Source: a virus. From it: a stretch of DNA of 64,000 bases. The notes beneath the pieces were generated by a model. That model made no database searches. It saw nothing but the letters and a program-made list of their open reading frames with translations, and was not told the origin of the DNA. Positions 1 through 64,000 of the stretch are shown in pieces. A program made the position numbers and the translations under genes. Where the stretch lies: IMG/VR virus record IMGVR_UViG_3300021476_000423, positions 32,001 through 96,000 of that record. One strand, 5' to 3'. Positions within the stretch are counted from its first letter, which is position 1, and the number at the start of each line of letters is the position of its first letter.

Positions 1-1533
1 CGGCTCAAAGCCGAGAGCCTTTCTCACTTCGTTCTTAGTAAGGATTCTAGAGGCATAGAGTGGAAGGTAGGTCTTGGCTTTGTCTTCGAGAGTGTCTTCC
101 TTCTGAGGCTTCCAGATGAACTTGGGCACATCGAACTCTTTGATAATCTCGTCGGCCAAATCGCCGTAGAGCGACTGCATAATCATAGTCATAAGAGTGT
201 GTTCGAGTTGGGCATTAAGAGACTGGCGGTTGCTGTTGGTGAAGGTGAAGTATCCCTTCTCAACGGTCTGAGCCGTTGCTCTGTTCAATCCGGCAGGGTC
301 GGTAAAGAACTTCGGGACAGTCAAAGCATAGGTTCTCATATTGTGAAGCCACTGCAACCAGAACGAAGTGGTCTGCATCCTGTCGATTGGCGGGTCGATA
401 GGGTCTACCTGCACCGGAGTCGTTGCCCTAATCACAAGCGACTGGCCGGGTTGAGCATTGTTAAAGAACCTCTTGACCTGCTGATACTGTGAAGCGGTCA
501 CATCCGGTGTGGGCAATCCAACAGTGTTAGCCCCACCTACTCTGACCAAGAACATCGGCTTCAGAAAGACATTCATGATGGCTCCCATCGTTTGCTCATA
601 GTTCTTGATGAGTTCCTGATGGAAGAGGATGGGTCTCAACATGGAAACACCGTAGACAGATTCGTAAGTCCATGATGTAGGCATATAGCGTAGGTGAATC
701 ATCTCGTCGGCTAGGAAGGTGACAAGCGGAAAGACATAGTATTGGACATACCCTAGTATGGTTCCGTAGGCATCCCTTCTGACCCGCATATACATCGGGT
801 CGAGTGGCTTGAATCGTGTAATCTCCCCATATTTGTTCTCTATCTTGTGGCCGGGATAGAGTTTGTCGTGGCGGGCGGCAACTTCCATACGGTCAGTCCA
901 CCAATACGACTGACCATTCTTTGAGGTAGCATTGTAAGAGATACGGAGTGCTTCCAAATCGTGTTCTTCTGGTGAGAGGCAATACCAAGTCCTGACAACC
1001 TCACAATAGGCATTGCCAAAGACGAACATATCCTTCACAAGTATCTTGAGCAGATTGAGGAAGTCATGGCGGTCTAGGAATGCTTTGACATCCTTGGTAA
1101 CGGTTTCGAGTGGATAGTCGAGTTCATATCCTTGCGAGATGGTCATCTGCGTGTGGAAGTCAATCGTGGCCCGAATGAACGGCTCCTGAACGTAGTATTG
1201 CTTATACTTCTGATAGTCTTCGGTAGGGACGGCTCCCCAAATCTTCTCCCAAACAGCGACGTAAGGATAGACCGTAAAACCCATACCCAAGCCGGGTAGT
1301 TCTTTGGTGGCATATTCTTCCCACGCAAAGTCTCTCCACCATGCTTCACCTCTGTCTATCTGACCAATCTGTTGCTCGGTTGGCGGCTTGTAAGAGGCTT
1401 GGAGACGGGCTAGAGTCTGGTCATCAAATCCTCTCGGAGAACCTGACTGTTGGTCGATGGTGCGATTCTGACCTGTGATTCTCGCTTGTCGAAGTGCTCC
1501 AACGAGAATATTATCCTTATCTTCACTACTCAT
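1..1533 (-). CDS. Phage portal protein (runs off the left edge; missing from the ORF track)
   Basis: Segments translated by hand from the ATG at 1533 and at the window edge are in one frame: MSSEDKDNIL...DMFVFGNAYCE...LKPLDPMYMRV...EMIHLRY...YGVSMLRP...ILTKNEVRKALGFEP. The GNAY, LDP, YGxS and LTxNEVR motifs are typical of portals. Confidence 0.85.
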   Translation of the reverse strand, partial: MSSEDKDNILVGALRQARITGQNRTIDQQSGSPRGFDDQTLARLQASYKPPTEQQIGQIDRGEAWWRDFAWEEYATKELPGLGMGFTVYPYVAVWEKIWGAVPTEDYQKYKQYYVQEPFIRATIDFHTQMTISQGYELDYPLETVTKDVKAFLDRHDFLNLLKILVKDMFVFGNAYCEVVRTWYCLSPEEHDLEALRISYNATSKNGQSYWWTDRMEVAARHDKLYPGHKIENKYGEITRFKPLDPMYMRVRRDAYGTILGYVQYYVFPLVTFLADEMIHLRYMPTSWTYESVYGVSMLRPILFHQELIKNYEQTMGAIMNVFLKPMFLVRVGGANTVGLPTPDVTASQYQQVKRFFNNAQPGQSLVIRATTPVQVDPIDPPIDRMQTTSFWLQWLHNMRTYALTVPKFFTDPAGLNRATAQTVEKGYFTFTNSNRQSLNAQLEHTLMTMIMQSLYGDLADEIIKEFDVPKFIWKPQKEDTLEDKAKTYLPLYASRILTKNEVRKALGFEP

Positions 1534-1590
1534 ATCTCACTGTTCCAATTCTTTAAATAGTCCAAGTGCTTAATAAGCATTCAGGGAACC

Positions 1591-3519
1591 ATGAGCGATA
1601 AATCGGTGAAGAAAACACTCGACTGGCCTAACTGGAAAGAGCATCAGACTCTACCCGTTCAAGGTCATTACACTGAAGAAGTGCAAGACCAAAGCCAAAA
1701 CCCTAGCCAACAACTCAATCCTACTGAGAATCAGAATATGACCCCTCTCGGACAAAACCAATTTATGCCTACCGCCACTATTGGATATGGGGGAAAGGGC
1801 GAAGGTAGTGTCGTATGCGGAAGGCACAATAAATCGTGGTTTTCTCACACTCAAGCAGAACTTGAAGAGGATATGGCAGAGGGCAAGGTTAGTGCTGAAG
1901 AGGGCACCGAAATCACGCCCGAAGTAGAGGCCGACCTTTCCATCGATGTTGATTGCCCCTCATGCGGTAAGCAGTCCTTCTTAGGGCCGCTAGGCTCTGA
2001 GAATGTCTTCAAGGCTGGCAAGTGGGTGTGCCCCTTCTGCAACTACATTGAGGTTATCGAATCCGAAGAAGACTTGGAAGACTTGCTTTTTAATGTCTTT
2101 GATGATGAAGAGGATTTTACATTGGACGAACAAGATTCGTTAGAATGTCCGATATGTGAGCAAACCTTCAAAGAGGATGAGTTAGACCATCACCTATCCT
2201 TCGCCCACAGTTTGGGGAAGAGTGAAGTCAGCATTCGAAATGTTGACCCTGCTTGGTGCGAAAAGCACAACAAACCAATAGACCTACACAATGGGTTTGA
2301 GATTGATGAAGATACTCGTGAATCAATGGGTAAACCAGAAGAAGTCCAAGGGATGACATCGAAAGATGTGGATACCTTTGTCGGAGGCCGATGCAAACAC
2401 GGAAAGCATATCAATGAACCCTGTGAAGGATGTGACGAAGCGAGACAAGCCGAACTTGAGTATGATTACGAAACTGACGAAGAGGGAGTGGCCGCTATGA
2501 AGGAAGCCCCTCTGACAGACCCAAGAGAAAGAGACAAAGAAAAGGGATTGGATGTTGAAAAGGAGCCGGGTGCAGACCTTTCGCCAGAGGCTCAGAAGAT
2601 TGCAGGAGTTGACCCTGAGAGTAGGGCGCAAAGACAGCAAGAGAAACCCAAGTTGGAAGTGGATATTGACCAGAAGATTACCATCCTTGGAAAGACAGGT
2701 TCGGGTAAGACCAACCTCATCAAAGTTCTCATGTCGGACATCCTACCAGACTACCATTTTGTAGTGTTGGATGCTATTGGCAATCTAACCGAATATGAAG
2801 GTCAGCCTAACGTAGACTATCATCAGACCAATCCTACCAATGATGCTGAAGTTGACCAGATAATCTACTCGGCGCTTGAGAAAGGAGACTGTATGGTTGT
2901 GATAGATGAGGTTGACCGTTACAACTCCAAGAAGGGCACAATGCTCAATGAGTTGGTGAACGTGGGCCGCAACTACGGTGTTGGAGGCGTTTTCGCCGCC
3001 CGTAGAACAGCAAGTATTGATAAGGATGTTTTGGCTAATTCATCCTACATCTTCACTTTCCAGCACATTCTACCACAGGATTTGGACGTTCTCATTGATT
3101 GGTTCGCACAACCAGAAGAGACCTTCCGAGACCTACAAGAGTTTGAGGCCATCCTATTCAAAGACGGAGACCAGATTTGGGTAGGTCTAGTGCCAGAAAA
3201 GCCTACGACCAAGCCAACTAAGAAACCCACTCTTCCCAAGAAACCGAAGCAACCACAACAAAAGGGTAAGGGGCCAGAGCAGAAGGGACAATCACCAGAG
3301 GGTGGGAGCAAACCACCTACCGACGAAGGTGCAGAGAAAGAGCCAGTGGAAAAGAAGCCACCCGAACTAACTCCGGCTGACGAAGGTGAGGTTCAAGCCG
3401 CAGAGAAATCTGAGGCGAGATATGCCGCCGAAGCCCCATTTATGTGTGAAATGGATGGTCAACGGTTTAAGTATGAGAGTGATTTCGAAGACCATATGGT
3501 GAGTCAACACGCCTATTAG
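1591..3519 (+). CDS. HerA/FtsK-superfamily P-loop ATPase embedded in acidic Zn-finger-rich regions
   Basis: Walker A GKTGSGKT, Walker B VVIDEVD and GRNYGV arginine-finger motif. The N-terminal ~350 aa are acidic with CxxC/C2H2 modules; the C-terminal tail is Pro/Lys-rich. Confidence 0.75.
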   Translation: MSDKSVKKTLDWPNWKEHQTLPVQGHYTEEVQDQSQNPSQQLNPTENQNMTPLGQNQFMPTATIGYGGKGEGSVVCGRHNKSWFSHTQAELEEDMAEGKVSAEEGTEITPEVEADLSIDVDCPSCGKQSFLGPLGSENVFKAGKWVCPFCNYIEVIESEEDLEDLLFNVFDDEEDFTLDEQDSLECPICEQTFKEDELDHHLSFAHSLGKSEVSIRNVDPAWCEKHNKPIDLHNGFEIDEDTRESMGKPEEVQGMTSKDVDTFVGGRCKHGKHINEPCEGCDEARQAELEYDYETDEEGVAAMKEAPLTDPRERDKEKGLDVEKEPGADLSPEAQKIAGVDPESRAQRQQEKPKLEVDIDQKITILGKTGSGKTNLIKVLMSDILPDYHFVVLDAIGNLTEYEGQPNVDYHQTNPTNDAEVDQIIYSALEKGDCMVVIDEVDRYNSKKGTMLNELVNVGRNYGVGGVFAARRTASIDKDVLANSSYIFTFQHILPQDLDVLIDWFAQPEETFRDLQEFEAILFKDGDQIWVGLVPEKPTTKPTKKPTLPKKPKQPQQKGKGPEQKGQSPEGGSKPPTDEGAEKEPVEKKPPELTPADEGEVQAAEKSEARYAAEAPFMCEMDGQRFKYESDFEDHMVSQHAY

Positions 3520-3565
3520 TATCCCACCGTGGATACTCGGTAAGTTCGACCCTACTACTTGGTTA

Positions 3566-3799
3566 TTGGCGCAAGAGACTCATCTCCTGCTAGGCATTCT
3601 AGCCATCATCTTCTGTAAGGCTTACGACCTTCCCTATTGGCAAGGTGTAGTCGCAATGTCGGCCTTCGTTCTCATCAAAGAGTTGCTTATCGACCCTTGG
3701 CTTGAGGGCAATCCATTTTTCTGGAATGGAGCCATAGATACCTTGTTCTATGTAGTGGGATTTGGAATAGGTCTAGGATTGGTCTACCTACTCAAGTAG
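3566..3799 (+). CDS. Small membrane protein
   Basis: Two to three hydrophobic segments in 77 aa. Confidence 0.5.
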   Translation: MAQETHLLLGILAIIFCKAYDLPYWQGVVAMSAFVLIKELLIDPWLEGNPFFWNGAIDTLFYVVGFGIGLGLVYLLK

Positions 3800-3834
3800 G
3801 AAACCTTAAATAACCAATTTGGGAAGTTGCCCCC

Positions 3835-4053
3835 ATGAGCCTTGCAGGGAAACTCAAGGGACAAGTAATCGTCAAAAAGACAAGGGAAATTGCTGGACTT
3901 CAGGAAAGGATTCAGCCACCCTGCGGCCTTTGTGGAAGAAAGACCTATCGTTTGAATGATGTCCATGCTTCAGTATGTTTAGGATGTGACGAAGACGATG
4001 TGCTTTGCGATTGTCAACCAATCCAGAAGTTTGGCACCCAACTAATAGGTTAG
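3835..4053 (+). CDS. Small Cys-rich (Zn-binding) protein
   Basis: CGLC, CLGC and CDC motifs; CCTTAAATAA TATA-like element upstream. Confidence 0.5.
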   Translation: MSLAGKLKGQVIVKKTREIAGLQERIQPPCGLCGRKTYRLNDVHASVCLGCDEDDVLCDCQPIQKFGTQLIG

Positions 4054-4273
4054 TTTCTGGATATTCAAACCAAACCGAGCATCCTCATTCGACAAGAGAA
4101 AGCGGTCAGTCACTATATCGATAGGAGCGTGGCCGAATTCAATCGTGATGTGTGTGCCATCAGGATGGTAAACGAAAGCAATGAGGAATCTATCGAGAAC
4201 GCTGTGCAACTCGACTAACCGTTTCATATCCCTATATTCGTAGGGTTGATATTTAAGGAAATTGATTGCTAAA

Positions 4274-4471
4274 CTAGGAGCCTATTCCATAATTAAGTCT
4301 TATCCAATGGCCTTGTTTTTGCTGAGTGTGCTCTGCTGAACGTCTTTTTATCACCTTGTAAGTCGGCTCATTTTCATCCTTCCAATCACAACTCTGACAG
4401 TAAGCGGAATAGGTATGGCGAGAATCGAGCATGATGGCTTTGTCGAGTTGTTCTTCGTTGGCGTAATTCAT
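4274..4471 (-). CDS. LANQ-motif small protein with C2H2-like finger
   Basis: Starts MNYANEEQLDKA; contains CQSC...H...H; ATGA overlap with the upstream ORF. Confidence 0.7.
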   Translation of the reverse strand: MNYANEEQLDKAIMLDSRHTYSAYCQSCDWKDENEPTYKVIKRRSAEHTQQKQGHWIRLNYGIGS

Positions 4472-4776
4472 GTTTCCACCTTATCCAAATGCACAATGCG
4501 ATTGTGTTTTCCATCTGTTTCGTCATTCACCATACACTTTTCGCAAATGAAAGAATCGCATCCATAACACCAAACGAAATTAGTAACTATCTCACCACAA
4601 TTGAAACAGGGGCCGATGAACTCTGGTATGAATTCCTCTCTGGATAGGTCGTCGGGAAGACCCAAATCGGCTCTCTCTTGGTCGGTAAGGGAAGCACCAT
4701 CAATCGGAACTCTCAGCAGACCATTTCCCTTCTTGAAGAAGGTCTTATTGAGTTCCCCTTGGTTAGCCAATTGCAT
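4468..4776 (-). CDS. LANQ-motif small protein with Cys-rich finger
   Basis: Starts MQLANQGELNK; contains CFNC, CYGC and CEKC. Confidence 0.7.
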   Translation of the reverse strand: MQLANQGELNKTFFKKGNGLLRVPIDGASLTDQERADLGLPDDLSREEFIPEFIGPCFNCGEIVTNFVWCYGCDSFICEKCMVNDETDGKHNRIVHLDKVET

Positions 4777-4958
4777 TATCTATCAGCATCCATCAATTGG
4801 TCGAAGTTGGCTAAAAGCATTCCGTATTCATGATGTGAGGCTTCAATAGTGGCACAAGGGTCACATAGGGCTTGCTCAGGATGCTGAATCGGTTCGCATC
4901 CACAGAGACATTGTAACAGGTCTTCAGGAAAGTTTTGACCGCAACGACTACACCGCAT
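4776..4958 (-). CDS. Small Cys-rich protein with a C-terminal LANQ-like segment
   Basis: CSRC, CLCGC and CDPC; ends MLLANFDQLMDADR; coupled to its neighbours. Confidence 0.5.
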   Translation of the reverse strand: MRCSRCGQNFPEDLLQCLCGCEPIQHPEQALCDPCATIEASHHEYGMLLANFDQLMDADR

Positions 4959-6234
4959 TTGGATGCTCCCTTATTTTGGCGATGTCTGTATTGAGATAGA
5001 TTTCGAAGATATTTTTTGGTGGCGAAAAGTGATGTTCTCTACCCTCTGTGGCTATGTGTTTGGCTATGATGGGCATGGCCCTTGCTTTATCTTGCCAAAC
5101 TTTTGTTTCAAAGTAAAGACGTTGAGCAGGTGTGACCATTCTTTCGTCTTTGATTGCGGTTTCTTTAAAGATGGAACTCATAAGTTCATCCCAAGAATGC
5201 TGAAGTGCTCTCAGAATGCGGTCTTCGGGCATAGGAGGAAAGGTGGCTTTCTCTAGTATGTTCCGTGGGATTGGTGGCAAGTCGGGTAAGTCTATCTTCT
5301 CTTTGAAGCCGATGAGTCTACCGTTCTTGTAGACCTTCCCCACCACACCCTCTCTCTTGTGCCGCTTGGCCCACGTTTTCCATTCCTCAATCTTAGGTGA
5401 CAGGTCTTCCATCTTCCAAGGTGTGAAAGTCTCAGTGGCTTCTACAAGAGACAACTTGTAGTGGTAGGCCATCTGATAGACTAGAGTGTAGGGCAGATAA
5501 GACTTGGCATCTATATCGTAGATGTCAAAGAGATACCAATGAGCATACTTGTGGGCTGGCTCAATGCGAGTCGGCCCCTTACCCTTGTTGACCAACTCAC
5601 CATAGAGAACGAGATTCTTGCCAAAATTCATCCATTCTGACCGAAGCAATTCTAAGGCATTTGGATACTCTGGTGTATTTGAGACTCGATAAATCATCTT
5701 GGGGTCAGCATTGACCATATTGTGACTAGACACATGAATCATCTTCTTTTCTGGCTCAACTTTCACATTCTCTTCAAGCCACAATGAGACGTTTTCGCCA
5801 TCTCGCTTGGGAAAGACGTAGACTATCTCGCCTAGTAACTCTCGTCCTTCCTCTTCAAGCCGCTTGACACACTCTAACTCTATGTAGCGTTGCCACGGAT
5901 ACTTTTGCCCAAGAGCATCACGCATCTCGACAAATCGCATGGTCTCTTCGTCTACCACTTCTTTGACAATAGTAGGCAGTTTTAGTAGTTCTTCGTCAAA
6001 AGATTGGTAGATAACCTTGTAGAGAGAATCACTTCGGTAGGAGATGTCAGGGTCTTCAACTTTTTCTACCTTTTCCAATATTCTTGCGATTCGATGAGTC
6101 GGCACAATCTCTGCAATCTTTTCAAATTCCTTCAGAGGCAAATCAATAAGTTCTTTGTAATCTCTATATTGGATTCTATAGTTACCTTCTGTAAATCTTG
6201 CTTTAGCATAGGCTTCCTCTAATTTTCCTTTCAA
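4948..6234 (-). CDS. ATP-dependent RNA ligase-like nucleotidyltransferase
   Basis: Motif I KRDGEN, III VLYGEL, IIIa YLFDI, IV REGVVGK, V FKEK; no obvious OB domain. Confidence 0.75.
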   Translation of the reverse strand: MKGKLEEAYAKARFTEGNYRIQYRDYKELIDLPLKEFEKIAEIVPTHRIARILEKVEKVEDPDISYRSDSLYKVIYQSFDEELLKLPTIVKEVVDEETMRFVEMRDALGQKYPWQRYIELECVKRLEEEGRELLGEIVYVFPKRDGENVSLWLEENVKVEPEKKMIHVSSHNMVNADPKMIYRVSNTPEYPNALELLRSEWMNFGKNLVLYGELVNKGKGPTRIEPAHKYAHWYLFDIYDIDAKSYLPYTLVYQMAYHYKLSLVEATETFTPWKMEDLSPKIEEWKTWAKRHKREGVVGKVYKNGRLIGFKEKIDLPDLPPIPRNILEKATFPPMPEDRILRALQHSWDELMSSIFKETAIKDERMVTPAQRLYFETKVWQDKARAMPIIAKHIATEGREHHFSPPKNIFEIYLNTDIAKIREHPNAV

Positions 6235-6518
6235 GGACTACATCCTGTCGCAGATTGCAGGATAATTGCATCGCCAAAGTTCTGCTCGTAGACACTATAG
6301 CAACCACCTATTTGAACGACTGGAAGAGAATAAGGTGAGTCTACGACATACCCATGCTTGAAGTAGAGTTTGCTTCCGTCTGCGTTTACCCCTATTAGCG
6401 TATCTTTGAACTTAAAGGTGGTTTGATTGACATAAGAGAAGGAGATACCAAGTCCCAATAATATCAGGACTATAATTCCAACAATTACGATTTTATCCGC
6501 ATTTTCTCTGATTTTCAT
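6231..6518 (-). CDS. Membrane-anchored small protein
   Basis: N-terminal hydrophobic helix; overlapping start/stop junctions on both sides. Confidence 0.55.
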   Translation of the reverse strand: MKIRENADKIVIVGIIVLILLGLGISFSYVNQTTFKFKDTLIGVNADGSKLYFKHGYVVDSPYSLPVVQIGGCYSVYEQNFGDAIILQSATGCSP

Positions 6519-7264
6519 GGGTAATCCACTTGCTCCACTAGGTCGCGGTCATGGTAGATAAGGATTTTGTTCCCTAACAGAGCATAATGTTGGTCTTGGG
6601 GTGACGAATCAACCCTAACAAACCTAGTGGCTCCATGCACTTCTCCCACCTTGAAGGGGCCAGACAAATGGCCAGAGAACCAGATGCGGGGTCGGACTAT
6701 TCCCACCACATCGGTTAGCACTTGAAACTCTTCAGTGGGATGGAATCTCGTTTCATCGGACATAGGAATACTGGCATGAGTGCAAAGCACATCTATCGGC
6801 CCTTTTTGGGCTAGAGTGTTAGCGGCGGCAAGGTATTCTTCTGGTAGAAGTCTAGGAACCCAAGTGATGTCAGTAGTATGCCCTTTGTAGGTCTCTTTGT
6901 AATTCATTCTACGTCTTCTTTCTTTCACATCACCCATGATGCCATTGATGAAACCGAACTTCCAACTCTGTATCATCCGTGTCTCGCCATCTCTAGCCCA
7001 TACTTTACTCCTATCCAGATTCCGAAGCCCCTTCATCATCTGCACATTGTCATGGTTGCCGAAGATGGCGTGAACTTTAACCACTTGAAGTAGGTTCTCC
7101 CATTCCTCTTCATCCCAAGCATACCCCGTATCGCCGCAAAGCACCAAGTCACTTGGTCTATGAAAGTCAACCATCTGAAGCATCCACTTGAGAGCATCCC
7201 CTTCCCACACTCGACCATGAAAATCCTTCTCGTAATGGATGTCAGACATGACCATGATGCTCAT
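6515..7264 (-). CDS. Calcineurin-like metallophosphoesterase
   Basis: SDIH, CGD, GNHD, THA and SGH motifs. Confidence 0.85.
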   Translation of the reverse strand: MSIMVMSDIHYEKDFHGRVWEGDALKWMLQMVDFHRPSDLVLCGDTGYAWDEEEWENLLQVVKVHAIFGNHDNVQMMKGLRNLDRSKVWARDGETRMIQSWKFGFINGIMGDVKERRRRMNYKETYKGHTTDITWVPRLLPEEYLAAANTLAQKGPIDVLCTHASIPMSDETRFHPTEEFQVLTDVVGIVRPRIWFSGHLSGPFKVGEVHGATRFVRVDSSPQDQHYALLGNKILIYHDRDLVEQVDYP

Positions 7265-7488
7265 ATTCCTATGCTCCCAAACATTTGTCTGTGAACCTCT
7301 GCTCTAACTCTTTTCATACCTTCGAGTGTGAGGTCTGCTTCATAAGTAATTTGGCCGTTTTCCCAATGTGCATCAATTATTTTTCCGATAATGTTACCCA
7401 ACTCATCTTTGAGAGGAACGCCCACCATACCATAGCAATTGGCCTTATTCAGTTGTTCTTGGTTGGCCAACCGAAGTTGCTGACTCAT
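7261..7488 (-). CDS. LANQ-motif small protein (likely start 7488, not 7623)
   Basis: MSQQLRLANQEQLNKA; ATGA overlap with the stop of the upstream membrane ORF. Confidence 0.65.
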   Translation of the reverse strand: MSQQLRLANQEQLNKANCYGMVGVPLKDELGNIIGKIIDAHWENGQITYEADLTLEGMKRVRAEVHRQMFGSIGI

Positions 7489-7646
7489 AGTTCTTTCCCT
7501 ATCACAGAGAAAACAATAGCACCTATGAAACACAGACCGCTTACGATTATGTCTGGTGTGTTGTTGCGAATCAAACCTATCGTCAAAGAGACAAAACCAA
7601 GGACTCCTACAATGAAACCGCACAACATAATAAGTTTGTCGGTCAT
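7485..7646 (-). CDS. Small two-TM membrane protein
   Basis: MTDKLIMLCGFIVGVLGF..., two hydrophobic helices, ATGA coupling. Confidence 0.55.
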   Translation of the reverse strand: MTDKLIMLCGFIVGVLGFVSLTIGLIRNNTPDIIVSGLCFIGAIVFSVIGKEL

Positions 7647-7816
7647 TCTTTCATCCCATGCCCATAGAGAATGCAAGTGAAGCAATACCACGCTTGGCGA
7701 AGTTTGAACCTTCTCAGCCCCTTACCCGCATTTGGAGAGAGTGCTCTGGCCAAAGAGAGAATACAGTCATCAATGTCTTGTCTCGTCATAAATTGGAAAA
7801 GTTCAGTTTCTTTCAA
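7643..7816 (-). CDS. 57-aa protein, paralog of 46291..46464 (not in track)
   Basis: TTG start; (M)KETELFQFMTRQDIDDCILSLARALSPNAGKGLRRFKLRQAWYCFTCILYGHGMKE. Confidence 0.6.
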   Translation of the reverse strand: MKETELFQFMTRQDIDDCILSLARALSPNAGKGLRRFKLRQAWYCFTCILYGHGMKE

Positions 7817-7971
7817 TCTTCATCGCCTCTAATGGGAATCTCTATGTCCTGCCCACTTTTGTTTCGGGTGTAAATGATGAGCATTTCATCTGACCCCAAC
7901 TTGAGTTTCCAAGCCGGATAGAATTCTCCGGTCTTTGCACTCTTACGCATGAGAACAAGTTCCTTAGTCAT
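7813..7971 (-). CDS. 52-aa hypothetical protein (not in track)
   Basis: MTKELVLMRKSAKTGEFYPAWKLKLG...; fills the operon gap with overlapping junctions. Confidence 0.5.
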   Translation of the reverse strand: MTKELVLMRKSAKTGEFYPAWKLKLGSDEMLIIYTRNKSGQDIEIPIRGDED

Positions 7972-8242
7972 TGTGGATTACCCCATTCTCTTGCCATGCT
8001 CCACAACTTGGCATAGAACAATAGCCTATCATACTTCCACTTGGGCCATATCCACTTCTCCAATCATGGATATGCTTTTTGGCTTTTTCCCCATGAATAA
8101 ATCGCTTGGCATCTCTATCCACCTTTACTTCCTGTAGTAATTGAAGAGCATAGGCTTTGAGCGCATGATTCATGAGTGAATTACCTACCATCAGGTCTAT
8201 CGCTCTTATTGCGTCTATAGCCTTCTCTAGTTTTGCATCCAT
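7964..8242 (-). CDS. Hypothetical protein with C-terminal His/Cys motif
   Basis: HIHDW...CSMPSC; part of the coupled operon. Confidence 0.5.
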   Translation of the reverse strand: MDAKLEKAIDAIRAIDLMVGNSLMNHALKAYALQLLQEVKVDRDAKRFIHGEKAKKHIHDWRSGYGPSGSMIGYCSMPSCGAWQENGVIHND

Positions 8243-8694
8243 CAGCCTTTCCCCCTTCTACTTGGCTTATATTTGCTCACGATTCTCTGCTTCTTTGGTT
8301 TCTTACCCAAAGCAATCTCTTCGTATTGGTTGGTGCAACAACCGTCGCAAGTGTGAACTTCATTACTATGTCCCACCCCATGTTCACAGAGTTCTTCCAC
8401 ATCACCATCATCTCCAATGATGAAATCGCCCGTCAATTGGGCTAATTGCTCATTGGTAACATAGGGTTTCATATCTTCTTCCCATCTCGCACACAGGGAT
8501 ACCACACTACGGCTGAGAAACCACAAAGAACGCACTTGAAGTAGGGAGTCATTCTGTCTCCAACAAGAAAGACAGGCTTGCCGCCATAAACGTGCTGTGG
8601 CCCTCTTTCACATTTGATAACCTCCGGTGGTCTGCCTCTTATCTTTCGGATGTGAGAATGCCGTGACTCCAAACATAGCCCAAATTCCATTTGA

Positions 8695-9183
8695 TTATCT
8701 CCTCCTTCGGTGGTATTTAGCCGTTCTGTCCTTTGCATTCATATATCGTTCATAGGCTTCTCGACTTAACCTATCGGCCTTCTCATTCTCCTCTCTAGGA
8801 ATCCACTGGAACTTAAGGTTCTTGAAATTGAACTTGAGTTTGGCGGCTTCGAAATAGTAGGGTAGATAGGCACCTTGATTGGTTCCCCATTCTCCATTCA
8901 ACTGTTTAGCCACCACTTGATTGTCAGTGTAGAAGATAATCTCTCTGTCAGTTAGGGAACGGCCAACCAATATTCTAAGAGCATCTGCCACGCCAGCATA
9001 CTCGGCCACCACAGAAGTCATACCCTCTCCTTCACCAATCACACCATGCGCCGAGTAGATTTCGGTGCGGTCATCCTTTCCTATGACCACCTCAATGATA
9101 ACTCCATAGGTTGCCACCCCGTTGGGATTAGAAGGTTCGCATAAACCATCAGTATGGACTTCTATCATGATAGAACAATCCAA
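8695..9183 (-). CDS. rnhA: Ribonuclease HI
   Basis: HTDG...NP, AEYAG, YTDNQVV and WIPREENEKADRLS catalytic pattern. Confidence 0.9.
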   Translation of the reverse strand: MDCSIMIEVHTDGLCEPSNPNGVATYGVIIEVVIGKDDRTEIYSAHGVIGEGEGMTSVVAEYAGVADALRILVGRSLTDREIIFYTDNQVVAKQLNGEWGTNQGAYLPYYFEAAKLKFNFKNLKFQWIPREENEKADRLSREAYERYMNAKDRTAKYHRRRR

Positions 9184-9790
9184 TAGGGTAGACGGGATAA
9201 AGCATTGAGATTCTTGATGTAGTCATCGTGCAGTAAGTAGGCTTCCTTTTCGACGGCTTCCCGAAGTTGTTTGATATGCCGAAGCGTTGTCAATTTGAAT
9301 ACCTCTGCTTGTGTTTTCAGAGGAATGACTCTTTCGTTTGGGTCATCAAGTTCGAGAGATATTCGGGATGCAAGAGCCACACGCCGCATCTGAAGAATAA
9401 TCTTCCCTGCAAGTATCTGATTCCAGTAGTCCAAACCCACTTCCGAAAAGTTAATCAACCATTCCTCAAACTTTGTTCTTTTGACGAAGGCTTTGCGACG
9501 ACGATTTTCTAAGGTGGCTTGTGCTCTGCTGAAGCGTCTAAACTTAGTGTCATCGGTGAAGTAATAATACTTCTCTTCTTCGTCATACTGGATTTCGGGA
9601 TACTCCCTCTGCCAATCGGCATAATCCTGATGAGCCACTTCTTTCGTATATTTGCGATAGAATCGAATCGCCATTAGAATCTGAGTATGGCCCCAACGTG
9701 GGTCGTAAAAAACTTCGTATGTCTTCTTTATGATGGGCAAGTCATCCAGAGCCTTCCACTCTGGCACTTGGTCAATCTTTCGCCAACTCA
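9165..9790 (-). CDS. Hypothetical protein (likely start MSWRKID)
   Basis: Long ORF in the coupled operon; no motif recognised. Confidence 0.5.
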
Positions 9791-10173
9791 TCCTTCTCTT
9801 CCTCTTCCTTCTTGATTGCGCCACCCGGCAAAGCCCCAATCATGGCTATCTCATGCGCTTTAGTGGCTTCTTCGGCCACTGACTTGAGTTCGGGTGCGGC
9901 CTCTTCCAACTTCTTTTGGCCGGGAATCTCTGGTGGCGGCGGAATGGGTCGTTGCTCCATCTTACTCTTGATAGAGAGAAGCAACACCAACTCGGCTCTC
10001 ATCTTCTGCTTCCGCTTGGGGCGTGTGCTTGAAAGACCGATGTGCGCTTGAAGCATCTTAATCCTGCGTTCCACAGTGCCTTTGATGTAGACATTCCCCA
10101 TGACTTGGGAGAATCCTGTTTTAGCGTTCAATTTGCGAAGTTCCTTGGATTCCTCAGAAGTGAGAGCAGTCAT
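9772..10173 (-). CDS. Hypothetical basic/acidic protein
   Basis: ORF in the coupled operon. Confidence 0.5.
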   Translation of the reverse strand: MTALTSEESKELRKLNAKTGFSQVMGNVYIKGTVERRIKMLQAHIGLSSTRPKRKQKMRAELVLLLSIKSKMEQRPIPPPPEIPGQKKLEEAAPELKSVAEEATKAHEIAMIGALPGGAIKKEEEEKDELAKD

Positions 10174-10766
10174 TTGCCCCCCACTCTAAGTAGAAAGACG
10201 GCTATCCCTATCAAAACATCGATTGTGATGGCATCACCAAAGGCACTAGACTTTTTTGTAACAATCGATACTAAGGCTCCAAAGCCAGCGATGACAAGCA
10301 TCACAAATGCCCAAATAGGAAGACCGTATATCATCTGCCCCGCCTCTCACGCATCAACTTTGCCAGAAGGTCGAGCCTATCCTTGAGGTAGGTCTGGTCG
10401 TTCTGGTTGTCTTTGAACTTCTCGTCTAGGGTTTTCAGTTGCTCATCAAGTGATGGCGGTGTGTCAACCAAGGCTCCTTCATCATATCCGGGGCCATTGT
10501 GAGTGTCATTGTAGAACTCAATATCTTCCTTTGTTTGTTCGTCTCTCTTTTCGTAGGCTGGACTGTCGCTCAAAATCTGTTGCTCCCTGCAAACATGATG
10601 GCATCTAGAACAAGTCCTACTACGACAAGAAGGAAACCAAAAATGGCTTCACCCACTCCCGGCCATAGGGGTGAGTTGAAAGCAACCCATATTAGATAGA
10701 TTCCAAATGGAACCATTGCTAAGATGCTCAAGAATATCGTCATCACGATTATGTCTGAAATTCTAC

Positions 10767-11180
10767 TCATGCCGCACCCTCTGGCTTGCCGATATTAAAG
10801 GATTCTCGACTTGCTCCATGCTTCTCAATCATGTGGTTGATTCTAGCCTCATTACTGTCTGGTTCTATCAAAACTCCGCATCGTGGGCAATGTGGGTCTG
10901 TGGTTCTTTTGCTACAGTCATCACAAAGCCAATATCCGTGAACTTCTGTCAAATGAGGTGTTTGACCGCAATTCTCGCAATTCAAACCCTTGGGACTCCC
11001 AATCTGACCAGTCGCTAACTGTTGAGCAAAATCGACTTCAACAACCTGCATTCCAAGACAATAGGCAACTCCTAGCATGGAAATCCATACTAGAACACTT
11101 GGAATACCGTAAGGGTCGTAAAAGAAACTCAACACAAACCAGAATACCGCAACTACTATCCACTTGGACGACCCCTTCAT
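10767..11180 (-). CDS. Membrane protein with C-terminal Zn fingers
   Basis: Two N-terminal TM segments; CENC, CDDC and CPRC...H...H. Confidence 0.55.
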   Translation of the reverse strand: MKGSSKWIVVAVFWFVLSFFYDPYGIPSVLVWISMLGVAYCLGMQVVEVDFAQQLATGQIGSPKGLNCENCGQTPHLTEVHGYWLCDDCSKRTTDPHCPRCGVLIEPDSNEARINHMIEKHGASRESFNIGKPEGAA

Positions 11181-11407
11181 CTACTCTTCGACCTTCTTGG
11201 GTTCTGGCTGAACCTGTCCTGCTCTACCTCTGGTCTTGGGAATGATATATCCGGCTTTTCCGGCTTGAAGGGCAGAGAGGGCTTCCACTCTGGCCTTCTT
11301 GAAGAGTTTCTGATAGGCGGCAACTCTGATGGGCGCATCGAGTTTGGTGCAACTACACGCATATTTGCCGTCGATAAAGACGTTGACAGGCATGGAGATG
11401 GTTTCAC

Positions 11408-11602
11408 TCACACTTCTCCCCTTTCGACAACAAGGTAAAGTGAGATTCCGCCATTTCTTTCCGTATCTTCAACATACTCCTTTTGGCAACGGTCTCCACA
11501 GAAGTAGAGAGCCAACTTTCCAAATTTGAAGAACTTCCTATCTTCATGAGACCCATTCTCTTCATGGACTTCCTCTCCACACCAAGCACAATTTTTAGTC
11601 AC
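11408..11602 (-). CDS. TRASH/MYM-like Zn-finger protein
   Basis: CAWC...YFCGDRC; probable GTG start at 11602. Confidence 0.5.
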   Translation of the reverse strand: MTKNCAWCGEEVHEENGSHEDRKFFKFGKLALYFCGDRCQKEYVEDTERNGGISLYLVVERGEV

Positions 11603-11984
11603 TTTTCTTCGCCTTTGTCCGGTCAGCGTCAAATGCTTCAAGTGCTTCGATGAGTTCTTCGTCGAAAATATTGAAAAGCAAATGTCCAATTGCCGCATCC
11701 TGTTCATCATGAGTTAATGCCGTTGACTGTCTTGCTTCAATCAAAGCGACATACAGAAGTTGCCCTACCCTTAGAGGTGGATACTTACTCAACACTCTGG
11801 TCAGGATTGAGAGAAAGTTGGCAAGAGTTGTGAGGTCTCTGGTGTATCCCTGCATCGCTGGCTCTCTCATAGCCACAACCTTTCTAGCCACTTTCACAGC
11901 CGTTTCGTGTATCTCTTGGTCTGAGAGGTCAGATTCAATCGGTTTGTCGTCTTGCATTGGATATCCTTCGTCTCTATCACTCAT
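11595..11984 (-). CDS. Hypothetical phage protein
   Basis: YPPLRVGQLL...LFNIFDEEL resembles a small phage family motif (PxLRxGQL). Confidence 0.5.
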   Translation of the reverse strand: MSDRDEGYPMQDDKPIESDLSDQEIHETAVKVARKVVAMREPAMQGYTRDLTTLANFLSILTRVLSKYPPLRVGQLLYVALIEARQSTALTHDEQDAAIGHLLFNIFDEELIEALEAFDADRTKAKKSD

Positions 11985-12322
11985 GATTGAGCACTTCTTT
12001 TCTTATCCAAATCTCGTAAAAGAAGACCAAGCGACCCCAAAAGAAATCCGGCTATGACTAAACATCCAAACCCAACGGAAACAGACGAAGACTCTGAAAG
12101 AGCGAACAAAGTCAAACCTAAAGCAATTTGAAGCGGATAAATGCAAATGTTGATGATTGCAAACACAATTCCAAGCGGAGTTCCAACGGCAAAAGTATTG
12201 ACCACACTTGTTGTAGAATTGAGAGACAAGAGAAAACTGATTCCCCATCCAATGATGGCCATAAGGCTTGTCCACGCCAGATACGACCCAAACATCCCAA
12301 GTTTAGTCATACACAACCTCAC
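11981..12322 (-). CDS. Multi-pass membrane protein
   Basis: Three to four hydrophobic helices; AATCTTTATT promoter-like element upstream. Confidence 0.55.
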   Translation of the reverse strand: MRLCMTKLGMFGSYLAWTSLMAIIGWGISFLLSLNSTTSVVNTFAVGTPLGIVFAIINICIYPLQIALGLTLFALSESSSVSVGFGCLVIAGFLLGSLGLLLRDLDKKRSAQS

Positions 12323-12374
12323 TCTTTGATGGGGTAAATAAAGATTCTAACCGAAAACAAGGAAAGTAGGGTCA

Positions 12375-13223
12375 CTATGCGGTGGCCCTAGCCTTTAGAC
12401 GGTAGACGGTTCCCTGACTGTCGGTGTGTATCCCTTCCAAGTAGGGTTGGAACGACTCGAAGGGTATCTTCAAGTTGTTCTCAACATAGGTCTTCAAAGT
12501 GGCTTCTGGCACTGGTTTCGAACCATTCTCTGTCCTGAAAGTCATCCAGAGAGTGAATGCGTTCAGTTTGTCAGCCGACACTTCGACAGGGGCGGTTGTT
12601 GCTTTTGCAACCGGAGTGGGTGGTGAAGGGATGGGTGGTATCGGCTCTCTCTGCTCTGGTGTCTGCGGCTTTGGAAGAGCCGCTTCAAGACTGTTGGCTC
12701 CTGCATCTCGAATATCTGAAACGATGCTCAAGTCCTTCACTTGGATGACAGGTGTAGTTCCAAGCACCTTTCCAGTCTTTCTGTCCTTGTTCTCCCTTGG
12801 GTCTTGAACCCTTCCTTTGACGGAGACGACCTTTGCGGTCAGACTCTCGCCATCTTCAAGTTTGTAACCGAAGGGCGGAAAGTCGAGAATGACTTTGGTG
12901 GTTGTATCTGAACCAAGGAGAGTCCATTTCGTTAGCCGAGTTGCGACCCTTTGTTGGCCAGCACACTTGGCGGTGGTGCACTCATAGGAGATTCCTGCCT
13001 CAACTCCTTCCTTCTTGGTGAAGCAGAAGGGGCAACCAACGTAACTTGAAGTGCCTAGCACTTTGATAACTAGGACTTCGGCTCCGTTGACCCAATCTCC
13101 TTTGTTGAGGTCACTGAGGTCTCGCTTTGGATTCATTTGGTCATACATCTGACGAACTACATCGTCAGGGAATTTGACAAGTGCGGGATATTGCTTGCGG
13201 ATTTCTTCTACGCTTGTAGTCAT
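12375..13223 (-). CDS. RPA-like single-stranded DNA-binding protein (Zn-OB fold)
   Basis: OB-like strands with YVGCPFC...C...C insert, Pro-rich linker and a small C-terminal (winged-helix-like) domain. Confidence 0.65.
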   Translation of the reverse strand: MTTSVEEIRKQYPALVKFPDDVVRQMYDQMNPKRDLSDLNKGDWVNGAEVLVIKVLGTSSYVGCPFCFTKKEGVEAGISYECTTAKCAGQQRVATRLTKWTLLGSDTTTKVILDFPPFGYKLEDGESLTAKVVSVKGRVQDPRENKDRKTGKVLGTTPVIQVKDLSIVSDIRDAGANSLEAALPKPQTPEQREPIPPIPSPPTPVAKATTAPVEVSADKLNAFTLWMTFRTENGSKPVPEATLKTYVENNLKIPFESFQPYLEGIHTDSQGTVYRLKARATA

Positions 13224-13393
13224 ACAGACCCCTCTGTTTGTGGCCTATTTAGGTGTTCTACTTGCTTTGCGACTTTGCGATTCGCAGTCTTACGAACACA
13301 ATCATCGCAGATGGGTTCCAAATGAGTTCCGAATTTCTCGTAGACGGCAGGTATTCTAATCTCGTCACAATAGTAACAGGGTTTGGCCGACAT
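13220..13393 (-). CDS. 57-aa Zn-finger protein (not in track)
   Basis: MSAKPCYYCDE...ICDDCVR; ATGA-coupled to the RPA-like gene; promoter motif at 13418-13429. Confidence 0.55.
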   Translation of the reverse strand: MSAKPCYYCDEIRIPAVYEKFGTHLEPICDDCVRKTANRKVAKQVEHLNRPQTEGSV

Positions 13394-13485
13394 TACGTCT
13401 TGCCGTTCTACACAACATTAATAAAGATTTTTGCCGTTTTCCTTGGAAGAGGCTTTAAATAGTTCGGAGGGGGTATACTATACCA

Positions 13486-14208
13486 ATGTCTGCGCCTACT
13501 GCTGGACTTGATTGGAACGCTCTGCTTCAGAAGGCCGAAAAAGCCATTGGTAAGTTTGAAGAGGGTGTGGGAAATCCGGGCGTATATTGTTCTGAAGGGC
13601 ACAAACCTGTTGAAATGGATGAAGTATTCGATAAGGGTCAGAATGGATACCAATGTAAAGCGTGTGGACGAACCGTCTTTCCAAAGACAGAGGATTTTCA
13701 CACACAAAACGAGCCACTAACTGGCATCGAAGATGTGAGAGGAGTGGAACACGCCTATTACGAGAAACAACTTGCGGAAATGGGCAAACTACTTGAGGAA
13801 GCAGAGGCTCTGATGAACCAAAAGGTCTCCCCTACTCAACCAGTCGAAGTCAGTCGCACCGAAGAATCGGAATATGGTGAATTGCTGACCCATCTTAACG
13901 AGTCAGCAGACACAGCATGGGAAGAAATGCTCAATCTCAAGTCGCTTATTGATGCTGTCAATGATGCTGTAGATTCAGGAGCGATGTCATCAAATGAAGC
14001 CGAATCACATTTGAGTTATGTCAGTCAGAAGATAGAAAGTGGTCTTCAAGCCCTTGGAAGGGGTGTTGGAATGAAAGAGAGTGAAAGCGAAGATGTAGAC
14101 AAACCAAAACCTATCTATCATGTGGCATCGCCAAGCGAGTATGCTCATGCTCTGCTAAGTCCAACTGAACTCCCAAAGAAACCTCAAGATGAGGGTGAAT
14201 CAACGTGA
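13486..14208 (+). CDS. Acidic protein with Zn ribbon (candidate virion cargo)
   Basis: TTTAAATAG box 23 nt upstream; CSEGH...CKAC; N-terminal LDW. Confidence 0.6.
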   Translation: MSAPTAGLDWNALLQKAEKAIGKFEEGVGNPGVYCSEGHKPVEMDEVFDKGQNGYQCKACGRTVFPKTEDFHTQNEPLTGIEDVRGVEHAYYEKQLAEMGKLLEEAEALMNQKVSPTQPVEVSRTEESEYGELLTHLNESADTAWEEMLNLKSLIDAVNDAVDSGAMSSNEAESHLSYVSQKIESGLQALGRGVGMKESESEDVDKPKPIYHVASPSEYAHALLSPTELPKKPQDEGEST

Positions 14209-14492
14209 GTGGAGACCAATCTTTCATTGAACGAGTTTTGAGAGACATTGCCGATATCAAAGTATCGATGGCTAGGATAGAAGCAAAAACCGAGAACATC
14301 AGTGACAGAATCGAAGTCATCAATCATAATACCACTGACAATGCTCAACGTTTGGCTATTCTTGAAAAGGCTCAAACTAGAACTACAGATTTCAGTGACT
14401 TTGCAAAAAGAGCGATGGTCACATTTGCCGGAGTAATCGGTGTTGCGGCATCGTTAGCGTTGCTTCTTAACTTTCTAGGACTTCACATCTGA
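14205..14492 (+). CDS. Coiled-coil protein with C-terminal TM helix (holin/lysis-like)
   Basis: Heptad coiled coil followed by one TM helix. Confidence 0.4.
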   Translation: MSGDQSFIERVLRDIADIKVSMARIEAKTENISDRIEVINHNTTDNAQRLAILEKAQTRTTDFSDFAKRAMVTFAGVIGVAASLALLLNFLGLHI

Positions 14493-15218
14493 GGATTTCG
14501 ACTCTTTCTTACCCTCTCTACCGCCCCTTAACGAGTATCCCAAGATACTACCTATAATCAGAGCGAGTAGTGCAATCAGCCAAGGCAAGTAGGCGTTGGC
14601 GAAGAGATTGTAAACCACTTCAGTCGTGGTAGTAGTCACTGTAGTTGGTTTCGTTACGGTGACATCCTGAGTAATGGTCTGACTTTGCACATTTGTCACC
14701 GTAGCGGTAACTATTTGGTCGTGGGTAACAGTTTGTGTTGGCCCTGTTACTGTTGCGGTAACAGTCTGAGTTTCAGTAACGGGCGGCTGAATAACTGAGA
14801 AAGTCTCAGTTTGAGTCACCGTTTGTGTGGTCGTTATAGGAACGTCTTGAATCTGAACTTGAGTCACTGTAACCGTGTTGGTTTGAGTTGCGGTCACTGT
14901 GTCACTCTGCGTAACTGTCGCTGTTGCCGTCTGTGTGACTGTTGCTGTTTGAGTTGCCGTTGTTGTTGATTGCGGCACTAACACCTGAATAACGAAACAC
15001 CACGCTCCACTCGGAACTTTGAAGGGGTCGTTATAAGCAACGTGCCACATACCATTGGCGTTGATGGTGGCTGTCCCAAGGGTAGTCGAATAGCCAGAGC
15101 ACCCGCCTTGCCATGCGGAAGCAGGAATCACCAGTAGGAAGGCGAGAGCAAAAAGACTCACTACAACAGCAACCGAAAGTCTTCGTGCGCTTTTCTCTGT
15201 TACTCCGAATTTCATCAA
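14475..15218 (-). CDS. Secreted Thr-rich, membrane-anchored surface protein
   Basis: Signal peptide ending ASA, long TxTVT low-complexity stalk, C-terminal TM helix and charged tail. Confidence 0.75.
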   Translation of the reverse strand: MMKFGVTEKSARRLSVAVVVSLFALAFLLVIPASAWQGGCSGYSTTLGTATINANGMWHVAYNDPFKVPSGAWCFVIQVLVPQSTTTATQTATVTQTATATVTQSDTVTATQTNTVTVTQVQIQDVPITTTQTVTQTETFSVIQPPVTETQTVTATVTGPTQTVTHDQIVTATVTNVQSQTITQDVTVTKPTTVTTTTTEVVYNLFANAYLPWLIALLALIIGSILGYSLRGGREGKKESKSSDVKS

Positions 15219-15442
15219 CGACCCTTCGTTAGTAGGCTATATAAAGATTTATGCTGTTTTGGGAAGTCTGTGTCGTTCCCATGCTATCCACCAAGTTACA
15301 GCAACAGTCCCTACTATCTGTGAAGCGACCATCCATTCTTTGATGCTAGTTATATCGAAAACATAGAGAAGCACAAGTATCCAACCAAGTGTTAGAGCCA
15401 TTATCTCAATAACGACTTGACCATCAAGGTAGGATTTCTCAT

Positions 15443-15826
15443 TCAAATAAACCACACCACCAACCGCACCTTTCCTTCGCCATAGAGTTCATCGAGAACT
15501 CCCATGAAAGCGAAGACTATTGGCCACCCCTTTTTGAGTTCCTTAATCTCAAAAACTTGGGCTATCTCAGTGGGAGTGATGTAGGTCTCAAAATGAGCCG
15601 ACTTTCCATCTGCCTTATGCGCTTCTTCAACCTCTTCAGAGAGGTCATCAGGAAGACCCCGATTGTTGGCAATAGGTTTGGCTGGCTTCTTGAGATAGTG
15701 GTCGTCTACACCAAAGAGGATACTGGTGACATCGGGGGCTTGGCCGACCAGAGCGCCAATGCGAAGCGTTGGATGCCAAATGAGTGCTTCATCCAAAACT
15801 TCCACGAATCCGCGAACAATCTTCAA
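15443..15826 (-). CDS. Hypothetical phage protein
   Basis: NRGLPDDLS...VRLVVWF resembles a widespread phage family. Confidence 0.5.
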   Translation of the reverse strand: MKIVRGFVEVLDEALIWHPTLRIGALVGQAPDVTSILFGVDDHYLKKPAKPIANNRGLPDDLSEEVEEAHKADGKSAHFETYITPTEIAQVFEIKELKKGWPIVFAFMGVLDELYGEGKVRLVVWFI

Positions 15827-15903
15827 ATCGCCTCTCGTCAGTGGGACGAAATCGGGGTTTATAAAGGTTAGGTCGGAAAAAAAGTGGATGGCTTAGTAGT
15901 CGT

Positions 15904-16146
15904 CTAAGCCAACATACGTTTCACGAAGCCAGTCGCAAACCCAAGAGTCGCACCTGCGGCTCCTAGAGGGACTGCGGCTCCTGAGACAAATGGGACTGCT
16001 GGAAGTCCCGCATAGCCAGTGAAAAGCGAGATTGCTCCCGCAACCACCGACCCGACTATGCCCCCTGCGGCAGTCGCAAGGGCAGTTTGTCCAAGGAACT
16101 TGGCCTCAGACGCTAGGTATGCCTTCACTTCTGCTGAAGATACCAT
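15904..16146 (-). CDS. Small Ala/Gly-rich hydrophobic protein
   Basis: Own TTTAAGTAG box upstream and oligo-T tract downstream (15877-15883). Confidence 0.55.
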   Translation of the reverse strand: MVSSAEVKAYLASEAKFLGQTALATAAGGIVGSVVAGAISLFTGYAGLPAVPFVSGAAVPLGAAGATLGFATGFVKRMLA

Positions 16147-16208
16147 AGGAATAGGGTCGAGTTTATCCTACTTAAAGATTAAGGACAAAAGATATACCCT
16201 ATATCCCC

Positions 16209-17822
16209 TTAGAGGGTGGCTTTGAGGGTCAGATACCGCTTTTCTGGACAGTAGGAGAATGGGATAGACAATCTAAGTGGTGTCTTCTTGGTCGAGTATT
16301 CCTCTGGAATGTCGGGCCGTCCTTTGATGCCGAGTGCCTTAATCACTTGCTCAACGGGCCAACTCTCTTCGAGCACTTCAAACTCAAGGTCGTCAATCAC
16401 ATTGTCCATCAGATGGAGTTCTGTCCTGTCTGATTCCTCACCCCTATACCAGATGAATCCAAATCCCTCCGCCATGATGTCCATGTCTTCCTGCTCGAAA
16501 TTGTCGCTAATCTCATCGCCATAGTCACCCTCATGAGTGATGTCTGGCACTTTGAAGAAGAAATTGATGCTCTTGTCGGCTCCAACTACCACCATAACTT
16601 TCTCATTCTCATCGTTGAGATAGCCAGTTACATCTCCGGTGCTGGCAGTCGGTGTGACGGGGTGCATATGGACAGTCCCGATGAGTTGTTCCCCTTCGTG
16701 AAGTTGCTCGTTGGGTTCAAGCACAATCTCCCTATCCTTGCCAAACTGTTCACCGACTACCCCTATCTTCCCATGCTCGGCCACGATAAGGAATCCACCT
16801 GCTTCATTGTCATTGGTGACAGAGTATTCAATCATCATCATGAGGTCGTTGTAGAGGCGTTCTGGTATCTCAATTTTATCGGGCAACTCCACACCATCAG
16901 CAGTGTAGGTCTGTGGTTTCATGTGAATCTGAGAATCATCGTCGTCGGTTGGCTCTTTCTCTCCTGTCTCTGGCTCTGGAAGTTTGGGGTCAGGATTCAA
17001 CTCCTTGTCAGGATTGCTAGGGTCTGGTTCTTCTATTTTCTCAGGATACAATCGGGACTTTGGAATTTTTCCTGTGCCATGACACTCTGAACAAGTGCCA
17101 ATATGATGTCCCATTATACGAGACGGTTCTCCTGTTCCATGACACCACGGACAATCTATCATTTCTTGGTCAGGTTCTTTCTTGGTTTGGCCTTTGTCGA
17201 GAATCTTCACGGCTCCCGGCTCAAAAGTAGGGTCGGGCACTGATTTCGCTTCACCAGTCTTTCCAAGTGGAATCTCACCACCCTTCTGAGCATTAGGGCT
17301 GACGGCCTCTTTTAACTTCCAAGTCTCGCCACAATCGTTACAAAGTCCGATGGTTGTGCCAGTTTGACTCTTGGTCTTCTTGGTGTTGTCAGAATTGCAC
17401 CGTGGACAAGTGCCGCCATAATTCTTTCCTGCTTCTTCCTTCGGCTCATCAAGTTCATTGCCCCTATAACCACAAGCCGAACAGTAGATGTCTCCCGTAT
17501 TAAGGTCTATTGAAGCAAGGTCATATTGGCACTCTGGACAAGAAGTCGTATCTCCATTCTCATCGTCTTGTTCTGGTTTACTTGGATTGGTCTTGTCATC
17601 ACAAGATTGGCAGAGCGTAATTCCGCCGGGTATCGGATGTGCTCCTTTCTCACCACAAAGTTCGCAGTAATCTCCCTGTGGGTCACTCTCCTCTTTCAAA
17701 GCAAGGTCTACAGAAGGTTCGGGGTCGTCGAGATAGCCATTGGCATCAGCCCATTTTTCTAACATCCAGTCACTTTTGGTTTTCTTCATCTTCTTAGCCA
17801 TGAGAGTAATGTAATCAACCAT
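16209..17822 (-). CDS. Acidic multi-Zn-ribbon protein with C-terminal JAB/MPN+ metalloprotease domain
   Basis: JAMM motif NEAGGFL...HMHP...STGD; several CxxC pairs including DnaJ-like CxxCxGxG repeats. Confidence 0.75.
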   Translation of the reverse strand: MVDYITLMAKKMKKTKSDWMLEKWADANGYLDDPEPSVDLALKEESDPQGDYCELCGEKGAHPIPGGITLCQSCDDKTNPSKPEQDDENGDTTSCPECQYDLASIDLNTGDIYCSACGYRGNELDEPKEEAGKNYGGTCPRCNSDNTKKTKSQTGTTIGLCNDCGETWKLKEAVSPNAQKGGEIPLGKTGEAKSVPDPTFEPGAVKILDKGQTKKEPDQEMIDCPWCHGTGEPSRIMGHHIGTCSECHGTGKIPKSRLYPEKIEEPDPSNPDKELNPDPKLPEPETGEKEPTDDDDSQIHMKPQTYTADGVELPDKIEIPERLYNDLMMMIEYSVTNDNEAGGFLIVAEHGKIGVVGEQFGKDREIVLEPNEQLHEGEQLIGTVHMHPVTPTASTGDVTGYLNDENEKVMVVVGADKSINFFFKVPDITHEGDYGDEISDNFEQEDMDIMAEGFGFIWYRGEESDRTELHLMDNVIDDLEFEVLEESWPVEQVIKALGIKGRPDIPEEYSTKKTPLRLSIPFSYCPEKRYLTLKATL

Positions 17823-17856
17823 ACTAGAGAAGATAGGGCTTCGGCAGTATTTAAGC

Positions 17857-18570
17857 CTACAGCATCGTATCGGGAGACTTCAAGAACAGCCGCCAATCAA
17901 TGGGTTCTGGTTTGCGCTCGTAGAGTTTGAGAAAGCGTTTGGTGTATTGGTCAGGATGGGTGGCTTGTCGCAGAATCTCTGGCAAGTCCATTGAAGGGTC
18001 GATAGGAACCTTCCATCTTGGCAATGAAGGATGGTCGGGGTCTACAGAATGTTTGGTGAGTGTAGTGCGACAAATGCGGTCTAATGAGAGAAAGGCTTTC
18101 TTGTCAAGCAGATATTGGAACCAAGTCGAGAAGACGGCGAACATCCTTTCTCGATACTGCCGCAACTCACCCATCGTAGTTGGTGTGATGTGGAGATAGA
18201 TATGGAACCCTTTGCCACCAGAGAAGAAGAGTTCGAGATGTGGCCAAAACATCTTGTAGAAGAGTTGACCCCTACTCCAAATGGCTTCAAAGGTATCCTT
18301 CTCACCAGTGATAGGGTTCGTTCTTATGTCGATATCGATGAAGATGCGGTCAACCGTCACTGCATCCTTCTGGTCTACGGGCCAAGTCTTGCTCACTAGA
18401 GGAGTGTAGAAGGGAAAGTAGGTGTCTTTTGTTTCCATGATGTGCTCTAGGTTATACTGGTATAAGTCGGCTTTGGTCTGAACTAGGGTTCGCTCCACTC
18501 CGACTTGGGCAGGAAGCACCCTAACGTCTCTGTCCCAATAGAGCCTACTTAACTCAATTAGACTGGTCAA
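17857..18570 (-). CDS. priS: Archaeo-eukaryotic primase catalytic subunit
   Basis: FIDID, FSGGKGFHIY and DRICR motifs. Confidence 0.85.
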   Translation of the reverse strand: MTSLIELSRLYWDRDVRVLPAQVGVERTLVQTKADLYQYNLEHIMETKDTYFPFYTPLVSKTWPVDQKDAVTVDRIFIDIDIRTNPITGEKDTFEAIWSRGQLFYKMFWPHLELFFSGGKGFHIYLHITPTTMGELRQYRERMFAVFSTWFQYLLDKKAFLSLDRICRTTLTKHSVDPDHPSLPRWKVPIDPSMDLPEILRQATHPDQYTKRFLKLYERKPEPIDWRLFLKSPDTML

Positions 18571-19993
18571 GGGCGTATCTAATCGATTTGAGGTTGATGG
18601 CCTTCAGTTGTTCAACATAGACTTTGGCTTGCTCTAGGATGTCCTGTGTCACCACTTCCAGCATATCACTCATGCCACTTATCTCTATGCCAGCCAACCT
18701 TGGAAGATTGTCAACAACTGCCATGTTGATAGCCCCACCCCTTGTGTGAGGGTAGGAATGGGCATAGTGAGCCAGAAGAAATGACCTAACTTCTATGATT
18801 TCGCATGGCTCAATCTCGTCATAGAGACTCCTCTCGTAGAGAGGTTGTCGAGTGAACTCTTTGATGGTCGGCTGATTCCAAAACTTCTGCAAAGTCACTG
18901 TCGCTCTCTCTTCCATCGCCCTATAGGTCTCAATCAGATTCTTTCTCTCAACATCGTCCAACCCCTCTGACCCTGCCTTGTCCTTTACTGGCGTATAGTC
19001 ATTGTATGCGATAATCCCAAATCTGCGTCCCATCGCATATGAGTTCCTGCATAGGTGGGCAAGAATATCTCGCATCACCGATGTATGACTTCCCGATAAT
19101 GCCAATGGATTGGCTGTCGCTATGAATGGGCAAGCCGCAACTATGCGTATGGTTGCGCCCCCTGCTCCTGACAATGACCATCCCTGCTCCAACAATGTCA
19201 TAAGAAGTCCTGCCACGTTCTCTACTGCCAGACTCTCTATCTGCTCTATGGTGAGCGCATAGTGCTGATTGTCAAACAACCCTCTTGCTATGTCGTCTGT
19301 CCACTTGGCCGTTCCAATCAATGTGTTCTTTGTCGTCTTGTCATACCTTGACCCTACGATGTCATAGAACGAAGTTTTGCCAGTGTTAGGTGGCGTTATG
19401 ATGAGAGTATGGGGCTGATATTTCATCACATAGCCATAGGGAATAGCCGCCTTATAGACCGTCTTCAGATTATCATCTGTCTCTCCCTTGTAGGAGATGA
19501 TGTTAGTCACCAAGTCCAACCAGTCTTGAGTTGGCTTCATTGTCCCATAATCGAGATACTTGTTTAGTAGTTGCTCATCAAAGTGGAAAGAGGTCTCAAA
19601 GGTATAGGTAGACAAATCATCCCACTCTTCTATGCGGGGGTCTCTCTCCTGCCCAACCTTCTTGAGAATGTATAGCCTCTCATCTCTATCGAAGATTCCA
19701 TCCAGACGAGAAGGCAAAACTCTGGCCAACGGTAATGAGGTCTTCTTGCTATGGATAACATTCTTGGTGTCTAGAATGTAGGCTGGCGGCGTGGTTGTGG
19801 ATACCATTCCCCTATACAACTTAGCCCCCAAGTTGGCCACAACACCCTCTGGCGTATCATCAAAATCCACTCTCTGATACATCGGCTCAATCATCTCAAA
19901 AACATTGAGCGCCTTGCCCATTTTGGCGTTATTTCCGTTATGACCGTTATTATCTTGGCCCGACAAATTCAACACCCATTGGATTCTGCTCAA
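18554..19993 (-). CDS. MCM-like AAA+ helicase (divergent)
   Basis: Walker A PPNTGKTS, atypical Walker B TIEQIE, sensor-1 IATANP and Arg finger RRF; lies between primase and PolB. Confidence 0.7.
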   Translation of the reverse strand: MSRIQWVLNLSGQDNNGHNGNNAKMGKALNVFEMIEPMYQRVDFDDTPEGVVANLGAKLYRGMVSTTTPPAYILDTKNVIHSKKTSLPLARVLPSRLDGIFDRDERLYILKKVGQERDPRIEEWDDLSTYTFETSFHFDEQLLNKYLDYGTMKPTQDWLDLVTNIISYKGETDDNLKTVYKAAIPYGYVMKYQPHTLIITPPNTGKTSFYDIVGSRYDKTTKNTLIGTAKWTDDIARGLFDNQHYALTIEQIESLAVENVAGLLMTLLEQGWSLSGAGGATIRIVAACPFIATANPLALSGSHTSVMRDILAHLCRNSYAMGRRFGIIAYNDYTPVKDKAGSEGLDDVERKNLIETYRAMEERATVTLQKFWNQPTIKEFTRQPLYERSLYDEIEPCEIIEVRSFLLAHYAHSYPHTRGGAINMAVVDNLPRLAGIEISGMSDMLEVVTQDILEQAKVYVEQLKAINLKSIRYALDQSN

Positions 19994-20198
19994 ATTTCGC
20001 TAAGTTACCTTGATTGACCTGATGCGTATGAGTTCCCTTCACATCAGCATAACACAACGGACATTGACCGTTAATCATCTGAATGAACAAAGTGCTACCC
20101 TTCCACTGATGTTTGATGTATTTCAACTTTCTTTCTAGCCGCCTCATTGCTTCTTGGTCGTGAGCAAAGTTGAGTTTGTCTTGATTGGCGATTTTCAT
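19950..20198 (-). CDS. LANQ-motif small protein
   Basis: MKIANQDKLNFA; CPLC...HTH. Confidence 0.65.
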   Translation of the reverse strand: MKIANQDKLNFAHDQEAMRRLERKLKYIKHQWKGSTLFIQMINGQCPLCYADVKGTHTHQVNQGNLAKFEQNPMGVEFVGPR

Positions 20199-20407
20199 GT
20201 GAATTCACTTTCATCGGTTGTAACGATAGAAATTCCATCAAACGATAAGGCTTGACCTTTTAGTTCGAAAAGCCAATTGAGCCAAAGTCGTGTTGTTTCA
20301 TTTATGATAAGAGAATGATAAGGTGCATTGAACTCTTGCCACTGCTTAACGACTTCATCCCAATCAATTTGAGCATTGTCCAACTGCTGTTGGTTGGCGA
20401 ATTCCAT
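20195..20407 (-). CDS. LANQ-motif small protein
   Basis: MEFANQQQLDNA; TAATG coupling to the PolB stop. Confidence 0.65.
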   Translation of the reverse strand: MEFANQQQLDNAQIDWDEVVKQWQEFNAPYHSLIINETTRLWLNWLFELKGQALSFDGISIVTTDESEFT

Positions 20408-22539
20408 TATGCCAACACCGTTTGGCTTGCTGGCATAATCTTCTCCTTCTTGTATTTGCTAACCTCTTCAATTACACCAAGTCTCCACATGAGGGGGTCT
20501 AACTGATGAGATACATACCAAGAGTAGTCAATCTCGCCCTGTTGAACCAGATTGATGAGTTTAGGTATTGCGCCCCTAGTCATATAGTATTGCACCACAC
20601 CATACTCTACCATATCGGTGGGAACCCATCCTGTCTTCATGGCTTCTTTGAGCGCCTTAACGTGCTGTGGCGTTCCTATCCGCCGCATCTTCCCGTCCTT
20701 TCCCTTCCTCATGCCCCCATATTCATCCACATCCTTCCCCATGTGTTTCTCCATGACAAGTAGAGGGTCGTAGACTCCTGAGAAGAGTTTGTCCTTGGTG
20801 TCTTCATAGAAAGCCATGATTTGTTCCTTGGGGGTCTTGGTCACTAGGAACCGCTTTATGGCATCCTGTGTCATCCTTGCCAATTCGCACCAATCGCCCC
20901 GCAAACCTTCCATACCTGCTTCTTCAAATTTATCCACAACCTCTCCCGTTTTGTCAATGTGGACAATTCCAAAGTAACGCTTTTTGGCCTTCTCACCTTT
21001 GGCCGACTTGGGGAAAGTTATGAGTGACCAGAAGTTCTCCCTCCCGTAGACGATGTTATCCACATTGTAGGTCTTCCGAACATACTCATTGATGAGGTCA
21101 CGAATGGTGTCGGCCTCATCCATCGTTCCCACTACAAAGCAGGAATCTGTGTCCAGATAGAGAACCGTATAGCCCAATGAGGTAAGAAATTCCTTAACGT
21201 GAGTCTCAATATCCCTGCCGTGGAAAGTCACACTATCTGCTACTTCGACAGATTTGAAACGATAGTAAGATGAGGCAAAGATGCCATAGAGAGCATTGAC
21301 CGCAATCTTGTAAGCCCATTTCTCTATCTTATCTTTGGCGTTCCGTTTTCCATAGAGAAGTTCCATGACGATTGGCTCAATCAACTTGAACTTACCCAAT
21401 GGGGCCAACTTCCATGCCAATAGAATATTGGGGTATAGTGAATCAACATCATACTGTAAGACGTTCTCGAAGGTTCCCATGCGAAGGATGTCCACCAGAC
21501 CGCCCGGATATTTGGGCCTAGTCTTGTAAGCCGTTTTACAGGGTAAAACCCACCCTATTTGGTGAGCATACTTGAGAAAATACTGGTCTAATACTGGTGT
21601 AATAGTAATCATCTGTTTGAGGGGATGGACTCCAAAGATTTGGTCAGGAAAGACATGGCCCTGTTTGGCTAACTGTGTCATCACACGACTATACTCCTGT
21701 TTCTCATCTATCTTACCAGTGAACTCAGCATCCCATAGCACTCTCTCCTGAAGTTGTTCGTCTGGTAGTGTGCTAAGTCGAGTATTGACAAAAGGTTTCC
21801 TCTCATCGAAAAGTCGTCTTGCCACCTTACCAAGTGCCCACTGACTTCTGAAATTCTTGCTCATGAATCTGTAGGCCAATGAAATGTCTGCAAACCGAGT
21901 TTGAGAGAAGTCGAACTTGACCTTATTGTAGGCTAGTCGCTTGGCAAAATAGGGAACGTCCCACTCTTTGCTATTCCAACCCTTCATGAGAGCAATCTTG
22001 TTCTCGGTGATAAAGTCGGTTGCCCCTTGTAGAACCTTGGCTTCCGAACTCTCTGTTCCCTGTTGAGTGATAGGATTGTATGTCCACGCATATCTTTGGC
22101 CTTTGTAAACTATACCAATGGCTGTGATTGGTTCGTTAGCGAGTTCAGGATTGGGCCTTCCACTGCTATCATCTTCCTCTGTATCCCAAGAGGCTTGATT
22201 CGGATAGTCGTCGCAAGTCAAGTTCTCGTCTAACATCCACACTCCAACATACTTTTTGTCGGCTTCATAGACGCTGATGGACTTGCTCTCAGCATAGTTA
22301 CGAAAGTTCTTTACCTGCCCCGGAACATTGAACAGATACTTTTTGGTTGATTCCTCAGTATCGAAGGTGCGAAGGTCTACCCTCTCGAATTTGGCGGCAG
22401 TATTGAGTTCTCGGTTGGCCGGAATGTAGCAGTAGGGTGGAATAGGGTCATTGATGATTTCCATTTCGCCATTTCGCCAAACCTTCATTTTGACCCTGTT
22501 ACCATCAATGATGTAATTGGCACTGTCGAAAGGAATCAT
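20407..22539 (-). CDS. polB: Family B DNA polymerase (RNA-primed type; likely start 22539)
   Basis: ExoI WDTE, ExoII WNSKEWD; polymerase motifs DVDSLYP, KIAVNALYG, YLDTDS, KKRY. Confidence 0.95.
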   Translation of the reverse strand: MIPFDSANYIIDGNRVKMKVWRNGEMEIINDPIPPYCYIPANRELNTAAKFERVDLRTFDTEESTKKYLFNVPGQVKNFRNYAESKSISVYEADKKYVGVWMLDENLTCDDYPNQASWDTEEDDSSGRPNPELANEPITAIGIVYKGQRYAWTYNPITQQGTESSEAKVLQGATDFITENKIALMKGWNSKEWDVPYFAKRLAYNKVKFDFSQTRFADISLAYRFMSKNFRSQWALGKVARRLFDERKPFVNTRLSTLPDEQLQERVLWDAEFTGKIDEKQEYSRVMTQLAKQGHVFPDQIFGVHPLKQMITITPVLDQYFLKYAHQIGWVLPCKTAYKTRPKYPGGLVDILRMGTFENVLQYDVDSLYPNILLAWKLAPLGKFKLIEPIVMELLYGKRNAKDKIEKWAYKIAVNALYGIFASSYYRFKSVEVADSVTFHGRDIETHVKEFLTSLGYTVLYLDTDSCFVVGTMDEADTIRDLINEYVRKTYNVDNIVYGRENFWSLITFPKSAKGEKAKKRYFGIVHIDKTGEVVDKFEEAGMEGLRGDWCELARMTQDAIKRFLVTKTPKEQIMAFYEDTKDKLFSGVYDPLLVMEKHMGKDVDEYGGMRKGKDGKMRRIGTPQHVKALKEAMKTGWVPTDMVEYGVVQYYMTRGAIPKLINLVQQGEIDYSWYVSHQLDPLMWRLGVIEEVSKYKKEKIMPASQTVLA

Positions 22540-22673
22540 ATTTGAACTATACACCCACAATCAAGACCCAATTGAAGAGGAAATCCAAGCCAATAACTCA
22601 TTAGCATCCGATACCCATGTTCTGGACACTTGATAAGATTCCATCCTAATTTGTCTTGATTTGCTAACTTCAT
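22536..22673 (-). CDS. LANQ-motif 45-aa Zn-finger protein (not in track)
   Basis: MKLANQDKLGWNLIKCPEHGYRMLMSYWLGFPLQLGLDCGCIVQI; ATGA overlaps on both ends. Confidence 0.65.
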   Translation of the reverse strand: MKLANQDKLGWNLIKCPEHGYRMLMSYWLGFPLQLGLDCGCIVQI

Positions 22674-22855
22674 AGTTCCCACCTACAGTTGCAGGACAGA
22701 TACAGCGTAATTCTGATGCAACCACAATCTTCATTCACCCAAGTAACCTGCAAAACGTCTTTAGTGCCATGTGTTGGACAAACTGCTTTGAAGCCACCAA
22801 CTTCTTTGGAGTTGCTTGCCTCATCTAGTTCGATTTGATTCGCAAGGTCAGACAT
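22670..22855 (-). CDS. LANQ-motif Zn-finger protein
   Basis: MSDLANQIELDEA; CPTHG...DCGC...CNC. Confidence 0.65.
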   Translation of the reverse strand: MSDLANQIELDEASNSKEVGGFKAVCPTHGTKDVLQVTWVNEDCGCIRITLYLSCNCRWEL

Positions 22856-23285
22856 CTTGAATCACCATTCTAATGATTTCGTAGAGGTCGGGGTCTGACT
22901 GCTCTAAAGTCTCCAAACGTGGCGGCATCAATCCAGCCACTCTAGCGTGGTCAACCATCTGAGGAATGGACTCTAGGACTTTGGTGCATGGGGCCAACTC
23001 GTGACATTGCTCAAAGTAATCTTGACAATACTTGATAGCATCGTCAGGCGAGACCTTGAGAACGGAGATGAAGTAGGGGGCTATCACAAGCCACAATAGT
23101 CGCATCCTGCCGTCTCTGACGGGGTGCATCAACAGTTTAGGAATGTAAGCATAACTCGTAGGGTCTCCGCCCGGAAGACTTGGCGAATGCTCCTGCTCTG
23201 ACCTCTTGAATTGCGCCATAAAGGTCTCAACATTGTATTGAGCCTTCGTTTTGTCGTCCATTGACAAAGAATCGGAAGAGGCCAT
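22848..23285 (-). CDS. PriX-like primase accessory subunit
   Basis: LLMHPVRDGRMRLLWLVIAPYF resembles the DGRxR signature of PriX/primase C-terminal domains; located in the replication operon. Confidence 0.55.
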   Translation of the reverse strand: MASSDSLSMDDKTKAQYNVETFMAQFKRSEQEHSPSLPGGDPTSYAYIPKLLMHPVRDGRMRLLWLVIAPYFISVLKVSPDDAIKYCQDYFEQCHELAPCTKVLESIPQMVDHARVAGLMPPRLETLEQSDPDLYEIIRMVIQDV

Positions 23286-23297
23286 ATTAAGGATTCT

Positions 23298-24284
23298 CTA
23301 CTCTTTCTTGGCCTCTTTCTGAACAGCCTTTACTGCCTCTAGTTCCTTCTTGTCAGTATTCTGGAATCCTTGGTCGGTGATAAGAAGTGGTAACTTGTAT
23401 CCATACTCTGGCAGATTGGGATACCTTATTACTACCAACTCTCTCGAACCGTGGGGCGAAGTCATCTTCTTGAAACCGAAGAGGACTTTGTGAGTATGGC
23501 CAATGGCTTTGCCACCCTTCTCCTTCAGAAAATTCTCATCCATAAAAGAGAACATATTGGTAGGGTCATAGGAAAGATGGTTGGTCGTGAAGACATAGAT
23601 GGGTTTGCCAGTCTTGGCCTTTCGCTTGGCACATAACTCTTTGACGGTGCTGAAGAAAGCCTCTTCGACTTGCGACCTGAGACCCAAGTTCTGTCGGCCC
23701 CCTGACGCAAGAACATTGAAGACCGTGATAGAGTCGAAGACCACATATCGGATGTCCTTCTCATTGATAAGTTTGTTGAAAGCAGAGTTCTCAGTATCGA
23801 CCCTTATGGTCTTGAACTCGAACTTCGCTCCCTTTTGTTTCTCTTCAGCCTTCTTGTTGGCCTCTTCCTGACGCTTGGTTAGGTCTTCGGTAGATTCGCC
23901 CTTTTGAGGCTTCAGTGACTTTGCTTGTGCTTCTGGCGCTTCTGAGATGATGACCTTCCCATAGACTCCTATGAGAGCCAACATCTCTTCGACATTGGGG
24001 ATGTATTGATAATGGACAACAGGTTCCACACCATACTTCTTGGCAAAGATTTCTTGCCACGGCTTGTGTGGCTCCATATTCAACTCATTGTCCTTCTCGA
24101 TTTCGACGGTGAACATAAAATCGTCTGGCTCTTCAGTGTCGAAGTAGGCAACCTCGCCGCCCTCTTCCTTTACAATCAGATATCCTTGCTCATAGGCAAA
24201 GAGACTTTTGCCAGCCTGTTTCATGCCACACGCACCTGTGATAACCGATGAAGGCATGGGTAGATTGGTTTTGAGAAACTTCAT
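23298..24284 (-). CDS. RadA/RadB-like RecA-family ATPase
   Basis: Walker A GMKQAGKS, YFDTE, Walker B VVFDS, TNH and GGKAIGH. Confidence 0.8.
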   Translation of the reverse strand: MKFLKTNLPMPSSVITGACGMKQAGKSLFAYEQGYLIVKEEGGEVAYFDTEEPDDFMFTVEIEKDNELNMEPHKPWQEIFAKKYGVEPVVHYQYIPNVEEMLALIGVYGKVIISEAPEAQAKSLKPQKGESTEDLTKRQEEANKKAEEKQKGAKFEFKTIRVDTENSAFNKLINEKDIRYVVFDSITVFNVLASGGRQNLGLRSQVEEAFFSTVKELCAKRKAKTGKPIYVFTTNHLSYDPTNMFSFMDENFLKEKGGKAIGHTHKVLFGFKKMTSPHGSRELVVIRYPNLPEYGYKLPLLITDQGFQNTDKKELEAVKAVQKEAKKE

Positions 24285-24615
24285 TGACGAACCTTCGATT
24301 GCAAGGTATAAAAGGATTCTACTTAATGTAGAAGGTTTCGTCAGGATTGGGTTTTTCTTCGCCTTTCATCGCCTCTTCAGTTTGTTTGATGAATTCGTCA
24401 AAATTGTGGGCGTGGAGCATCACCATCTCCAAGTCGGCCTTATAGTTGGCGAGTAGAATACCAGTCTTGCGATTTTGGTCTTGAAGAAGACCCTTCATGC
24501 CGATGAGCAATAGTGTCTCAAACAGAAGGACGGCGGCGAGAACGCCAATTGCGGTAGGTTCAATCCAAGACATACCCTATACCCCTTTTTAAAGCCGTAG
24601 GACTTAATAAAGATT

Positions 24616-26103
24616 CTAGGTGAAACTCACGCCACCCGCATAAAGCGGCAAAAGAGATGGATTAAGTGCTCCTAACCACGACGCTGTTATGACATTGTTC
24701 TGAGCCGCTACTTCCCACACTGAGACAGGAGGATAGCCAAAATGCGGCAAGACGGTTTGAATCACTTCTGGTGCACCCCAAGTCACACCAAGGTCATGAC
24801 TAACTTGGCACTTCATGTTTGAGAAGTTATCGGTGTAAACTACAATCAAAGTCGTTCCAACTGCGGCTATCGAAACCCCCGGACAATCACCGTTGATTGT
24901 GGGAATTGTATCAAGCAATGTTTCAGAACTTGTTGTGCCATCACCAATATTGTAGGTTATGAAGTAAATCTGACCTGCCCCCTCTCCCGGCGGTGCGACC
25001 GTCCAAGTATTGTGGGGATAAACTATGTAGGCAATGTTTCCCACAACTACTGCATCGCTAAACTGTTGAGAGAAAACTCTAGGCATATTGAAGTGACTCC
25101 ATATAGTGCCTCCATCTGTCGTGTAATAGAGTGTGGATTGAGTGGCCAATTCTTCACCCCAAAATGCGATGTTGTTATCGTTTGTTTGAGAAATCACAAG
25201 TTTCGGTGCGTCGTTTGTCCATTGGAAATCGACATTGGATTGTGTAACCATTAGATTGCTAACCCCATTTTTCCATATTGCCCATTTCTGAATCCCACCA
25301 CTGAATGGTGCTCCCCAAAGAGTTGCCGCCCAAAAGTTTCCAGTCGAATCTACATCGAAGGTAGGAAACTGGTAGGCATAAGGCGTGATGATGAGTTGTT
25401 CTGGTATACCCCATGTTATTGTTCCATCAGAATTGGGCGTTCCCCATCGCCAATAGAAGTAACGGAAGAAATTGTAGTAGAATCCGTAGTAAAAGCGATT
25501 CAAAGCAGGATAGTAGTTTACACCGCCCCCAAAGAAGGGAACATCTGCAAAACTAGCACTGAGTTGAGTTGCGGTGCTCCAAGTCATTCCATCAGGACTT
25601 GTCTGATAGTAAATGTAGTTTCCAATGCCAACATAGAACGACCAAAAGAGACCGCTTGCAAAGAAAATCATAGGCATATCGTTTGTGTTATTGAGACCTG
25701 CTGAATTTTGGGTTTCAGCAACAAAACTGTTGGCATCTGGCACTGCTTGGAAGGGTGGGCCAATCTCAATTGCAGAGACATCTACAGTGTAGACTTGCGG
25801 CTGACCGCCCATGTGAGTGTTACCAACGTTAGTAATTTTCACATTATGACCCACACCTTCGACATCAACCAAAACCTCTTGCTGACTCTGCCATGCCCTC
25901 AATGTGGTCTCTATGTCCTCTTTGTTGACGAAATCTTGTGGAACCACTACAGAAAGATGATACTCGGTATTGAAGGCTCCAATCGGTATCATCGTATCGC
26001 TGTAGGCTTGAACTCGACTGTAGAGCCTACGTTTGGCCTTTAGAGTGGCCTTGAAGTTGGCCACTTCAAGATGAATTCCGCCAAGTGTAATCTGAGTCGG
26101 CAT
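24616..26103 (-). CDS. Tail protein with Asp-box (BNR) beta-propeller, putative receptor-binding
   Basis: SPDGMTW, TTDGGTIW and SHDLGVTW repeats; at the end of the tail cluster. Confidence 0.65.
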   Translation of the reverse strand: MPTQITLGGIHLEVANFKATLKAKRRLYSRVQAYSDTMIPIGAFNTEYHLSVVVPQDFVNKEDIETTLRAWQSQQEVLVDVEGVGHNVKITNVGNTHMGGQPQVYTVDVSAIEIGPPFQAVPDANSFVAETQNSAGLNNTNDMPMIFFASGLFWSFYVGIGNYIYYQTSPDGMTWSTATQLSASFADVPFFGGGVNYYPALNRFYYGFYYNFFRYFYWRWGTPNSDGTITWGIPEQLIITPYAYQFPTFDVDSTGNFWAATLWGAPFSGGIQKWAIWKNGVSNLMVTQSNVDFQWTNDAPKLVISQTNDNNIAFWGEELATQSTLYYTTDGGTIWSHFNMPRVFSQQFSDAVVVGNIAYIVYPHNTWTVAPPGEGAGQIYFITYNIGDGTTSSETLLDTIPTINGDCPGVSIAAVGTTLIVVYTDNFSNMKCQVSHDLGVTWGAPEVIQTVLPHFGYPPVSVWEVAAQNNVITASWLGALNPSLLPLYAGGVSFT

Positions 26104-26149
26104 CTAGTAGTAGAGGGGGAGGTAGGCTTATAAGCCTTAAGATTAGGCA

Positions 26150-28105
26150 TCATGTAATGTAGATGGGCGCACACAGAAATGTCGGTGTTGCTTCAATAGA
26201 CGATACAACAAATGATGGACTCCAAGTTATTCCAAGGTCAAGACTTCGCAGATGACTCACCGTATTAGCGGCATTTGAAACATAGAAAACATCCAGTTGG
26301 GTTAAGGAATTGGTAGAGATTGTTGGATAGGTTCCTGCGGCAAGAAGAGTGGCCGAACTCCAACTGAGTGCTCCATTGTTGAACGTCCAGAAGTAGATGT
26401 TGCCATCATTGGCGGCGGCAACAGCATACAGAGTGCTTCCCACAATCACAAAATTGGCTTGGGCAAACAATGTGGTAGGTGGCATTACAGTGTTAATGGA
26501 AGGAGAAGTCCATGAGGAACCCTGATTGTCAGACCATTGAACCACCAAATCGAAAGCATTGTTCCCTGCCACTACTATCCGATTTGAAGGAAATTCACCA
26601 ATAAAAGGTGGGTAAGGTGTGAAACCCTGACTAATTGCCGAAATCGTAGTCCATACGACTCCGCCATTAGTGGATTTAGCCATCGAAAATTGTGGGCCGA
26701 GTGTATTTGTGCCAGCATAGAGAGTTCCAACGGAATCAAGGAAAATGTTGCTCTCATTTGATACGGCGAATCCTGTAGAAACAAAAAGCCAATTAGCCGC
26801 CCAAGTAATGGTTCCATTTGAATTGAGGGTTCCTGTTCTGTAGATAAATCCCCACGCAAAAAAACCTGTCGCAGAAATAGCACAATAGACAGTCGAACCA
26901 TTCACCCAAGTTGAAAGAGCATAAGGTGAGTTGGTAAGATTGATAAAACCGCCCGGAAATGGCCCCATAGAGGTTGTTGCACTCCATGTGACTCCATCCG
27001 ATGATGTTGCAAAACCAAAATCAGGACTACCATCATAAAAGAAGGCCCAAGACAATCCATTTGCAAACCAAATCTTCCTCTCTTCGGCGTAGGCCGTTGG
27101 TGATGCGACACCAGTAGCATCGATGGTAACGGGAGCATGACCTCCCTTCCAAAATCTAACATTGTCTGCTGAATCCGACCACATAACAAAACCATTCGCA
27201 AGCGCCGGAACAGAGAGGTCGATGTTTGTCTCGGTATCAGTTTTGACGATAGTGCTATTAATGTCATACAACTGCTGTTTAGTCGCTGTAACAGCCAAAG
27301 CGTCTGTGGTAGGGATAGGCTTTCCAACCCACCCTCCACCCGAAATCTTATCCACTTCAAATAGATAGCCAGTGGCTTGTTTTGTAGGAGTCACTATCTC
27401 AAGTGGACTGGCGTTGGTAAGTCTAGAGGCCAACCAATTGTAAGTAGCGATAGAAACCTTTGGAATTATGACGGCATAGGAATTGCTTCCAATACCGAGT
27501 TGCTGAATGATGTCAAAAGCATTGGGAATCGTTTGAGATAGAGTTTTTTTAGGTATGGTAAGGTCAAATTCCGACCCACCCTGATTGATGTAAGCCATAC
27601 TTCCGAGAGCAACATAATCAACATACATCTTATGGTTGGCTTGCATTTGAATGCCATAAACAGTTTGAGGAACGATGATAGAAAGGGAAAACCACTCATA
27701 CTGAGTGCTAACGGGTGTAACTGTAATGGTCTGAAAAGGAGTGCTTGTATTATCGAGAAATTGAATGGTCAAAGTAGCACTTGCGGCACTGGCCGTTCTT
27801 GCTCGCACTCTCAATAGAGCGATTTGATTAGCCGGAATACCCACTTGGAAATTGTGTCTCGCATATCCTACCTGACCTTCAGGAAGAATGAGTTCATCTC
27901 CATTAGTGATGATGGGACTTGCTGTTGGTGCAAAAACCCCTTTAGTAGTTATTGTGTCATTCGCAAAAGTGATAGTCTGAAAGGAACTTCCTACCGTAGA
28001 GGGGATATTGGTATCCATCCAACCAATGGTCTGGTCAGTCATACGGAAAGAATCTTCCTTCCAAGTGAGCCATCTTATTTCAAGTCCGAGAGGAGGATTG
28101 GTCAT
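26150..28105 (-). CDS. Tail protein with Asp-box beta-propeller
   Basis: SSDGVTW, STNGGVVW, SDNQGSSW and SLDLGITW; C-terminal part similar to 24616..26103. Confidence 0.65.
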   Translation of the reverse strand: MTNPPLGLEIRWLTWKEDSFRMTDQTIGWMDTNIPSTVGSSFQTITFANDTITTKGVFAPTASPIITNGDELILPEGQVGYARHNFQVGIPANQIALLRVRARTASAASATLTIQFLDNTSTPFQTITVTPVSTQYEWFSLSIIVPQTVYGIQMQANHKMYVDYVALGSMAYINQGGSEFDLTIPKKTLSQTIPNAFDIIQQLGIGSNSYAVIIPKVSIATYNWLASRLTNASPLEIVTPTKQATGYLFEVDKISGGGWVGKPIPTTDALAVTATKQQLYDINSTIVKTDTETNIDLSVPALANGFVMWSDSADNVRFWKGGHAPVTIDATGVASPTAYAEERKIWFANGLSWAFFYDGSPDFGFATSSDGVTWSATTSMGPFPGGFINLTNSPYALSTWVNGSTVYCAISATGFFAWGFIYRTGTLNSNGTITWAANWLFVSTGFAVSNESNIFLDSVGTLYAGTNTLGPQFSMAKSTNGGVVWTTISAISQGFTPYPPFIGEFPSNRIVVAGNNAFDLVVQWSDNQGSSWTSPSINTVMPPTTLFAQANFVIVGSTLYAVAAANDGNIYFWTFNNGALSWSSATLLAAGTYPTISTNSLTQLDVFYVSNAANTVSHLRSLDLGITWSPSFVVSSIEATPTFLCAPIYIT

Positions 28106-29371
28106 TTATGGAGTCACTTCTATGATAGTGTATGCAGTAGCAGTAACACCATTGTTGTCTGTTCCGATAAGTTCGAACAAGGCTCTATAGCCAGCCGCCG
28201 CCCCGGTAAGTTCAATGTAAACAGGAATCAAATCTGAGGCAAATGGAGTGTCCCTTGTGTATGTTCCTGCTGGAATCACAAAGTCAACAAAAGTGTTTAG
28301 AGGAGTTCCATTAATCGTAGAAGTGGCTTGATTGATAATACTATGAATATCGGATGGAATTTTGAAGGAAATATGGATGTCGGCAGGTTGCGAGTATGTA
28401 GGTTCAAGCGGATAATATTGGAAACCCAACTGCACATTAGGTGGAGCCGCCGATGCCGATAAAGAGACCTTGTTGGTAAATATCTGAGTCTGATAGCCAA
28501 GAACCGAATCCGCCTCAGACGCGGTATGGGTAAACAATAATGCACCAAAAAGCACAATATGGTCTGCAAAGACTCCTGTGACTGAGTTGATTTCGTCTCT
28601 TGGTGTTCCACGGCCAATTTCTATCGTCTGGTCTATCATGAACCCTTGGACATTATCCACATACAAATTGAATGTGCCATTGTTACTGTCGGCATTCACA
28701 AACGTTGATTGTGTTGGAATTGTTGGCGTAGGATTGTGAGTTACCTCATAAACTCCTAATCCATACTGTGCCGCACTCTGAGAGACCACCAAAGTAAAAC
28801 TGCAAGCCGCAAAAGAATTGGTAAGTGGGTCATGAGCATAAATATTGACTTGATAGGATGGAGGATGATTAGGACTAATCTTACCACCAGTGTTTTGTGG
28901 ATTTATCCAAAGTGTTTGGAAGTTCGTAGCGACATAGGTATTGAGTGAATTGCTAACATTCGGAGTAAGCATAAAAGGAAGAGTGGCTTTCCATCCTTCG
29001 TTGGTTCCATCCCACACTCCTTGCACCCAATTGAGATGGGTTGACCCTATAAGAATAGGTAGAGGTGCACCATCGGTTGGCACAGTTGTCGCATCTGCCG
29101 GAGAAAGATTGGGGTCTACTGTAGTGTCAATTTTCTTAATGAAAAACGACATCGTAAGAGGATTATTGAATCCTTTGATTGCAGAGACGTATATTGTGAC
29201 GCTATCCTTCGTTGTAGTGGTTTGAGCATTTTTAGTAGACTGAAGGGTGCTTGAAGGGGGATTAGGTTCGGAGGGGGGATTGGCCGGAACCGTGTAGTTT
29301 TGGGGCACTTGAATGAGAGCATTATCTACCCCTATCTGATAGTCGGATGCTAGAGCCGGAACCGCAGACAT
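28106..29371 (-). CDS. Tail/baseplate structural protein
   Basis: Beta-rich composition and tail-cluster position; shares a GF..GQ/DQ.I.IG.G module with 29413..32733. Confidence 0.55.
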   Translation of the reverse strand: MSAVPALASDYQIGVDNALIQVPQNYTVPANPPSEPNPPSSTLQSTKNAQTTTTKDSVTIYVSAIKGFNNPLTMSFFIKKIDTTVDPNLSPADATTVPTDGAPLPILIGSTHLNWVQGVWDGTNEGWKATLPFMLTPNVSNSLNTYVATNFQTLWINPQNTGGKISPNHPPSYQVNIYAHDPLTNSFAACSFTLVVSQSAAQYGLGVYEVTHNPTPTIPTQSTFVNADSNNGTFNLYVDNVQGFMIDQTIEIGRGTPRDEINSVTGVFADHIVLFGALLFTHTASEADSVLGYQTQIFTNKVSLSASAAPPNVQLGFQYYPLEPTYSQPADIHISFKIPSDIHSIINQATSTINGTPLNTFVDFVIPAGTYTRDTPFASDLIPVYIELTGAAAGYRALFELIGTDNNGVTATAYTIIEVTP

Positions 29372-29412
29372 ACTGAAGTAAATACCCTTCTGTGCTTATT
29401 AAGCCTTCTAAT

Positions 29413-32400
29413 CTATGGAGCAACGAATGGGAAATGCGTTCCATAAACCCTTCTTTGGGTTGGATTGTAATTGATGGCTGTATTGGGATTGTTGGTTTGG
29501 GCATTCTGAATGGATTGTGTATGAGTAGGGTCAGACTGATATGAATAATTAATGTAGGCCGTGTAAGTTACATTTGAAGGATTAGTCGTAGTTTTTTCAG
29601 GAGGGTGATGCGTATTATCGGGCACTACTGTTCCATCATCTATGACTTCTGTTGCGGTAACTCCTGAAGCGAGCAAATCGAAAGTATTTCTCTGTCCTTC
29701 ATCCAAATTTCCCAAGCCACCCCAAGTAGATTGGGTGCTTCTGTAGACGTTGTAACTTTGTGCATAGGGAATAATCGGCCATCGGATTTCAACCTGCTGT
29801 GGAGCGAGAGGTTCGGGAGTTGTATTGGCATCGGGTTGACCCGTTACTCCTGCATTATTGCCAGTGAATATCGTTCCTGCTTGAGAGCCATCTGATTCAT
29901 TGCCTTCAGGATTGAGTGCCGTCACAATATACCAGTATTGTTCTCCTGCAACAAGATTAGCCCCTAATGCCGCAGAACCAGTGTAAACCACATTGAGACC
30001 ATTTACTTCTGTTAGATTTGAAGTATCAAATGGTTGAGTATCAGCAGTGAATGGAAGTGCTGTAACAAGAGTGTAAGTAACAACACCGCCAAGAATAGAC
30101 CAACTTGCTCCTGCACCACCACCTGCTACCGAATTGCCATTCCATGTCATATCAAGAATGCTGGCGTAGGTATCTCCCGGCCCTTCATTGGCAACATAAG
30201 CATTGTAAGAGACTGCGCCCGGAACAACAGCAAACTTACCGTGAACCGGAAAACCAATGGTTGCGCCCTTTGCTGGATTAGAGCGTCCTGTCATCGCAAA
30301 CTCATAGCCAGCCGCATCGACAGCCGTAAAGATAAAGAAAGTGGATACATTGAATGGGACTCCTGACCCACCATCAGCAACAGGAGAAGGAAGAGTGCTC
30401 ATCAGAGGGTCGGGACACCAAGCATTTGCGGCTGTATTGCGAAGAATTATCTCATACTTCCCTGATAAACCATCAAGTAATTGTGCCGAAGCACCCGTAT
30501 AGAGGGGCGAAGCGTGAGATTTGGACAGGAGAGAGAGGATGTTGGCTAATTGATTAGCACCAAGAATACTATCGTAAATGGTCAAACCGTCTGGTTGGAG
30601 GACTGTGAGCCATACGTCATTCTGAGCAGTGCCACCCAAAGCCGAATCAACTTCCACTCCAAACTGATAGATGAGAACATCATCGGCCTTCACACTGAGC
30701 AATTTATTCATACTATTGTAAATTGAGATGTTTGCATTGTTTGGAATTTCTTGTGCCCATATCGGGATGTCAGTATGTTGAAAGTCGGGGTTGACATTAT
30801 CCATACTTCCTGTGTCATTTACCGAAATGGTGAGAGGACTGTTCCTGTTAGTAATGAAATCTCCGCCACCCTGATGGACTGATGCGCCCGTCTGCTGTTG
30901 ATTCTTTCCTATCACCGATTTGTCAGAAGGAGCCACTGACGTATACATAGATTGCATGGCTCCGGCATTGCTACCCTTCTGTGAGGTAGGGTCGTAATTG
31001 TTTGCCCAAGTTGTTCCAAGTGGAACATTGAGAACAGGGAAGGTTAATATGATAGAAATGTCTTCGCCATTGTCGGCATCCCATTTGATGTTGATAGTCT
31101 TGACTCTAGCAGTGAATCCAACCGAAATGAGAGCACCCGTCGATGAGTCGTAACTGCCGCCAAGTAGATTACCATTGCTATCTTCCATTACTCCTTGAAG
31201 ACTTGGAGCATTGATAAGGATGTAATCGCCGGGATAGAGAACGTGAGAACTAGCATAGGTATAGTCGGGTTTCAACTCAATGTTAGGAATGGGGTGCTGG
31301 AAGAAGCCGATGCTCGTCCCAACATATCTCTGAATCTCACCGGGGTCTACCACATTGGCTAGGGTTTGATTAGTCTGCTTCAGTCCATATTCGGCAATGC
31401 TTCTCTGATTCTCGATTGGTGTGGCCACAACATCTGACCCTTGGAAACTACCACCAGTAAGCACCCAACTGTTGTTCATCGAAACATAGTCATAGGTGGG
31501 TTTGATTGAAACAATGTTATCTCCTTCAGAATAGACTATCGTATCGACTGGTAAATAACCATTGGTAACACCAAATTCAACATAATCCATCGGATACAAA
31601 AGATTGGCAGGTAGAGTTCCGGCGGGGTCTAATGAGTTGTCTCCCAAGTGGATTCCTGACCTGTTCTGACCATTTCCCAATTTGCTATGGATAGGGTCGA
31701 AAAGCATCACTGTAAGAGTAGGTAAGGTCTTCGGATAGAGGCCCGCAGGTGAAGAGGTCAACTCAACAATCTCTCCTGCGTAGTGTGTATTGGCTGAATT
31801 TGGAGCAACTGTAATAGTGAGAGTGTTAGGAAACACTCCTGTAATCGTAAAGGTTTCTTGCGTTCCAAGACCCGCACCAATGTAAATCATCTGACCATCA
31901 GCAAATCCATCAGTTGAGGTAACATGGAAAGTGCTTGACCCCGGCCCCGCAGTTGCCGTTAGGGTGGTAGCCACAAAACCGGGGATTGGGAAATCGCCGA
32001 TGTCCATTCTGTATTCGGCAAGAAAAGGTGCTCCACCCTGCCCATTGAAGAGAGCCGAAGTCACCAATCTATCGATTACTGCCGATATGTTTTGATACTG
32101 AACATTCATATTGTCGTTAACTACCACTTGGTCAAAATCAGTGAAAGTGGAGAAGTTTGAAACATTGGCGTTGGCTGTGCCATAAGGTGTGACATTGGCC
32201 AATCTCAAAGGCGGCAAGTGTCCAGTCGAATAGGACTCTTGGAAGGCATTTGAGAGAATGAGTGTCCAAATCTCTCCAAACCGAAGATTGAGATTGGGAT
32301 TCAGGTAGACCAGATAGGGATTGGTGTTGGGCTGAAGTGGCGGAGGTGACTTGCCAGCAATCTGAAAGAGCCGAGTTTGAAGCATATAGAAAAGGCTGTT

Positions 32401-32733
32401 GATGTCAACCATCGTGAGCAAACCACCATCTGCCTCAACCTGATAGGTGGGATTTGTGGTCATACCTCTGGCTTTGAGTGTGAGACTACCATCAGAGTTC
32501 ACTCTGTAAAAATAAACCTCTCTGGCGGCAGGAATCCTCAGAATTCCTGCAATCGTCAAAGTTGCACTATCGTCAGAAGGAGCGATGTTTCGAGAGAATG
32601 AAATGTTCTTCAGAGATGCCTGTTGTGGATTGTTCATGCTATCCTTGTAAAGAAAGAAAGAACCTGTAGGAAGGGAAGAATAGGCAGAGATAATCGAGTC
32701 GAAAGTGACCAAATAGTTGATGTTAGTGCTCAT
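29413..32733 (-). CDS. Large tail-tip/baseplate hub protein with FnIII-like domains
   Basis: Directly after the tape measure; SIAEYGLK hub-like motif; YWYIVTALNPEGNES and SYNVYRS FnIII-like segments. Confidence 0.65.
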   Translation of the reverse strand: MSTNINYLVTFDSIISAYSSLPTGSFFLYKDSMNNPQQASLKNISFSRNIAPSDDSATLTIAGILRIPAAREVYFYRVNSDGSLTLKARGMTTNPTYQVEADGGLLTMVDINSLFYMLQTRLFQIAGKSPPPLQPNTNPYLVYLNPNLNLRFGEIWTLILSNAFQESYSTGHLPPLRLANVTPYGTANANVSNFSTFTDFDQVVVNDNMNVQYQNISAVIDRLVTSALFNGQGGAPFLAEYRMDIGDFPIPGFVATTLTATAGPGSSTFHVTSTDGFADGQMIYIGAGLGTQETFTITGVFPNTLTITVAPNSANTHYAGEIVELTSSPAGLYPKTLPTLTVMLFDPIHSKLGNGQNRSGIHLGDNSLDPAGTLPANLLYPMDYVEFGVTNGYLPVDTIVYSEGDNIVSIKPTYDYVSMNNSWVLTGGSFQGSDVVATPIENQRSIAEYGLKQTNQTLANVVDPGEIQRYVGTSIGFFQHPIPNIELKPDYTYASSHVLYPGDYILINAPSLQGVMEDSNGNLLGGSYDSSTGALISVGFTARVKTINIKWDADNGEDISIILTFPVLNVPLGTTWANNYDPTSQKGSNAGAMQSMYTSVAPSDKSVIGKNQQQTGASVHQGGGDFITNRNSPLTISVNDTGSMDNVNPDFQHTDIPIWAQEIPNNANISIYNSMNKLLSVKADDVLIYQFGVEVDSALGGTAQNDVWLTVLQPDGLTIYDSILGANQLANILSLLSKSHASPLYTGASAQLLDGLSGKYEIILRNTAANAWCPDPLMSTLPSPVADGGSGVPFNVSTFFIFTAVDAAGYEFAMTGRSNPAKGATIGFPVHGKFAVVPGAVSYNAYVANEGPGDTYASILDMTWNGNSVAGGGAGASWSILGGVVTYTLVTALPFTADTQPFDTSNLTEVNGLNVVYTGSAALGANLVAGEQYWYIVTALNPEGNESDGSQAGTIFTGNNAGVTGQPDANTTPEPLAPQQVEIRWPIIPYAQSYNVYRSTQSTWGGLGNLDEGQRNTFDLLASGVTATEVIDDGTVVPDNTHHPPEKTTTNPSNVTYTAYINYSYQSDPTHTQSIQNAQTNNPNTAINYNPTQRRVYGTHFPFVAP

Positions 32734-33626
32734 TAACCGTAAACACCTCTTGACTTCTGAGCCTGATAGAAGGTCTTAGCCAAGGCATTTTGGACTTCTT
32801 GTCTCACCTTTGCCAAATCCACATCGCTTGTCGCATGAATGTGAATCTCAACCTTTGGAGCCGACCCTGCACCACCCATCATATTGTTGCCAGTTGCCGG
32901 AATGACGGTCTCACCCTGATGGACAATAGCCAATCCTGATTTGGCAACATATCCTCCCGCTTGATACCCTTTTGTGGTGGCCATCTGATAGGCAGTGATA
33001 CCAAGAGTGGCAATTAGGCCCACTATAGGAATGGCCGCAAGTGCGGCTTTGGCCGCAGATTCTTCTGCGGAGATAGCCAAGGCTTGGATAGCAATTACCA
33101 AAACTACCATCGCTTGCTCAAGTTGCGTAAATGAGGTGGCCATCGTTGCCAAATTCTTGGCAGTTGCCGTAGTGTAATCGAATTGGGCCACCAATTCGTT
33201 CTTCTTGGATTGAGTGTAAAGAGCACTTGTGTAGTTCAATGCCACAGTTGTTCGTTGAGCCTCAAGAGAATTCTTTCCATAGACCTGAGTAGCGACAGCA
33301 TTTAAAGCGATGGCTTGGGTCATTCTATTCTGTGACGAAATGACGTTGATTTGGGCTTGATAGAGTGATACCAATTCATCCACGTTGTTGGCCGCAAGGT
33401 CAGCAGATGCGGCATAGGCTTTCTGAAGATTACTAATGACATTCTGAAAAGCAGTAGCGGCGGCAGAAACCGCTTGGAAACTTCCGGGCAGTTTGGAAGC
33501 GGCATCTATGAAATCAGTGACAGAGATTGCACCTGCTTCAAGTGCCAATTTCAAGTCTGCGAATCCTTGGGCTAACTTGACAATCTCTGCACTACTGAGA
33601 ACAGATGGGCCTTCTGTTTGCGCCAT
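32733..33626 (-). CDS. Short tape measure protein
   Basis: Ala-rich helical protein after the tail chaperone; C-terminal YQAGGYV...GLAIVHQGETVIP motif common in tape measures. Confidence 0.7.
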   Translation of the reverse strand: MAQTEGPSVLSSAEIVKLAQGFADLKLALEAGAISVTDFIDAASKLPGSFQAVSAAATAFQNVISNLQKAYAASADLAANNVDELVSLYQAQINVISSQNRMTQAIALNAVATQVYGKNSLEAQRTTVALNYTSALYTQSKKNELVAQFDYTTATAKNLATMATSFTQLEQAMVVLVIAIQALAISAEESAAKAALAAIPIVGLIATLGITAYQMATTKGYQAGGYVAKSGLAIVHQGETVIPATGNNMMGGAGSAPKVEIHIHATSDVDLAKVRQEVQNALAKTFYQAQKSRGVYG

Positions 33627-33640
33627 TACACCTTATATAG

Positions 33641-34182
33641 TCAACCTGCCGCTTTTAAGCCTTGTGTCGCTTCATTGAGTTTCTGCTTTGCCGCCTCAAG
33701 TTTTTTAGCCTCATATTCCACGGCAAAATCATGTGCCAATAGAAGGGCTTTCACTTCTCTGTCAGCCATCTTTAAAGCCTCATCTCTAGGAACGCCTAGA
33801 GTGTCTTGTAGAGTCTTTAGTATCTCATAACGATGATACCTTACGAGAAGGTCTTTGACTTCGTTTACGATGTCTTGGTTTCTGACCGTCGAGACCCCTG
33901 TGATTGCGACCTCTTTAAGAGCGATAAAAAAGCGGGTTCCATCTGATTGAACCTGTTGATTTCGTAGTAGAGATGAAGAACGGTCTCTCTGTCGGCTTGC
34001 TTGACGACATCTATCGACTCAAACTTGGGGTCGGCAACGCCATAAAAAACCATCGCCACTTGCGACTCTGCGGGCGATGTGGCTTTTGCAACTAGGTCAT
34101 CTACAACTGCACCTTCCTCAAAGTTGAACCGTTTGATGGTGTAGGTCTTACCTCTGACTTCAATCTTCTTGGTTTCAGTCAT
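33641..34182 (-). CDS. Tail assembly chaperone (33865..34182) with -1 frameshift extension to 33641
   Basis: Slippery T TTT TTA at 33925-33931; the -1 frame is open for 94 codons up to the tape measure gene. Confidence 0.75.
33925..33931 (-). other. Programmed -1 ribosomal frameshift slippery site T TTT TTA
   Basis: X XXY YYZ heptamer in the tail chaperone; the -1 frame is open to 33641. Confidence 0.75.
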
Positions 34183-34216
34183 CAGACTGAAATAGTCAAA
34201 CCACCTTTATAAATGT

Positions 34217-34507
34217 TCAGGTAGTTCGATGATACTTCTCATCTTCCCTTAGTTGCCTAACTTCCCATGCGGCAGTGCCGGGAGTAGAAGAATCTAGCCA
34301 GCCCGGATATGTCTCACTGTAGGACTTTCCCTCAGAAGGAGTCCATGTTCTCTCTTGAATGAGATAGGCGATTGTGCTTACTGTAGCGATGACAGCAAGG
34401 ATGCCGAAGATGTCGAAGTCAATCAAGGCTCCTATCCACAGAAGCCCCGTTATCCCGTATCCGACGATTCTTCCAATCATGTTTTTCTCACCATCGGCTG
34501 ATAGCAT
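34217..34507 (-). CDS. Small two-TM membrane protein inserted in the tail operon
   Basis: Two hydrophobic helices. Confidence 0.5.
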   Translation of the reverse strand: MLSADGEKNMIGRIVGYGITGLLWIGALIDFDIFGILAVIATVSTIAYLIQERTWTPSEGKSYSETYPGWLDSSTPGTAAWEVRQLREDEKYHRTT

Positions 34508-34549
34508 AGCAAAAGAACCTTATACGTCTTCCTGCCGAAATCCTGAAGT

Positions 34550-35473
34550 TTATGTGTGCACTGAGGCTCCTTGCGCCGTCCAAGGAAGTTCGAGAGCCAC
34601 TAGGTCAGTGATACGAGTATCCAAGTCAATCTTGGGTAGTTTGGCTGAAGTGTAATCCAAATAGAAACTGGTTGGCCCTGACGCATTGGTTCCAAGCAAA
34701 AGACGGATAATCTGGCCCGTCAGACCTGATGGGTCGGTCTCGGTATCGGTGTAAGCGGTCGTGTAAGGAATGTTGCTCTCATTCGGATAATCACTCAATT
34801 GGGCAAACGTGGCGGTCAACGACCCTTCTGCCTTTCTCAGTAGAGTGGGTATCGACCTGATGACATCCGTTCCAAATTGCGGCACTCGCTGAAGATTGTT
34901 GGTGATAGAACCAGTGAAAGTGAGAGTTTGTGGTTGTGGCACTCCACTAGGGATTTGCACACTCTCTTGTGAGAAGAAGAATGGGACATTGCCGGGGTCA
35001 CTAGCATAGGAAACGCCAGCAGGATTGCCAAGCAAAATGTTCTGACACCAATAGGCCACTTCAACTGACATAGCCTGACCTGTCTTTCCCGAAATAGTGA
35101 CTGTGTTGGGCATCGCACCAGTGACCGTCCATAATGCTCCTGTATCATAATCCTTGATGATGAAAGAGTGAGAGACAGCACTGGCCGTGCCAATGTTGTT
35201 GATTACGTCAGTCAGAAGATTGATGTCCTGTGGAAAGTAAGTAACCGTAAAGTCCACATTTCTCTGCCCCTTCAGAATGTAGGCAGGAAAATCGGTGCTA
35301 CCATCCATCCTGTAGACCAGAATGGGATTCTTGTCAATCACACCATGAAACTCCTGCACATCGCCAACCCAATTGTAGGGAACACCAGTAGGAGCCACAC
35401 CATAAATTGTCTCCGGCTTCCAATTGACTGCGGCTCTCCAACCTGAAGCAATCGTGGGGAAAGTTGTCGGCAT
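34550..35473 (-). CDS. Major tail tube protein
   Basis: ETIYGVAP N-terminal motif, beta-rich, ~300 aa, upstream of chaperone and tape measure, own TATA box. Confidence 0.75.
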   Translation of the reverse strand: MPTTFPTIASGWRAAVNWKPETIYGVAPTGVPYNWVGDVQEFHGVIDKNPILVYRMDGSTDFPAYILKGQRNVDFTVTYFPQDINLLTDVINNIGTASAVSHSFIIKDYDTGALWTVTGAMPNTVTISGKTGQAMSVEVAYWCQNILLGNPAGVSYASDPGNVPFFFSQESVQIPSGVPQPQTLTFTGSITNNLQRVPQFGTDVIRSIPTLLRKAEGSLTATFAQLSDYPNESNIPYTTAYTDTETDPSGLTGQIIRLLLGTNASGPTSFYLDYTSAKLPKIDLDTRITDLVALELPWTAQGASVHT

Positions 35474-35508
35474 ACTGAGATAGTAAGGGTTACAGCACTA
35501 TTTAAAGC

Positions 35509-35961
35509 CTACAGCACCAAAGTCATGAGCCATCCATCTTCAACCGGATTTTTGTAGTAACCGGGGATAGAGAGATTGGCCGCATATCCCATCTTGTTAT
35601 ACATGGCAATAGCAGAAACGTTACTCTTCCGAACTTGGAGTCCGGCCATCGGAATGTTCTTGGCTCGCATCGCATAGTGCGCCCGTTTCATCAACTCTTC
35701 TCCGATACCAAGCCCACGATAGTCTTTGTCTACAGCCACCGAAATGATGAGACCAGTCCTGATGTTATTGACAATCTCTATACGGCAGAGCACATAGCCC
35801 ATCACTTGGCCATCTACTTTGGCCACGAAGAACATATCCCCAAACTGATTGAGATGGAGCGTCCAAAATTGGGGCGAATAAGTCTCCGGCATACTTGCTT
35901 CGTTGATTTTCATGCAAACCGCGATGTCGGCTCTTGCGGCTTGGGTAATGAGAAAACTCAT
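35509..35961 (-). CDS. RimI/Ard1-like GNAT N-acetyltransferase
   Basis: MPETYS, ISVAVDKDYRGLGIG, LQVRKSN..AI.MY.KMGY, YY..EDG. Confidence 0.85.
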   Translation of the reverse strand: MSFLITQAARADIAVCMKINEASMPETYSPQFWTLHLNQFGDMFFVAKVDGQVMGYVLCRIEIVNNIRTGLIISVAVDKDYRGLGIGEELMKRAHYAMRAKNIPMAGLQVRKSNVSAIAMYNKMGYAANLSIPGYYKNPVEDGWLMTLVL

Positions 35962-36665
35962 GTTGACAATACCTCTCTGATTTCTTTAGCCTTCTTCTCC
36001 CCTATACGTCTTCCGCTTGCTAACTTAACCTCTGCTATCTTGGTCTCACTTGTGGCGGCAATTCCGTAGATGGTGCTAAATTCTTTGAGAAGAGCCTTGG
36101 CTGTAGCAGGGCCAAAGGCTTCAAGAAAGTATTCTTTCTTTTTGGCCGTATCCCAATCCTTTCGGAAACCGCCCCTTTCGGGAAACTCTTTGTGTTCTTT
36201 CGGCTTGCCCAACTTGGTGTTCTCGTAAGAGAGATAGAGAGCCGTATCCTGCTTATCTACAGTGATGACGAGACCCACCTTGAAGGCTCGGAAGGCCGTC
36301 AAAGCCTCATAGAAGGCTATCTTACGCTCTGGATGCAAATCCATCCACTGCTTCAACGATACCCACTTCTTGACTGACCAATCCCAAAATCCCTGCCCCT
36401 CAAGAATGACGAATGGCTCATAACCATTGGCAATGTTGTCAGAAAGAGTCTTCAGTTGCTCGAAAATGCGGCGGTCGATGACGGATGCGATGAAGTCTCT
36501 GAGTTCCTTTCGTTCATACATCCGATTGACCTCTAAACCATTGACAACGGCATCCGTTCCCAACTCCTCTGGTTTGGCCACTTGCGTATCGGGCGGAAGC
36601 CATTCCTTTAGAGTCTCGAACTCTTGTTTGTTGACTGTAAGCACATTCATGGAATTCGGCAACAA
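35958..36665 (-). CDS. ERCC4/XPF (Hef-like) structure-specific nuclease
   Basis: ERKELRDFIASVIDRRIFEQL nuclease motif, ILEG and C-terminal HhH motifs (GPATAK, IGEKKA). Confidence 0.8.
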   Translation of the reverse strand: MLPNSMNVLTVNKQEFETLKEWLPPDTQVAKPEELGTDAVVNGLEVNRMYERKELRDFIASVIDRRIFEQLKTLSDNIANGYEPFVILEGQGFWDWSVKKWVSLKQWMDLHPERKIAFYEALTAFRAFKVGLVITVDKQDTALYLSYENTKLGKPKEHKEFPERGGFRKDWDTAKKKEYFLEAFGPATAKALLKEFSTIYGIAATSETKIAEVKLASGRRIGEKKAKEIREVLST

Positions 36666-37137
36666 CCTTTATATAGATTGTGGTTCAACCATAAGAAACA
36701 ATGGTTGACAAAATCTATTGCGAAGACTGCCTAGCCTACTTTGAGGATGTGGGTCTACGACAACACCAAAAAGAAGACCGAGCAATGGGTATTCCAAAGA
36801 GGAAGAAATTTTTGCCTCAATCCTTAAATAGCGTTGAGAAGAAGGCTTCGTAGCGATGCCAGACAATAATATCTTCGGTTCAGACGACCATTCATGTTGG
36901 GGTAAAGCAAGAGCCATCCAAAAGAGACTTGGCATAATGCTTGGTCTGGATAGCCACGATGTCATTTCTGAAATGTGCCGATTGTGGGGCACAGCCAATG
37001 CCGATGAGTTCTACGAGAGAATGAATGGCATGAGTGATGCTGAACTTCAAGCGGCTGTAGATGCCGCATGGGATAAAGTCAAGAGACGAAAGAGACTCAT
37101 GAAGCAAGTCATCGAAGTCAATGCGGGGATAGCCTAA

Positions 37138-37827
37138 TTGCCATCGCACAAACCCACTAAAGCCGAACTCGACATCATACTAAGGCTCATGAGAGCCAAC
37201 AGCACAGAAATCATGGAATGGTCGCAAATCTACATGGTTTTTCACTTGATGGAAAATGAAGAAGGCGTAGATACGGAAGCCATGAAATACAACAAAGCCG
37301 CACTTGTTCAGCAATTCAATGAGATACTTCGCAAGAACGTGCCGCCAATCGAGAAGAGAGCCAAAACCTTCCAAGAATTGAAAGAAGGAGACTTCAAAGA
37401 GGCCATCCGAGCAGACCCTCTACTCCATGTCTTCCGTAAGACCGACTACATCTATCATGTAACTCGACCTAGTATCGAAGAGAAAGAACACTCGATTGCT
37501 GACCTGCTCTTTGACTATCCACAGAATGCAGACAATCGGTTCACTCTCATCTGCACTCTTCCCGAATTAAGGGAACAGAATCTAGAGAATTGGGCCATTG
37601 TAGATGCCAATCCTGTCACTGAAGCCGTTGTCGAAGTAGATGAAGCAGGACAACCCAAGAAGAAGGTTCCTCATGGAGTCTATCGTATCTTCTGCTTCCG
37701 ATGTGGCGAATTCTTCCTATACGAATTAAATGAGGGGGGGAATGTGGAGCAGATTGCTTGCGACAAGTGCAATTCTGTCATCATAGAACGAAGAGGCCGA
37801 AAGATGACTACGACATCAACTGAGTGA
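37138..37827 (+). CDS. Hypothetical protein with C-terminal Zn ribbon
   Basis: CFRC...CDKC. Confidence 0.5.
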   Translation: MPSHKPTKAELDIILRLMRANSTEIMEWSQIYMVFHLMENEEGVDTEAMKYNKAALVQQFNEILRKNVPPIEKRAKTFQELKEGDFKEAIRADPLLHVFRKTDYIYHVTRPSIEEKEHSIADLLFDYPQNADNRFTLICTLPELREQNLENWAIVDANPVTEAVVEVDEAGQPKKKVPHGVYRIFCFRCGEFFLYELNEGGNVEQIACDKCNSVIIERRGRKMTTTSTE

Positions 37828-38074
37828 CTATCTTCTCTTCTGTAACGTCTTTCAACTTCGCCAAAGCCATCAAATAGTGTCCAAATTCGTGTTTTATCTT
37901 CTCTTCGGTGGCTTTGTTTGTAATGCCGATATGCCAATCGGGATGGTCTGAGAAGTAGACTCCTACGCCGGGTGCTCTTACTGCCTTTGGCACTAGAATG
38001 ACTTGGATTGGTGGCACACCCCATTCATGTGCCAAGTCATCGACTATCTTCTGAGCCACTTTACGGGATAACAT
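37808..38074 (-). CDS. Small HExxH metallopeptidase-like protein
   Basis: KHEFGH motif; last gene of the Lon operon. Confidence 0.5.
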   Translation of the reverse strand: MLSRKVAQKIVDDLAHEWGVPPIQVILVPKAVRAPGVGVYFSDHPDWHIGITNKATEEKIKHEFGHYLMALAKLKDVTEEKIVTQLMS

Positions 38075-38825
38075 TAGGATAGGTCACTTCAAAAGCCGAG
38101 ACAACGAAATATGGAGTGGTCAGACCATAATCGATAAAATCTCGTGCAAACTGACTCGTTCCTGTAAGGTCTATGTAATGGTATCCTGCTGTCATATTTA
38201 TGGCTATGTAGGGAATGACTGCTCCAACTGTAGTAAGTTGAGCATCATTGTCAAGAGGATGCCAATTGTAAACCAAGTAGACTTTGCTATCTATTGTGAT
38301 GGTAAGATTGACACCTTCCAACATTGAATGACCCGATATTAGAAAGTAAACGGTTCCTGCTTGTGTAAGAGAGAAAGTGTTGAAATATCCGGTGTCTGCC
38401 TCTTGAAAAGGCAGAACTTGGGTTATTGTGGATTCGGTTTGGGCCGTGGCTTGAACGGCTATATTGACTGACCATTCTTGAGCATTATTGAGAGTCATCC
38501 ATTGGAGAGTGTCGGTAGCGGTATAAGGCAAATTGATGATATCATTGAAAGTATTTGGTAGACTTCCATCTCTATGAAGCGGAGTTATGACTCTAGCCAC
38601 TTCGATATTGCCATCCATAACAGAGATGATTCTATCGTAGGCATCGTAAGTGGAGTGTCCACTGATATCTACGAGAGTTCCCTTAGATGTGTTAGGAAGA
38701 ATGGTTACAATATGAGAGTTGCCAGACAGAATAGGGACTGAAGGAGCAATCAATAACATAGCCAAATAGAGTGTCAGCAAAACCAACGGAATTTTGAGTT
38801 TGATAGGTAATTTGGACAATCTCAT
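38061..38825 (-). CDS. Membrane-anchored extracellular beta-rich protein
   Basis: N-terminal TM/signal segment and beta-rich remainder. Confidence 0.55.
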   Translation of the reverse strand: MRLSKLPIKLKIPLVLLTLYLAMLLIAPSVPILSGNSHIVTILPNTSKGTLVDISGHSTYDAYDRIISVMDGNIEVARVITPLHRDGSLPNTFNDIINLPYTATDTLQWMTLNNAQEWSVNIAVQATAQTESTITQVLPFQEADTGYFNTFSLTQAGTVYFLISGHSMLEGVNLTITIDSKVYLVYNWHPLDNDAQLTTVGAVIPYIAINMTAGYHYIDLTGTSQFARDFIDYGLTTPYFVVSAFEVTYPNVIP

Positions 38826-41197
38826 TTCTTCTTCACCTTATTCCATATCTCATCTTCTTCCGAGTCTCCCCGAACCTGTTCCCAATAAGAGAGCACCGTA
38901 TCTGAAGATACGACTTTGATACCCTCAAACTGGTCATTTGAGATAATCTTACCATCGTAATTCTCTTTGGGTATCAGAACATATTTAAGTCCATATCTCT
39001 TGGCTCCCCGAATCTTCTCATACACACCACCGATAGCCGAAATCTTGATGTCACCTGCCCTCTCTTCCTTCAATTCCATCGCTCCTGTCATGGCTATGTC
39101 CTGTCTCAATGGGACTGGTATCAACTCGAACTCGGACTTGAGTTTACCAGAGGCTAAATGGGCTTTCCAGCGTTTCTTGAACTCTCTTGGGTCTCCTAAC
39201 CACGACATAAGAGAGACAGTCATAGTGATGCCAGCACTTGGCCCATCTACCTTAGTCTGAGAGAACTTGATGTGAACATAGCAATCCTTCCCTATGTCTA
39301 CGCCGTATATCCTAAGTATGGCTGTTCTGACTTCGCGTTTCGAGTCCTGCACATCGGTTTCATCGCCTCTCACCACACCTGTAACCTCAAAATTGGCATA
39401 GTCGTGAGAATCTACGAATCTGAGGAAAGACTGCACCTGCATTACATCGCCAGCCCCTTCGCCGCCGTGGGGAGCCGCCACTACTGCCAATCCGTTGACC
39501 TGACCTACTTTGGTTCCAACATTCTCTACTAGCGAAATGGCTTCCTTCTTCTCCAATCGATGTTCGATAACCTGCTTCTCGATGGTTTCAGTGTAATGTT
39601 CGATAGCATCTTTCACATGACTGTCTCGAACTATAACATCACCATCCTTCCACGAGAGTTGTGATGACCTCTTGAGCACTTTGATGACGGCTCTGAACAT
39701 CAATTTGATGTGGTCTTTGTCGCTGGCTCTTTGTTTCACATATTCAAGTATGCGCTTTACACCTGCCGCTTCCATAGGTGGAAAGCCGAACCTGTAAAGT
39801 TCGTCCCTTACGACCTGTGCCACAAGCATCTCATTGAGAGGCGTGGCTTCTACCTCATCCTTCAGTGCGATGATGTCACCATAGTTCTCAAACCTGTCTC
39901 TAAGAGCAGGGAATTGATTGATAATGCTATGTGGGTCGTCCAATACATCCAAATTGCCAGCCGCAAAGAGAAAGAACATGGCCTTGACAGGTGGTGTTTG
40001 AATGTTCTGTCCTGCCGTTCCGCCACCGCCGCTAGTGGAAGTATTATCGGCTTGCTGTTGGATAGGAAACTCCCCATCTTCCATTGCAGTCAGAAGTTTG
40101 ATGGCTGATGATTGAGAGAGATTGCGAATCTCATCTATGTAGAGAATCTTCTTGTTGGCTTCATGAATCTTCCCTGCTTGAACTCTACGGTAAGGTGGTT
40201 TGGCCATTGCACCAGTTTGCCACGGAGACCACTCTATCGAGCCAAAGAGGGCGGCATCCGAAACCAGAGTGCAGTTGACATACATTTGAGTTGACTCAGG
40301 GTCATTATCCACAAGTAGATTGGGAATGTGTTTTTGTTCGTTACCCTGTTGTCCGAACATCCAACGCTGTTGCCAGAACATAATCATGATGAACATAGGA
40401 AAGCCTATCATGGTCATTCCCAAACCAAAGTAAACGCTGGCCGAATTCAACAGAGCAGACTCAAAATCCATGCCACCAAGCATATTCAATAACATCTTTC
40501 TAAGACCTAATGAAATCAACATAACCCCAATAAAGATGATAGTCCCAATGCCACCATAGAGCAAAGCGTTTTTCTTACGTCCTTTCTGTGTTTCCTTTAT
40601 TTCGGCATACTCAACTACCTTTTTGGCGGTTCCTGCTGGCTTGATATATCTCACATTGGCCTTGTAGCGATTGATGCGGTCTTCGCCAAGCATAACGTCT
40701 TCAAGTTCGATGCCCTCTTCCTTGTATTTGTCCTTCAGCGATTCGGCCATAACTTTGATAATGAGAGACTTACCAGTGCCGGGTTCACCCAACATAAGAA
40801 TGTTGTTAGTTGGTCTTTCACGCAAAACTGCCGAAAGTTTGACTCCGGCGGCTTCTTTCTTTTCCATCTCCTGAAGTTGTTTCAGAGTGCGAATCCATTC
40901 TATCTCACTAAGGTCAATCTTCTTGAGGGCGGCATCCTGACCGATAATCCAGTCCTTGAACTTCTCTGGCACACGAATGTCATCAGTAGTGTGCTTGGCT
41001 TTGGAGTCGAAGAATTTATCGGTGAAAGCCTTGGGGTCGCTACGCCATTTATCATCTCGAAGGTCGAACTCTGGCTTCAATATCTCCATGTCTCTCTGAA
41101 TCTTTTCCGTTGAAACTTTGATTTCACCAAAGTCATGGTCTTCCTTACCTTCTCTCAGTCGTCTCTTCACTCGTCTAAAGACGCTTGGGATTCTCAT
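38822..41197 (-). CDS. lonB: Archaeal-type membrane Lon protease (LonB)
   Basis: IIGQD, Walker A GEPGTGKS, two TM helices inserted in the AAA+ domain, Walker B YIDEI, GQVNGLAV, catalytic DGPSAG and GGVYEK. Confidence 0.9.
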   Translation of the reverse strand: MRIPSVFRRVKRRLREGKEDHDFGEIKVSTEKIQRDMEILKPEFDLRDDKWRSDPKAFTDKFFDSKAKHTTDDIRVPEKFKDWIIGQDAALKKIDLSEIEWIRTLKQLQEMEKKEAAGVKLSAVLRERPTNNILMLGEPGTGKSLIIKVMAESLKDKYKEEGIELEDVMLGEDRINRYKANVRYIKPAGTAKKVVEYAEIKETQKGRKKNALLYGGIGTIIFIGVMLISLGLRKMLLNMLGGMDFESALLNSASVYFGLGMTMIGFPMFIMIMFWQQRWMFGQQGNEQKHIPNLLVDNDPESTQMYVNCTLVSDAALFGSIEWSPWQTGAMAKPPYRRVQAGKIHEANKKILYIDEIRNLSQSSAIKLLTAMEDGEFPIQQQADNTSTSGGGGTAGQNIQTPPVKAMFFLFAAGNLDVLDDPHSIINQFPALRDRFENYGDIIALKDEVEATPLNEMLVAQVVRDELYRFGFPPMEAAGVKRILEYVKQRASDKDHIKLMFRAVIKVLKRSSQLSWKDGDVIVRDSHVKDAIEHYTETIEKQVIEHRLEKKEAISLVENVGTKVGQVNGLAVVAAPHGGEGAGDVMQVQSFLRFVDSHDYANFEVTGVVRGDETDVQDSKREVRTAILRIYGVDIGKDCYVHIKFSQTKVDGPSAGITMTVSLMSWLGDPREFKKRWKAHLASGKLKSEFELIPVPLRQDIAMTGAMELKEERAGDIKISAIGGVYEKIRGAKRYGLKYVLIPKENYDGKIISNDQFEGIKVVSSDTVLSYWEQVRGDSEEDEIWNKVKKK

Positions 41198-42135
41198 TTG
41201 TTGGCCACCTTTGACCTATTACGGTCATCCAAAAACAACACTCTTGGCTGTTGTGCTTCAACCTTTCTAAGTAGGGATTCCAAATGAGGCGAAGCAATCA
41301 ATCTTCGTCTGTCATTGATATATTTCTTGAACCACCCTTCGAAAACATAGATTAGAACGGCCCCCAAACTTGCTACCCATAACTCCCAATAGGTGAAATA
41401 GAGACCACCCACTTCGGCGGCAAGAAGATAGAGATTGAGGAGGAAGACGACCGGACTGATGGGTTTGTAGATTTGTCCAACTGGTGTTTTCCAAATATTG
41501 GTATCTACTTCATCAATTTGTGATGGAAGTGCCGAAAAATAGGTATAATGGAGCATAAGTCCTGATGCTCTATCCCATTCAAGCATGGTTCCGGTAAGTG
41601 AATTTTGATAGGTATAGGTGTTTCTGAACGCCAAATCGATGACATCGCCACCGAAAGCCGCCACAAAAATTCCAAAGCCTCCCTGAGTGATAGCAACTCT
41701 TTCATCCAGATTCACAAAATCATTGGTTTGAAGATAAGGACTGATGACTGGAAGTCGCATGAAAAATTGATATTTGGGAATGGAGAAATCTGTCTTTGGA
41801 ACCATTGAGATTGTTTGATTACCTATAGCCATTGTGATAACCTTGTTATCATCACCTGCGCCTTTTACTGTGATGAGTTGAAGGTAACTGTGCTGAGAAT
41901 GGTCAAACAAAGTGAGCGTCACATTGAATAGAATCAAAGTAGGCGAAATAGTTTGCACTACTTCTACACGAAAGGAATTGATGAAAGGATGATAGGTCAC
42001 ACTGTAATCAACGTAGGCTCCGGGCGTGAGTAGAGGCGAAATCTGATAATCTTCGACAAATGAAGCGTGGCTTACTGGCGCAAAGGAGAGGAGCATCATC
42101 AAAATGAATGCTAAAGCAAGCCCCTTTCGTTTCAT
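41194..42135 (-). CDS. Secreted/membrane protein
   Basis: Signal peptide ending SHA and C-terminal TM helices; first gene of the Lon operon. Confidence 0.6.
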   Translation of the reverse strand: MKRKGLALAFILMMLLSFAPVSHASFVEDYQISPLLTPGAYVDYSVTYHPFINSFRVEVVQTISPTLILFNVTLTLFDHSQHSYLQLITVKGAGDDNKVITMAIGNQTISMVPKTDFSIPKYQFFMRLPVISPYLQTNDFVNLDERVAITQGGFGIFVAAFGGDVIDLAFRNTYTYQNSLTGTMLEWDRASGLMLHYTYFSALPSQIDEVDTNIWKTPVGQIYKPISPVVFLLNLYLLAAEVGGLYFTYWELWVASLGAVLIYVFEGWFKKYINDRRRLIASPHLESLLRKVEAQQPRVLFLDDRNRSKVANK

Positions 42136-42175
42136 GATAACGCTTAAGTAGGCAATAGGCTATATAAAGATTAGT

Positions 42176-43738
42176 ATGAGTAGTGTCAATGAAAGGATGT
42201 TAAACTCTCTAAAAAGGGAGTTCAAAGAGGTCAAAGGTGAGACTCCTAAGAAGATTGAACTCGACCTTTCGGATATCATGGCCTTCGTTGAGAAGCACGT
42301 TAAGATTCCTGAGAAGGCTGGCCCTGATGCTACACAGGATATGTGGTTCGCAAACAGACCGTGGCTCAAAAACCTCTACCACGACGAAAATCCAAACATC
42401 ATCATCGTCAAGGGCAGACAGATGGAAGTATCGGAATATGCCGTCAATTGGATACTTTACCATGCTCTCACCCATCCCGGCAAATTCATCTATGCTTCAG
42501 CATCCGGCTCTAAGGCCGACATCTTCAGCAGAGACAGATGGCAGAAACAATTGAAACGAAGTCCTGACCTTATGCAAATGGTCAGAAATATGGCCGTGAG
42601 AGAGACCGTTCTAAACAAATCAGAAGTCTACTTTTTAACAGCCTTTGAGGATACTGAAACTCTCAGGTCTATCGACGCTGATGCTATCGTGCTTGACGAG
42701 TTTCAGTCTTATCGAGCCAATGCCATTCCTATTGCTCAAGCAGGAATCTCACACTCATCCTTCAAACGAATGCTTGTCATTGGAACTCCAATATTGACAG
42801 GTAGTGGATTTGACAACCTGTGGCAACTTAGTGATATGAAAGAGTTCGACCCTGTGACCAAAACTTGGTCTCCCTCTAATCCGAAGTGGGATGGATTATG
42901 GTCAGGCTATCACATTTCGCAAGAGTTCGCTGTAGGTGTATGGATAACTCCTGAAGAATTCGAGTTCAAGAGAAAACACGCTGAAACTCGGCAAGAGTTC
43001 GAGAACGAAGTATTGGGTCGCTTTTATGCGGGTTTGGGTAGACCAACTGACAGAGTTTACATGGAGACTTTGTTCTCGCCTATGCTCAACAAAGGGTCTT
43101 TCGTCAATGGTGAGTTGCTGATTGCCGGAGTAGATTGGGGCATCACCAAATCCAATACGGTCTTCACTCTCATCCGACCACGACTACTTGAGTTACCAGA
43201 CCTCTATACCATCGATGTTCTGGACGTTGAGAAAATCGACCAAACCGACCTCACTCTTCAAGTAGAGGAGGTGGCCAAACTCATCCGGCAATACCCTATC
43301 TCATTGGTCGTCTGCGACGAAGGGTCTGGACAAATGCAGAACCAATTACTCTGGAAACAATTCAGAGATAAGGTAATCAAAATTCAGATGATGAATGGAT
43401 TCTTATCTACGCCTCTGAAGGTCGAGCCTACCATGTATGGGTCTATGATTAAGGCCAATCGCACCTATGCTATCGACCTCACAATGGACTACATTACCAA
43501 TCCCTCTCGCTTCCGTTTCTACAATGAGCCAGACGAATTGAGAAGAAACTACATCATCAAAGACATTTTGGCCGAATATCCCGAACTCACAGAAGGAACC
43601 GACAAGAAGGTGTGGAAGCACAACGAAGACACCACCGACGATGTGCTTCTCTCATTGACGAATGCCATCGTAGGCTTCCAAATCACAAAGGGCACCGCCG
43701 TCCCACAGGATGTAGGCGATTGGCTTTCGTGGGCTTAG
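42176..43738 (+). CDS. terL: Terminase large subunit
   Basis: KGRQMEVSE Walker A variant, VLDE Walker B, IGTP coupling motif, nuclease GVDWG and DDVLLS. Confidence 0.85.
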   Translation: MSSVNERMLNSLKREFKEVKGETPKKIELDLSDIMAFVEKHVKIPEKAGPDATQDMWFANRPWLKNLYHDENPNIIIVKGRQMEVSEYAVNWILYHALTHPGKFIYASASGSKADIFSRDRWQKQLKRSPDLMQMVRNMAVRETVLNKSEVYFLTAFEDTETLRSIDADAIVLDEFQSYRANAIPIAQAGISHSSFKRMLVIGTPILTGSGFDNLWQLSDMKEFDPVTKTWSPSNPKWDGLWSGYHISQEFAVGVWITPEEFEFKRKHAETRQEFENEVLGRFYAGLGRPTDRVYMETLFSPMLNKGSFVNGELLIAGVDWGITKSNTVFTLIRPRLLELPDLYTIDVLDVEKIDQTDLTLQVEEVAKLIRQYPISLVVCDEGSGQMQNQLLWKQFRDKVIKIQMMNGFLSTPLKVEPTMYGSMIKANRTYAIDLTMDYITNPSRFRFYNEPDELRRNYIIKDILAEYPELTEGTDKKVWKHNEDTTDDVLLSLTNAIVGFQITKGTAVPQDVGDWLSWA

Positions 43739-43749
43739 TCTCATTAGGC

Positions 43750-43758
43750 TTTAAATAG
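43750..43758 (+). promoter_or_regulatory. Late-type archaeal TATA box (YTTAAATAS), representative copy
   Basis: The same element lies 21-25 nt before the ATG at 13454(+), 17847, 35498, 49915, 51319, 51807, 52401, 53952 and 63550 (all -). Confidence 0.75.
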
Positions 43759-43782
43759 TCCGACTGTGTTACATCTCTCTGT

Positions 43783-45282
43783 ATGTCGAAGACCAAATAT
43801 GACTGGATGTTGTCCCGATGGCTAGAACAAAACGACATGATGCCCAAAGATAAGCCAGCCGACCTCACTCCTGCCGACCCCTCTGAACAAGCCATTGAGA
43901 AAACTCAACAGCCAGAGATTCCAGCCGCACAGCCTACACAGGAACCAATGCAAACACCACAAGTGCCAGAAGATGAGACTGAGCAAATCAGTGAGATGGT
44001 GGGTGTGGTCAAACCTTGGGAGAAGGTTGACCTCTACTTGGACAATTGGGAGTATCGTGTGTGGGAAGGATGGATGGGAAGCGAACCCGATAAGAAGGCT
44101 GACCTACTTGAAGACGTTCTTCATCAGTTTGACAACAATGCTACTGTGATGAAAGGGCCGTCGAAATCTGACCCTAATGCTATCACCTATTCTTTTAAGT
44201 TCTCGCTTGGTGGTGGGCCAGATGGTGTGGTTGATGCCATCACTAAGATTAACGAAGCCTTTCTCGCTCTTGACCAATACAAAGTTGTCTCTGGCAAACT
44301 CTATGCCATTGTTTACTATGCCGATGGCGAAGAGAACACAATGGATTTGACTCCACAATTGAAAGACAGTAAGGGTGCGGCCAAAGGCGTAGACATCAAT
44401 GATGCAGTCCAAATGGCTCTAGATGCTGTTACTGAAGGTCATGCTCCTGAGAGTCAATGGGAAAGACCAAAGGCGTGTCCTGAGTGCGGTGCTCAACTTC
44501 CTAATTCCAATGATGCTATTGCAGAACACTATGCCAGTAATCATCCTGATGCCGAGATTGCCAATGTCTACAAAGAAGAGGCTTCCGATATGGATGAATG
44601 GGCCTCATGGATGTCTGGTCTTCCCGGCCCAACAACTTCTGACCTTGATGAATATGGGAGACCCTATCGAAAGAGTAGGAGAGCACCTATCAGTCCTAAA
44701 GACTTGGAGAAAGATGAATCCATGCAATTCTGCTCAAAGTGCGGCCAAACACTCGGTATGGGCGAAAGACAATCAGGATTCAACATCTGCCAAAGGTGCA
44801 TCGATGACATAAACGCTGGCAAAGAACCCGGCTCGTGGAAAAATGTGGGTCAGACTTTGGCGCACACTGAAGCACAGATGCCCGACCTTTCCTACCGTGA
44901 AAGCCCGATGGGAGTTAATGCGGCTCAGATTGGACAGGAAGACCAACTAATGAAAGTAGAAGAGATTCTGAAGGAAGTAGAAGACATCTACAGTGAGCAC
45001 GAATTCTACGTCAGAATTCGGGATATGCTTGTTGACCTTGCCAATATCGTGGACATGATTAATGAGCCTACCGCCTCTCCTGCACTAGAACCACAAGCCG
45101 TAGCACCACAGGTTCAACCTCATCTTCAAACTCAAGAGGTTGGCCCCAATAGCGATATGAACAAACAGGAAGCCGTGAAAGACCCAAGCGGTGGGAAACC
45201 CCATACTTACACTCAAGGCAAATTAGGTCAATGTGCCATCTGCGGTCTGCCCGCAACTCATTACAGCCATTACGGATACTGA
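43783..45282 (+). CDS. Acidic Zn-finger mosaic protein (candidate virion cargo)
   Basis: N-terminal KTKYDWMLSRW; CPEC..H..H, CSKC..CQRC and CAIC..H; TTTAAATAG box. Confidence 0.6.
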   Translation: MSKTKYDWMLSRWLEQNDMMPKDKPADLTPADPSEQAIEKTQQPEIPAAQPTQEPMQTPQVPEDETEQISEMVGVVKPWEKVDLYLDNWEYRVWEGWMGSEPDKKADLLEDVLHQFDNNATVMKGPSKSDPNAITYSFKFSLGGGPDGVVDAITKINEAFLALDQYKVVSGKLYAIVYYADGEENTMDLTPQLKDSKGAAKGVDINDAVQMALDAVTEGHAPESQWERPKACPECGAQLPNSNDAIAEHYASNHPDAEIANVYKEEASDMDEWASWMSGLPGPTTSDLDEYGRPYRKSRRAPISPKDLEKDESMQFCSKCGQTLGMGERQSGFNICQRCIDDINAGKEPGSWKNVGQTLAHTEAQMPDLSYRESPMGVNAAQIGQEDQLMKVEEILKEVEDIYSEHEFYVRIRDMLVDLANIVDMINEPTASPALEPQAVAPQVQPHLQTQEVGPNSDMNKQEAVKDPSGGKPHTYTQGKLGQCAICGLPATHYSHYGY

Positions 45283-45317
45283 GAATCCTTATTAGGCTAG
45301 TATGAAATCCTTTCATC

Positions 45318-45653
45318 ATGAGTGATAATTCTGTTCCAACTAGAGAACAACAGATTACCCAAGTCATGCACAATCTCATGGCCACACAATATGGCTTGGC
45401 TAGAGAAGACCAAGACACTGTATTCCGCCTTATGCAATATGGAAACAATATGACAGGACTAACCGAGAAAGAAAAGCGCACTCTGGTTGCAAGAGGTCTG
45501 ATGGACGGCTCGGATATGAAACTCACACCGCCAGATGAGTTCATCTTTCGTGGGACTATCACTTCTGCCTTTTGGTTGAAATGCTTGCTGGCTCTTCATG
45601 GACTCATCGATTTTAGCGGTGGTAAGAATGAATCGCAAACTCCATCCAAATGA
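45318..45653 (+). CDS. Hypothetical protein
   Basis: GAATCCTTATTA promoter motif upstream. Confidence 0.5.
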   Translation: MSDNSVPTREQQITQVMHNLMATQYGLAREDQDTVFRLMQYGNNMTGLTEKEKRTLVARGLMDGSDMKLTPPDEFIFRGTITSAFWLKCLLALHGLIDFSGGKNESQTPSK

Positions 45654-45993
45654 TTATGTGGCTATCGTTTCGATAGCCTACGACCTAGCCACTGGTATAC
45701 CTGCCATATTGTTGGGTATGACATGGCTAGGGATTGCCATCATCGTTGGCGGTATTGCCATCATAGGAGCATTCGACTATTGGGAAGACCGCTTCTATCG
45801 ACAAGGAGCCGCCATCGGCTGGCTCGACTATATGCACATGAGAGACCTGATGGCCCACGGTCAGAACTATGAGGCCGTAATCTTCGTCTTGAAGAAGGGT
45901 TACAAAATGAATGAAGCCGAAGTCCAAAGACTCAAACCAGAGGAGTTGGATGAGTTGCTTCAAAAATTGAAGGTGAAGCAAAACGCCAATTGA
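45628..45993 (+). CDS. Membrane protein
   Basis: Two TM helices; probable ATG at 45628 after a GGTGGT Shine-Dalgarno-like element. Confidence 0.5.
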   Translation: MNRKLHPNDYVAIVSIAYDLATGIPAILLGMTWLGIAIIVGGIAIIGAFDYWEDRFYRQGAAIGWLDYMHMRDLMAHGQNYEAVIFVLKKGYKMNEAEVQRLKPEELDELLQKLKVKQNAN

Positions 45994-46294
45994 AGGAACC
46001 AATAATTTCTATGATGCCCTCTATGGTCTAGAGTGGGAAAAATACATCTACATCGAGTGTCTGATTTGCAAAGGCGTTTATCGACTTGGTATCTATGGTC
46101 TAGCGGAAGGGGCCACCAATTGTGTCTATTGTGGGGCTTACAGTTGGAATCCCAAGTTGGTGGATAAGGCCACCTACCGCAAGTTCTTAGAACGAAGAAA
46201 GAATCCTAAAGGGATGGAAGCATTCCAAAAAGCAGTATGGAGGACACCTACCGGAGACCAAAGAGGGACAGACGAAGCCGAACAGAGACGTTAA
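45983..46294 (+). CDS. Zn-ribbon protein lacking a canonical start (possible ACG start)
   Basis: 103 open codons with CLIC...CVYC, preceded by AGGTGA. Confidence 0.45.
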   Translation, partial: TPIEGTNNFYDALYGLEWEKYIYIECLICKGVYRLGIYGLAEGATNCVYCGAYSWNPKLVDKATYRKFLERRKNPKGMEAFQKAVWRTPTGDQRGTDEAEQRR

Positions 46295-46464
46295 TCCCAT
46301 AGTCCGTGACCATAGAAAATACATCCAAATGAACGATAGGCTTGCGTCAGATAGTGCTTACGAGAACCTTTCTCATATGAGGTCAGAGACCGAGCAAGCC
46401 AATAGATAGTATCTTGGATATCTTCTACAGTCATCTTCTGCCATTGTGACCAAATGCTTGACAT
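46291..46464 (-). CDS. 57-aa protein, paralog of 7643..7816 (not in track)
   Basis: MSSIWSQWQKMTVEDIQDTIYWLARSLTSYEKGSRKHYLTQAYRSFGCIFYGHGLWD. Confidence 0.6.
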   Translation of the reverse strand: MSSIWSQWQKMTVEDIQDTIYWLARSLTSYEKGSRKHYLTQAYRSFGCIFYGHGLWD

Positions 46465-46668
46465 TTAACTGCTAGATGCCTTAGAAGAGAAATAGAAACC
46501 CCACGACATAGCCATCAATCCACTGAAGAACGTGAAGACGTTCTGAAGCAGATTCGAATTGACATTGACCGGATTCACTACGGCAACAACGCCAAAGAGA
46601 CCTGTGAGAATTGTGATTAGTATGGTCAGATAGAAGGGTTTGTCGGCTTGCGGTATTACATCACTCAT
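46465..46668 (-). CDS. Small two-TM holin-like protein
   Basis: Two TM helices ending GFYFSSK. Confidence 0.4.
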   Translation of the reverse strand: MSDVIPQADKPFYLTILITILTGLFGVVAVVNPVNVNSNLLQNVFTFFSGLMAMSWGFYFSSKASSS

Positions 46669-47075
46669 GATTTCTTCTCTCCCTTCCGACCTTTATTAAG
46701 GTTCCTGTTCCGATAGTTGGGAAGATTTCTGAGAGATTCAGGTAAGATACCTCTCTCAATCATCTCTTCGGTGGCCACTATGCAATAGACATTCCAGAGC
46801 CATGCAATGAGATGGTCTTCGTCATCGTCTCCCATGAGCCACTGATTCATATGTCGCTTGGCTGATGCTACAAATCTCTCTTCATCAATCCCCTTCTCCC
46901 AATTACGGGCGGCATACTTGTTGGCTCCTTTGGCAAAGTGTTGCGAAAGACGCATATCGACCATCGGATTCATGAGGTCTGGTCGTGCTTTGTTGTCTTG
47001 AATATCCCTCATAGCCCCTGTCGAAAATTGCACCCGTTTGCCGCTATCCTTCAATGGTTTGTCGATTGGTTTCAT
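46665..47075 (-). CDS. dATP/dGTP diphosphohydrolase-like protein (DUF5664 type)
   Basis: FSTGAMRD..KARPDL, GANKYAARNWEKG, SAKRH and EDHL; likely start MKPID at 47075. Confidence 0.75.
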   Translation of the reverse strand: MKPIDKPLKDSGKRVQFSTGAMRDIQDNKARPDLMNPMVDMRLSQHFAKGANKYAARNWEKGIDEERFVASAKRHMNQWLMGDDDEDHLIAWLWNVYCIVATEEMIERGILPESLRNLPNYRNRNLNKGRKGEKKS

Positions 47076-47620
47076 ATGCCTTCGCCTTGGAGAAAGGAAA
47101 TTACACTGGACAAGGATTCTATCCTTATGCCAACCTTGCATTTCTGATTCCACGGTTGATTGTAAAGAAAGCCAATTTTGCCAATGGCCGTTACCTTTTC
47201 GATTGTATCGCTCCTATCGTCCACAAAAATATGGTAAGGTAGGGCTTCTTTAGTTTTGCCATAAGGCACAATGAGAATTGGAATCTGTCTAAGACCATAC
47301 TTCTCAAGCCATTTTATCTTACCTCCGGCTTGTGGTGGCCCCGCAGATGTGACCACAGTGACATCAGCCAATTCAGCAAGTCTTTCTACCTTCTTCTCAA
47401 TATTAGGTTCTGTCGGTCTGATTTCATCCCACCGATTACCCCATACTTCTCCATAGATTCCTGCCATCTGAGAACCTGTCAAGTGGAACTTGTTCTCATA
47501 CCAATCCCATTCGACGTAATCCTTTTTGGAAGCCAAATAACCAAATGTTTCATTTGCCACTTTAAGAAAGGTATCCATGCTCTCAGCGATTACACTATCC
47601 ATATCCAGAGAAAGTCTCAT
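47072..47620 (-). CDS. HAD 5'(3')-deoxyribonucleotidase
   Basis: DMDSVIA, VTS, KIKWL and FVDD motifs. Confidence 0.8.
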   Translation of the reverse strand: MRLSLDMDSVIAESMDTFLKVANETFGYLASKKDYVEWDWYENKFHLTGSQMAGIYGEVWGNRWDEIRPTEPNIEKKVERLAELADVTVVTSAGPPQAGGKIKWLEKYGLRQIPILIVPYGKTKEALPYHIFVDDRSDTIEKVTAIGKIGFLYNQPWNQKCKVGIRIESLSSVISFLQGEGI

Positions 47621-48084
47621 AGTTTATTCTCACTCCACCATTTTTCGAACTCTGCAAAACCACTGAACATTCGATTGGCATAGTATTGAAGCCACGGATG
47701 CCAGCGATTCTTGTCGGTCAAATGAACAACGTAAACCTGCTTCTGTAGGACTACTCTGGCGTAGAAGATTTCCATTGGTGTGCCTATGGATACGGCATCG
47801 TTCATAATAGCAATCACACCATTGGATGTAGCAATGAGGTGAAGGTCTCCTTCGACTATGGGGTTGTAATAATCTGGCCCAAATGCCTCAACCATCTGTC
47901 TTTGTCTCTCTTCTCGTGTCATAGGCTTTGTGACATCCAATTTTTTGATGTCGTTTCTAGGCACATCATAGAAAGGATTCACCAACTCTATTCCAAGTCT
48001 TTTCTCGGCCCCAACTTCCCATGTCCTGACCTCTTCCCTAGACTCAAAGGGATGAGCCAAATAGTATCTCATTTCTTTCTCCAC
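47617..48084 (-). CDS. Nucleoside 2-deoxyribosyltransferase-like protein
   Basis: YYLAHPF, NPF, GDL and SIGTPMEI motifs. Confidence 0.7.
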   Translation of the reverse strand: MEKEMRYYLAHPFESREEVRTWEVGAEKRLGIELVNPFYDVPRNDIKKLDVTKPMTREERQRQMVEAFGPDYYNPIVEGDLHLIATSNGVIAIMNDAVSIGTPMEIFYARVVLQKQVYVVHLTDKNRWHPWLQYYANRMFSGFAEFEKWWSENKL

Positions 48085-48304
48085 CCTTTGAATCTAAGGG
48101 TGATATTGGCTCCTAATGCTACCATTCCTATAGCGTAACTTTCAAGAACCGAACTAGGCGCATTCACTGACCACGCCCATATAGCATCTCCAAGGAAGAA
48201 GAAGATGATGGCTATAGACCATATGACATCAGGAAGGGCTGAATCAGCCATTAGTCTGAAGGTCTGTTCCAGAGGTATTTAGGGATTCTCGGTGGTAAAA
48301 AGCC

Positions 48305-48317
48305 AATCTTTATATAG
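48305..48317 (+). promoter_or_regulatory. Second promoter class AATC(C/T)TTAT(A/T)A, representative copy
   Basis: Also at about 12336, 13418, 15237, 24307, 24604, 42160 and 62660 (-) and 45283, 54446 (+), heading mostly non-structural operons. Confidence 0.65.
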
Positions 48318-48340
48318 TCAGAACCACCCTTTCCTTTCGT

Positions 48341-48550
48341 ATGCCTAAGAGAGAGTGGAAAAAGGCTCAGTCCGTTGGCCATGCTACAACCCGCATCATC
48401 TTCATCCCTGCTGAATTAGTGAAAGAACTCGTTCCTGATGCCAATGCCAAGACCATCATTGGTGGAAAATGGACTGTCGGAATGGATAGCGATAAGAAGA
48501 AAATTCTCGCTCTGGAACTAAAGAGGTTTGAGAAGTGGCCTCCGTCATGA
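48341..48550 (+). CDS. Small putative DNA-binding (AbrB-like) protein
   Basis: IIFIPAELV pattern; AATCTTTATATAG promoter. Confidence 0.4.
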   Translation: MPKREWKKAQSVGHATTRIIFIPAELVKELVPDANAKTIIGGKWTVGMDSDKKKILALELKRFEKWPPS

Positions 48551-48846
48551 GTGACCACGAAGAAGGTAGACCTGTCGGAAAACCAAGAGGACACAAACCG
48601 CCACTCCATCGCACGATGTTCATCGACCTCTCTGGTCTCGATTTAGACACAGCAGAAGGACAGAATGAGTTGATTAAGAGGGCACAGATTTTATTGGCCA
48701 CTACCGACCACAACACTCTCGACCTTGCGGCTTTCAAGATTCTGAAGGAGTCAGTGAAGGTAAAGACAGACCTCAATGTGTGGATGCAATTCAACGAAAT
48801 GCGGAAAACTCTAGATGAGTGGAAAGAGGCACAAGGAAAGAAGTAG
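48547..48846 (+). CDS. Hypothetical protein (possible terminase small subunit)
   Basis: GRPVGKPRG N-terminus and helical remainder; weak support. Confidence 0.3.
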   Translation: MSDHEEGRPVGKPRGHKPPLHRTMFIDLSGLDLDTAEGQNELIKRAQILLATTDHNTLDLAAFKILKESVKVKTDLNVWMQFNEMRKTLDEWKEAQGKK

Positions 48847-48980
48847 AACGTTTATAAAGCCAACTATAGAAGGAGTATTGCTATGAAAGAAGAGAAACGA
48901 TATTACAAAATAAGAACGGTGGCAAATGTGATTTCTGCTTTAACAACGATTCTAGTGCTCCTGAAGGTATTCGGACTAAT

Positions 48981-49889
48981 CTAAGTCCCGGCTGTGTAAT
49001 CCTTCCCCCAATGCTTCTTGTGCTCGTTGTATTCCTTCACGACTTCGGCTGAGTTCCAGCCAGCGTCCTCAAAGAATTGGTTGGCATCAGCCACAATATC
49101 CTTGAGTTCAGCCATCGCAGTATTGAACCAGTTGACCTGAACCTTGAGAGCATCGCCAGAGAATTTCTTGACTGCTACACCGACCAACTCACCAGAGACA
49201 TCATCTCCAACCTTAGTCGGTTTGCTAGGAGAGACCTTTTCTGAGACTCCTGAATTGGAGTCCCATCCTTGGTCTTTTGCCAGCAGTGTAATATCATCAA
49301 CGGTGGCCTTCAGAGTATTGACAAAAGCACCTATGTCCTTTAGCATTGCCTCCTCACCCCAATGAGTCTGACTCGTATCAATTTTTGTCTCATCAGGAGT
49401 ATGCTCTAAGTAGGGTTTCTTGTGAACAGAACACCATTGCGGCTTTTCGGGTTGGATTTCCTTCTTTTTGGCTGGCTCCTTAGAAGGAGTTAACTTTCCG
49501 CCTTCCCAATCAAACTCCTTGCCCTCTTTGTCGTAAACTTTGACTTCCTCTTCCATTTTAGTAATCTCTTCCTCTAGATGCTTGACCTCTTCATCCTCCT
49601 TATGGAGAGCAAGATTCATGACTTTTGACGCAGAACCAAACTTGTCTTCGTCTTTGACTGACTTGAGTGCGAGATTCATAACCTCTTTCGCAGAGCACTC
49701 CTCTTCCAACTTCTTGACCTCTTCCTCAAGATGGTAGGCTTCGTGCTCGGCTTCATATCCCATCGCCTCTTCCTTCTTTTTGCCCCCCTCTATCTGATGC
49801 TTGATATAACCACAATAGGCATTGGGGTCGTTCTTATCCTTGTTCTTGGATGTGCAATCAGCAAACGAAGAGTATTCGCCCATTGGCAT
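48981..49889 (-). CDS. Acidic coiled-coil protein with internal repeats (scaffold/cargo-like)
   Basis: MPMGEYSSFADC...DPNAYC N-terminus; duplicated VMNLAL and HLEEE segments; TTTAAATAG box. Confidence 0.55.
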   Translation of the reverse strand: MPMGEYSSFADCTSKNKDKNDPNAYCGYIKHQIEGGKKKEEAMGYEAEHEAYHLEEEVKKLEEECSAKEVMNLALKSVKDEDKFGSASKVMNLALHKEDEEVKHLEEEITKMEEEVKVYDKEGKEFDWEGGKLTPSKEPAKKKEIQPEKPQWCSVHKKPYLEHTPDETKIDTSQTHWGEEAMLKDIGAFVNTLKATVDDITLLAKDQGWDSNSGVSEKVSPSKPTKVGDDVSGELVGVAVKKFSGDALKVQVNWFNTAMAELKDIVADANQFFEDAGWNSAEVVKEYNEHKKHWGKDYTAGT

Positions 49890-49936
49890 ACTGAAAGAAA
49901 TAAGGGTGAAGGAACTATTTAAACCCTAGCCCTTCA

Positions 49937-50365
49937 CTATCGCTCTTTACCTACAGGAAGCGGTGTAACGAGAACGGAGGCCCGATTGGTGTAGAGATTG
50001 AATTGTTTGATGGTTCTAGCCTTGATGGATTCCTGAGACTCGGTGACACCTATTTTGAGAGGTGACACTTCGTCCTTCGCATGGACTATCCGAAGGTCGT
50101 GGATAGACTTGTATCCCATCACCGTATCGAGTTTGAAGTGAGTAGTCTTAGGTTTGATACCGAGAGCCTTGCCTATCGACCCGCCATCGCCACGGCTTAT
50201 CTGAATCTCTTTCAGAGTGGCTTGGACAGTTGTTGCATTAGATTGGTCAGGAAAGATGAGGTCGGAAGCCTTTGTGATGAATTCTGGTTTGCCATTGTGC
50301 TCGGTCTCGTCGGCTATCTTTGCTGGAAGTGCGTCCCACATTTCAGCGAATTCTTTGCTATACAT
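49937..50365 (-). CDS. Hypothetical protein in the neck cluster
   Basis: TTTAAGTAG box upstream. Confidence 0.4.
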   Translation of the reverse strand: MYSKEFAEMWDALPAKIADETEHNGKPEFITKASDLIFPDQSNATTVQATLKEIQISRGDGGSIGKALGIKPKTTHFKLDTVMGYKSIHDLRIVHAKDEVSPLKIGVTESQESIKARTIKQFNLYTNRASVLVTPLPVGKER

Positions 50366-50439
50366 CTTAGGATACCCCTTCTTTGCGACCTACTTAAAGT
50401 TGCCTAACCTTTATTAAGGGTAAGGGGTATATCCCTATT

Positions 50440-50748
50440 ATGCGATTGTCGGGTGCAAAGGCTTCAGACGGCCATTACGTTCTGCTTTTTGAAGGAGAGC
50501 ACCAAGATTGCAAACATACCAAACACATTGCACGAGTGCTCGACTACACCTTCATCTTCTGCAAAGAGGCCAAAGTTCCTGTCGCTATCTACTGTGGAGC
50601 CGAAGTGCAAGACAAAGAAGATGTGGTCACTTTGGTCGGAGAGTTGGCCGAGAAGTATTCGCTGATTGGTGGCCTAGTGAAATCTACCTACTTCGAGAAA
50701 TTAGCCGATGCTCTTCTAGAGGTTGAGAATCTCACTCTGGAAGGGTAA
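50440..50748 (+). CDS. Hypothetical protein
   Basis: AACCTTTATTAA promoter-like element upstream. Confidence 0.45.
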   Translation: MRLSGAKASDGHYVLLFEGEHQDCKHTKHIARVLDYTFIFCKEAKVPVAIYCGAEVQDKEDVVTLVGELAEKYSLIGGLVKSTYFEKLADALLEVENLTLEG

Positions 50749-50838
50749 TCACGATTACCTGTCCACCAAGAGCCGGATAGAACAGCGCACCTTTTGTGAC
50801 GACCCCATTTGTAGGGGGCGGCATGAAACTCTCTCGAT

Positions 50839-51294
50839 TCATATCAACGCATCACTGATGAGAACATCGTAGACAATATTGACGGTGAAATCTATCTTGA
50901 AGATTGGCTGACCGAACATTCGCACTTCGTCAGGATAGGTATGACTCTTATACCACATATACACATAGTTGTCTGCCAACTGCTGTGTTGGATTGGAAAG
51001 AGTGTCGAGTCTGGCCTGAATCGATTGTTTGATGGCATACCTTTGCTTCACACTCTTTGCCCAAATCTTCAGAGTGAATGGAGCAGTCCATCTGCGTCTT
51101 ACTGCCGGAATACTGATGAACTTCATTTCTTCATCATGGGCAAAGAGAGCGACTCTTGGCAATTGATTTATCTGCTTGGGATAGGTATATCCAAAGGGAA
51201 CAGGATTGCTATTCTCATCCTTAATGTAACCCTCAAGCAACTCCTGAATAAAGAGGATGGCATCCTGACCAGTAGACCCACCAATCTGCACCAT
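50839..51294 (-). CDS. Tail terminator/completion-like protein
   Basis: About 150 aa, YP..LPRV and TLKIWAKS pattern, neck cluster, own TATA box. Confidence 0.55.
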   Translation of the reverse strand: MVQIGGSTGQDAILFIQELLEGYIKDENSNPVPFGYTYPKQINQLPRVALFAHDEEMKFISIPAVRRRWTAPFTLKIWAKSVKQRYAIKQSIQARLDTLSNPTQQLADNYVYMWYKSHTYPDEVRMFGQPIFKIDFTVNIVYDVLISDALI

Positions 51295-51329
51295 ATCACT
51301 ACTACCTACTCAAGCCAACTATTTAAGGT

Positions 51330-51785
51330 CTAGGGGTCTCCCGACCCCAACTGTGTAATCTCGCCACCACTCTGCAAAGTCCCATCGGTGAGTATTCTGC
51401 GTATCAGAACACGATAGTAAACGGTGCGATTACTAATCACTGTAGGAATAGAATTCCTCACTTCCCATTCGATGTCCTGCCAAATCACATGGTCTCCAAT
51501 CTGTGGCACAGCGTCGTAAACCCATACATTGGCATAGTGAGTAGGAAGGAAACCCACTTCAACGTAGGAATATTCATCGGTTGTAAGATTGGCCACTACA
51601 CCATTGATGGTCTTGACAATGAAGGAAATGACGGGATGCTCGTATTCATCCTGCCCGGTAATTTGCTGAATTTTGTAGGTCAAAGGTAAACCAAGCATAT
51701 CGATTATCTGATGGTAAGTAAGCACAATGTAATCGGTCTCTTGGGCATTGAGAGGATAGGCTCCTGAAGGCGGCGAGAAGGCCAT
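51330..51785 (-). CDS. Head closure/stopper-like protein
   Basis: GQDEYEHP...PQIGDHVIWQDIEWEV pattern typical of head-closure proteins. Confidence 0.55.
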   Translation of the reverse strand: MAFSPPSGAYPLNAQETDYIVLTYHQIIDMLGLPLTYKIQQITGQDEYEHPVISFIVKTINGVVANLTTDEYSYVEVGFLPTHYANVWVYDAVPQIGDHVIWQDIEWEVRNSIPTVISNRTVYYRVLIRRILTDGTLQSGGEITQLGSGDP

Positions 51786-52007
51786 AAGAACTTATACCCC
51801 ACCGAACTATTTAAGGCGTATCCCTTGCCACCGAAATGAAGTCTTCAGCGAAGGCTCTATCGGTAATATCATGAATATGTAACACTTCTATACTATCGGT
51901 TGCGTGAGCCGAATCGTTAATCATAACTTTAGTAGATAGATTTGGATAGAGAACTACAGGAGTGTTGAGAAAGTTACCTCCAATCTGAACCATCTAGTTT
52001 CACCTTT

Positions 52008-52376
52008 TTAGGCGTTGAATATCTCCTGAATGAAAACAATTGGGAATGACCTTCCGACTCCTACTGTCTGTTTGATGGTGGCCTTGTATTTTTCGCCAGA
52101 GTAAAAAGTCTTTGCATGGAATCGGATAGCGTTCTCGACCTGTGCGCCAGCGAAAGTATCTTGCTTGAAAATCTGATAGTTGGTTCCATCAACTGCTATA
52201 TACTCAGTAACAGTCACACTGTCAGAACTCGTTACAGCACTAATGTCAAGATATCCTTCAACAATGTAATCGAAAGCCGCACCAGTATATTCAACAAGTG
52301 TGGTTTCCACATTGAGAACGACTGGCCCTATCGTTGTAACAGTATCATTTTTCGCATTGATGAAGAATGCTGGCAT
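52008..52376 (-). CDS. Structural beta-rich protein
   Basis: Composition and late-type TATA box. Confidence 0.45.
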   Translation of the reverse strand: MPAFFINAKNDTVTTIGPVVLNVETTLVEYTGAAFDYIVEGYLDISAVTSSDSVTVTEYIAVDGTNYQIFKQDTFAGAQVENAIRFHAKTFYSGEKYKATIKQTVGVGRSFPIVFIQEIFNA

Positions 52377-52421
52377 TCTAGGATAGAAAGGCTGTTCCGA
52401 CTATTTAAGGCTTGGCCGCTT

Positions 52422-53927
52422 CTAAAAGTCGAAAGCAGTTGTAGCGCCAATCGTCAAACTGCCCGGATTAGCCGACGACGCATGGAACGCAATGGTATCT
52501 CCATTAGCGGCTTGGGTAGCAAGACTGAAAAGACCAAACGAATCCTGTGGCCAATTGAGTGCGCCAACCGAACCTGCATATACATAGATACTCTCAACAA
52601 ACTGAGGAGTTGTTGAATCGTGCCATCCAAACCAATATTGTCCTATAGCGGAAAAAGTGTAAACCGTATCGCCTGTATTGATGCCATAATTATCTGTTAT
52701 GACAGAAAGTGCTGTTGGAGTTGCGTCGGCTCCTGCCGCTATAGTCTGTGAAGCAGTTAAAGCAATGCCTTGCGTGGTGGTTCCTGCCATGATACCTGCA
52801 AGAAACAAACCCATTCCACTTATGGTTGGCCCACTCCATGTTCCTACTCCATCAACTGCGCCTGTATATTCAAAACCACCAAACGATGTTGGCAATGTAA
52901 TGAAGAAAGCATCTGTATTGGTTGGAACATCAATGATTGCGCCAAATGCCGTAGTAATTCCGGCTGGAACCTCCAAAACTTGGATTCCTATCCATGTTGA
53001 TGTAAAGGCTCCAAAATTGACAGTCCAATTTGTTCCCGCTAAAACAAGATTTCCCGCAAGATTTTTGAATGTGGCCTGATTGATGGTAAATGTTACAGGT
53101 GACGATGGGCTTCCTGTAAAATAGAAACCGCCATTCAAAACTATTCCACCAGTGAATGTTACACTTGCGGCTGGAAGTTTTACAGTAGAACCAACTGAGA
53201 TAGTGGTTGCATCAAATGTGCCGGGGCCAGTAAATATTACAGGAGTGGTTGAAGCGGGAAGAAAGGTGCCTGCCGCATCTGTAAAAAGAGTTTGACCAAA
53301 ATCAATTGTGACATTTCCATTGATGCTCCAACCCACACCACCCAATGCTCTAGTGATTGTAGTGCTTCCTGTAACGTGGATTGTTCCATAATTAATGATG
53401 AAACCACTGTAACCTGTAAGACTGTCGGAAATAAGTTGGATTCCTCTTGTGAAGGCACCACCACCAAGATTAAGCGTCAATGTGTTTCCTGAAGGAACAC
53501 TCAAATATCCAAATGAGTTCAAAGTTCCATTTCCTTGGAGTGTTCCAGTCAGATAATTGTGGGATAGAGCCTGAGTGATAAACACATCCGTTGTGGCTGT
53601 CAATGTGATATTGCTACTAGAGGCAGTAGAGAAGCGACTTGGTGAGATAGTGCAATTTCCAGATGTTACAATCATGCCACCACAAGTGAGACTACCCAAT
53701 ACATTGAGAGTTGCACCCGAACTCAAAGTTAGTGTTGCACCATTTTCAATGACCAAATCATTATCGATGAGAATGGTGGCATTGGTTACAATCGTAATGT
53801 TCGCTCCTGAGAAAAGCGTCATACAGGTATACTCGGTTGTCTGTCCACCTGTTCCTATATTGGCCGTCTGATTAGAGAATGATGTGCAAGGTGAGACAAA
53901 CTCTGGCTCTAGGACAAACTCTGGCAT
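52422..53927 (-). CDS. Gly/Thr-rich beta-helix-like fibre or decoration protein
   Basis: GATLTL/GATLNV autotransporter-like repeats; late-type TATA box. Confidence 0.55.
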   Translation of the reverse strand: MPEFVLEPEFVSPCTSFSNQTANIGTGGQTTEYTCMTLFSGANITIVTNATILIDNDLVIENGATLTLSSGATLNVLGSLTCGGMIVTSGNCTISPSRFSTASSSNITLTATTDVFITQALSHNYLTGTLQGNGTLNSFGYLSVPSGNTLTLNLGGGAFTRGIQLISDSLTGYSGFIINYGTIHVTGSTTITRALGGVGWSINGNVTIDFGQTLFTDAAGTFLPASTTPVIFTGPGTFDATTISVGSTVKLPAASVTFTGGIVLNGGFYFTGSPSSPVTFTINQATFKNLAGNLVLAGTNWTVNFGAFTSTWIGIQVLEVPAGITTAFGAIIDVPTNTDAFFITLPTSFGGFEYTGAVDGVGTWSGPTISGMGLFLAGIMAGTTTQGIALTASQTIAAGADATPTALSVITDNYGINTGDTVYTFSAIGQYWFGWHDSTTPQFVESIYVYAGSVGALNWPQDSFGLFSLATQAANGDTIAFHASSANPGSLTIGATTAFDF

Positions 53928-53969
53928 ACTGGTTTAGATATGCCTCTTGGAGTATTTAAAGACTACCGA

Positions 53970-54443
53970 CTAAGAGAAGAAACTCTGCCCGCCAGTGTCT
54001 ACAAAAGGACTCGGGCTTTGGTAATTCTGAATGGGGTCTATCTCCGAGAGCATGGTGTAAAGCCTCACCAACTCTGATTGAGCATTTCCTTTAATTTCGG
54101 CAGAAGCCGACCTCATCGCATCAAGTCTATTGATGCTGATATCCCCAAGTGTAGCAGGAAGACCCGAAATCACCCAATTGACGGTCATTGTCTCAATCAT
54201 ATTGAGAACCGCCCGCCATGTTGCCCACTGCTTGGTAAGGCCGAATAGGGAATCCTTTGTATGGTCTCCAAACAATTGAGTGGCCTGTTCGTTAGCCTGT
54301 TTGACGAAAGTGTTGAGGATATCCACAGACGTAGGAATCTGCCAAACCAAATACTTACTAGGGTCGAAGGATGTCTGTTGCAAATTCAACTGCTTTACAA
54401 GGTCTTGGGTGTCACAATAGGCTATCGGTGTATTCTGACTCAT
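53970..54443 (-). CDS. Head-tail adaptor-like protein
   Basis: AYCDTQDL N-terminus and LGDISI segment typical of gp6/gp15-like adaptors. Confidence 0.55.
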   Translation of the reverse strand: MSQNTPIAYCDTQDLVKQLNLQQTSFDPSKYLVWQIPTSVDILNTFVKQANEQATQLFGDHTKDSLFGLTKQWATWRAVLNMIETMTVNWVISGLPATLGDISINRLDAMRSASAEIKGNAQSELVRLYTMLSEIDPIQNYQSPSPFVDTGGQSFFS

Positions 54444-54480
54444 ACAATCCTTTATAAGCGACTGCGACTACTTAAACTCT

Positions 54481-55005
54481 ATGGCCACTTACGCTCCCGA
54501 CCATGAACCTAACATTCCTGATGAGGAACTACCGGAAGAGTTCAAAGAGCCGGAAGTAGCACCAGAAACTCAACCAGAAGTTGGTCTAGATTCTGGTGGT
54601 GCTGAACTAGGAGCAGGTGCAGACGAAGACCTTGAGGCTGAAGTGTTATTCCAAGTGGCTCACTACAGCAAAGAATACAAGGCTCCGGCGAGTCTTGCTG
54701 ACGTTGCCTTTGAGATTCAAGAAAAGGATAGCGATGTTCATAAGGCGATGGAAATGGCTGTCGAAGAGGGCACTCCACTCGTTACACCCATCCTAAAGAG
54801 TTTGGTCGAGCAAGGACTTATCATGGAGACCGAGTTCGGCGGATACATCACTACACCCGATGGCGATGCAATGGTAAAGGAGTCAGATACCCAAAGCAAA
54901 CTTGGCAACACCTATGAGAGCGAAAAGCATAAAGGCATTCCCGAAGATGAGGGTTCTGAAGAGCCAGAGAAAGTCGAAGCGGGTGTTCCGTTCTTAACGA
55001 TGTGA
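54481..55005 (+). CDS. Acidic protein with winged-helix-like core
   Basis: LKSLVEQGLI...GYITTPDG. Confidence 0.5.
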   Translation: MATYAPDHEPNIPDEELPEEFKEPEVAPETQPEVGLDSGGAELGAGADEDLEAEVLFQVAHYSKEYKAPASLADVAFEIQEKDSDVHKAMEMAVEEGTPLVTPILKSLVEQGLIMETEFGGYITTPDGDAMVKESDTQSKLGNTYESEKHKGIPEDEGSEEPEKVEAGVPFLTM

Positions 55006-55319
55006 GTTCCACTCACCAAAACTGAATTTGGCGGGTTTCTTCTTTCTAAGTAGTTTGTAGACTTCGACTATTATGCGCTCCATTCCTATTCCTGCACAAA
55101 ACAGTATCGTATCTCCATAGAGATTATAGTAGTCAGGCCAAGGAAACAAGAATGAGAGAAGCAAACCTATCATTGGACTTCGCAGAAAGACCATTGGCTT
55201 GAACCCTTCAAATCGACTGTCTTTGATTGCTCCTCCAATTGCGACCGCAAGACCAGAGAGAATGAGGATAGGATTCATCTGAGAGTTTATTAAGGGCGGA
55301 AGGTATTTAACGTTTCAGT

Positions 55320-58300
55320 ATGGCCACAGTAGAAGTAGAAGCCTACCAACTCACTCCTGCGGAATATCAAGCAATCACCGACCACGCATGGGCTGGCGAA
55401 ACCTGCCCTGCTTGTCAGGGGCTTCTTCAAAGCATCCAACAGGATAAAGAAGGAAATACTTTCATCTATCCAAATAGTGACCAAGCCCAACACATGAGCG
55501 ACCTGTTCGGCTATTCTGCCGCACCCTATGGAGCCACAACTGGTTATCTCGACCCTGAAGACCCTTCATGGCAAAGGTCTGTAGAACACATTGCCGAGCG
55601 CCAGAAGGGGGGCGAACTTGGGACATTCGGGCCTCAATCGGGTATGGTGCGTGGAGAACCTACCAGAGACGAATGGCAGATTACCAGTTATCTTGATAGT
55701 CTTGGAGTTAAGTATGTTCACAAAATGAAGTTGGGTGAGATTGACCCCACTGAAACCGCAAAACCAAAGGTCGAATATGACATCTATCTGCCCCAATACC
55801 TCATCGCCATTGAAACCTCACCGGGCTGGCACATCGGCGGTAAGAGTCAACAGAGTTTTCCGCAAGTCATTGAGAACGACAAATACAAATCCAACTTTGC
55901 CCAAGAGCATGGCATCGACCTTGTTGCCTTCGACCCCTCAGAAGGGACTGAGAGTTTCATCAACAACGAATTGGTTCCACGGCTTCTGTCGGTGGGTGTG
56001 AAAGCCTATCAAGTGCCAAAGTCTGAAGTTATCTCTCAACATGAATGGAATGAACCTATGGGTGGTGCTCCTGCCTACCAAGAACAGGACGATTATTGGA
56101 GCCGCCAAAAGGCTCCATACCATTGTTCTGACCCCGGTTGCGGAAGACTTTTAGAATGGTGTGAAGATTGTGATTCTCATCATCATGCTGGCCCTTCTTG
56201 GATGCAAGAACACATTGAATTGCAAAAAGCCATGAAAACACCATATTTTGAGGAAGAAGAAAGTGAGATGATGTTGGCGTGTCCTCACTGTGGATGGGAA
56301 GGACGGTCTGATGAAGCACAAGAAAGCATCGGAAAACGTGGTAGACTTGAATATCAATGTCCTCAATGTGGTCAAAAAGATAGAGCAATGCGTATGGGAC
56401 AACTTTACTATGACCTTCATCCAGAGGAGTTGGGAAAGGTTAAAGAACCCAAACCTCATGACCCAACAGATTATTCATGGTATATGGCTCCCTATGAGAT
56501 GCCACAATCGGAACCCGAACCAGAACCACAACCTCAAACACAAATGGAACCAGACATCTCCTCTAGAACCGTGATGTCGCCCTATCAAGAAGCGAGTCTC
56601 AATCAAGGTCAGAATCTTCCTTTGTTCCCTAGTCGTGGAAAAGTCAACACAGTCAATCAAGGCGGCGAAGGGAAGGCTCTTGAGTTTCCTAATCACTTGT
56701 TTCATGAGGAAAACAAAGGTTACAGAATCGAAGGATATAGTAGTTCGGAAGTTACAGATGCTAAAAAGGTCATCGAATATGAAGTAAAAGAACTTGGCAA
56801 TATCCATGTTCTCATTGAAGCATTACAAGCCTTTGGCCTTGAGATACCACTTGAAAGTGACGAAGATGTAGAAGCGGGTCTCAATATTTTATTTGATGCT
56901 ATCGACAGAAAATTTGGGCCAGATGCTCAAGCCATTTGGTTGGTTGATACTGCTGAAGGTGCAAAAGAGCGTTATGGCTTTACCGCAGACGGCGAAACTC
57001 TTGGTGAACCTTCTGAATATGATGTTCCTTCAGATGCCGTTGTGATTAGCAATTTGGGGCCAGAAGAAGGAAAACTCTATCTTATGAAAAGTGAAGAAGA
57101 CCATTTTAACAGTGGTTTCGCACAAGTCGGAGAAGTAGGTGATTTCTTCCTGCATAAGAGTAATGCTACACAAGGAAGGGGGCAAGAGAGTCCGATGCAA
57201 ACGAATTACGGCTATCAGGAAGAATTACCATCTTGTCCTGATTGTGGTAATTCTGAAGTCTATTATGACAACCAAACCGAGAAATATAGATGTCCTGATT
57301 GTGGATGGCATGGTATTCCGAGACGCAAAGCCTACGGCTATTCAGAACCAATCAAACAAGAAGAATCAAATTTACTCACTAAGTTGGCCGATGCCTACAA
57401 CGCCGAGAACGGCTTCAAACCCATTGACGAATCAGTGAAGTCTAAGAAGTTAGATGAGAAAGTAGGAGAACAGGTCGCCGAAACATTTGATGCCGCCGAA
57501 CATGACCCTGCCGACCCCAAAGTGAAAGCGGCCTACGAAGCCCTGAAAGAAGAGTCATTGGCTCAATGGCAATTTGCGAAGGCGAATGGTTACAAACTCG
57601 AAGAGAGCAAAGAAGACCCTTACGACAACTACAAAGAGATGATGGAAGACCTCACAGAGAATCACACTCTCAAGGTATACTCTGAAGGCAATCCGCTACC
57701 GAAAGACCACCCTCTCGCAGAAGAATCGCCTGAAGGAGTTACCTACAACGTCATCTTTAGAGGAATCCACGACCTCTTCGGTCACGCCGCCCACGACAAC
57801 ACTTTCGACAACTTTGAGGGGGAGTTTGCCGCCTTCCTTTGCCATATGCAGATGTTCAGTGAAGAGGCCAGAGGAGCGATGGCCACCGAGACTTTGGCAC
57901 AGACAGAGTGGCAAGAATACATAGGTGGAGTGGGAAACTATCCCGACCAGAAAGCCATCTTCACAGAGATTCCATCAGAATTGATATCCACCGCTAAGAA
58001 AGAAGAAGAACAAGATACTTTGGAAAGAGATTTGGAATCGGAAATAAGTTCTTTTGCTCAACTCTACAGTTTCTCGACCCCCGAAGGCAATCCTATTCCT
58101 CAAAATACGGATGACCTATTAGAAGCAATTGGAACTTGGGGTTACATTGTAGGCGAAATTCCTGTTGAAGAAGCAAAAGGCGGCGATTTGATAGACACAT
58201 TTGGCGGATACACAACGGTTCCACCAATGGTTATCATCTATAAAGATGGACGAGTCGAACTTCCAAAAAGAGAAGAATACCCTACGACTGACCAGAGGTC

Positions 58301-58355
58301 AGAAAAGGGAAATCCTCTTGCGAAGTCACCAATGGTTTTTCGTCATGTAGGATAG
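55320..58355 (+). CDS. Large mosaic (polyvalent) protein: Vsr/DUF559-like nuclease, Zn ribbons and HDxxGH metallo-domain
   Basis: DEWQI..YL..LG...YDIYLP..LIAIE..GWH...DKYK; several CxxC; FRGIHDLFGH...GEFAAF..H...ARGAMATET. Confidence 0.6.
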   Translation: MATVEVEAYQLTPAEYQAITDHAWAGETCPACQGLLQSIQQDKEGNTFIYPNSDQAQHMSDLFGYSAAPYGATTGYLDPEDPSWQRSVEHIAERQKGGELGTFGPQSGMVRGEPTRDEWQITSYLDSLGVKYVHKMKLGEIDPTETAKPKVEYDIYLPQYLIAIETSPGWHIGGKSQQSFPQVIENDKYKSNFAQEHGIDLVAFDPSEGTESFINNELVPRLLSVGVKAYQVPKSEVISQHEWNEPMGGAPAYQEQDDYWSRQKAPYHCSDPGCGRLLEWCEDCDSHHHAGPSWMQEHIELQKAMKTPYFEEEESEMMLACPHCGWEGRSDEAQESIGKRGRLEYQCPQCGQKDRAMRMGQLYYDLHPEELGKVKEPKPHDPTDYSWYMAPYEMPQSEPEPEPQPQTQMEPDISSRTVMSPYQEASLNQGQNLPLFPSRGKVNTVNQGGEGKALEFPNHLFHEENKGYRIEGYSSSEVTDAKKVIEYEVKELGNIHVLIEALQAFGLEIPLESDEDVEAGLNILFDAIDRKFGPDAQAIWLVDTAEGAKERYGFTADGETLGEPSEYDVPSDAVVISNLGPEEGKLYLMKSEEDHFNSGFAQVGEVGDFFLHKSNATQGRGQESPMQTNYGYQEELPSCPDCGNSEVYYDNQTEKYRCPDCGWHGIPRRKAYGYSEPIKQEESNLLTKLADAYNAENGFKPIDESVKSKKLDEKVGEQVAETFDAAEHDPADPKVKAAYEALKEESLAQWQFAKANGYKLEESKEDPYDNYKEMMEDLTENHTLKVYSEGNPLPKDHPLAEESPEGVTYNVIFRGIHDLFGHAAHDNTFDNFEGEFAAFLCHMQMFSEEARGAMATETLAQTEWQEYIGGVGNYPDQKAIFTEIPSELISTAKKEEEQDTLERDLESEISSFAQLYSFSTPEGNPIPQNTDDLLEAIGTWGYIVGEIPVEEAKGGDLIDTFGGYTTVPPMVIIYKDGRVELPKREEYPTTDQRSEKGNPLAKSPMVFRHVG

Positions 58356-58689
58356 CAAGAACCTTTTTCAATAGAGTAACGTGCCAACATTTGCCTTTGC
58401 CCTTTGCCGCAGAATTGAACCAACCATCACACTCACAAGCGGCGATGTCATCAATCTTATTGTAGAAGACGTTGTATTTGCGCCAAGGAAAGCGTTTACT
58501 AGAGATTCTGGCAAACACTAAGTCACCATCTTGAAGAATATCGACTTCAGGATGGTTTGGGTCTTTCTGTGATTGGGATGCCAAGGACTTTCTTCCTCTT
58601 ATCGGCCTCTTCCTTTGTTTCGTAGGGCAGGATTGTGCCAAGGTCGTAAGGCGCTTGGTCATCAAACGGGCCGACAGTTTGGGGAGCAT
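58282..58689 (-). CDS. SWIM Zn-finger protein (start uncertain)
   Basis: ACECDGW...KCWH. Confidence 0.55.
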   Translation of the reverse strand: MLPKLSARLMTKRLTTLAQSCPTKQRKRPIRGRKSLASQSQKDPNHPEVDILQDGDLVFARISSKRFPWRKYNVFYNKIDDIAACECDGWFNSAAKGKGKCWHVTLLKKVLAILHDEKPLVTSQEDFPFLTSGQS

Positions 58690-58827
58690 TCCCGGCGATA
58701 GGCGCTACACCACCAAGGTCTTTCACGCCGCTATCCACGATGATGCACTCCTGTCCCATGTGCCGCAGAAGGTCATCTTCTGTCTTGATTTCGACTTTGT
58801 GCGTTATACAGGCTTTTCCGGTCATAC

Positions 58828-59496
58828 CTATTTGACCTCATCAGCCCCTAATAAAGATTCATCGGGAACCACAGTCTCAAAGGACTCAAGTGGTGGGATA
58901 ATGACCGTATTGGGGTTTTCCTTGGGTCTCAGATAAGACCACACTAGAACGTAGAAGACTGTAGCAATGGCCTTAGTCCCAACATTATTGGCCGGAATAC
59001 ACAAGTCCACCCCCTCAAGAGTGGCATCGGTATTGCAGATGGCAATGACAGGAATGCCCTGACTGGCCGCTTCATCCATTGCTCTGCGCTCAAATTTGAG
59101 GGGTTCCCCTATCTTAGTGGGCACTCCACAAGTAGGGTCAGCAACAAGCAAAACGTCACACTCCTGATAGTATTTCATCAGAGGATTACTCAGAGTTCCG
59201 GCATACATCCTACCCTGAAGAGTGGTAACTTTTGTTGCCATATGGAAGGATTTTATTCCATTCTCGAATCGTTTGTCGGTTGCGTAGACAACAGGACTTT
59301 GGCTCTTTCTCATGAACTTGCCAGCCACATCAAGTCTATCCAACACCAACTTGGGGTCTAGGATGGGATTGCCAGCCAAAGAGATTTCCTTGACAAAGGG
59401 TTTCATGTCTTTACTTACCTGTCCCTTTTTACCGAAGAGAATGCCAGTGGCTTCGAACACAGCCTCAGTAAGTGAGGCAGGTAATTCGAATGTCAT
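58828..59496 (-). CDS. rps2: Ribosomal protein uS2 homolog (archaeal type, divergent)
   Basis: DMKPFV, DRLDVAGKF, GRMYAGTLSNP, DVLLVADP, EAASQGIPVIAICNTD, VDLCIPANN.GTKAIA align with conserved archaeal/eukaryotic uS2 blocks. Confidence 0.88.
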   Translation of the reverse strand: MTFELPASLTEAVFEATGILFGKKGQVSKDMKPFVKEISLAGNPILDPKLVLDRLDVAGKFMRKSQSPVVYATDKRFENGIKSFHMATKVTTLQGRMYAGTLSNPLMKYYQECDVLLVADPTCGVPTKIGEPLKFERRAMDEAASQGIPVIAICNTDATLEGVDLCIPANNVGTKAIATVFYVLVWSYLRPKENPNTVIIPPLESFETVVPDESLLGADEVK

Positions 59497-59687
59497 CTGA
59501 CGATTCTCACCACTTTCTTAGGATTAGGATTCGGAATGACGATTTCAATAACGTGCCCTGTATCGTTGATAATGTGATAGTCGTAAATGATGATTTCATC
59601 ATTAGGTGGCATAATTCTCCTAATGTCATTTCCGCTTGGTGGAACAGCAGTTGCAACCTTGAGTTTATCGTTATTGGCTAACTTCAC
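59493..59687 (-). CDS. LANQ-motif small protein
   Basis: GTG start, MKLANNDKLKVA; ATGA-coupled to uS2. Confidence 0.6.
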   Translation of the reverse strand: MKLANNDKLKVATAVPPSGNDIRRIMPPNDEIIIYDYHIINDTGHVIEIVIPNPNPKKVVRIVR

Positions 59688-60894
59688 TCTTCTTCACTTT
59701 GTCTACGGCTTTGACAAGTTCATTGAGAAGCACTTCAGAATCGTTCACCAAACCCTTCGCAGACCCGGCTGGCTGAAGTCCACCACCATCTATGTAAGCA
59801 GGGTTGGCCGACCTAAAGACCTTTCCAATGTGAAGTCCCGGCTTCATCTTGTAAACGTTTGCACCACTAGAGGCAAGAACAGCCACTTCGGTTGGGCCAC
59901 GCCCTGAGATGTGAATCTCCACGCCGGGTATGTCATTGATGACAAACTGTGCCTTCTTGGTCATCCCAAGCCGTTTGCTGGCGAGAGCCGCACCAAGGTT
60001 CCATTTGTGACTTAGAATGGTCACATCAAAATCGGGATAGTGGAGTAGAGTAGAATTACCCTTACCTTCGGCCTTGGAATGCTCCTTCTCCCATTCGGCT
60101 TGAAGCAGAAGCAGAACCTTTGTGTTGTTGTTCTTACCGTCCTTAAAGAGTGGAGTCTTCTCAATCTCATCCTTTGTGCCCAACAGTCGGTTGAACTCAA
60201 TCCAATTGGAAATCCAATCCATCTCCTTCATGGCGGCAAACGCGAGTAGCGGAGCGTTGTCAAATAGCATTCGGCGTGGAACATGAAGTAGTTTGGCGTA
60301 GAAATTGAGCAAGCCAAAGTCGTAGGATGCACCATCCTTGGTAGACATGAACAAACCAGTGAGGTAGGGCGAAACAGAGAGAAGTTGGGAATAGAGAGCA
60401 TAACCTCTCGGATTCCTTTTGGGGTCTGTCGCAACATCGCCCACTAATCCGATGAGTGCCCATCTAACATTGATAGGAACCTTCTCCCTAAACAATTCAT
60501 AGGCCAGTCCTGTTGTGCAAGACTCGGTAGTGGAATCATAGAAGAACTTGTCCTTGAACATCGACCTCAGATTGGAGAGTTTGACCTGATATTCGTTCAT
60601 GGTTTCAGGAGTCTCAACTATGGGGTCGGGAGGATGATTATCCAAAATCGTGACACCTGCTCCTGTTCCAAGGATGTCTAAAGCCACATCCAGCATCTCA
60701 AGACCGCTTCCAAGGTCAAGGAGATAGACTTGCTTGGGGTCGTAAGAAAGAATCTTCTGAACATCCTGCTTCTGAACACCAAAGATGTTCCACTTCTGAA
60801 ATAGGGTGGTAGCATCGGGGTAAGCCGACGCTACAATCTTTGCGGCGCAGAGTCCATCAGAGTCTTCGTCTGAAAAGATAAGAGTATCAACCAT
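59671..60894 (-). CDS. DHH-family (RecJ/Cdc45-like) protein
   Basis: DEDSDG, LLDLG, LDNH (DHH variant), GLVGD, SGRG and GGGL (GGGH variant). Confidence 0.75.
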   Translation of the reverse strand: MVDTLIFSDEDSDGLCAAKIVASAYPDATTLFQKWNIFGVQKQDVQKILSYDPKQVYLLDLGSGLEMLDVALDILGTGAGVTILDNHPPDPIVETPETMNEYQVKLSNLRSMFKDKFFYDSTTESCTTGLAYELFREKVPINVRWALIGLVGDVATDPKRNPRGYALYSQLLSVSPYLTGLFMSTKDGASYDFGLLNFYAKLLHVPRRMLFDNAPLLAFAAMKEMDWISNWIEFNRLLGTKDEIEKTPLFKDGKNNNTKVLLLLQAEWEKEHSKAEGKGNSTLLHYPDFDVTILSHKWNLGAALASKRLGMTKKAQFVINDIPGVEIHISGRGPTEVAVLASSGANVYKMKPGLHIGKVFRSANPAYIDGGGLQPAGSAKGLVNDSEVLLNELVKAVDKVKKSEVSQ

Positions 60895-60905
60895 GTGATT
60901 GACCT

Positions 60906-61601
60906 CTATATCGAGACACTTCCCAAGTTGCCGTAGGGTTCCAACTTCTTGTGGACGAACTCAAGCACATCGACATCAATTTTGTTGTGCTTCATCACAT
61001 ACTTGATGCTCTTGCTGAGACCGTATCCTGCAAGAATCCAGTCGTCTGGATTGATTTCTGTCTTCTGCTCTGGTGCGCCCAAGAACTTGGCTATCACATC
61101 CAACCTATTGGAGTGGAGAGCCAACTTATACTTGGCCAGAAGGTAGGTGTCCAGACCAAACATCTGTCTGTAGACGGGGAATTTGATTCCATACTTCAGG
61201 AATCGGGTTCTGAGGAATCTTACGTCAAGTCCACGCTGGATGGTTCCGTAGTGGCATACGATGATGTCATACTGTGGAAGTATCTTAGCAAGGTCTCTGA
61301 GAATCCGGCGGTCAGTGACCACCTTTCCCAACTTCTTGCTCAGTGCTACATCTGCTTCAGTGATAGCCTCTTGATAGTAGATTTTCTTGTCCCTCTCTTT
61401 TGCAGTCCATGAAATGCACACTCCAAAGTCTGCGGCTAACTGGCTCACTTCTATATCTAGATAGAGAACCTTCGCATCCTTCAGTCGGGCCTTTTCCCAA
61501 CACGCTAAATGTGTGCAAGCATCGCCACCATCCTTGCAAGTGAAGACTCTGTGTCTATGTTCACAGATGAAAGACCTTATGTCGAGTTTCTTTGTTGTCA
61601 T
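60906..61601 (-). CDS. DEDD/RNase H-like 3'-5' exonuclease
   Basis: YLDIE, HYG...DVRFL, DTY and HNKIDV. Confidence 0.8.
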   Translation of the reverse strand: MTTKKLDIRSFICEHRHRVFTCKDGGDACTHLACWEKARLKDAKVLYLDIEVSQLAADFGVCISWTAKERDKKIYYQEAITEADVALSKKLGKVVTDRRILRDLAKILPQYDIIVCHYGTIQRGLDVRFLRTRFLKYGIKFPVYRQMFGLDTYLLAKYKLALHSNRLDVIAKFLGAPEQKTEINPDDWILAGYGLSKSIKYVMKHNKIDVDVLEFVHKKLEPYGNLGSVSI

Positions 61602-61605
61602 CTTT

Positions 61606-62016
61606 TTACCTCTTCACTACGATGCTTCCTTTGGGCACTATATAGGTGTTTTTGAGATAATGGATTAGAATGTCACATTTTACTCTCTTTATCTTGAGAT
61701 ATGGTTGTAAAGCATAACAAATACGAAGAACGTCAATCTTCGCTTGAACTCGCCACTCAATTTGGGCATGGGGATTTGAACCACTATAGCCCTTTCCCAC
61801 AAAATATCTCTTTGGCCGAAAATAGATATGACCTGCCGCAAAGAAACGCTGTATCTCCTTCATAAGAGCCATATTTGTAGGCGTATGTATAACTGCAAAT
61901 TTCACTGTGCCCTTTTTATGGGCATATGTTTTCCCTTTGTAGTGGGAACTACTATTACTTAAAAAGAAACTGCCTTCACCATCCATGAGACCTGCTATAT
62001 ATTGAGCAGAAAGCAC
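61606..62016 (-). mobile_element. Free-standing single-motif LAGLIDADG homing endonuclease
   Basis: YIAGLMDGEGSF; LQPYLKIKR; locally AT-richer. Confidence 0.85.
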
Positions 62017-62636
62017 TATCTCACTATCTTTACTGCGTCTCCAACAGTTTGAAGATTCTCTTCTGTGCCTACATCAACGGCCTTTGTCTTAATGACCTTG
62101 AAATCCGTTCCACGCTGAATCATTCGTGCCGTCACATCACCTATCTTGCCGTGAGTCAATTGACCATTGGTCAGGAGTAGATTGGTGGTAGTTTTGAACA
62201 TCCCACTGAAACTGCCATCTGCTTTCATTACAACTGCGTTCTTGGCCGCAAGAAAGTCATCGACCCAATTGAAGTCCAGTCCGAAGTAGAGGTCGATAGG
62301 CGATATGACGACTTCATCCATCTCATGATTCATGGCTAATGAGGCCGCACCACTCGTTACCCACAATGAGGGATTGTTGACATTCCCTAACGAGTTCTGA
62401 GTATCGAGAAACAGACTCATGTTTCGACCCAAATCCTTACCGTAGGTGAAATACCAGTTGTTCCAGAAGCCCTGAAAGACTCTATTATGAATAATCCATA
62501 CCGTATCTGATGGTATGTTGTCGATGACTGCTTCAAAGAGATATTTGCCAGTCACCATGTCGGTAAGAAGATGCTTTGGAAGGGCTGTTTGTGGATATCC
62601 CCCTGCCATGAGTATTAGTGCCCGTTTCTCACTCAT
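62016..62636 (-). CDS. Divergent NTP-transferase (nucleotidyltransferase-like)
   Basis: LILMAGG...LPKHLL and DVGTEENL. Confidence 0.55.
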   Translation of the reverse strand: MSEKRALILMAGGYPQTALPKHLLTDMVTGKYLFEAVIDNIPSDTVWIIHNRVFQGFWNNWYFTYGKDLGRNMSLFLDTQNSLGNVNNPSLWVTSGAASLAMNHEMDEVVISPIDLYFGLDFNWVDDFLAAKNAVVMKADGSFSGMFKTTTNLLLTNGQLTHGKIGDVTARMIQRGTDFKVIKTKAVDVGTEENLQTVGDAVKIVR

Positions 62637-62671
62637 TGATTAGCCTCTCTTTAGCAGGGTTAATAAGGATT

Positions 62672-63526
62672 CTAAGCCGTTGAAGGCTTTGCGACCATAT
62701 TCGTGCCCCTTCTGATAGTCCAGAAGTCACTAGCCAACTGAGCATCGGCTAGGTAGTCGAAGGGAATGTAGAAGTAACCGTGGTCTCCCCAACCAGTGCC
62801 CCATGAGTTGCGGCAGATGAACCACTGCTTCTCATCGTCATATCCTAGACACATGACTGCGTGACCTCCCAAAACAGGTTCCAAGCCCGAAGGCATAGGT
62901 ATGATGCCTGTCGAATCTGCTGATGGACTCTCGAAACTCGCATAGACAGTGAATCCGTAGACGAAGGGATAGCCAGCATCGAGACAAGCCTTCATGTCGG
63001 CCAGACTGGTGATTTTGAAGTATTGCACAATTTCGTGATTGCTGGCTTCAACGTAGGCCGCTTGTGGCGGTTGGACAGCGAATTGGTTGATGTCGTAGGG
63101 CCAAGTCGTCTCATAACAGGAACCCTGACTTGCTAGAGTCTTGATTCCATCTCTTATCTCTGCACCAGAATCCGAACTTGTCGTTCCTTCGATAACCCTT
63201 TCGTTGTAGTAGACGAACAACCGACTGAATGCTTGGTCGGGTAGGCTGTCTTTAACCTCTAGAAACTGCAAAGCCCCTGCTAGAGCATTTGCAGTGCAAC
63301 TACCAAGTTGTCCTTGGTCTTCGATGGGTGAATCATCGGAACGCAAATCTACCTTCTTATTATCGGAAGGCTGTGGTTTGGGTTTTGGATGGAAAAGATT
63401 GACTAGCCACTCGAAAAAGTAACCAATGGGTGTCTTCGGAAGAGGCTCTTTCACATCTTGACCCGCATGGTAGATGAAGTCTCTTTCGTCGGGCTTGTCC
63501 TTAATCCAACCATAAGAATGTGGCAT
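62672..63526 (-). CDS. Papain-like C1A cysteine peptidase
   Basis: DQGQLGSCTANA, GGHAV and RNSWG catalytic motifs. Confidence 0.92.
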   Translation of the reverse strand: MPHSYGWIKDKPDERDFIYHAGQDVKEPLPKTPIGYFFEWLVNLFHPKPKPQPSDNKKVDLRSDDSPIEDQGQLGSCTANALAGALQFLEVKDSLPDQAFSRLFVYYNERVIEGTTSSDSGAEIRDGIKTLASQGSCYETTWPYDINQFAVQPPQAAYVEASNHEIVQYFKITSLADMKACLDAGYPFVYGFTVYASFESPSADSTGIIPMPSGLEPVLGGHAVMCLGYDDEKQWFICRNSWGTGWGDHGYFYIPFDYLADAQLASDFWTIRRGTNMVAKPSTA

Positions 63527-63580
63527 ACACTAATCATAGGAAGGCATAGGTATTTAAGGCTGGCGGCTGATAAAGTCTCT

Positions 63581-64000
63581 ATGGCATCAATTACAGGTTT
63601 CGGAACAGAGGGTGTTCCATCCTTCCAACTAATCTCAACAACCAACATTTCGACCAACAAAACAATCCAAATTCAGTCGGATGACGCTCTCGTTTTCAAC
63701 TTCAATGCGGCAGATGGAACTTTCATCGGTCAAATCGCTTCACCAGATGGAGCAGGGCCATATGTCGCTTCTGGCTCTCTTATTCCTGTGCCCTATCCTA
63801 CTACAGTCACAGTAACAGTGCTTGATAAGTCAACACAAGTTCAGTTGGGAATGACCACACTCCAACTCTTCGGCGGCGATGTCTTCAAATGCAGAGTCTC
63901 CTACAAAGAGTATGTTCCCATCGCCAATGGTTATGTCGCAGTCCTTCTCAACGGCCAACAAACCATCGTGCGGGGTCAAATCTACGGCGATTTACCCTAT
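63581..64000 (+). CDS. Beta-rich protein, truncated at the right edge
   Basis: MASITGFGTEGVPSFQL... open to the window end. Confidence 0.5.
   Translation, partial: MASITGFGTEGVPSFQLISTTNISTNKTIQIQSDDALVFNFNAADGTFIGQIASPDGAGPYVASGSLIPVPYPTTVTVTVLDKSTQVQLGMTTLQLFGGDVFKCRVSYKEYVPIANGYVAVLLNGQQTIVRGQIYGDLPY

Follow-up and report, generated by a model that had tools for sequence, protein, structure and literature searches.

The internal proteins of phage T4, like its Alt protein, carry an N-terminal capsid targeting sequence. In phiKZ and SPN3US, head proteins have long propeptides that are cut at A-X-E; in SPN3US, propeptides of 20-254 residues are removed from the N-termini of eight head proteins, and one is removed from the C-terminus of the protease itself (PMC10052503). 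Another described group is that of the polyvalent proteins, which Iyer, Burroughs, Anand, de Souza and Aravind (2017, PMC5512222) define as single polypeptides of portal-terminase viruses with 2 to 15 domains, several effector enzymes among them. According to that work (PMC5512222), about 35% are encoded by phages; for these, packaging in the capsid is predicted, and some undergo proteolytic processing. Full-text literature searches on related terms listed nothing on packaged-effector systems of archaeal tailed viruses. To our knowledge, host takeover by these viruses is little known and no packaged-effector system has been described for them.

The window considered here is a stretch of 64,000 nucleotides within a 106,907-bp genome contig of an archaeal-type tailed virus (~105 kb). 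The virus is uncultivated; a single DNA sequencing run, which may come from the source sample, is listed as containing the stretch, and no RNA run is. In an original prediction made from the window alone, seven ORFs were taken to form a dispersed family of acidic Zn-ribbon mosaic proteins, some with a common N-terminal DW motif, which would be loaded into the capsid and processed there.

Acidic ORFs and their conserved cores

The seven ORFs (1591, 13486, 17822(-), 43783, 49889(-), 54481 and 55320) are the acidic outliers of the contig. Their computed pI is 4.07-5.01, with a D+E fraction of 0.168-0.247 and a net charge per residue of -0.066 to -0.184, and the predicted strong acidity is thus borne out against 181 ATG-ORFs of at least 50 aa, surveyed over the whole contig including the part outside the window. 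Only eight ORFs of at least 150 aa in the contig have a net charge of -0.06 or lower, and seven of them belong to this set. The cores are likewise acidic (D+E 0.17-0.25, versus 0.13 in the core of the protease described below), and since the remaining proteome has a mixed pI, the acidity is not a halophile-style bias. The word "family" had to be given up, as BLASTP among the seven gave no match at E<0.01 and the cores are unrelated. Sequence comparison instead assigns each ORF to an orthologous family of its own, all of them conserved within one ~105-kb lineage of archaeal tailed viruses, with acidic orthologues of each family at conserved positions in three related genomes (G1-G3). By prediction, one core is an ATPase of the HerA/FtsK type, one a metalloprotease domain resembling Prok-JAB, one a nuclease whose second payload is exchangeable and one possibly a winged-helix protein; the other three have no recognised fold. 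Profile searches thus upheld the three enzyme payloads that had been proposed, the JAB protease by a transitive route.

The ATP gene (1591..3519, +), divergent from the portal gene (1-1533, -), encodes an N-terminal Zn-module array, a P-loop ATPase core, a Lys/Pro-rich and then acidic tail, and a C-terminal C2H2-like finger, with 13 Cys and four CxxC motifs in all. The core (about 2608-3225, +) matches Pfam DUF87 (1e-7, 32.7 bits against a cutoff of 23.2) and Pox_A32 (2.4e-5, 24.4 bits against 22.8), and both matches recur in three of three orthologues. With a Walker A motif and a profile score above the curated cutoff, the protein falls within the HerA/FtsK type. It also matches phrog_2666 (1e-17) and, partially, NCBIfam CedD (3.7e-7); a tblastn search of the ATPase core against isolate phages gave no match.

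The JAB protein (16209..17822, -; 17 Cys, eight CxxC) has a variable N-terminal half with about five Zn modules, one a DnaJ-like CxxCxGxG pair, after which both a Pro/Asp-rich linker and the C-terminal Prok-JAB-like domain (about 16248-16925, -) are conserved. This core is 69-77% identical across 13 IMG/VR loci, among which the N-terminal half is not alignable. The metal-site residues, E...HxH-x6-S-xx-D, are invariant in seven of seven orthologous sequences, with an HxH-to-S spacer that we take to be one residue shorter than in the classic form. The protein itself has no direct Pfam match. A profile of its C-terminal domain found 44 representatives; 32 of these distant homologues were scanned with Pfam and 19 matched Prok-JAB (PF14464), three of them above cutoff. 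Motif and transitive profile similarity together place the domain in the Prok-JAB / MPN+ group. A structure model built from seven sequences (pLDDT 39.7) was too poor for a fold search.

The NUC protein (55320..58355, +; 15 Cys, six CxxC) combines a conserved N-terminal region containing the nuclease, Zn ribbons and a genome-specific C-terminal half. The nuclease domain (about 55665-56015, +; matched aa 116-232) was recognised by phrog_9084 (3.4e-9) and phrog_4538 (4.2e-10), and a phrog_3170 domain (3.1e-18) lies within the C-terminal half at about 57471-57935 (+). Conservation in orthologues is confined to aa 8-302 and about 420-467; the G1 orthologue has a SET domain instead (Pfam, 9.3e-11). 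An Atlas search with the C-terminal half returned only unnamed viral clusters (0.85-0.86).

The remaining four proteins are less readily classified. P2 (13486..14208, +) is an acidic protein of 240 aa with one Zn ribbon (three Cys, one CxxC) and a helical conserved core; orthologues are present in G1-G3, and no Pfam or PHROG family was found for it. P4 (43783..45282, +; eight Cys, four CxxC) lies directly downstream of TerL (42176-43738), whose only matches among isolate phages are distant Bacillus and Listeria phage terminases (24-28% identity). It starts with the DW peptide and continues with a conserved core (aa about 75-225) of no recognised fold, Zn ribbons with variable blocks, and a C-terminal Cys/His knuckle. 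In P5 (48981..49889, -; four Cys, no CxxC) the first 40 aa, which include two Cys, are conserved, as is a helical domain of about 115 aa at the C-terminus; the part between them is variable and composed of shuffled modules. Its 31 homologues, 196-353 aa long, all come from this virus lineage, and an AF2 model from 21 sequences consists mostly of helices and is too poor for a fold search (pLDDT 50.7). P6 (54481..55005, +) is a very acidic protein of 174 aa (net charge per residue -0.184) with no Cys or CxxC and a possible winged-helix core, to which Pfam gave only faint wHTH-type matches (E 0.07-0.09). Neither the structure models (pLDDT 39.7 and 50.7) nor PDB profile searches gave a functional clue to the unrecognised cores; PDB profile and sequence searches with the JAB, protease, NUC, P4, P5 and ATPase proteins found nothing meaningful, the best hits (E 0.007-0.2) being Zn fingers or low-complexity matches.

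The prohead protease candidate and the module pool

A prohead protease had been expected beyond the window, and a probable one was found at contig 104194-105450 (-): P0008, a 418-aa protein bearing arrays from the same module pool as the acidic proteins. All three of its orthologues tested match phrog_4523 (2.5e-5 to 2.1e-4), and the gene stands in the order protease, scaffold-like gene, 145-aa gene, MCP. Its match to NCBIfam NF045541, "prohead protease/MCP fusion" (E 1.2e-4, 20.8 bits), is far below cutoff, a Pfam search gave no S78 match at E<=0.01, and an hhalign alignment against HK97 gp4 was not significant (probability 0.7%). Among the best 30 named Atlas clusters nearest to it, 21 belong to the Peptidase_S78 set and two to the S77 set. 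The protease thus looks S78-like (HK97-type) rather than T4 gp21-like (S77), and after-Glu specificity therefore cannot be carried over to it. One orthologue of 272 aa has no array whatsoever, so the arrays are dispensable for the protease. In most of 21 orthologues the junction between core and array reads [LM]-E-[EG] and then a small residue.

Six of the seven acidic proteins and this probable protease draw their hypervariable segments, as comparison of their sequences shows, from one pool of small modules, which are exchanged between families and between genomes. Array position varies by family (N-terminal, central or C-terminal), and the arrays differ strongly among genomes whose cores are 70-80% identical. 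The term "mosaic" therefore fits better than the original prediction could see, since the variable segments are shuffled modules common to several families and genomes. At E<1e-3, 44 cross-family HSPs join 14 family pairs, and seven (P2-protease, ATP-JAB, ATP-NUC and P5-protease) are below 1e-8; many depend on Cys spacing and were scored without composition correction. The same BLAST settings matched two of 635 other ORFs at E<1e-3. For example, aa 267-305 of the ATP protein are 62.5% identical over 40 aa to a JAB-family homologue (E 2.7e-9), and the G2 orthologue of P2 has a Cys/His module in common with the G3 protease (E 1e-24). A larger sequence set yielded 78 P5-protease HSPs at E<1e-4, the best with 80.6% identity over 36 aa. 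One module lacks Cys altogether: under a strict regular expression it occurs in 14 of 32 P5, four of 12 P4 and three of 23 protease sequences and in none of 635 background ORFs, and a looser form directly follows the core in six of 21 aligned proteases. Cleavage by JAB after the Gly-Gly of this module was considered and rejected, as the GG varies (GS, GA, GD, GP) and there is no ubiquitin-like fold ahead of it.

Small Cys/His modules had been expected in most of the seven, and this is borne out; P6 has no Cys, and P5 has four Cys and no CxxC. P6 gave no cross-family HSP at E<1e-3 either; as far as sequence comparison goes it is acidic only, and would lie outside the module network. The module-bearing proteins contain 29 of the genome's 73 CxxC motifs in 12% of its residues. 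Pfam matches of the seven proteins to Zn-ribbon, DnaJ-CXXCXGXG and C2H2 types are all sub-threshold. The linkers between modules are probably disordered, judging from their composition and from the low pLDDT of a poor model. Synonymous-codon identity of shared modules (0.24-0.75) is near the orthologue baseline (0.41-0.70), and a recent spread of the modules was rejected on this ground.

The modules had been described as bounded by E-A or E-S sites, and here only part of the claim survives. Against per-protein shuffles, plain E-A (33 observed, 27.1 expected, z 1.2) and E-S (30 observed, 24.1 expected, z 1.3) fit composition. A Glu-Glu-small-residue linker is enriched, with 16 EE[AS] versus 6.2 expected (z 4.0) and eight [KQG]EE[AGS] versus 2.0 (z 4.3). 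An EE is found no more than 4 aa from 25 of 74 left-hand indel boundaries, versus 9.0 +/- 2.8 for random positions, with no excess at right-hand boundaries (12 of 74, versus 9.0). Isolated EE pairs show enrichment of A (1.75x), S (1.66x) and G (1.38x) in the following position and of G (1.85x) in the preceding one; the KKKEE site conserved in the P5 family is followed by A, V, C or I. A recombination or target site in the DNA at the linker was rejected, because the Glu codons at junctions are mixed as elsewhere (GAA in 19 of 34, versus 904 of 1721) and the 15-mers at 17 junctions are nearly all distinct (16). The linker is thus conserved in the protein and not in the DNA.

The DW motif fared similarly. 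Amino acids 12-47 of the JAB protein (17682..17789, -) resemble the N-terminus of the P4 family: BLASTP gives 38.9% identity to aa 1-35 of the P4 protein (E 0.002), where its DW-containing peptide lies (43783-43887, +), and 48.6% to the P4 orthologue in L001 (E 2.9e-5). The two proteins proposed to have a clear common N-terminus are thus related there; the two "weaker versions" are unsupported as the same element. DW falls within the first 30 aa in four of the seven acidic ORFs versus three of 174 others in this genome, a post hoc count on the data that suggested the motif, and in one of six, none of seven and one of seven acidic ORFs of three relatives. In a close clade the P4 peptide is kept by four of seven homologues (the other three start further in), by L001 and by the window's own protein; it is not kept in G1-G3. 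The JAB orthologues of all six other genomes or contigs have a different N-terminus, common among them. A role as a general N-terminal signal has to be abandoned, since these JAB orthologues differ and the excess of DW among acidic ORFs does not recur in relatives. The T4 type would call for a conserved N-terminal targeting peptide on all cargo, and such a peptide is clear in two of the seven. The DW peptide is better regarded as one exchangeable N-terminal module.

Promoters, gene order and candidate roles

As predicted, each of the seven genes has its own TATA-like box, which precedes the ATG by about 30-39 nt (near -33); a hexamer scan found a box at -45..-20 in 29 of 180 ORFs. An extended form, TTTAAATAGT[CT]C, lies upstream of the ATP gene (1552..1563, +) and again at 13454 (+), 43750 (+) and 49923 (-); beyond the window, it also precedes the protease gene. 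Of 18 occurrences of the extended box in four genomes, 14 are upstream of these families. Counted differently, these genomes have 71 TTTAAATA sites, of which 21 precede family genes; the GT[CT]C extension is found at 14 of these 21 and at four of the other 50 (Fisher p = 9e-7, post hoc and with orthologues that are not independent). The TTTAAATA box also precedes non-structural genes, for example a papain-like peptidase gene, and therefore defines no late class. Gene order is conserved as well: in four of four genomes the acidic genes stand beside the portal gene, TerL, putative connector genes and head genes, with ATP adjoining the portal gene, P4 following TerL, P5 upstream of NUC (adjacent in three, not in the window's genome) and the order MCP, scaffold, protease retained. 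Three of the seven (P2, JAB and, in this genome, ATP) also lie near non-structural genes.

The explanation that we prefer, and hold to be a little short of an even chance when all its parts are taken together, is that these are acidic module-pool proteins with a capsid-linked role. Six acidic proteins and the probable protease have fast-turnover segments built of lineage-private modules of 20-50 aa; Zn ribbons, CxxCxGxG pairs, C2H2-like fingers and Cys/His knuckles make up most of these, with a few non-Cys peptides. Glu-Glu-small-residue linkers join the modules, which move between families via recombination, and the exchanges date back about as far as the divergence of the genomes. Core and linkers alike are acidic in the set, and a strong promoter with a distinctive extension is common to it. 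More tentatively, the common pool may act as an address or filler grammar that brings the proteins to the place of the protease, the assembling procapsid. In that case they would be accessory or effector proteins tied to morphogenesis, with a role like that of polyvalent or internal head proteins in phages. The protease's use of the same pool hints at a link to the capsid interior without proving one; together with synteny and promoters it supports virion packaging only indirectly. Against packaging counts the electrostatic awkwardness of placing acidic proteins beside DNA. The T4 internal proteins are basic.

It is unlikely, and still the most serious alternative, that the proteins serve host takeover or counter-defence in the cytoplasm and are never packaged. 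The arrays would then be binding or decoy surfaces for chromatin, ubiquitin-like modifiers or defence proteins, and the acidity would keep the Zn ribbons off nucleic acid or mimic DNA. The payloads (nuclease, the SET methyltransferase of the G1 orthologue, JAB) suit this role, as does the strong divergence of the arrays between genomes with 70-80% identical cores, as in an arms race. However, takeover gives no reason for a capsid protease to bear the same arrays and does not account for gene positions that are conserved next to the portal gene, TerL and the head genes.

An extension of the capsid-linked reading is distinctly improbable: a first internal-head or ejection system of an archaeal virus, with array-loaded effectors, protease trimming at Glu-Glu-small linkers and passage as beads on a string through portal and tail channel. 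Its effectors would be the nuclease with a SET or other payload, JAB and the ATPase. A still smaller chance is given to the absence of any common function, with Zn modules accreting or swapping neutrally or selfishly in tolerant acidic disordered segments. The array-less protease orthologue, the varying array position and a codon identity near the orthologue baseline, with no sign of recent directed spread, agree with neutral exchange; but a linker conserved in protein and not in DNA argues against a DNA target site, and the restriction to about seven families with a common promoter extension suggests selection. Least probable of all is the full original model, in which DW would target proteins to the prohead, the protease would cut after Glu at E-A and E-S, and the freed ATPase, JAB and nuclease would be injected: the protease does bear arrays of the same kind, its [LM]-E-[EG]-small junction recurs in most of 21 sequences, EE[AS] is enriched, and after-Glu (A-X-E) prohead proteases and the T4 capsid targeting sequence offer precedents (PMC10052503), but DW is not conserved (this genome's JAB N-terminus is the exception among seven orthologues), E-A and E-S are about as frequent as composition predicts, different residues follow the conserved EE, and the protease resembles S78, not the after-Glu S77 type.

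A private pool of Zn mini-modules in unrelated enzymes and a capsid protease gives a concrete, testable handle on protein destination, and peptides of the pool could serve as baits or tags. The set further provides a clean natural case of module shuffling between non-homologous viral proteins with the linker conserved in protein, which bears on the evolution of mosaic proteins.

Comparison with described systems

The polyvalent proteins (PMC5512222) offer a likeness, being multidomain products of portal-terminase viruses in which nuclease, peptidase and JAB/RadC-type domains are put together differently among relatives. Set against the polyvalent definition, the virus has a portal gene and TerL, and NUC joins a nuclease to a second domain (phrog_3170, or SET in G1); ATP and JAB each add Zn modules to a single enzyme, and P2, P4 and P5 match no known domain. 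The polyvalent signature domains (MPTase peptidase, ArdC-N, DdrB-ParB) had no Pfam match at <=0.1 in the seven proteins and none at <=0.01 in 21 further sequences (20 orthologues and the protease P0008). In polyvalent proteins variability lies in many effector domains on one giant polypeptide; here it lies mainly in arrays of tiny Zn modules, which at least seven separate genes carry. The hosts here are archaeal, and the capsid protease itself takes part.

With the T4, phiKZ and SPN3US systems (PMC10052503), the preferred reading has in common non-structural proteins loaded with scaffold and protease, and long, poorly conserved pro-regions. In contrast to them, there is here no conserved N-terminal signal, the protease is S78-like, and cleavage and packaging are putative. 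A different likeness is to the tandem C2H2 zinc-finger arrays of eukaryotes, which have a conserved inter-finger linker and expand, shrink and shuffle fast. Both are built of small Zn modules on a short conserved linker and undergo rapid shuffling, whereas the viral arrays contain many module kinds, lie in a strongly acidic context and are exchanged between unrelated viral proteins.

The seven acidic ORFs and their payloads

All seven ORFs (starting at 1591, 13486, 17822 on the minus strand, 43783, 49889 on the minus strand, 54481 and 55320) are open, with translations that agree with the original prediction. The strong acidity was borne out, with the seven making up all but one of the eight ORFs of ≥150 aa with a net charge per residue of ≤ -0.06 among 181 contig ORFs screened; the remaining proteome has mixed pI, unlike these outliers. 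Each also has its own TATA-like box ~30–39 nt upstream of the ATG (7/7), as described. The Cys/His modules were found in most of the set, with five of the seven rich in CxxC/CxxH and one having a single ribbon, but 54481 has no Cys at all.

The three enzyme payloads proposed for the set, in the ORFs at 1591 (ATPase), 17822 (JAB) and 55320 (nuclease), were all recovered. The ATPase is of the HerA/FtsK type and scores above the Pfam cutoff, and the nuclease domain matches PHROG families annotated as homing or HNH endonuclease. The JAB protein itself had no direct JAB match in a Pfam scan. A profile search with its C-terminal domain over 1.84 billion proteins found 44 representatives, of which 32 were scanned (the 12 omitted being close orthologues or of extreme length, long or short); 19 of these distant homologues match Prok-JAB, 3 of them above cutoff, and E...HxH...S..D is invariant in 7/7 orthologues. 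In the related genome G001, the nuclease orthologue (L038:1980–4325, plus) has a SET methyltransferase domain (Pfam, 9.3e-11) in place of the phrog_3170 domain of the window protein; the payload is exchanged, the nuclease core conserved.

The window covers bases 32001–96000 of a single contig of 106,907 bp, whose larger ORFs, scanned with Pfam and PHROG, show a gene content of the archaeal-type tailed virus kind. The scans identified a portal (1–1533, minus), tail tube (34550–35473), gpA-type TerL (42176–43738), family-B DNA polymerase, PriX, RadA/Rad51-like protein and ERCC4 nuclease, as well as a LonB-like AAA+ protease (38822–41197, minus; Lon_C 6.7e-13, LonB lid 4.3e-6), a papain-family C1 peptidase (62672–63526, minus; 2.2e-13) and a uS2-like ORF with a ribosomal protein S2 C-terminal match (58828–59496, minus; Pfam 1e-9). 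Counting the JAB-like protein and a probable prohead protease, this virus has four proteases. Further cargo (46665–47620, minus; 61606–62016, minus; L016:3438–4109, plus) comprises a dATP/dGTP diphosphohydrolase-like gene, an NT5C nucleotidase, a LAGLIDADG endonuclease and, beyond the window, a RimK-like match to 'ribosomal protein S6 glutaminyl transferase' (phrog_2599, 3.7e-29). Many small ORFs (window 4274–4471, 4468–4776, 19950–20198, 20195–20407 and 22670–22855; contig 6588–7485, outside the window) start with a similar peptide, M-x-[LFI]-A-N-x-x-x-L, and have unrelated C-termini, some with Zn ribbons.

A search of IMG/VR with two of the seven proteins gave 14 loci, and three related genomes were compared, of which two (105,748 and 105,335 bp) are complete and have terminal repeats and the third measures 91,434 bp. 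Each of them encodes acidic orthologues of the seven, and the genes hold conserved positions beside morphogenesis genes. In 4/4 genomes the ATPase gene adjoins the portal gene (window 1–3519), TerL is followed by the 43783 family, and the order MCP, scaffold, protease is kept. With its gpA-type large terminase, the virus thereby has a second DNA-pumping ATPase, the one next to the portal gene. In the three relatives, the 49889 family immediately precedes the nuclease family; in the genome of the window the two are apart, on opposite strands. A 225-aa, Cys-less, extremely acidic family (net charge about -0.2; e.g. L021:6072–6749, plus, and L028:7762–8442, plus) occurs in the relatives but not in the window genome and precedes the RadA-PriX-PolB genes; it had no Pfam or PHROG match and might be a DNA mimic.

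A module pool common to six ORFs and a probable protease

The seven were originally described as a family, and in this sense the description failed: all-against-all BLASTP at E<0.01 gave no mutual matches, each ORF having its own orthologues. The mosaic character stood. Within a family, core identity is 50–80%, and other segments are unalignable, with length differences of up to hundreds of residues; these variable segments are small modules recurring across other families and genomes. Among 37 proteins of nine families we counted 44 cross-family HSPs at E<1e-3, joining 14 family pairs, 19 at E<1e-5 and 7 at E<1e-8, the last linking 13486 with the protease, ATPase with JAB, ATPase with nuclease, and 49889 with the protease. 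For example, the window ATPase protein and a JAB-family homologue have a 40-residue module in common (62.5% identity, E 2.7e-9), and with added protein-database homologues the 49889 family and the protease gave 78 HSPs at E<1e-4, the best with 80.6% identity over 36 residues. These HSPs were computed with composition correction off, and some are driven by Cys spacing. With equal BLAST settings (668 ORFs, four genomes) only 2 matches at E<1e-3 were made to 635 ORFs outside the families; the control database is ~18 times larger, which keeps the thresholds from being exactly equal, but the difference persists at stricter cut-offs. No cross-family link was found in this search for 54481 or for the further acidic family of the relatives. 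The comparison shows a lineage-private pool of mini-modules common to six of the seven ORFs and the probable capsid protease. Synonymous-codon identity in shared modules (0.24–0.75) is near the orthologue baseline (0.41–0.70), and exchanges between families are therefore not recent. Two structure predictions were too poor to use.

Outside the window, the contig's minus strand carries the head module: a 418-aa Cys-rich protein (104194–105450), a Lys/Glu-rich scaffold-like protein (103544–104077), a 145-aa protein and the major capsid protein (102152–103072; phrog_1650, 1.7e-11). In G003, one of the related genomes, a second, diverged MCP gene with an N-terminal extension (87524–88423, minus) accompanies the regular copy (75544–76479). 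The 418-aa protein had no Pfam match, and hhalign against HK97 gp4 was not significant. All three of its orthologues match phrog_4523, 'major head and protease protein' (E 2.5e-5 to 2.1e-4); it matches the NCBIfam 'prohead protease/major capsid protein fusion' at E 1.2e-4, far below cutoff, and its 30 nearest named Atlas clusters include 21 of the Peptidase_S78 set and 2 of S77. Because of this profile support and its position preceding the scaffold and MCP genes, we consider it, with good confidence, a probable S78-type prohead protease. In 21 homologues (272–589 aa) a conserved helix closes the core and [LM]-E-[EG] comes next; beyond it are arrays of module kinds also found in the acidic families, with one orthologue having no array.

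Promoters and linkers

A TTTAAATA box ~33 nt before the ATG precedes structural and some non-structural genes and is apparently the usual strong promoter in this group of viruses. An extended form, TTTAAATAGT[CT]C, was counted 18 times over the four genomes, and 14 of these copies precede genes of the acidic families or the gene of the protease; in a post hoc comparison of 71 TTTAAATA sites with non-independent orthologues, the extension is carried by 14/21 family sites vs 4/50 others (p = 9e-7). The acidic families and the protease have a promoter signature in common, which points to co-regulation or to promoters travelling together with N-terminal modules. Across the whole contig, two TATA-box variants are seen ~33 nt upstream of start codons (e.g. 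window 35506, minus; 42168, minus; 48309, plus), TTTAAATAG mostly on structural-looking and acidic genes and TTTATA[TA]AG on RadA-like, ERCC4, membrane-protein and small-ORF genes; these may be two promoter classes.

The cores and linkers of these proteins are acidic, and the element that is enriched is a Glu pair with a small residue behind it: EE[AS] was observed 16 times vs 6.2 expected from composition, and [KQG]EE[AGS] 8 times vs 2.0. At 216 isolated EE, the next residue is enriched 1.4–1.75 times for A, S and G, and the preceding one 1.85 times for G. Across families, 25/74 large indels have EE within 4 residues of their left edge, vs 9.0 ± 2.8 for random positions, and 12/74 have it near the right edge, the boundaries coming from noisy pairwise alignments of non-independent pairs. 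The linker is conserved as protein and not as DNA: GAA is used for 19/34 Glu residues at junctions vs 904/1721 in other places, and the 17 junction 15-mers include 16 distinct ones.

What the arrays may mark

The module-bearing proteins would have a common destination. Since the procapsid is where the capsid protease acts, we tentatively favour the arrays as a mark of procapsid-associated proteins, at somewhat below even chances. A purely cytoplasmic takeover role is only slightly less likely, and neutral or selfish accretion of modules is improbable. Least likely of the readings is the full original prediction, an N-terminal DW capsid signal with cleavage at E-A/E-S: the counts of these dipeptides match composition (z 1.2 and 1.3), and the DW N-terminus, alike in 17822 and 43783, is not generally conserved in orthologues. 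It is retained in a close clade of the 43783 family; the orthologues in the three related genomes have yet another N-terminus, and all six other JAB orthologues start with a different, conserved peptide. Its post hoc enrichment here (4/7 vs 3/174) was not repeated in the relatives (1/6, 0/7, 1/7), and the peptide is an exchangeable module like the others.

The related literature found by a narrow search, including the available parts of PMC5512222, PMC10052503 and bioRxiv 10.1101/2025.08.23.671958, does not describe the module pool, which does not prove it unpublished. If the arrays are procapsid marks, the parallel would be with polyvalent proteins or internal head proteins of phages (PMC5512222), or with the long propeptides of SPN3US head proteins (PMC10052503).

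What the first reader, a model, noticed from the sequence alone, without database searches (positions are those of the whole stretch)
4274..59687. Family of small proteins with a shared N-terminal LANQ peptide and variable C-termini: candidate modular adaptor or targeting system
Seen: at least 8 small ORFs begin with the same motif, [LIFY]-A-N-[QEN]-x-[QEK]-L-[DN]-x-A. They are 4471 MNYANEEQLDKA, 4776 MQLANQGELNKT, 7488 MSQQLRLANQEQLNKA, 20198 MKIANQDKLNFA, 20407 MEFANQQQLDNA, 22673 MKLANQDKLGW (not in the ORF track), 22855 MSDLANQIELDEA and 59687 MKLANNDKLKVA. A further copy, MLLANFDQLMDA, lies at 4820. Codons vary synonymously (GCC/GCT/GCA/GCG, AAC/AAT), so conservation is at peptide level. 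The downstream parts are mostly unrelated, and five carry different Cys/His fingers. The ORFs sit singly or in pairs, with overlapping junctions, beside ligase, phosphoesterase, MCM, PolB, PriX, DHH and uS2. Inference: a constant docking helix plus a variable effector domain, analogous in logic to F-box adaptors or packaging/export tags. Possible hubs are the viral LonB, a replisome component or a host complex. I know of no described family like this.
Basis: partly seen in the sequence, partly recalled or inferred. Interest (0 to 1): 0.88.

Follow-up and report, generated by a model that had tools for sequence, protein, structure and literature searches.

The report
Shared address tag on archaeal-virus proteins
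A 107-kb uncultured tailed virus of archaea and its relatives start about 8% of their genes, all small and otherwise unrelated, with the same 12-residue peptide. The peptide is kept by selection and most likely works as a common docking or address label, but what reads it is still unknown.

Summary
The peptide M-x-[LIFY]-A-N-Q-x-[EKQ]-L-x-x-A-[RK] heads 8 ORFs plus one 14-codon stub in the window and about 16 ORFs in the whole 106,907-bp genome. The strict motif gives 12 six-frame hits against 0.25 expected, and all 12 lie at ORF starts.

Conservation is at the peptide level. All Ala, Asn and Leu codons are used at the invariant positions, and there is no conserved flanking DNA. The bodies fall into 23 unrelated groups. 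One body, a cross-brace Zn finger, has 144 tag-less relatives elsewhere, so the tag is an add-on module.

The tag is kept in three of five PolB lineages of this virus group. It was not seen in the other two, in 15 other viruses that encode a C1 protease, in the rest of IMG/VR, or as clusters in cellular genomes.

The proposed hub, the viral LonB, does not: only this genome has it.

The function is unproven. I favour a short docking helix read by one shared receptor. The main candidate roles are hub docking in the replication phase, capsid loading as in phage T4, and a protease-read leader. The scan has noted similar terminal tags in other archaeal viruses.

The parts
4274..4471 (-). Tagged ORF, 65 aa, MNYANEEQLDKA..., with a C2H2-like Cys/His body. 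Its start overlaps the stop of the next ORF.
   Evidence: 13.3 bits against the tag HMM
4468..4776 (-). Tagged ORF, 102 aa, MQLANQGELNKT..., followed by a variable linker and a cross-brace (B-box-like) Zn finger.
   Evidence: Orthologues in G002, G003 and P0007 keep the tag; distant relatives of the body lack it.
4776..4820 (-). A 14-codon tag stub (MLLANFDQLMDADR*) that forms the C-terminal end of Zn-ribbon ORF 4776-4958. It abuts the start of the next tagged gene and is probably the remnant of a deleted tagged gene.
   Evidence: 8.0 bits
7261..7488 (-). Tagged ORF, 75 aa, MSQQLRLANQEQLNKA... The tag is displaced by 4 residues. The ORF lies beside the metallophosphoesterase gene.
19950..20198 (-). 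Tagged ORF, 82 aa, MKIANQDKLNFA..., with a CPLC...HTH finger. It is the second gene downstream of PolB.
   Evidence: Orthologues P0002, P0003 and P0006 are 67-72% identical, and dN/dS is 0.08.
20195..20407 (-). Tagged ORF, 70 aa, MEFANQQQLDNA..., acidic (pI 4.05). It lies directly downstream of PolB.
   Evidence: orthologue in G003 keeps the tag
22536..22673 (-). Tagged ORF, 45 aa, MKLANQDKLGW... It overlaps the PolB start by 25 nt and has a GGTGGG Shine-Dalgarno-like sequence upstream.
   Evidence: 12.7 bits
22670..22855 (-). Tagged ORF, 61 aa, MSDLANQIELDEA..., Cys-rich. It sits between PriX and the 45-aa ORF.
   Evidence: 15.1 bits
59493..59687 (-). Tagged ORF, 64 aa, GTG start, (M)KLANNDKLKVA... 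It lies between the uS2 gene and a 407-aa gene.
20407..22560 (-). Family-B DNA polymerase. The slots on both sides hold tagged ORFs in G000; the upstream slot also holds them in G002, G003 and L293.
22848..23285 (-). PriX-like primase subunit. It marks the upstream edge of the PriX-PolB insertion slot.
   Evidence: PF18689, 3.8e-14
62672..63526 (-). Papain-family (C1) cysteine protease with catalytic Cys, His and Asn motifs intact. It is the only enzyme whose presence tracks the tag within this virus group, and the link is weak.
38822..41197 (-). It is specific to G000, so it is not the common receptor.

Best explanation
The LANQ peptide is a short linear docking motif. It is an N-terminal helix that starts at the invariant Asn5 (helix cap) and presents L3/A4, L9, A12 and R/K13. 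A flexible linker joins it to many unrelated small accessory proteins, about half of them zinc fingers.

Shown:
- The peptide is under purifying selection as a peptide.
- It is an add-on to bodies that exist elsewhere without it.
- The tagged genes are real genes (dN/dS 0.08-0.25).
- They turn over fast in fixed slots, above all around PriX and PolB.
- The tag has been kept across three deep lineages of the virus group.

Inferred:
- One trans-acting receptor, conserved in those lineages, reads the tag. This gives a changing set of proteins the same destination or partner. I put this umbrella reading at about 0.6.
- Among destinations I narrowly favour docking to a hub of the replication/early phase, host or viral (about 0.3). 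The reason is that in every tag-bearing lineage the tagged ORFs are interleaved with PriX, PolB and the RadA-like ATPase gene, with abutting or overlapping (probably translationally coupled) reading frames.
- The receptor is not the viral LonB.
For: - Enrichment and strict N-terminal position.
- Synonymous codon variation and no conserved DNA.
- It is the only N-terminal cluster shared between genes in G000, G002 and G003; G001 has none.
- The bodies form 23 unrelated groups.
- Indels in the linker between orthologues.
- AF2 model: helix 6-15, linker pLDDT below 50, body pLDDT 80-92.
- Only 5 of 149 representative homologues of the Zn-finger body carry the tag.
- dN/dS 0.08-0.25.
- The tag is kept in G002/G003 and, in relaxed form (N5, L9 and A12 kept; position 4 A/S/E/V), in the L293 lineage, whose PolB is 62% identical.
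- The PriX-PolB slot holds 2 tagged ORFs in G000, at least 3 in G002, 1 in G003, 3 in L293 and none in the tag-less lineages.
- Small N-terminal extensions of 1-4 residues are tolerated, so the peptide itself is read rather than the free N-terminus.
Against: - No receptor has been identified and no binding test was possible.
- Many tagged genes lie away from the replication genes: a five-gene array at genome 5.7-7.5 kb, others beside the RNA ligase and beside uS2.
- The motif lacks the aromatic pair of PIP boxes, and Q6 is variable.
- The virus encodes no clamp.
- Whole lineages with the same replication and head genes do without the tag (G001).
- The phyletic data rest on one complete tag-less genome.
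Confidence: 0.55

Rival explanations
1. Capsid-targeting tag, as in phage T4. The peptide loads the small proteins into the procapsid through the scaffold or shell interior. They are then co-injected with the DNA as a swappable set of early effectors or anti-defence proteins, and the prohead protease may trim the tag.
For: [quoted passage not shown]
- The genetics look the same here: a hypervariable, lineage-specific set of small proteins in hot spots.
- The virus has an HK97-type head module: MCP, a coiled-coil scaffold p177 and a candidate prohead protease p418.
- About half the tags end in L-x-x-A-[RK] followed by Gly/Ser/Pro-rich linkers, which could be a cleavage site.
Against: - The scaffold, MCP and protease contain no tag-like sequence.
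- The T4 cleavage motif L/I-x-E is absent.
- The tagged genes sit in operons with replication genes, not head genes.
- G001 shares the head module (MCP 85%, scaffold 60%, protease 59% identical) but has no tagged genes.
- The tagged proteins are mildly acidic rather than DNA-condensing.
Confidence: 0.2
2. Cleavable leader or degron. A protease reads the tag, either to activate the small proteins or to remove them at a set time. The candidate is the virus's own papain-family C1 protease, with L9 or L3 in the hydrophobic P2 position. The logic matches the shared N-terminal motif that the cysteine protease Prp cleaves on unrelated staphylococcal phage proteins.
For: - The C1 protease is present in G000, G002 and G003 (63-65% identical).
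- A 55%-identical homologue lies on a 48,418-bp contig, which is the length of the L293 contig.
- In the complete tag-less genome G001 the syntenic slot holds a Nal1-like serine protease instead.
- The catalytic Cys, His and Asn motifs are intact.
- Precedent: Prp cleaves a conserved N-terminal sequence shared by L27 and by non-homologous capsid, scaffold and tail proteins (PMC5744158).
Against: - The C1 protease family is very large (7602 proteins at E<=1e-40).
- It occurs in at least 80 other viral contigs with no tag in 1.3 Mb of flanks, and in 15 whole records with no tag.
- The co-occurrence therefore rests on a single informative tag-less genome.
- There is no sharp conservation boundary that would mark a cleavage site.
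- The viral LonB is excluded as a general reader.
Confidence: 0.12
3. No external receptor. The tag is a self-contained element, for example a helix through which tagged proteins bind one another, or one that aids the folding or stability of very small proteins. It spread because new genes form by recombination behind an existing tagged start.
For: - The 14-codon tag stub directly in front of another tagged gene (4776-4820) shows that genes are cut and joined at or near tags.
- Slot occupancy changes fast even between close relatives.
- The conserved residues fit a generic helix-start signal: an Asn cap, E at N3 and L at N4 (interpretation from general knowledge of helix capping).
Against: - Neutral hitch-hiking is excluded. 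Synonymous sites are saturated while the peptide is kept.
- A role inside the molecule is unlikely for 23 unrelated bodies separated from the tag by flexible linkers.
- A 10-residue helix is short for stable self-association.
Confidence: 0.1
4. The conservation reflects a nucleic-acid signal at gene starts (a translation-initiation element, a protein-binding DNA site or a homing target), or it is chance.
For: The tags lie at translation starts, often behind GGTG-type Shine-Dalgarno sequences. A LAGLIDADG endonuclease gene is found only in the tag-bearing genomes.
Against: - All synonymous codons are used at the invariant residues, and third positions are not conserved.
- There is no conserved flanking DNA.
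- 12 hits were observed against 0.25 expected.
Confidence: 0.02

Closest known systems
Capsid-targeting sequence (CTS) of the phage T4 internal proteins IPI, IPII and IPIII (PMC3012670)
   Same: An N-terminal peptide of about 10 residues is the only feature shared by a diverse, fast-evolving set of small accessory proteins of a tailed virus. The genes sit in variable regions.
   Different: There is no sequence likeness and no L/I-x-E cleavage site. The host is archaeal and the virus unrelated. There are about 16 members per genome. The genes are interleaved with replication genes. Packaging has not been shown.
Prp cleavage motif shared by ribosomal protein L27 and non-homologous capsid, scaffold and tail proteins of staphylococcal phages (PMC5744158)
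   Same: A conserved N-terminal peptide on unrelated phage proteins is read by one cysteine protease. Here a cysteine protease gene (C1) tracks the tag within the virus group.
   Different: There is no F|A site. The protease here has a papain fold and is virus-encoded, not Prp. The carriers are small accessory proteins, not structural proteins. Cleavage has not been shown.
PIP-box and other short clamp- or hub-binding peptides of replication proteins (my own knowledge)
   Same: A short terminal helical motif gives many unrelated clients access to one hub. The Q-x-x-L spacing is present in most tags. The genes lie next to PolB and PriX.
   Different: The aromatic pair is absent and Q is not invariant. 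The invariant residues are A4, N5 and L9. The virus encodes no clamp, and binding could not be tested.
Leader peptides of RiPP and bacteriocin precursors, such as double-glycine leaders and one-maturase-many-precursors systems (my own knowledge)
   Same: A constant N-terminal leader precedes hypervariable C-terminal parts, with many precursors per genome.
   Different: The bodies are folded domains of 45-106 aa, not short cores. There is no Gly-Gly site and no adjacent maturase or exporter. The peptide-ligase cluster of this virus is also present in the tag-less genome G001.
Terminal tags noted by this scan in other archaeal and giant viruses (e1-831089, e1-5724776, e1-5344537, e1-5979888)
   Same: The phenomenon is the same: one short terminal peptide on a large share of small, unrelated genes, often near the replication module, with an unknown reader.
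   Different: The peptides and virus lineages differ. In e1-5979888 the tag matched the end of the scaffold protein; here no structural protein matches.

Membership tests
T4-type capsid-targeting sequence | A short N-terminal peptide shared by otherwise unrelated small proteins of one virus | tested here: met
T4-type capsid-targeting sequence | The tag ends in the prohead-protease cleavage motif (L/I-x-E in T4) and is removed | tested here: not met
   No L/I-x-E at the end of the tag. About half the tags end in L-x-x-A-[RK]. Cleavage itself cannot be tested here.
T4-type capsid-targeting sequence | The tagged proteins are present inside virions | not testable with these tools
   Needs virion proteomics.
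T4-type capsid-targeting sequence | A prohead protease and a scaffolding core are present in the virus | tested here: inconclusive
   p418 matches a head-protease PHROG only weakly (2.5e-5) and has no protease Pfam hit. p177 is coiled-coil-like.
Prp-type N-terminal cleavage motif | A conserved N-terminal motif with an F|A cleavage site | tested here: not met
   No tag contains FFA or FA.
Prp-type N-terminal cleavage motif | A dedicated cysteine protease co-occurs with the motif | tested here: inconclusive
   The C1 protease is in all tag-bearing lineages and absent from G001. It is also common in viruses without the tag.
PIP-box clamp-binding peptide | Q-x-x-[LIMV]-x-x-[FYW]-[FYW] | tested here: not met
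   Q6 is variable. Positions 12-13 are A-[RK], not aromatic.
RiPP / bacteriocin leader peptide | A short modifiable core, a defined leader cleavage site, and an adjacent maturase or exporter | tested here: not met
   The bodies fold as domains. There is no adjacent enzyme, and the ligase cluster is also in tag-less G001.
Secretion signal peptides (Sec, Tat, class III) | A hydrophobic h-region or a twin-arginine motif | tested here: not met
   The tag is polar (L-A-N-Q-x-E-L) and has no hydrophobic stretch.
Any curated protein family (Pfam, PHROGs) | A significant profile match shared by the members | tested here: not met
   No family matches more than 3 of the 28 members, and none covers the tag.

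The most novel reading that the evidence does not exclude
Tailed viruses of archaea use short terminal peptides as a general address code, and LANQ is one dialect of it. The tag routes an exchangeable repertoire of small effectors to a single receptor. In the boldest form it loads them into the capsid for co-injection, which would be an archaeal-virus counterpart of the T4 capsid-targeting sequence that arose independently and could be used to find and to package effector proteins.
Probability: 0.2. Interest if true: 0.75.

Novelty: new variant of a known kind. Interest (0 to 1): 0.55.

Why it matters
If one receptor reads the tag, a 12-residue peptide marks the whole accessory-effector set of a group of uncultured archaeal viruses. 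That set could then be listed from sequence alone. The receptor could be fished out with a synthetic peptide, and the tag could be used to deliver foreign proteins to the same place. Together with similar tags seen by this scan in other archaeal viruses, it points to a recurring and so far undescribed way of organising small viral proteins. The present case is limited to a narrow group of peat-bog viruses and its function is untested.

Tried and rejected
1. Viral LonB as hub: rejected. Lon is present only in G000.
2. Viral PCNA or MCM as hub: none is encoded.
3. Tag mimics a scaffold, MCP or protease terminus: no match above noise.
4. Tag travels with the C1 protease in other viruses: no. No tag was found in 80 loci (1.3 Mb) or in 15 whole records.
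5. DNA-level element: rejected by codon use.
6. Paralogy of the bodies: none at BLAST E<0.01 within a genome.
7. Pfam, PHROGs, PDB sequence search, Foldseek and ESM Atlas on members: nothing significant. There are only weak cross-brace Zn-finger likenesses.
8. Degenerate DNA pattern scan of IMG/VR: outside this clade it found only single chance-like hits and an internal lysozyme-like motif, MRLANQGKF.
It therefore neither identifies a host nor excludes host proteins that carry the tag.
10. First AF2 model with 4 sequences: uninformative (pLDDT 48).
PriX and weak Atlas neighbours hint only at a host in the TACK group of archaea.
No expression data, no extra contig context and no binding prediction could be obtained.


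Full report
**What the window is.** The window is bases 32,001-96,000 of a single 106,907-bp virus record. IMG/VR classes the record as a complete provirus. It encodes:
- a family-B DNA polymerase, an RNA ligase and a metallophosphoesterase;
- LonB, a large terminase subunit and a tail tube protein;
- PriX, a ribosomal protein uS2 and an HK97-type head module just outside the window.

Its terminase is at most 28% identical to any deposited phage. It is therefore an uncultured tailed virus with archaeal-type replication genes. The related contigs carry sample ids in the series that I recognise as peat-bog metagenomes; that is my own knowledge and was not tested.

**Checking the observation.**
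- The strict pattern [LIFYVM]AN[QEND].[QEKD]L gives 8 hits in the six frames of the window and 12 in the genome. Residue shuffles give 0.245 on average.
- All 12 hits lie within 7 residues of a start codon. Only 10% of six-frame positions do so under the most liberal definition.
- Counting slightly relaxed copies, the genome holds about 16 members, 7 of them outside the window.
- In an alignment of 28 full-length members from three genomes, only A4, N5 and L9 are invariant. L3, Q6, E/K8, A12 and R/K13 are preferred.
- At the invariant positions all four Ala codons, both Asn codons and all six Leu codons are used. The upstream DNA shares nothing but Shine-Dalgarno-like purines.
- Blind all-against-all clustering of every possible N-terminus recovers this peptide as the only N-terminal cluster shared between genes in three genomes.

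**Are these real genes?** Orthologous pairs give dN/dS of 0.08-0.25 wherever synonymous sites are not saturated. Several members have orthologues in other contigs that keep the tag.

**Is the tag a module?**
- With the tag removed, 33 members fall into 23 groups with no BLAST similarity between groups. No two members of this genome are related.
- No Pfam or PHROG family is shared.
- In one orthologue set the tag and the body are conserved, but an 18-residue stretch between them is present or absent.
- With a 61-sequence alignment, AlphaFold2 models that protein as follows: a helix at residues 6-15 that begins right after Asn5, a linker with pLDDT below 50, and a confident cross-brace Zn-finger body with pLDDT 80-92.
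- A profile of this protein finds 241 relatives among 1.84 billion representatives. Only the five closest carry a tag-like N-terminus. The other 144 of the 149 listed are small Zn-finger proteins with arbitrary N-termini.

The tag is therefore an appendage added to pre-existing bodies.

**Distribution.**
- Two related viral genomes, G003 (105.7 kb, terminal repeats) and G002 (91 kb), have 7-9 members each.
- A closer relative, L285, has at least one.
- A deeper lineage, L293/L295 (PolB 62% identical), has four tagged ORFs in a row around PriX and PolB. Their tags are relaxed but keep N5, L9, A12 and R13.
- The complete genome G001 has none, even with relaxed patterns, and neither do the PolB flanks of the other contigs in the two remaining PolB lineages.
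- The PolB tree shows five well-supported lineages on an unresolved backbone, three with the tag and two without. With the midpoint root, the tag is ancestral and was lost once or twice.
- A degenerate DNA pattern scan of all IMG/VR contigs finds clustered N-terminal hits only in this clade.
- The same scan of one genome per prokaryote species gives only scattered single hits at about the chance rate.

**Genomic behaviour.**
- Tagged ORFs abut or overlap their neighbours and sit inside operons of non-structural genes.
- The slot between PriX and PolB holds 2 tagged ORFs in this genome, at least 3 in G002, 1 in G003 and 3 in L293. It holds none in L285 or in the tag-less lineages.
- One tagged gene in that slot is orthologous across G002, G003 and L293.
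- At 4776-4820 a 14-codon tag followed by a stop lies directly in front of the next tagged gene. This looks like the stump of a deleted member.

G003 is complete, has the tag and has no Lon.
- The virus has no PCNA or MCM.
- A tag profile finds nothing in the scaffold, capsid or protease proteins.
- Genes present in all tag-bearing genomes but not in G001 are few: a papain-family C1 protease, four proteins of unknown function, a Zn-ribbon protein and a LAGLIDADG endonuclease.
- The C1 protease also appears to lie on the L293 contig, judged by a matching contig length of 48,418 bp.
- In G001 the same slot holds a Nal1-like serine protease.
- The C1 family is very large, however, and occurs in many viruses without the tag. 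The four tag-less fragments do not cover that locus.

The link to the C1 protease is a lead and no more.

**Interpretation.** The data support a short docking helix that is read in trans.
- The conserved residues lie on one helical face behind an Asn cap.
- The tag tolerates a few extra residues in front of it.
- A flexible linker separates it from the body.
- Selection has kept it while the bodies come and go.

What reads it is inferred, not shown. I narrowly favour a hub of the replication phase because of the constant interleaving with PriX, PolB and the RadA-like gene. The main rivals are:
- capsid loading as in T4, where diverse internal proteins share only a capsid-targeting sequence (PMC3012670);
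- a protease-read leader, as with the Prp motif shared by unrelated staphylococcal phage proteins (PMC5744158);
- self-association of the tags.

A nucleic-acid signal and chance are excluded by the codon data.

**Novelty.** The motif has no described family. The kind of thing it is, a shared terminal tag on unrelated viral proteins, is known from T4, and this scan has noted it in several other archaeal viruses. I therefore rate it a new variant of a known kind. It is of moderate interest: real, clean and testable, but confined to a narrow lineage and without a demonstrated function.

Noticed in passing
window 38061-42135: LonB (791 aa) and its two flanking genes (254 and 313 aa) form a three-gene block found only in this genome. 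It is absent from the complete relatives G001 and G003.
   Followed up: partly
window 62672-63526; L026:4139-5194: Non-orthologous protease replacement at one syntenic slot. Tag-bearing genomes have a papain-family C1 cysteine protease there; G001 has a Nal1-like (trypsin-fold) serine protease.
   Followed up: partly
window 4776-4958: A 60-aa Zn-ribbon ORF ends in a 14-codon copy of the tag that abuts the next tagged gene. This is probably a scar of recombination or deletion between tagged genes.
   Followed up: partly
L011:8194-9450 (genome 104194-105450): The candidate HK97-type prohead protease (a weak PHROG hit) carries a long acidic C-terminal extension with several Zn ribbons. It lies upstream of a coiled-coil scaffold (177 aa) and the 306-aa capsid protein.
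   Followed up: partly
window 58828-59496: A virus-encoded ribosomal protein uS2 (PF00318, 1e-9). It is conserved at 53-56% identity in G001, G002 and G003.
   Followed up: partly
window 61606-62016: A LAGLIDADG homing endonuclease gene is present in the three tag-bearing genomes and not detected in G001.
   Followed up: no
G001 70.4-73.2 kb; G002 84.6-87.0 kb; G003 51.3-52.6 kb: Very long ORFs built of many short repeats with the core T-H-Q-E-x-S-G-x-[IL]-G, probably fibre-like proteins. They appeared as false N-terminal clusters.
   Followed up: no
L009:10215-10292: The only tRNA gene found in the virus is tRNA-Lys (CTT).
   Followed up: no
genome 718-1236, 28857-29456 and 101298-101453 (outside the window): Three proteins have LAN[QHK]-like sequences at or near their C-terminus (KVLANHKQLNV, NRLANQGLKV, VKLANKNVKT). 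They score just above noise and may be chance.
   Followed up: no
L136-L164 (14+ IMG/VR contigs): The DNA pattern also hits an internal, highly conserved MRLANQGKFKEAC segment about 115 residues into a lysozyme-like ORF of unrelated phages. It is not an N-terminal tag.
   Followed up: partly
window 8695-9183: An RNase H-like protein (PF13456 RVT_3, 6e-14) lies among the small genes between the phosphoesterase and the replication block.
   Followed up: no

Follow-up and report, generated by a model that had tools for sequence, protein, structure and literature searches.

A Divergent, Archaeal-Type Ribosomal Protein uS2 Encoded by a Lineage of Tailed Archaeal Viruses

Introduction

The product of the gene at positions 58828–59496, on the minus strand of a 64,000-nucleotide stretch of viral DNA (the window), is a genuine virus-encoded paralogue of the archaeal ribosomal protein uS2. 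The gene belongs to the core set of a small lineage of tailed (HK97-type) archaeal viruses with genomes of about 91–107 kb, and incorporation into the host 30S subunit at its mRNA-exit end is the most likely function that can be inferred for the protein. The window comprises bases 32001–96000 of the IMG/VR record of the virus, which is 106,907 bp long. An initial annotation, made from the letters of the window, had proposed a virus-encoded and divergent uS2. This is borne out by the shared gene order in complete viral genomes, by purifying selection, and by placement in a distinct clade absent from cellular genomes.

Identity of the Viral Protein

58828..59496, minus strand: uS2 gene, archaeal-type ribosomal protein, 222 aa (Pfam, phmmer, AF2, Foldseek, orthologues)

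The reading frame is open and full-length, and the uS2 identity originally assigned to its 222-aa product holds in family profile, sequence, and fold. The match to the Pfam family PF00318 (Ribosomal_S2) scores 38.4 bits, above the curated cut-off of 26.1, over an alignment that covers residues 136–185 only. The phmmer alignments to PDB sequences extend over residues 16–190/207, with the S2P proteins of Pyrococcus and Thermococcus as the best matches (1e-24 to 1e-23), followed by other archaeal and eukaryotic uS2/SA proteins.

The AF2 model, based on 114 homologues, has a mean pLDDT of 93.5 and a pTM of 0.89 and is confident across the globular part. When the model is compared with the PDB by Foldseek, the top 50 matches are all uS2/SA, with E values down to 1e-19 and TM scores of 0.8 when normalised to the length of the query and about 0.9 (maximum 0.92) to that of the target. 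The top structures are A. fulgidus S2P (1vi5/1vi6), the S. solfataricus 30S subunit (9fhl_B), and the P. furiosus 70S ribosome. Model and structural matches together place the uS2 alpha/beta fold over the full length of the viral protein. The likeness to these cellular archaeal proteins lies in length class, in the alpha/beta fold, and in an rmsd of about 2.3 Å, and it extends to a common set of hallmark motifs: GxxxG, R-x3-G-x3-N, DP, EA, IP, IPxNN, and a C-terminal FE.

Insertion and Remodelled Positions

59092..59127, minus strand: 12-aa lineage-specific insertion, G124–F135, in the loop after D120–P121 (phmmer gap, viral-clade alignment, AF2)

An insertion of roughly 12 aa after the DP motif had been noted at the outset, and the phmmer alignment with Pyrococcus S2P defines it: a 12-column gap lies opposite G124–F135, directly after D120–P121. 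The spacing from DP to the next helix, that of the second uS2 signature, departs here from the canonical short loop by these 12 residues. All viral-type relatives carry an insertion of variable length at this site and no canonical uS2 does, and residues G124, P126, and K128 are invariant across the viral clade. In the AF2 model the insertion forms an ordered loop, with pLDDT values of 95–97 for the blocks spanning residues 121–140.

The substitutions reported earlier in two conserved blocks are equally clear against 89 cellular archaeal uS2 sequences. In the GILFG block, position 20 is L in the viral protein and H, R, or Q in 88 of the 89. In the GRMYAGT block, M stands in place of F97, which is F in every one of the 89, and A in place of P99, which is P in 88.

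Remodelling extends beyond these blocks. Cell-conserved positions, defined as the 64 alignment columns with at least 80% conservation among the 89 cellular sequences, are kept in the viral core clade at 38 of 64 and replaced at 26 (about 40%); the phmmer and MAFFT alignments differ by one residue at 72–80, and some apparent losses may be alignment artefacts. Among the residues kept are G18, G22, M31, G42, R54, R96, G100, N104, and D120–P121, together with E142–A143, P149, D164, I167–P168, N170–N171, A178, L184, and F206–E207. Most replaced positions are fixed to another residue within the viral clade, and the replacements include K27V, L43N, A59G, Q138R, N158A, L177I, W182Y, and R174 to A or T. 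Residues that are 98–100% conserved in cells are among those changed: F97 and P99 in the subclade of the window, and Q138, R174, and W182 in all viral members. The conserved basic residues K27 and R174 are lost, while K128 (within the insertion), R137, and R138 are new and invariant. The pI differs little, with a median of 5.1 for viral and 5.5 for cellular uS2.

The best-conserved motifs of uS2 lie together along the C-terminal edge of the beta-sheet, with the insertion among them, and this edge is presumably the rRNA-facing side of the protein. Because the replaced positions are mostly fixed within the clade and the lost basic residues are matched by new ones, the pattern of replacement indicates a probable rewiring of the surface under selection, not decay.

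These features set the viral protein apart from cellular archaeal uS2. It is 26–37% identical to the cellular proteins, carries the post-DP insertion, has replaced the 26 of 64 conserved positions, and belongs to a separate, long-branched clade; its gene lies in a replication-type operon and not in the cellular rps2 context.

The uS2 Operon and Its Expression Signals

58547..58825, minus strand: 92-aa conserved small protein, downstream of uS2 (conserved in relatives)
59493..59687, minus strand: 64-aa mini-ORF (MKLANNDKL...), upstream of uS2; its stop overlaps the uS2 start (ATGA)
59506..59511, minus strand: SD-like GGTGAG with a 9-nt spacer to the uS2 ATG (read from sequence)
59671..60894, minus strand: 407-aa DHH-family (RecJ/GAN/Cdc45-like) protein, just upstream of uS2 (PHROG 4771)
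60906..61601, minus strand: 231-aa RNase H-fold 3'-5' exonuclease of the uS2 operon (PF13482, PHROG 403)

The 407-aa protein matches the DHH phosphoesterase family PHROG 4771 at 3e-4 and, weakly, T. kodakarensis GAN (5ghr) and P. furiosus RecJ. Its gene lies upstream of uS2 in 4/4 IMG/VR genomes and 12/12 metagenome loci, either directly or, in some viruses including that of the window, with one small unrelated ORF between them. The 64-aa mini-ORF has no conserved counterpart at this place in the related viruses. The 231-aa exonuclease matches PHROG 403, 'DNA polymerase exonuclease subunit', at 3.6e-17.

On the other side, the gene for the 92-aa protein begins 2 nt after the uS2 stop. It is found downstream of uS2 in all five viruses, and its product has invariant residues C6, H9, H22, and C27 and a basic C-terminal tail. 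No Pfam or PDB family matched this protein or the 206-aa neighbour of uS2. A complex prediction for uS2 with the 92-aa protein scored 0.00, which gives no verdict and speaks neither for nor against binding.

Across the genome, TATA-like boxes occur at −34 to −27 from the start codon in 24 of 172 genes, which is the spacing expected for leaderless first genes, and SD-like motifs peak at −16 to −11 (50 of 172 genes). The virus therefore appears to use both archaeal initiation modes. uS2 itself is a predicted SD-type internal gene of its operon. Since its partners are an RNase H-fold exonuclease and a RecJ/GAN-like DHH protein, the gene content points to an operon that is probably expressed in the replication phase and not late. 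It had been suggested at first that viral uS2 could bias initiation towards leaderless late mRNAs. A simple bias of this kind is not specifically supported, because both initiation modes are used and uS2 is of SD type in what is apparently a non-late operon.

Proposed Function

The archaeal mRNA exit chamber is closed by uS2 together with eS17, and E. coli ribosomes without bS1/uS2 prefer leaderless mRNAs (PMC7531240). The location of uS2 at the exit-chamber end and the effect of bS1/uS2 loss in E. coli make it plausible that replacement of uS2 would bias initiation. In addition, virus-encoded ribosomal proteins tend to be solvent-exposed and exchangeable, and two of them, bS21 and bL12 and only these, have been shown by experiment to enter E. 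coli ribosomes (PMC6375957). We infer, with a probability of about 0.55, that the viral protein sits in the uS2 site of the host 30S subunit, where it alters the exit chamber at that end.

In this model, an ancestor of the lineage would have captured an archaeal uS2 and retained it as a core gene ever since. The gene would be transcribed within a replication and nucleic-acid-processing operon, comprising the exonuclease, the DHH protein, uS2, and the small Cys/His protein, and translated from its SD-like site. The protein would then present a remodelled loop face, with the 12-aa insertion in place, K27, R174, F97, and P99 lost, and K128, R137, and R138 gained. This altered face may change how the 5' parts of mRNAs, or the factors that dock there, are handled, and either viral translation or escape from host control of ribosomes could benefit.

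The long branch and the change at about 40% of the cell-conserved positions would also fit a protein that acts off the ribosome. An exapted uS2 fold might serve as a decoy, as an inhibitor or assembly blocker, or as a partner of the replication module; a decoy might engage pre-30S particles at a late stage, a host factor that binds uS2, or RNA, and the outcome might be a block in host ribosome maturation or the sequestration of a regulator. This explanation gains from the inclusion of basic and aromatic residues among those replaced, from the position of the ordered insertion among the loops with the most conserved uS2 motifs, and from the constant linkage of uS2 to the RecJ/Cdc45-like DHH protein and the exonuclease, not to translation genes. 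Yet the whole fold stays in place, and the hallmark motifs are retained at close to 100%, across viruses that are about 45% apart in sequence, as continued use of the same binding site predicts. The newly fixed K128, R137, and R138 match the lost basic residues and suggest a rewired RNA-binding face, and the viral bS21 and bL12 that have been tested do enter ribosomes (PMC6375957). A role off the ribosome is the main alternative, though on the unlikely side.

Incorporation into the host 30S subunit could have a more specific consequence, which is put forward tentatively and is rather improbable as stated. Viral uS2 on a fraction of the 30S subunits would create virus-specialised ribosomes that either initiate on SD-led and leaderless mRNAs in altered proportion or translate without responding to a host shut-off or hibernation factor. 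The rewired basic face and the insertion loop would alter the mRNA-exit end, possibly with help from the co-transcribed small Cys/His protein. If true, this would be a virus specialising the ribosome through a universal core protein in archaea.

Conservation and Selection in Related Viruses

Orthologues of the viral uS2, with 53–64% identity, lie in syntenic contigs: four others from IMG/VR (37–106 kb) and 12 from JGI metagenomes. The shared gene order runs from a C1 peptidase through the 206-aa protein, the RNase H-fold exonuclease, and the 407-aa DHH protein to uS2, and continues with the 92-aa protein, a 135-aa protein, and a large, oppositely oriented protein. Two of the uS2-bearing relatives, of 105.7 and 105.3 kb, carry direct terminal repeats, and CheckV rates both genomes as 100% complete. 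The IMG/VR orthologues were found with an alignment as query, a single-protein scan with the uS2 of the window giving no match; the gene of the 407-aa DHH protein, used as a probe, finds exactly the same four genomes.

A terminase profile finds 13 contigs at 57–62% TerL identity, and the four that are long enough to include the region are the uS2 carriers. Beyond these there is one distant 94-kb genome at 41%, then nothing above 26%. This distant genome (TerL 41%, portal 53%) also encodes an insertion-bearing uS2, at 32% identity and at another genomic position. uS2 is thereby present in 6/6 long genomes of the terminase lineage.

In an exhaustive profile search across 1.84 billion representatives, 10 clusters reach E ≤1e-30, and a plateau of cellular uS2 comes next. 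The sequences with the post-DP insertion (P0001–P0017, P0019, P0022, P0023, P0037, and P0059) form one clade (SH-aLRT 98). One of them, P0016, is a divergent uS2 of the insertion type encoded on a contig of 161.9 kb, and it has no match in IMG/VR. Identity to the uS2 of the window is bimodal, at 53–70% for the viral type and at most 37% for cellular proteins, with none between, and no viral-type uS2 occurs in the cellular genomes of 185,579 species representatives, where the best match reaches 37%.

The viral uS2 is under purifying selection, with Nei–Gojobori dN/dS values of 0.13 (dS 0.79) and 0.14 (dS 0.91) for two orthologue pairs, neither of which includes the uS2 of the window, whose own comparisons are saturated at synonymous sites. 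That uS2 is a functionless passenger, captured and now drifting towards loss, might be read from its strong divergence from cellular uS2, but the dN/dS of about 0.13, a reading frame intact in every viral member, a confidently modelled fold, and retention across viruses with saturated synonymous sites effectively exclude it.

Integrity of the Viral Genome

uS2 lies at 90.8 kb in the genome, with TerL (about 74–76 kb) on one side and the HK97 capsid gene (102 kb) on the other. The genome encodes a portal protein, a HerA/A32-type ATPase, an RNA ligase, PolB, a Rad51-like protein, a tail tube protein, a LonB-like protease, a gpA-type large terminase, and an HK97-type major capsid protein. The viral setting described at first is thereby substantiated, with portal, TerL, tail tube, PolB, and HK97 capsid genes identified, and the noted absence of other ribosomal or RNAP genes near uS2 holds across the roughly 45 larger ORFs of the genome that were scanned against Pfam. 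No integrase or host-like genes were seen at either genome end, and Rfam and tRNA scans of the 64-kb window returned no matches. A match to TackOD1 in the viral genome, a weak host marker, falls below threshold.

A cellular uS2 brought in by chimeric assembly, or left as host flank on a mis-trimmed provirus, would be an artefact of host DNA. The record is flagged 'provirus' in IMG/VR, and the original contig measures 110,754 bp, 3.8 kb beyond the record. Against such an origin, uS2 lies 15 kb from the nearest record end with virion genes on both sides, and 16 further viral contigs, among them the two complete genomes bounded by direct terminal repeats, have it at the same place in the same gene order. 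Furthermore, a 15.5-kb Logan contig, assembled independently from a cave-metagenome run that is probably the source sample, covers positions 57000–61500 and crosses both uS2 junctions with 0 differences, and no cellular copy above 37% identity exists among the 185,579 species-representative genomes. Flanking virion genes, synteny, and independent assembly all agree that uS2 is within a bona fide viral genome, and host contamination is effectively excluded. The chimeric host contig named at the outset as a refuting case accordingly does not apply.

Origin and Host

The phylogeny of uS2 was inferred from two sets, of 112 and 102 sequences (IQ-TREE, LG+C20), sampling named Nitrososphaeria together with Halobacteriota, Thermoplasmatota, and Thermoproteota. 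The viral sequences form a single, long-branched clade (support 98–100). It falls on the Nitrososphaeria side of a split with SH-aLRT values of 99 and 100 in the two trees, and attaches among deep Nitrososphaeria lineages, not within a modern family. The best cellular tblastn matches are overwhelmingly from Nitrososphaeria as well, and N155, in the motif CN[ST], is common to the viral clade and most Nitrososphaeria, most other archaea having CDT.

Two other placements of the viral clade are not rejected by AU tests, one beside other Thermoproteota (delta lnL 18.2, p 0.148) and one on the euryarchaeal side (delta lnL 15.2, p 0.25), the long viral stem limiting the power of these tests. A Nitrososphaeria origin is therefore favoured and not proven, and the uS2 gene was most likely captured by the ancestor of the viral lineage from an archaeal host of the Nitrososphaeria line.

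Other host markers say less. The LonB-like protease gives no more than weak matches in 61 Nitrososphaeria genomes and is uninformative. The viral tRNA-Lys(CTT) matches 110 of 121 Nitrososphaeria genomes, over longer stretches, versus 20 of 81 Thermoplasmatota genomes; none of the genomes searched in either group holds a near-identical tRNA-Lys that would be evidence of an att site, and this is a weak hint only. The probable host of the virus, with odds of about two in three, belongs to the Nitrososphaeria, archaea of the ammonia-oxidiser type.

Comparison with Known Virus-Encoded Ribosomal Proteins

Ribosomal proteins encoded by phages include bS21, bL12, bL9, bL31, bL33, bS6, uS9, and uS15, and uS2 is absent from the 14 viral ribosomal proteins reported by Mizuno et al. 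2019 (PMC6375957). The viral uS2 resembles these proteins in having a host homologue, in being under purifying selection, in its peripheral location, and in the proposed replacement of the host copy. In contrast, the phage proteins belong to bacterial viruses and are mostly small, whereas the viral uS2 is a 222-aa universal protein of an archaeal virus, is a core gene of its lineage rather than sporadic, and is strongly remodelled.

Among archaeal viruses, eL21 (L21e) in Hafunaviridae was termed their first ribosomal protein (Liu 2021, PMC8651126), and bL19 was then described in a Bathyarchaeia virus, with L21e stated to be the only earlier case (Duan 2023, PMC10541130). Both are likewise ribosomal homologues of untested function in tailed archaeal viruses; they differ from the viral uS2 in being large-subunit proteins and in belonging to other virus groups. 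A 2026 provirus survey lists S6e, L15, L15e, and L30 among ribosomal proteins. That uS2 is missing from the viral ribosomal proteins reported so far, as the initial annotation implied, agrees with the accounts of Mizuno 2019, Liu 2021, and Duan 2023.

The nearest precedent is the rpS2 of some Borgs (Al-Shayeb 2022, PMC9605863, Extended Data Fig. 9B), the giant extrachromosomal elements that Methanoperedens carries; it is the only one on an archaeal mobile element in the searchable literature. Here too an archaeal mobile element has its own uS2, which groups next to that of the host lineage. Borgs are not viruses, being without capsid or packaging genes, and rpS2 is occasional on them while rpL11 is usual; the likeness is drawn from the published description.

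PHROGs v4 holds no family matching the viral uS2, and tblastn with uS2 found no match in 50,697 GenBank phage and archaeal-virus records. The terminase is only 24–28% identical to that of any deposited phage. The searchable full-text literature contains no report of a viral uS2, a scope that leaves subscription journals outside and does not guarantee priority. In view of these negatives, the protein is a further virus-encoded ribosomal protein, with unusual remodelling.

Implications

Known viral ribosomal proteins are nearly all small and of bacterial type, and the two to three cases reported for archaeal viruses are all large-subunit proteins. The viral uS2 would extend viral tinkering with the ribosome to the mRNA-exit side of the archaeal 30S subunit. 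Archaea use both leadered and leaderless translation, and the status of uS2 affects the two in bacteria; the viral protein therefore offers a natural variant for testing ribosome composition against initiation mode in archaea. Nitrososphaeria are key nitrifiers, and uS2 provides both a marker and a host clue, pointing to Nitrososphaeria, for a group of viruses without any cultured relative. Its presence as a retained and remodelled gene suggests that this viral lineage re-fits the host ribosome near the mRNA exit.

Gene neighborhood of the viral uS2

The genes near that of the virus-encoded ribosomal protein uS2 include a homing endonuclease, a small conserved protein, and a large multi-domain protein:

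Window 61606–62016, − strand: LAGLIDADG homing endonuclease ORF (PF00961, 5.8e-8)
Window 58547–58825, − strand: 92-aa protein, encoded directly after uS2 in each of the five viruses
Window 55320–58355, + strand: acidic multi-domain protein, 1011 aa

The LAGLIDADG ORF separates the exonuclease gene from the gene for a 206-aa protein in the window's genome only. Because these two genes adjoin, without the ORF, in the related genomes L002–L005 and L141, the sequence comparison suggests a recent insertion of a free-standing homing endonuclease. The 92-aa protein matches none of the Pfam and PDB families searched. Its residues C6, H9, H22, and C27 are invariant, forming a possible Zn site, and its tail is basic (KRRK). 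The 1011-aa protein, which is kept in relatives at variable length, carries an HNH/homing-endonuclease-like segment at residues ~115–230 (PHROGs 9084 and 559). It also contains several Zn ribbons, and its C-terminal domain corresponds to PHROG 3170.

Across the whole viral genome, 172 ORF starts show two sharply positioned classes of upstream signal: TATA-like boxes at −34 to −27, a leaderless spacing, at 24 of them, and SD-like motifs at −16 to −11 at 50.

Other uS2-like proteins

A broader and very divergent set of uS2-like proteins comprises P0012–P0017, P0019, P0022, P0023, P0037, and P0059, along with locus L137:8001-8657. The proteins of this set have insertions at the same site after the DP motif, differing in both length and sequence. 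Among them, P0037 is encoded by a 94-kb viral genome, a distant relative of the window's virus, and P0016 on a 161.9-kb contig.

In an ANME-1-type Methanophagales MAG, a single contig holds two uS2 copies of equal score, 7.6 kb apart (locus L047/L086):

G001:C13:117476-117970: first uS2 copy
G001:C13:125083-125577: second uS2 copy

This pair could stem from duplication of the region or from an artefact of assembly, or one of the two could be a second copy carried by an element.

Possible links to the host

Three further features are at most weak host markers:

Window 38822–41197, − strand: LonB-like AAA+ protease (Lon_C and archaeal LonB lid domain)
Genome C1:10215-10292 (L138), outside the window: tRNA-Lys(CTT), the sole tRNA gene of the virus
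Genome C1:104194-105450 (L140:8194-9450), − strand: 418-aa protein adjoining the capsid module

The protease gene lies among virion genes, and its product differs greatly from the Lon sequences in 61 Nitrososphaeria genomes. The tRNA has no identical counterpart among those searched; its likeness to Nitrososphaeria tRNAs modestly exceeds that to Thermoplasmatota tRNAs. The 418-aa protein gives a sub-threshold match, below the cut-off (E 6.8e-4), to TackOD1 ("Thaumarchaeal output domain 1"), a faint additional link to Thaumarchaeota.
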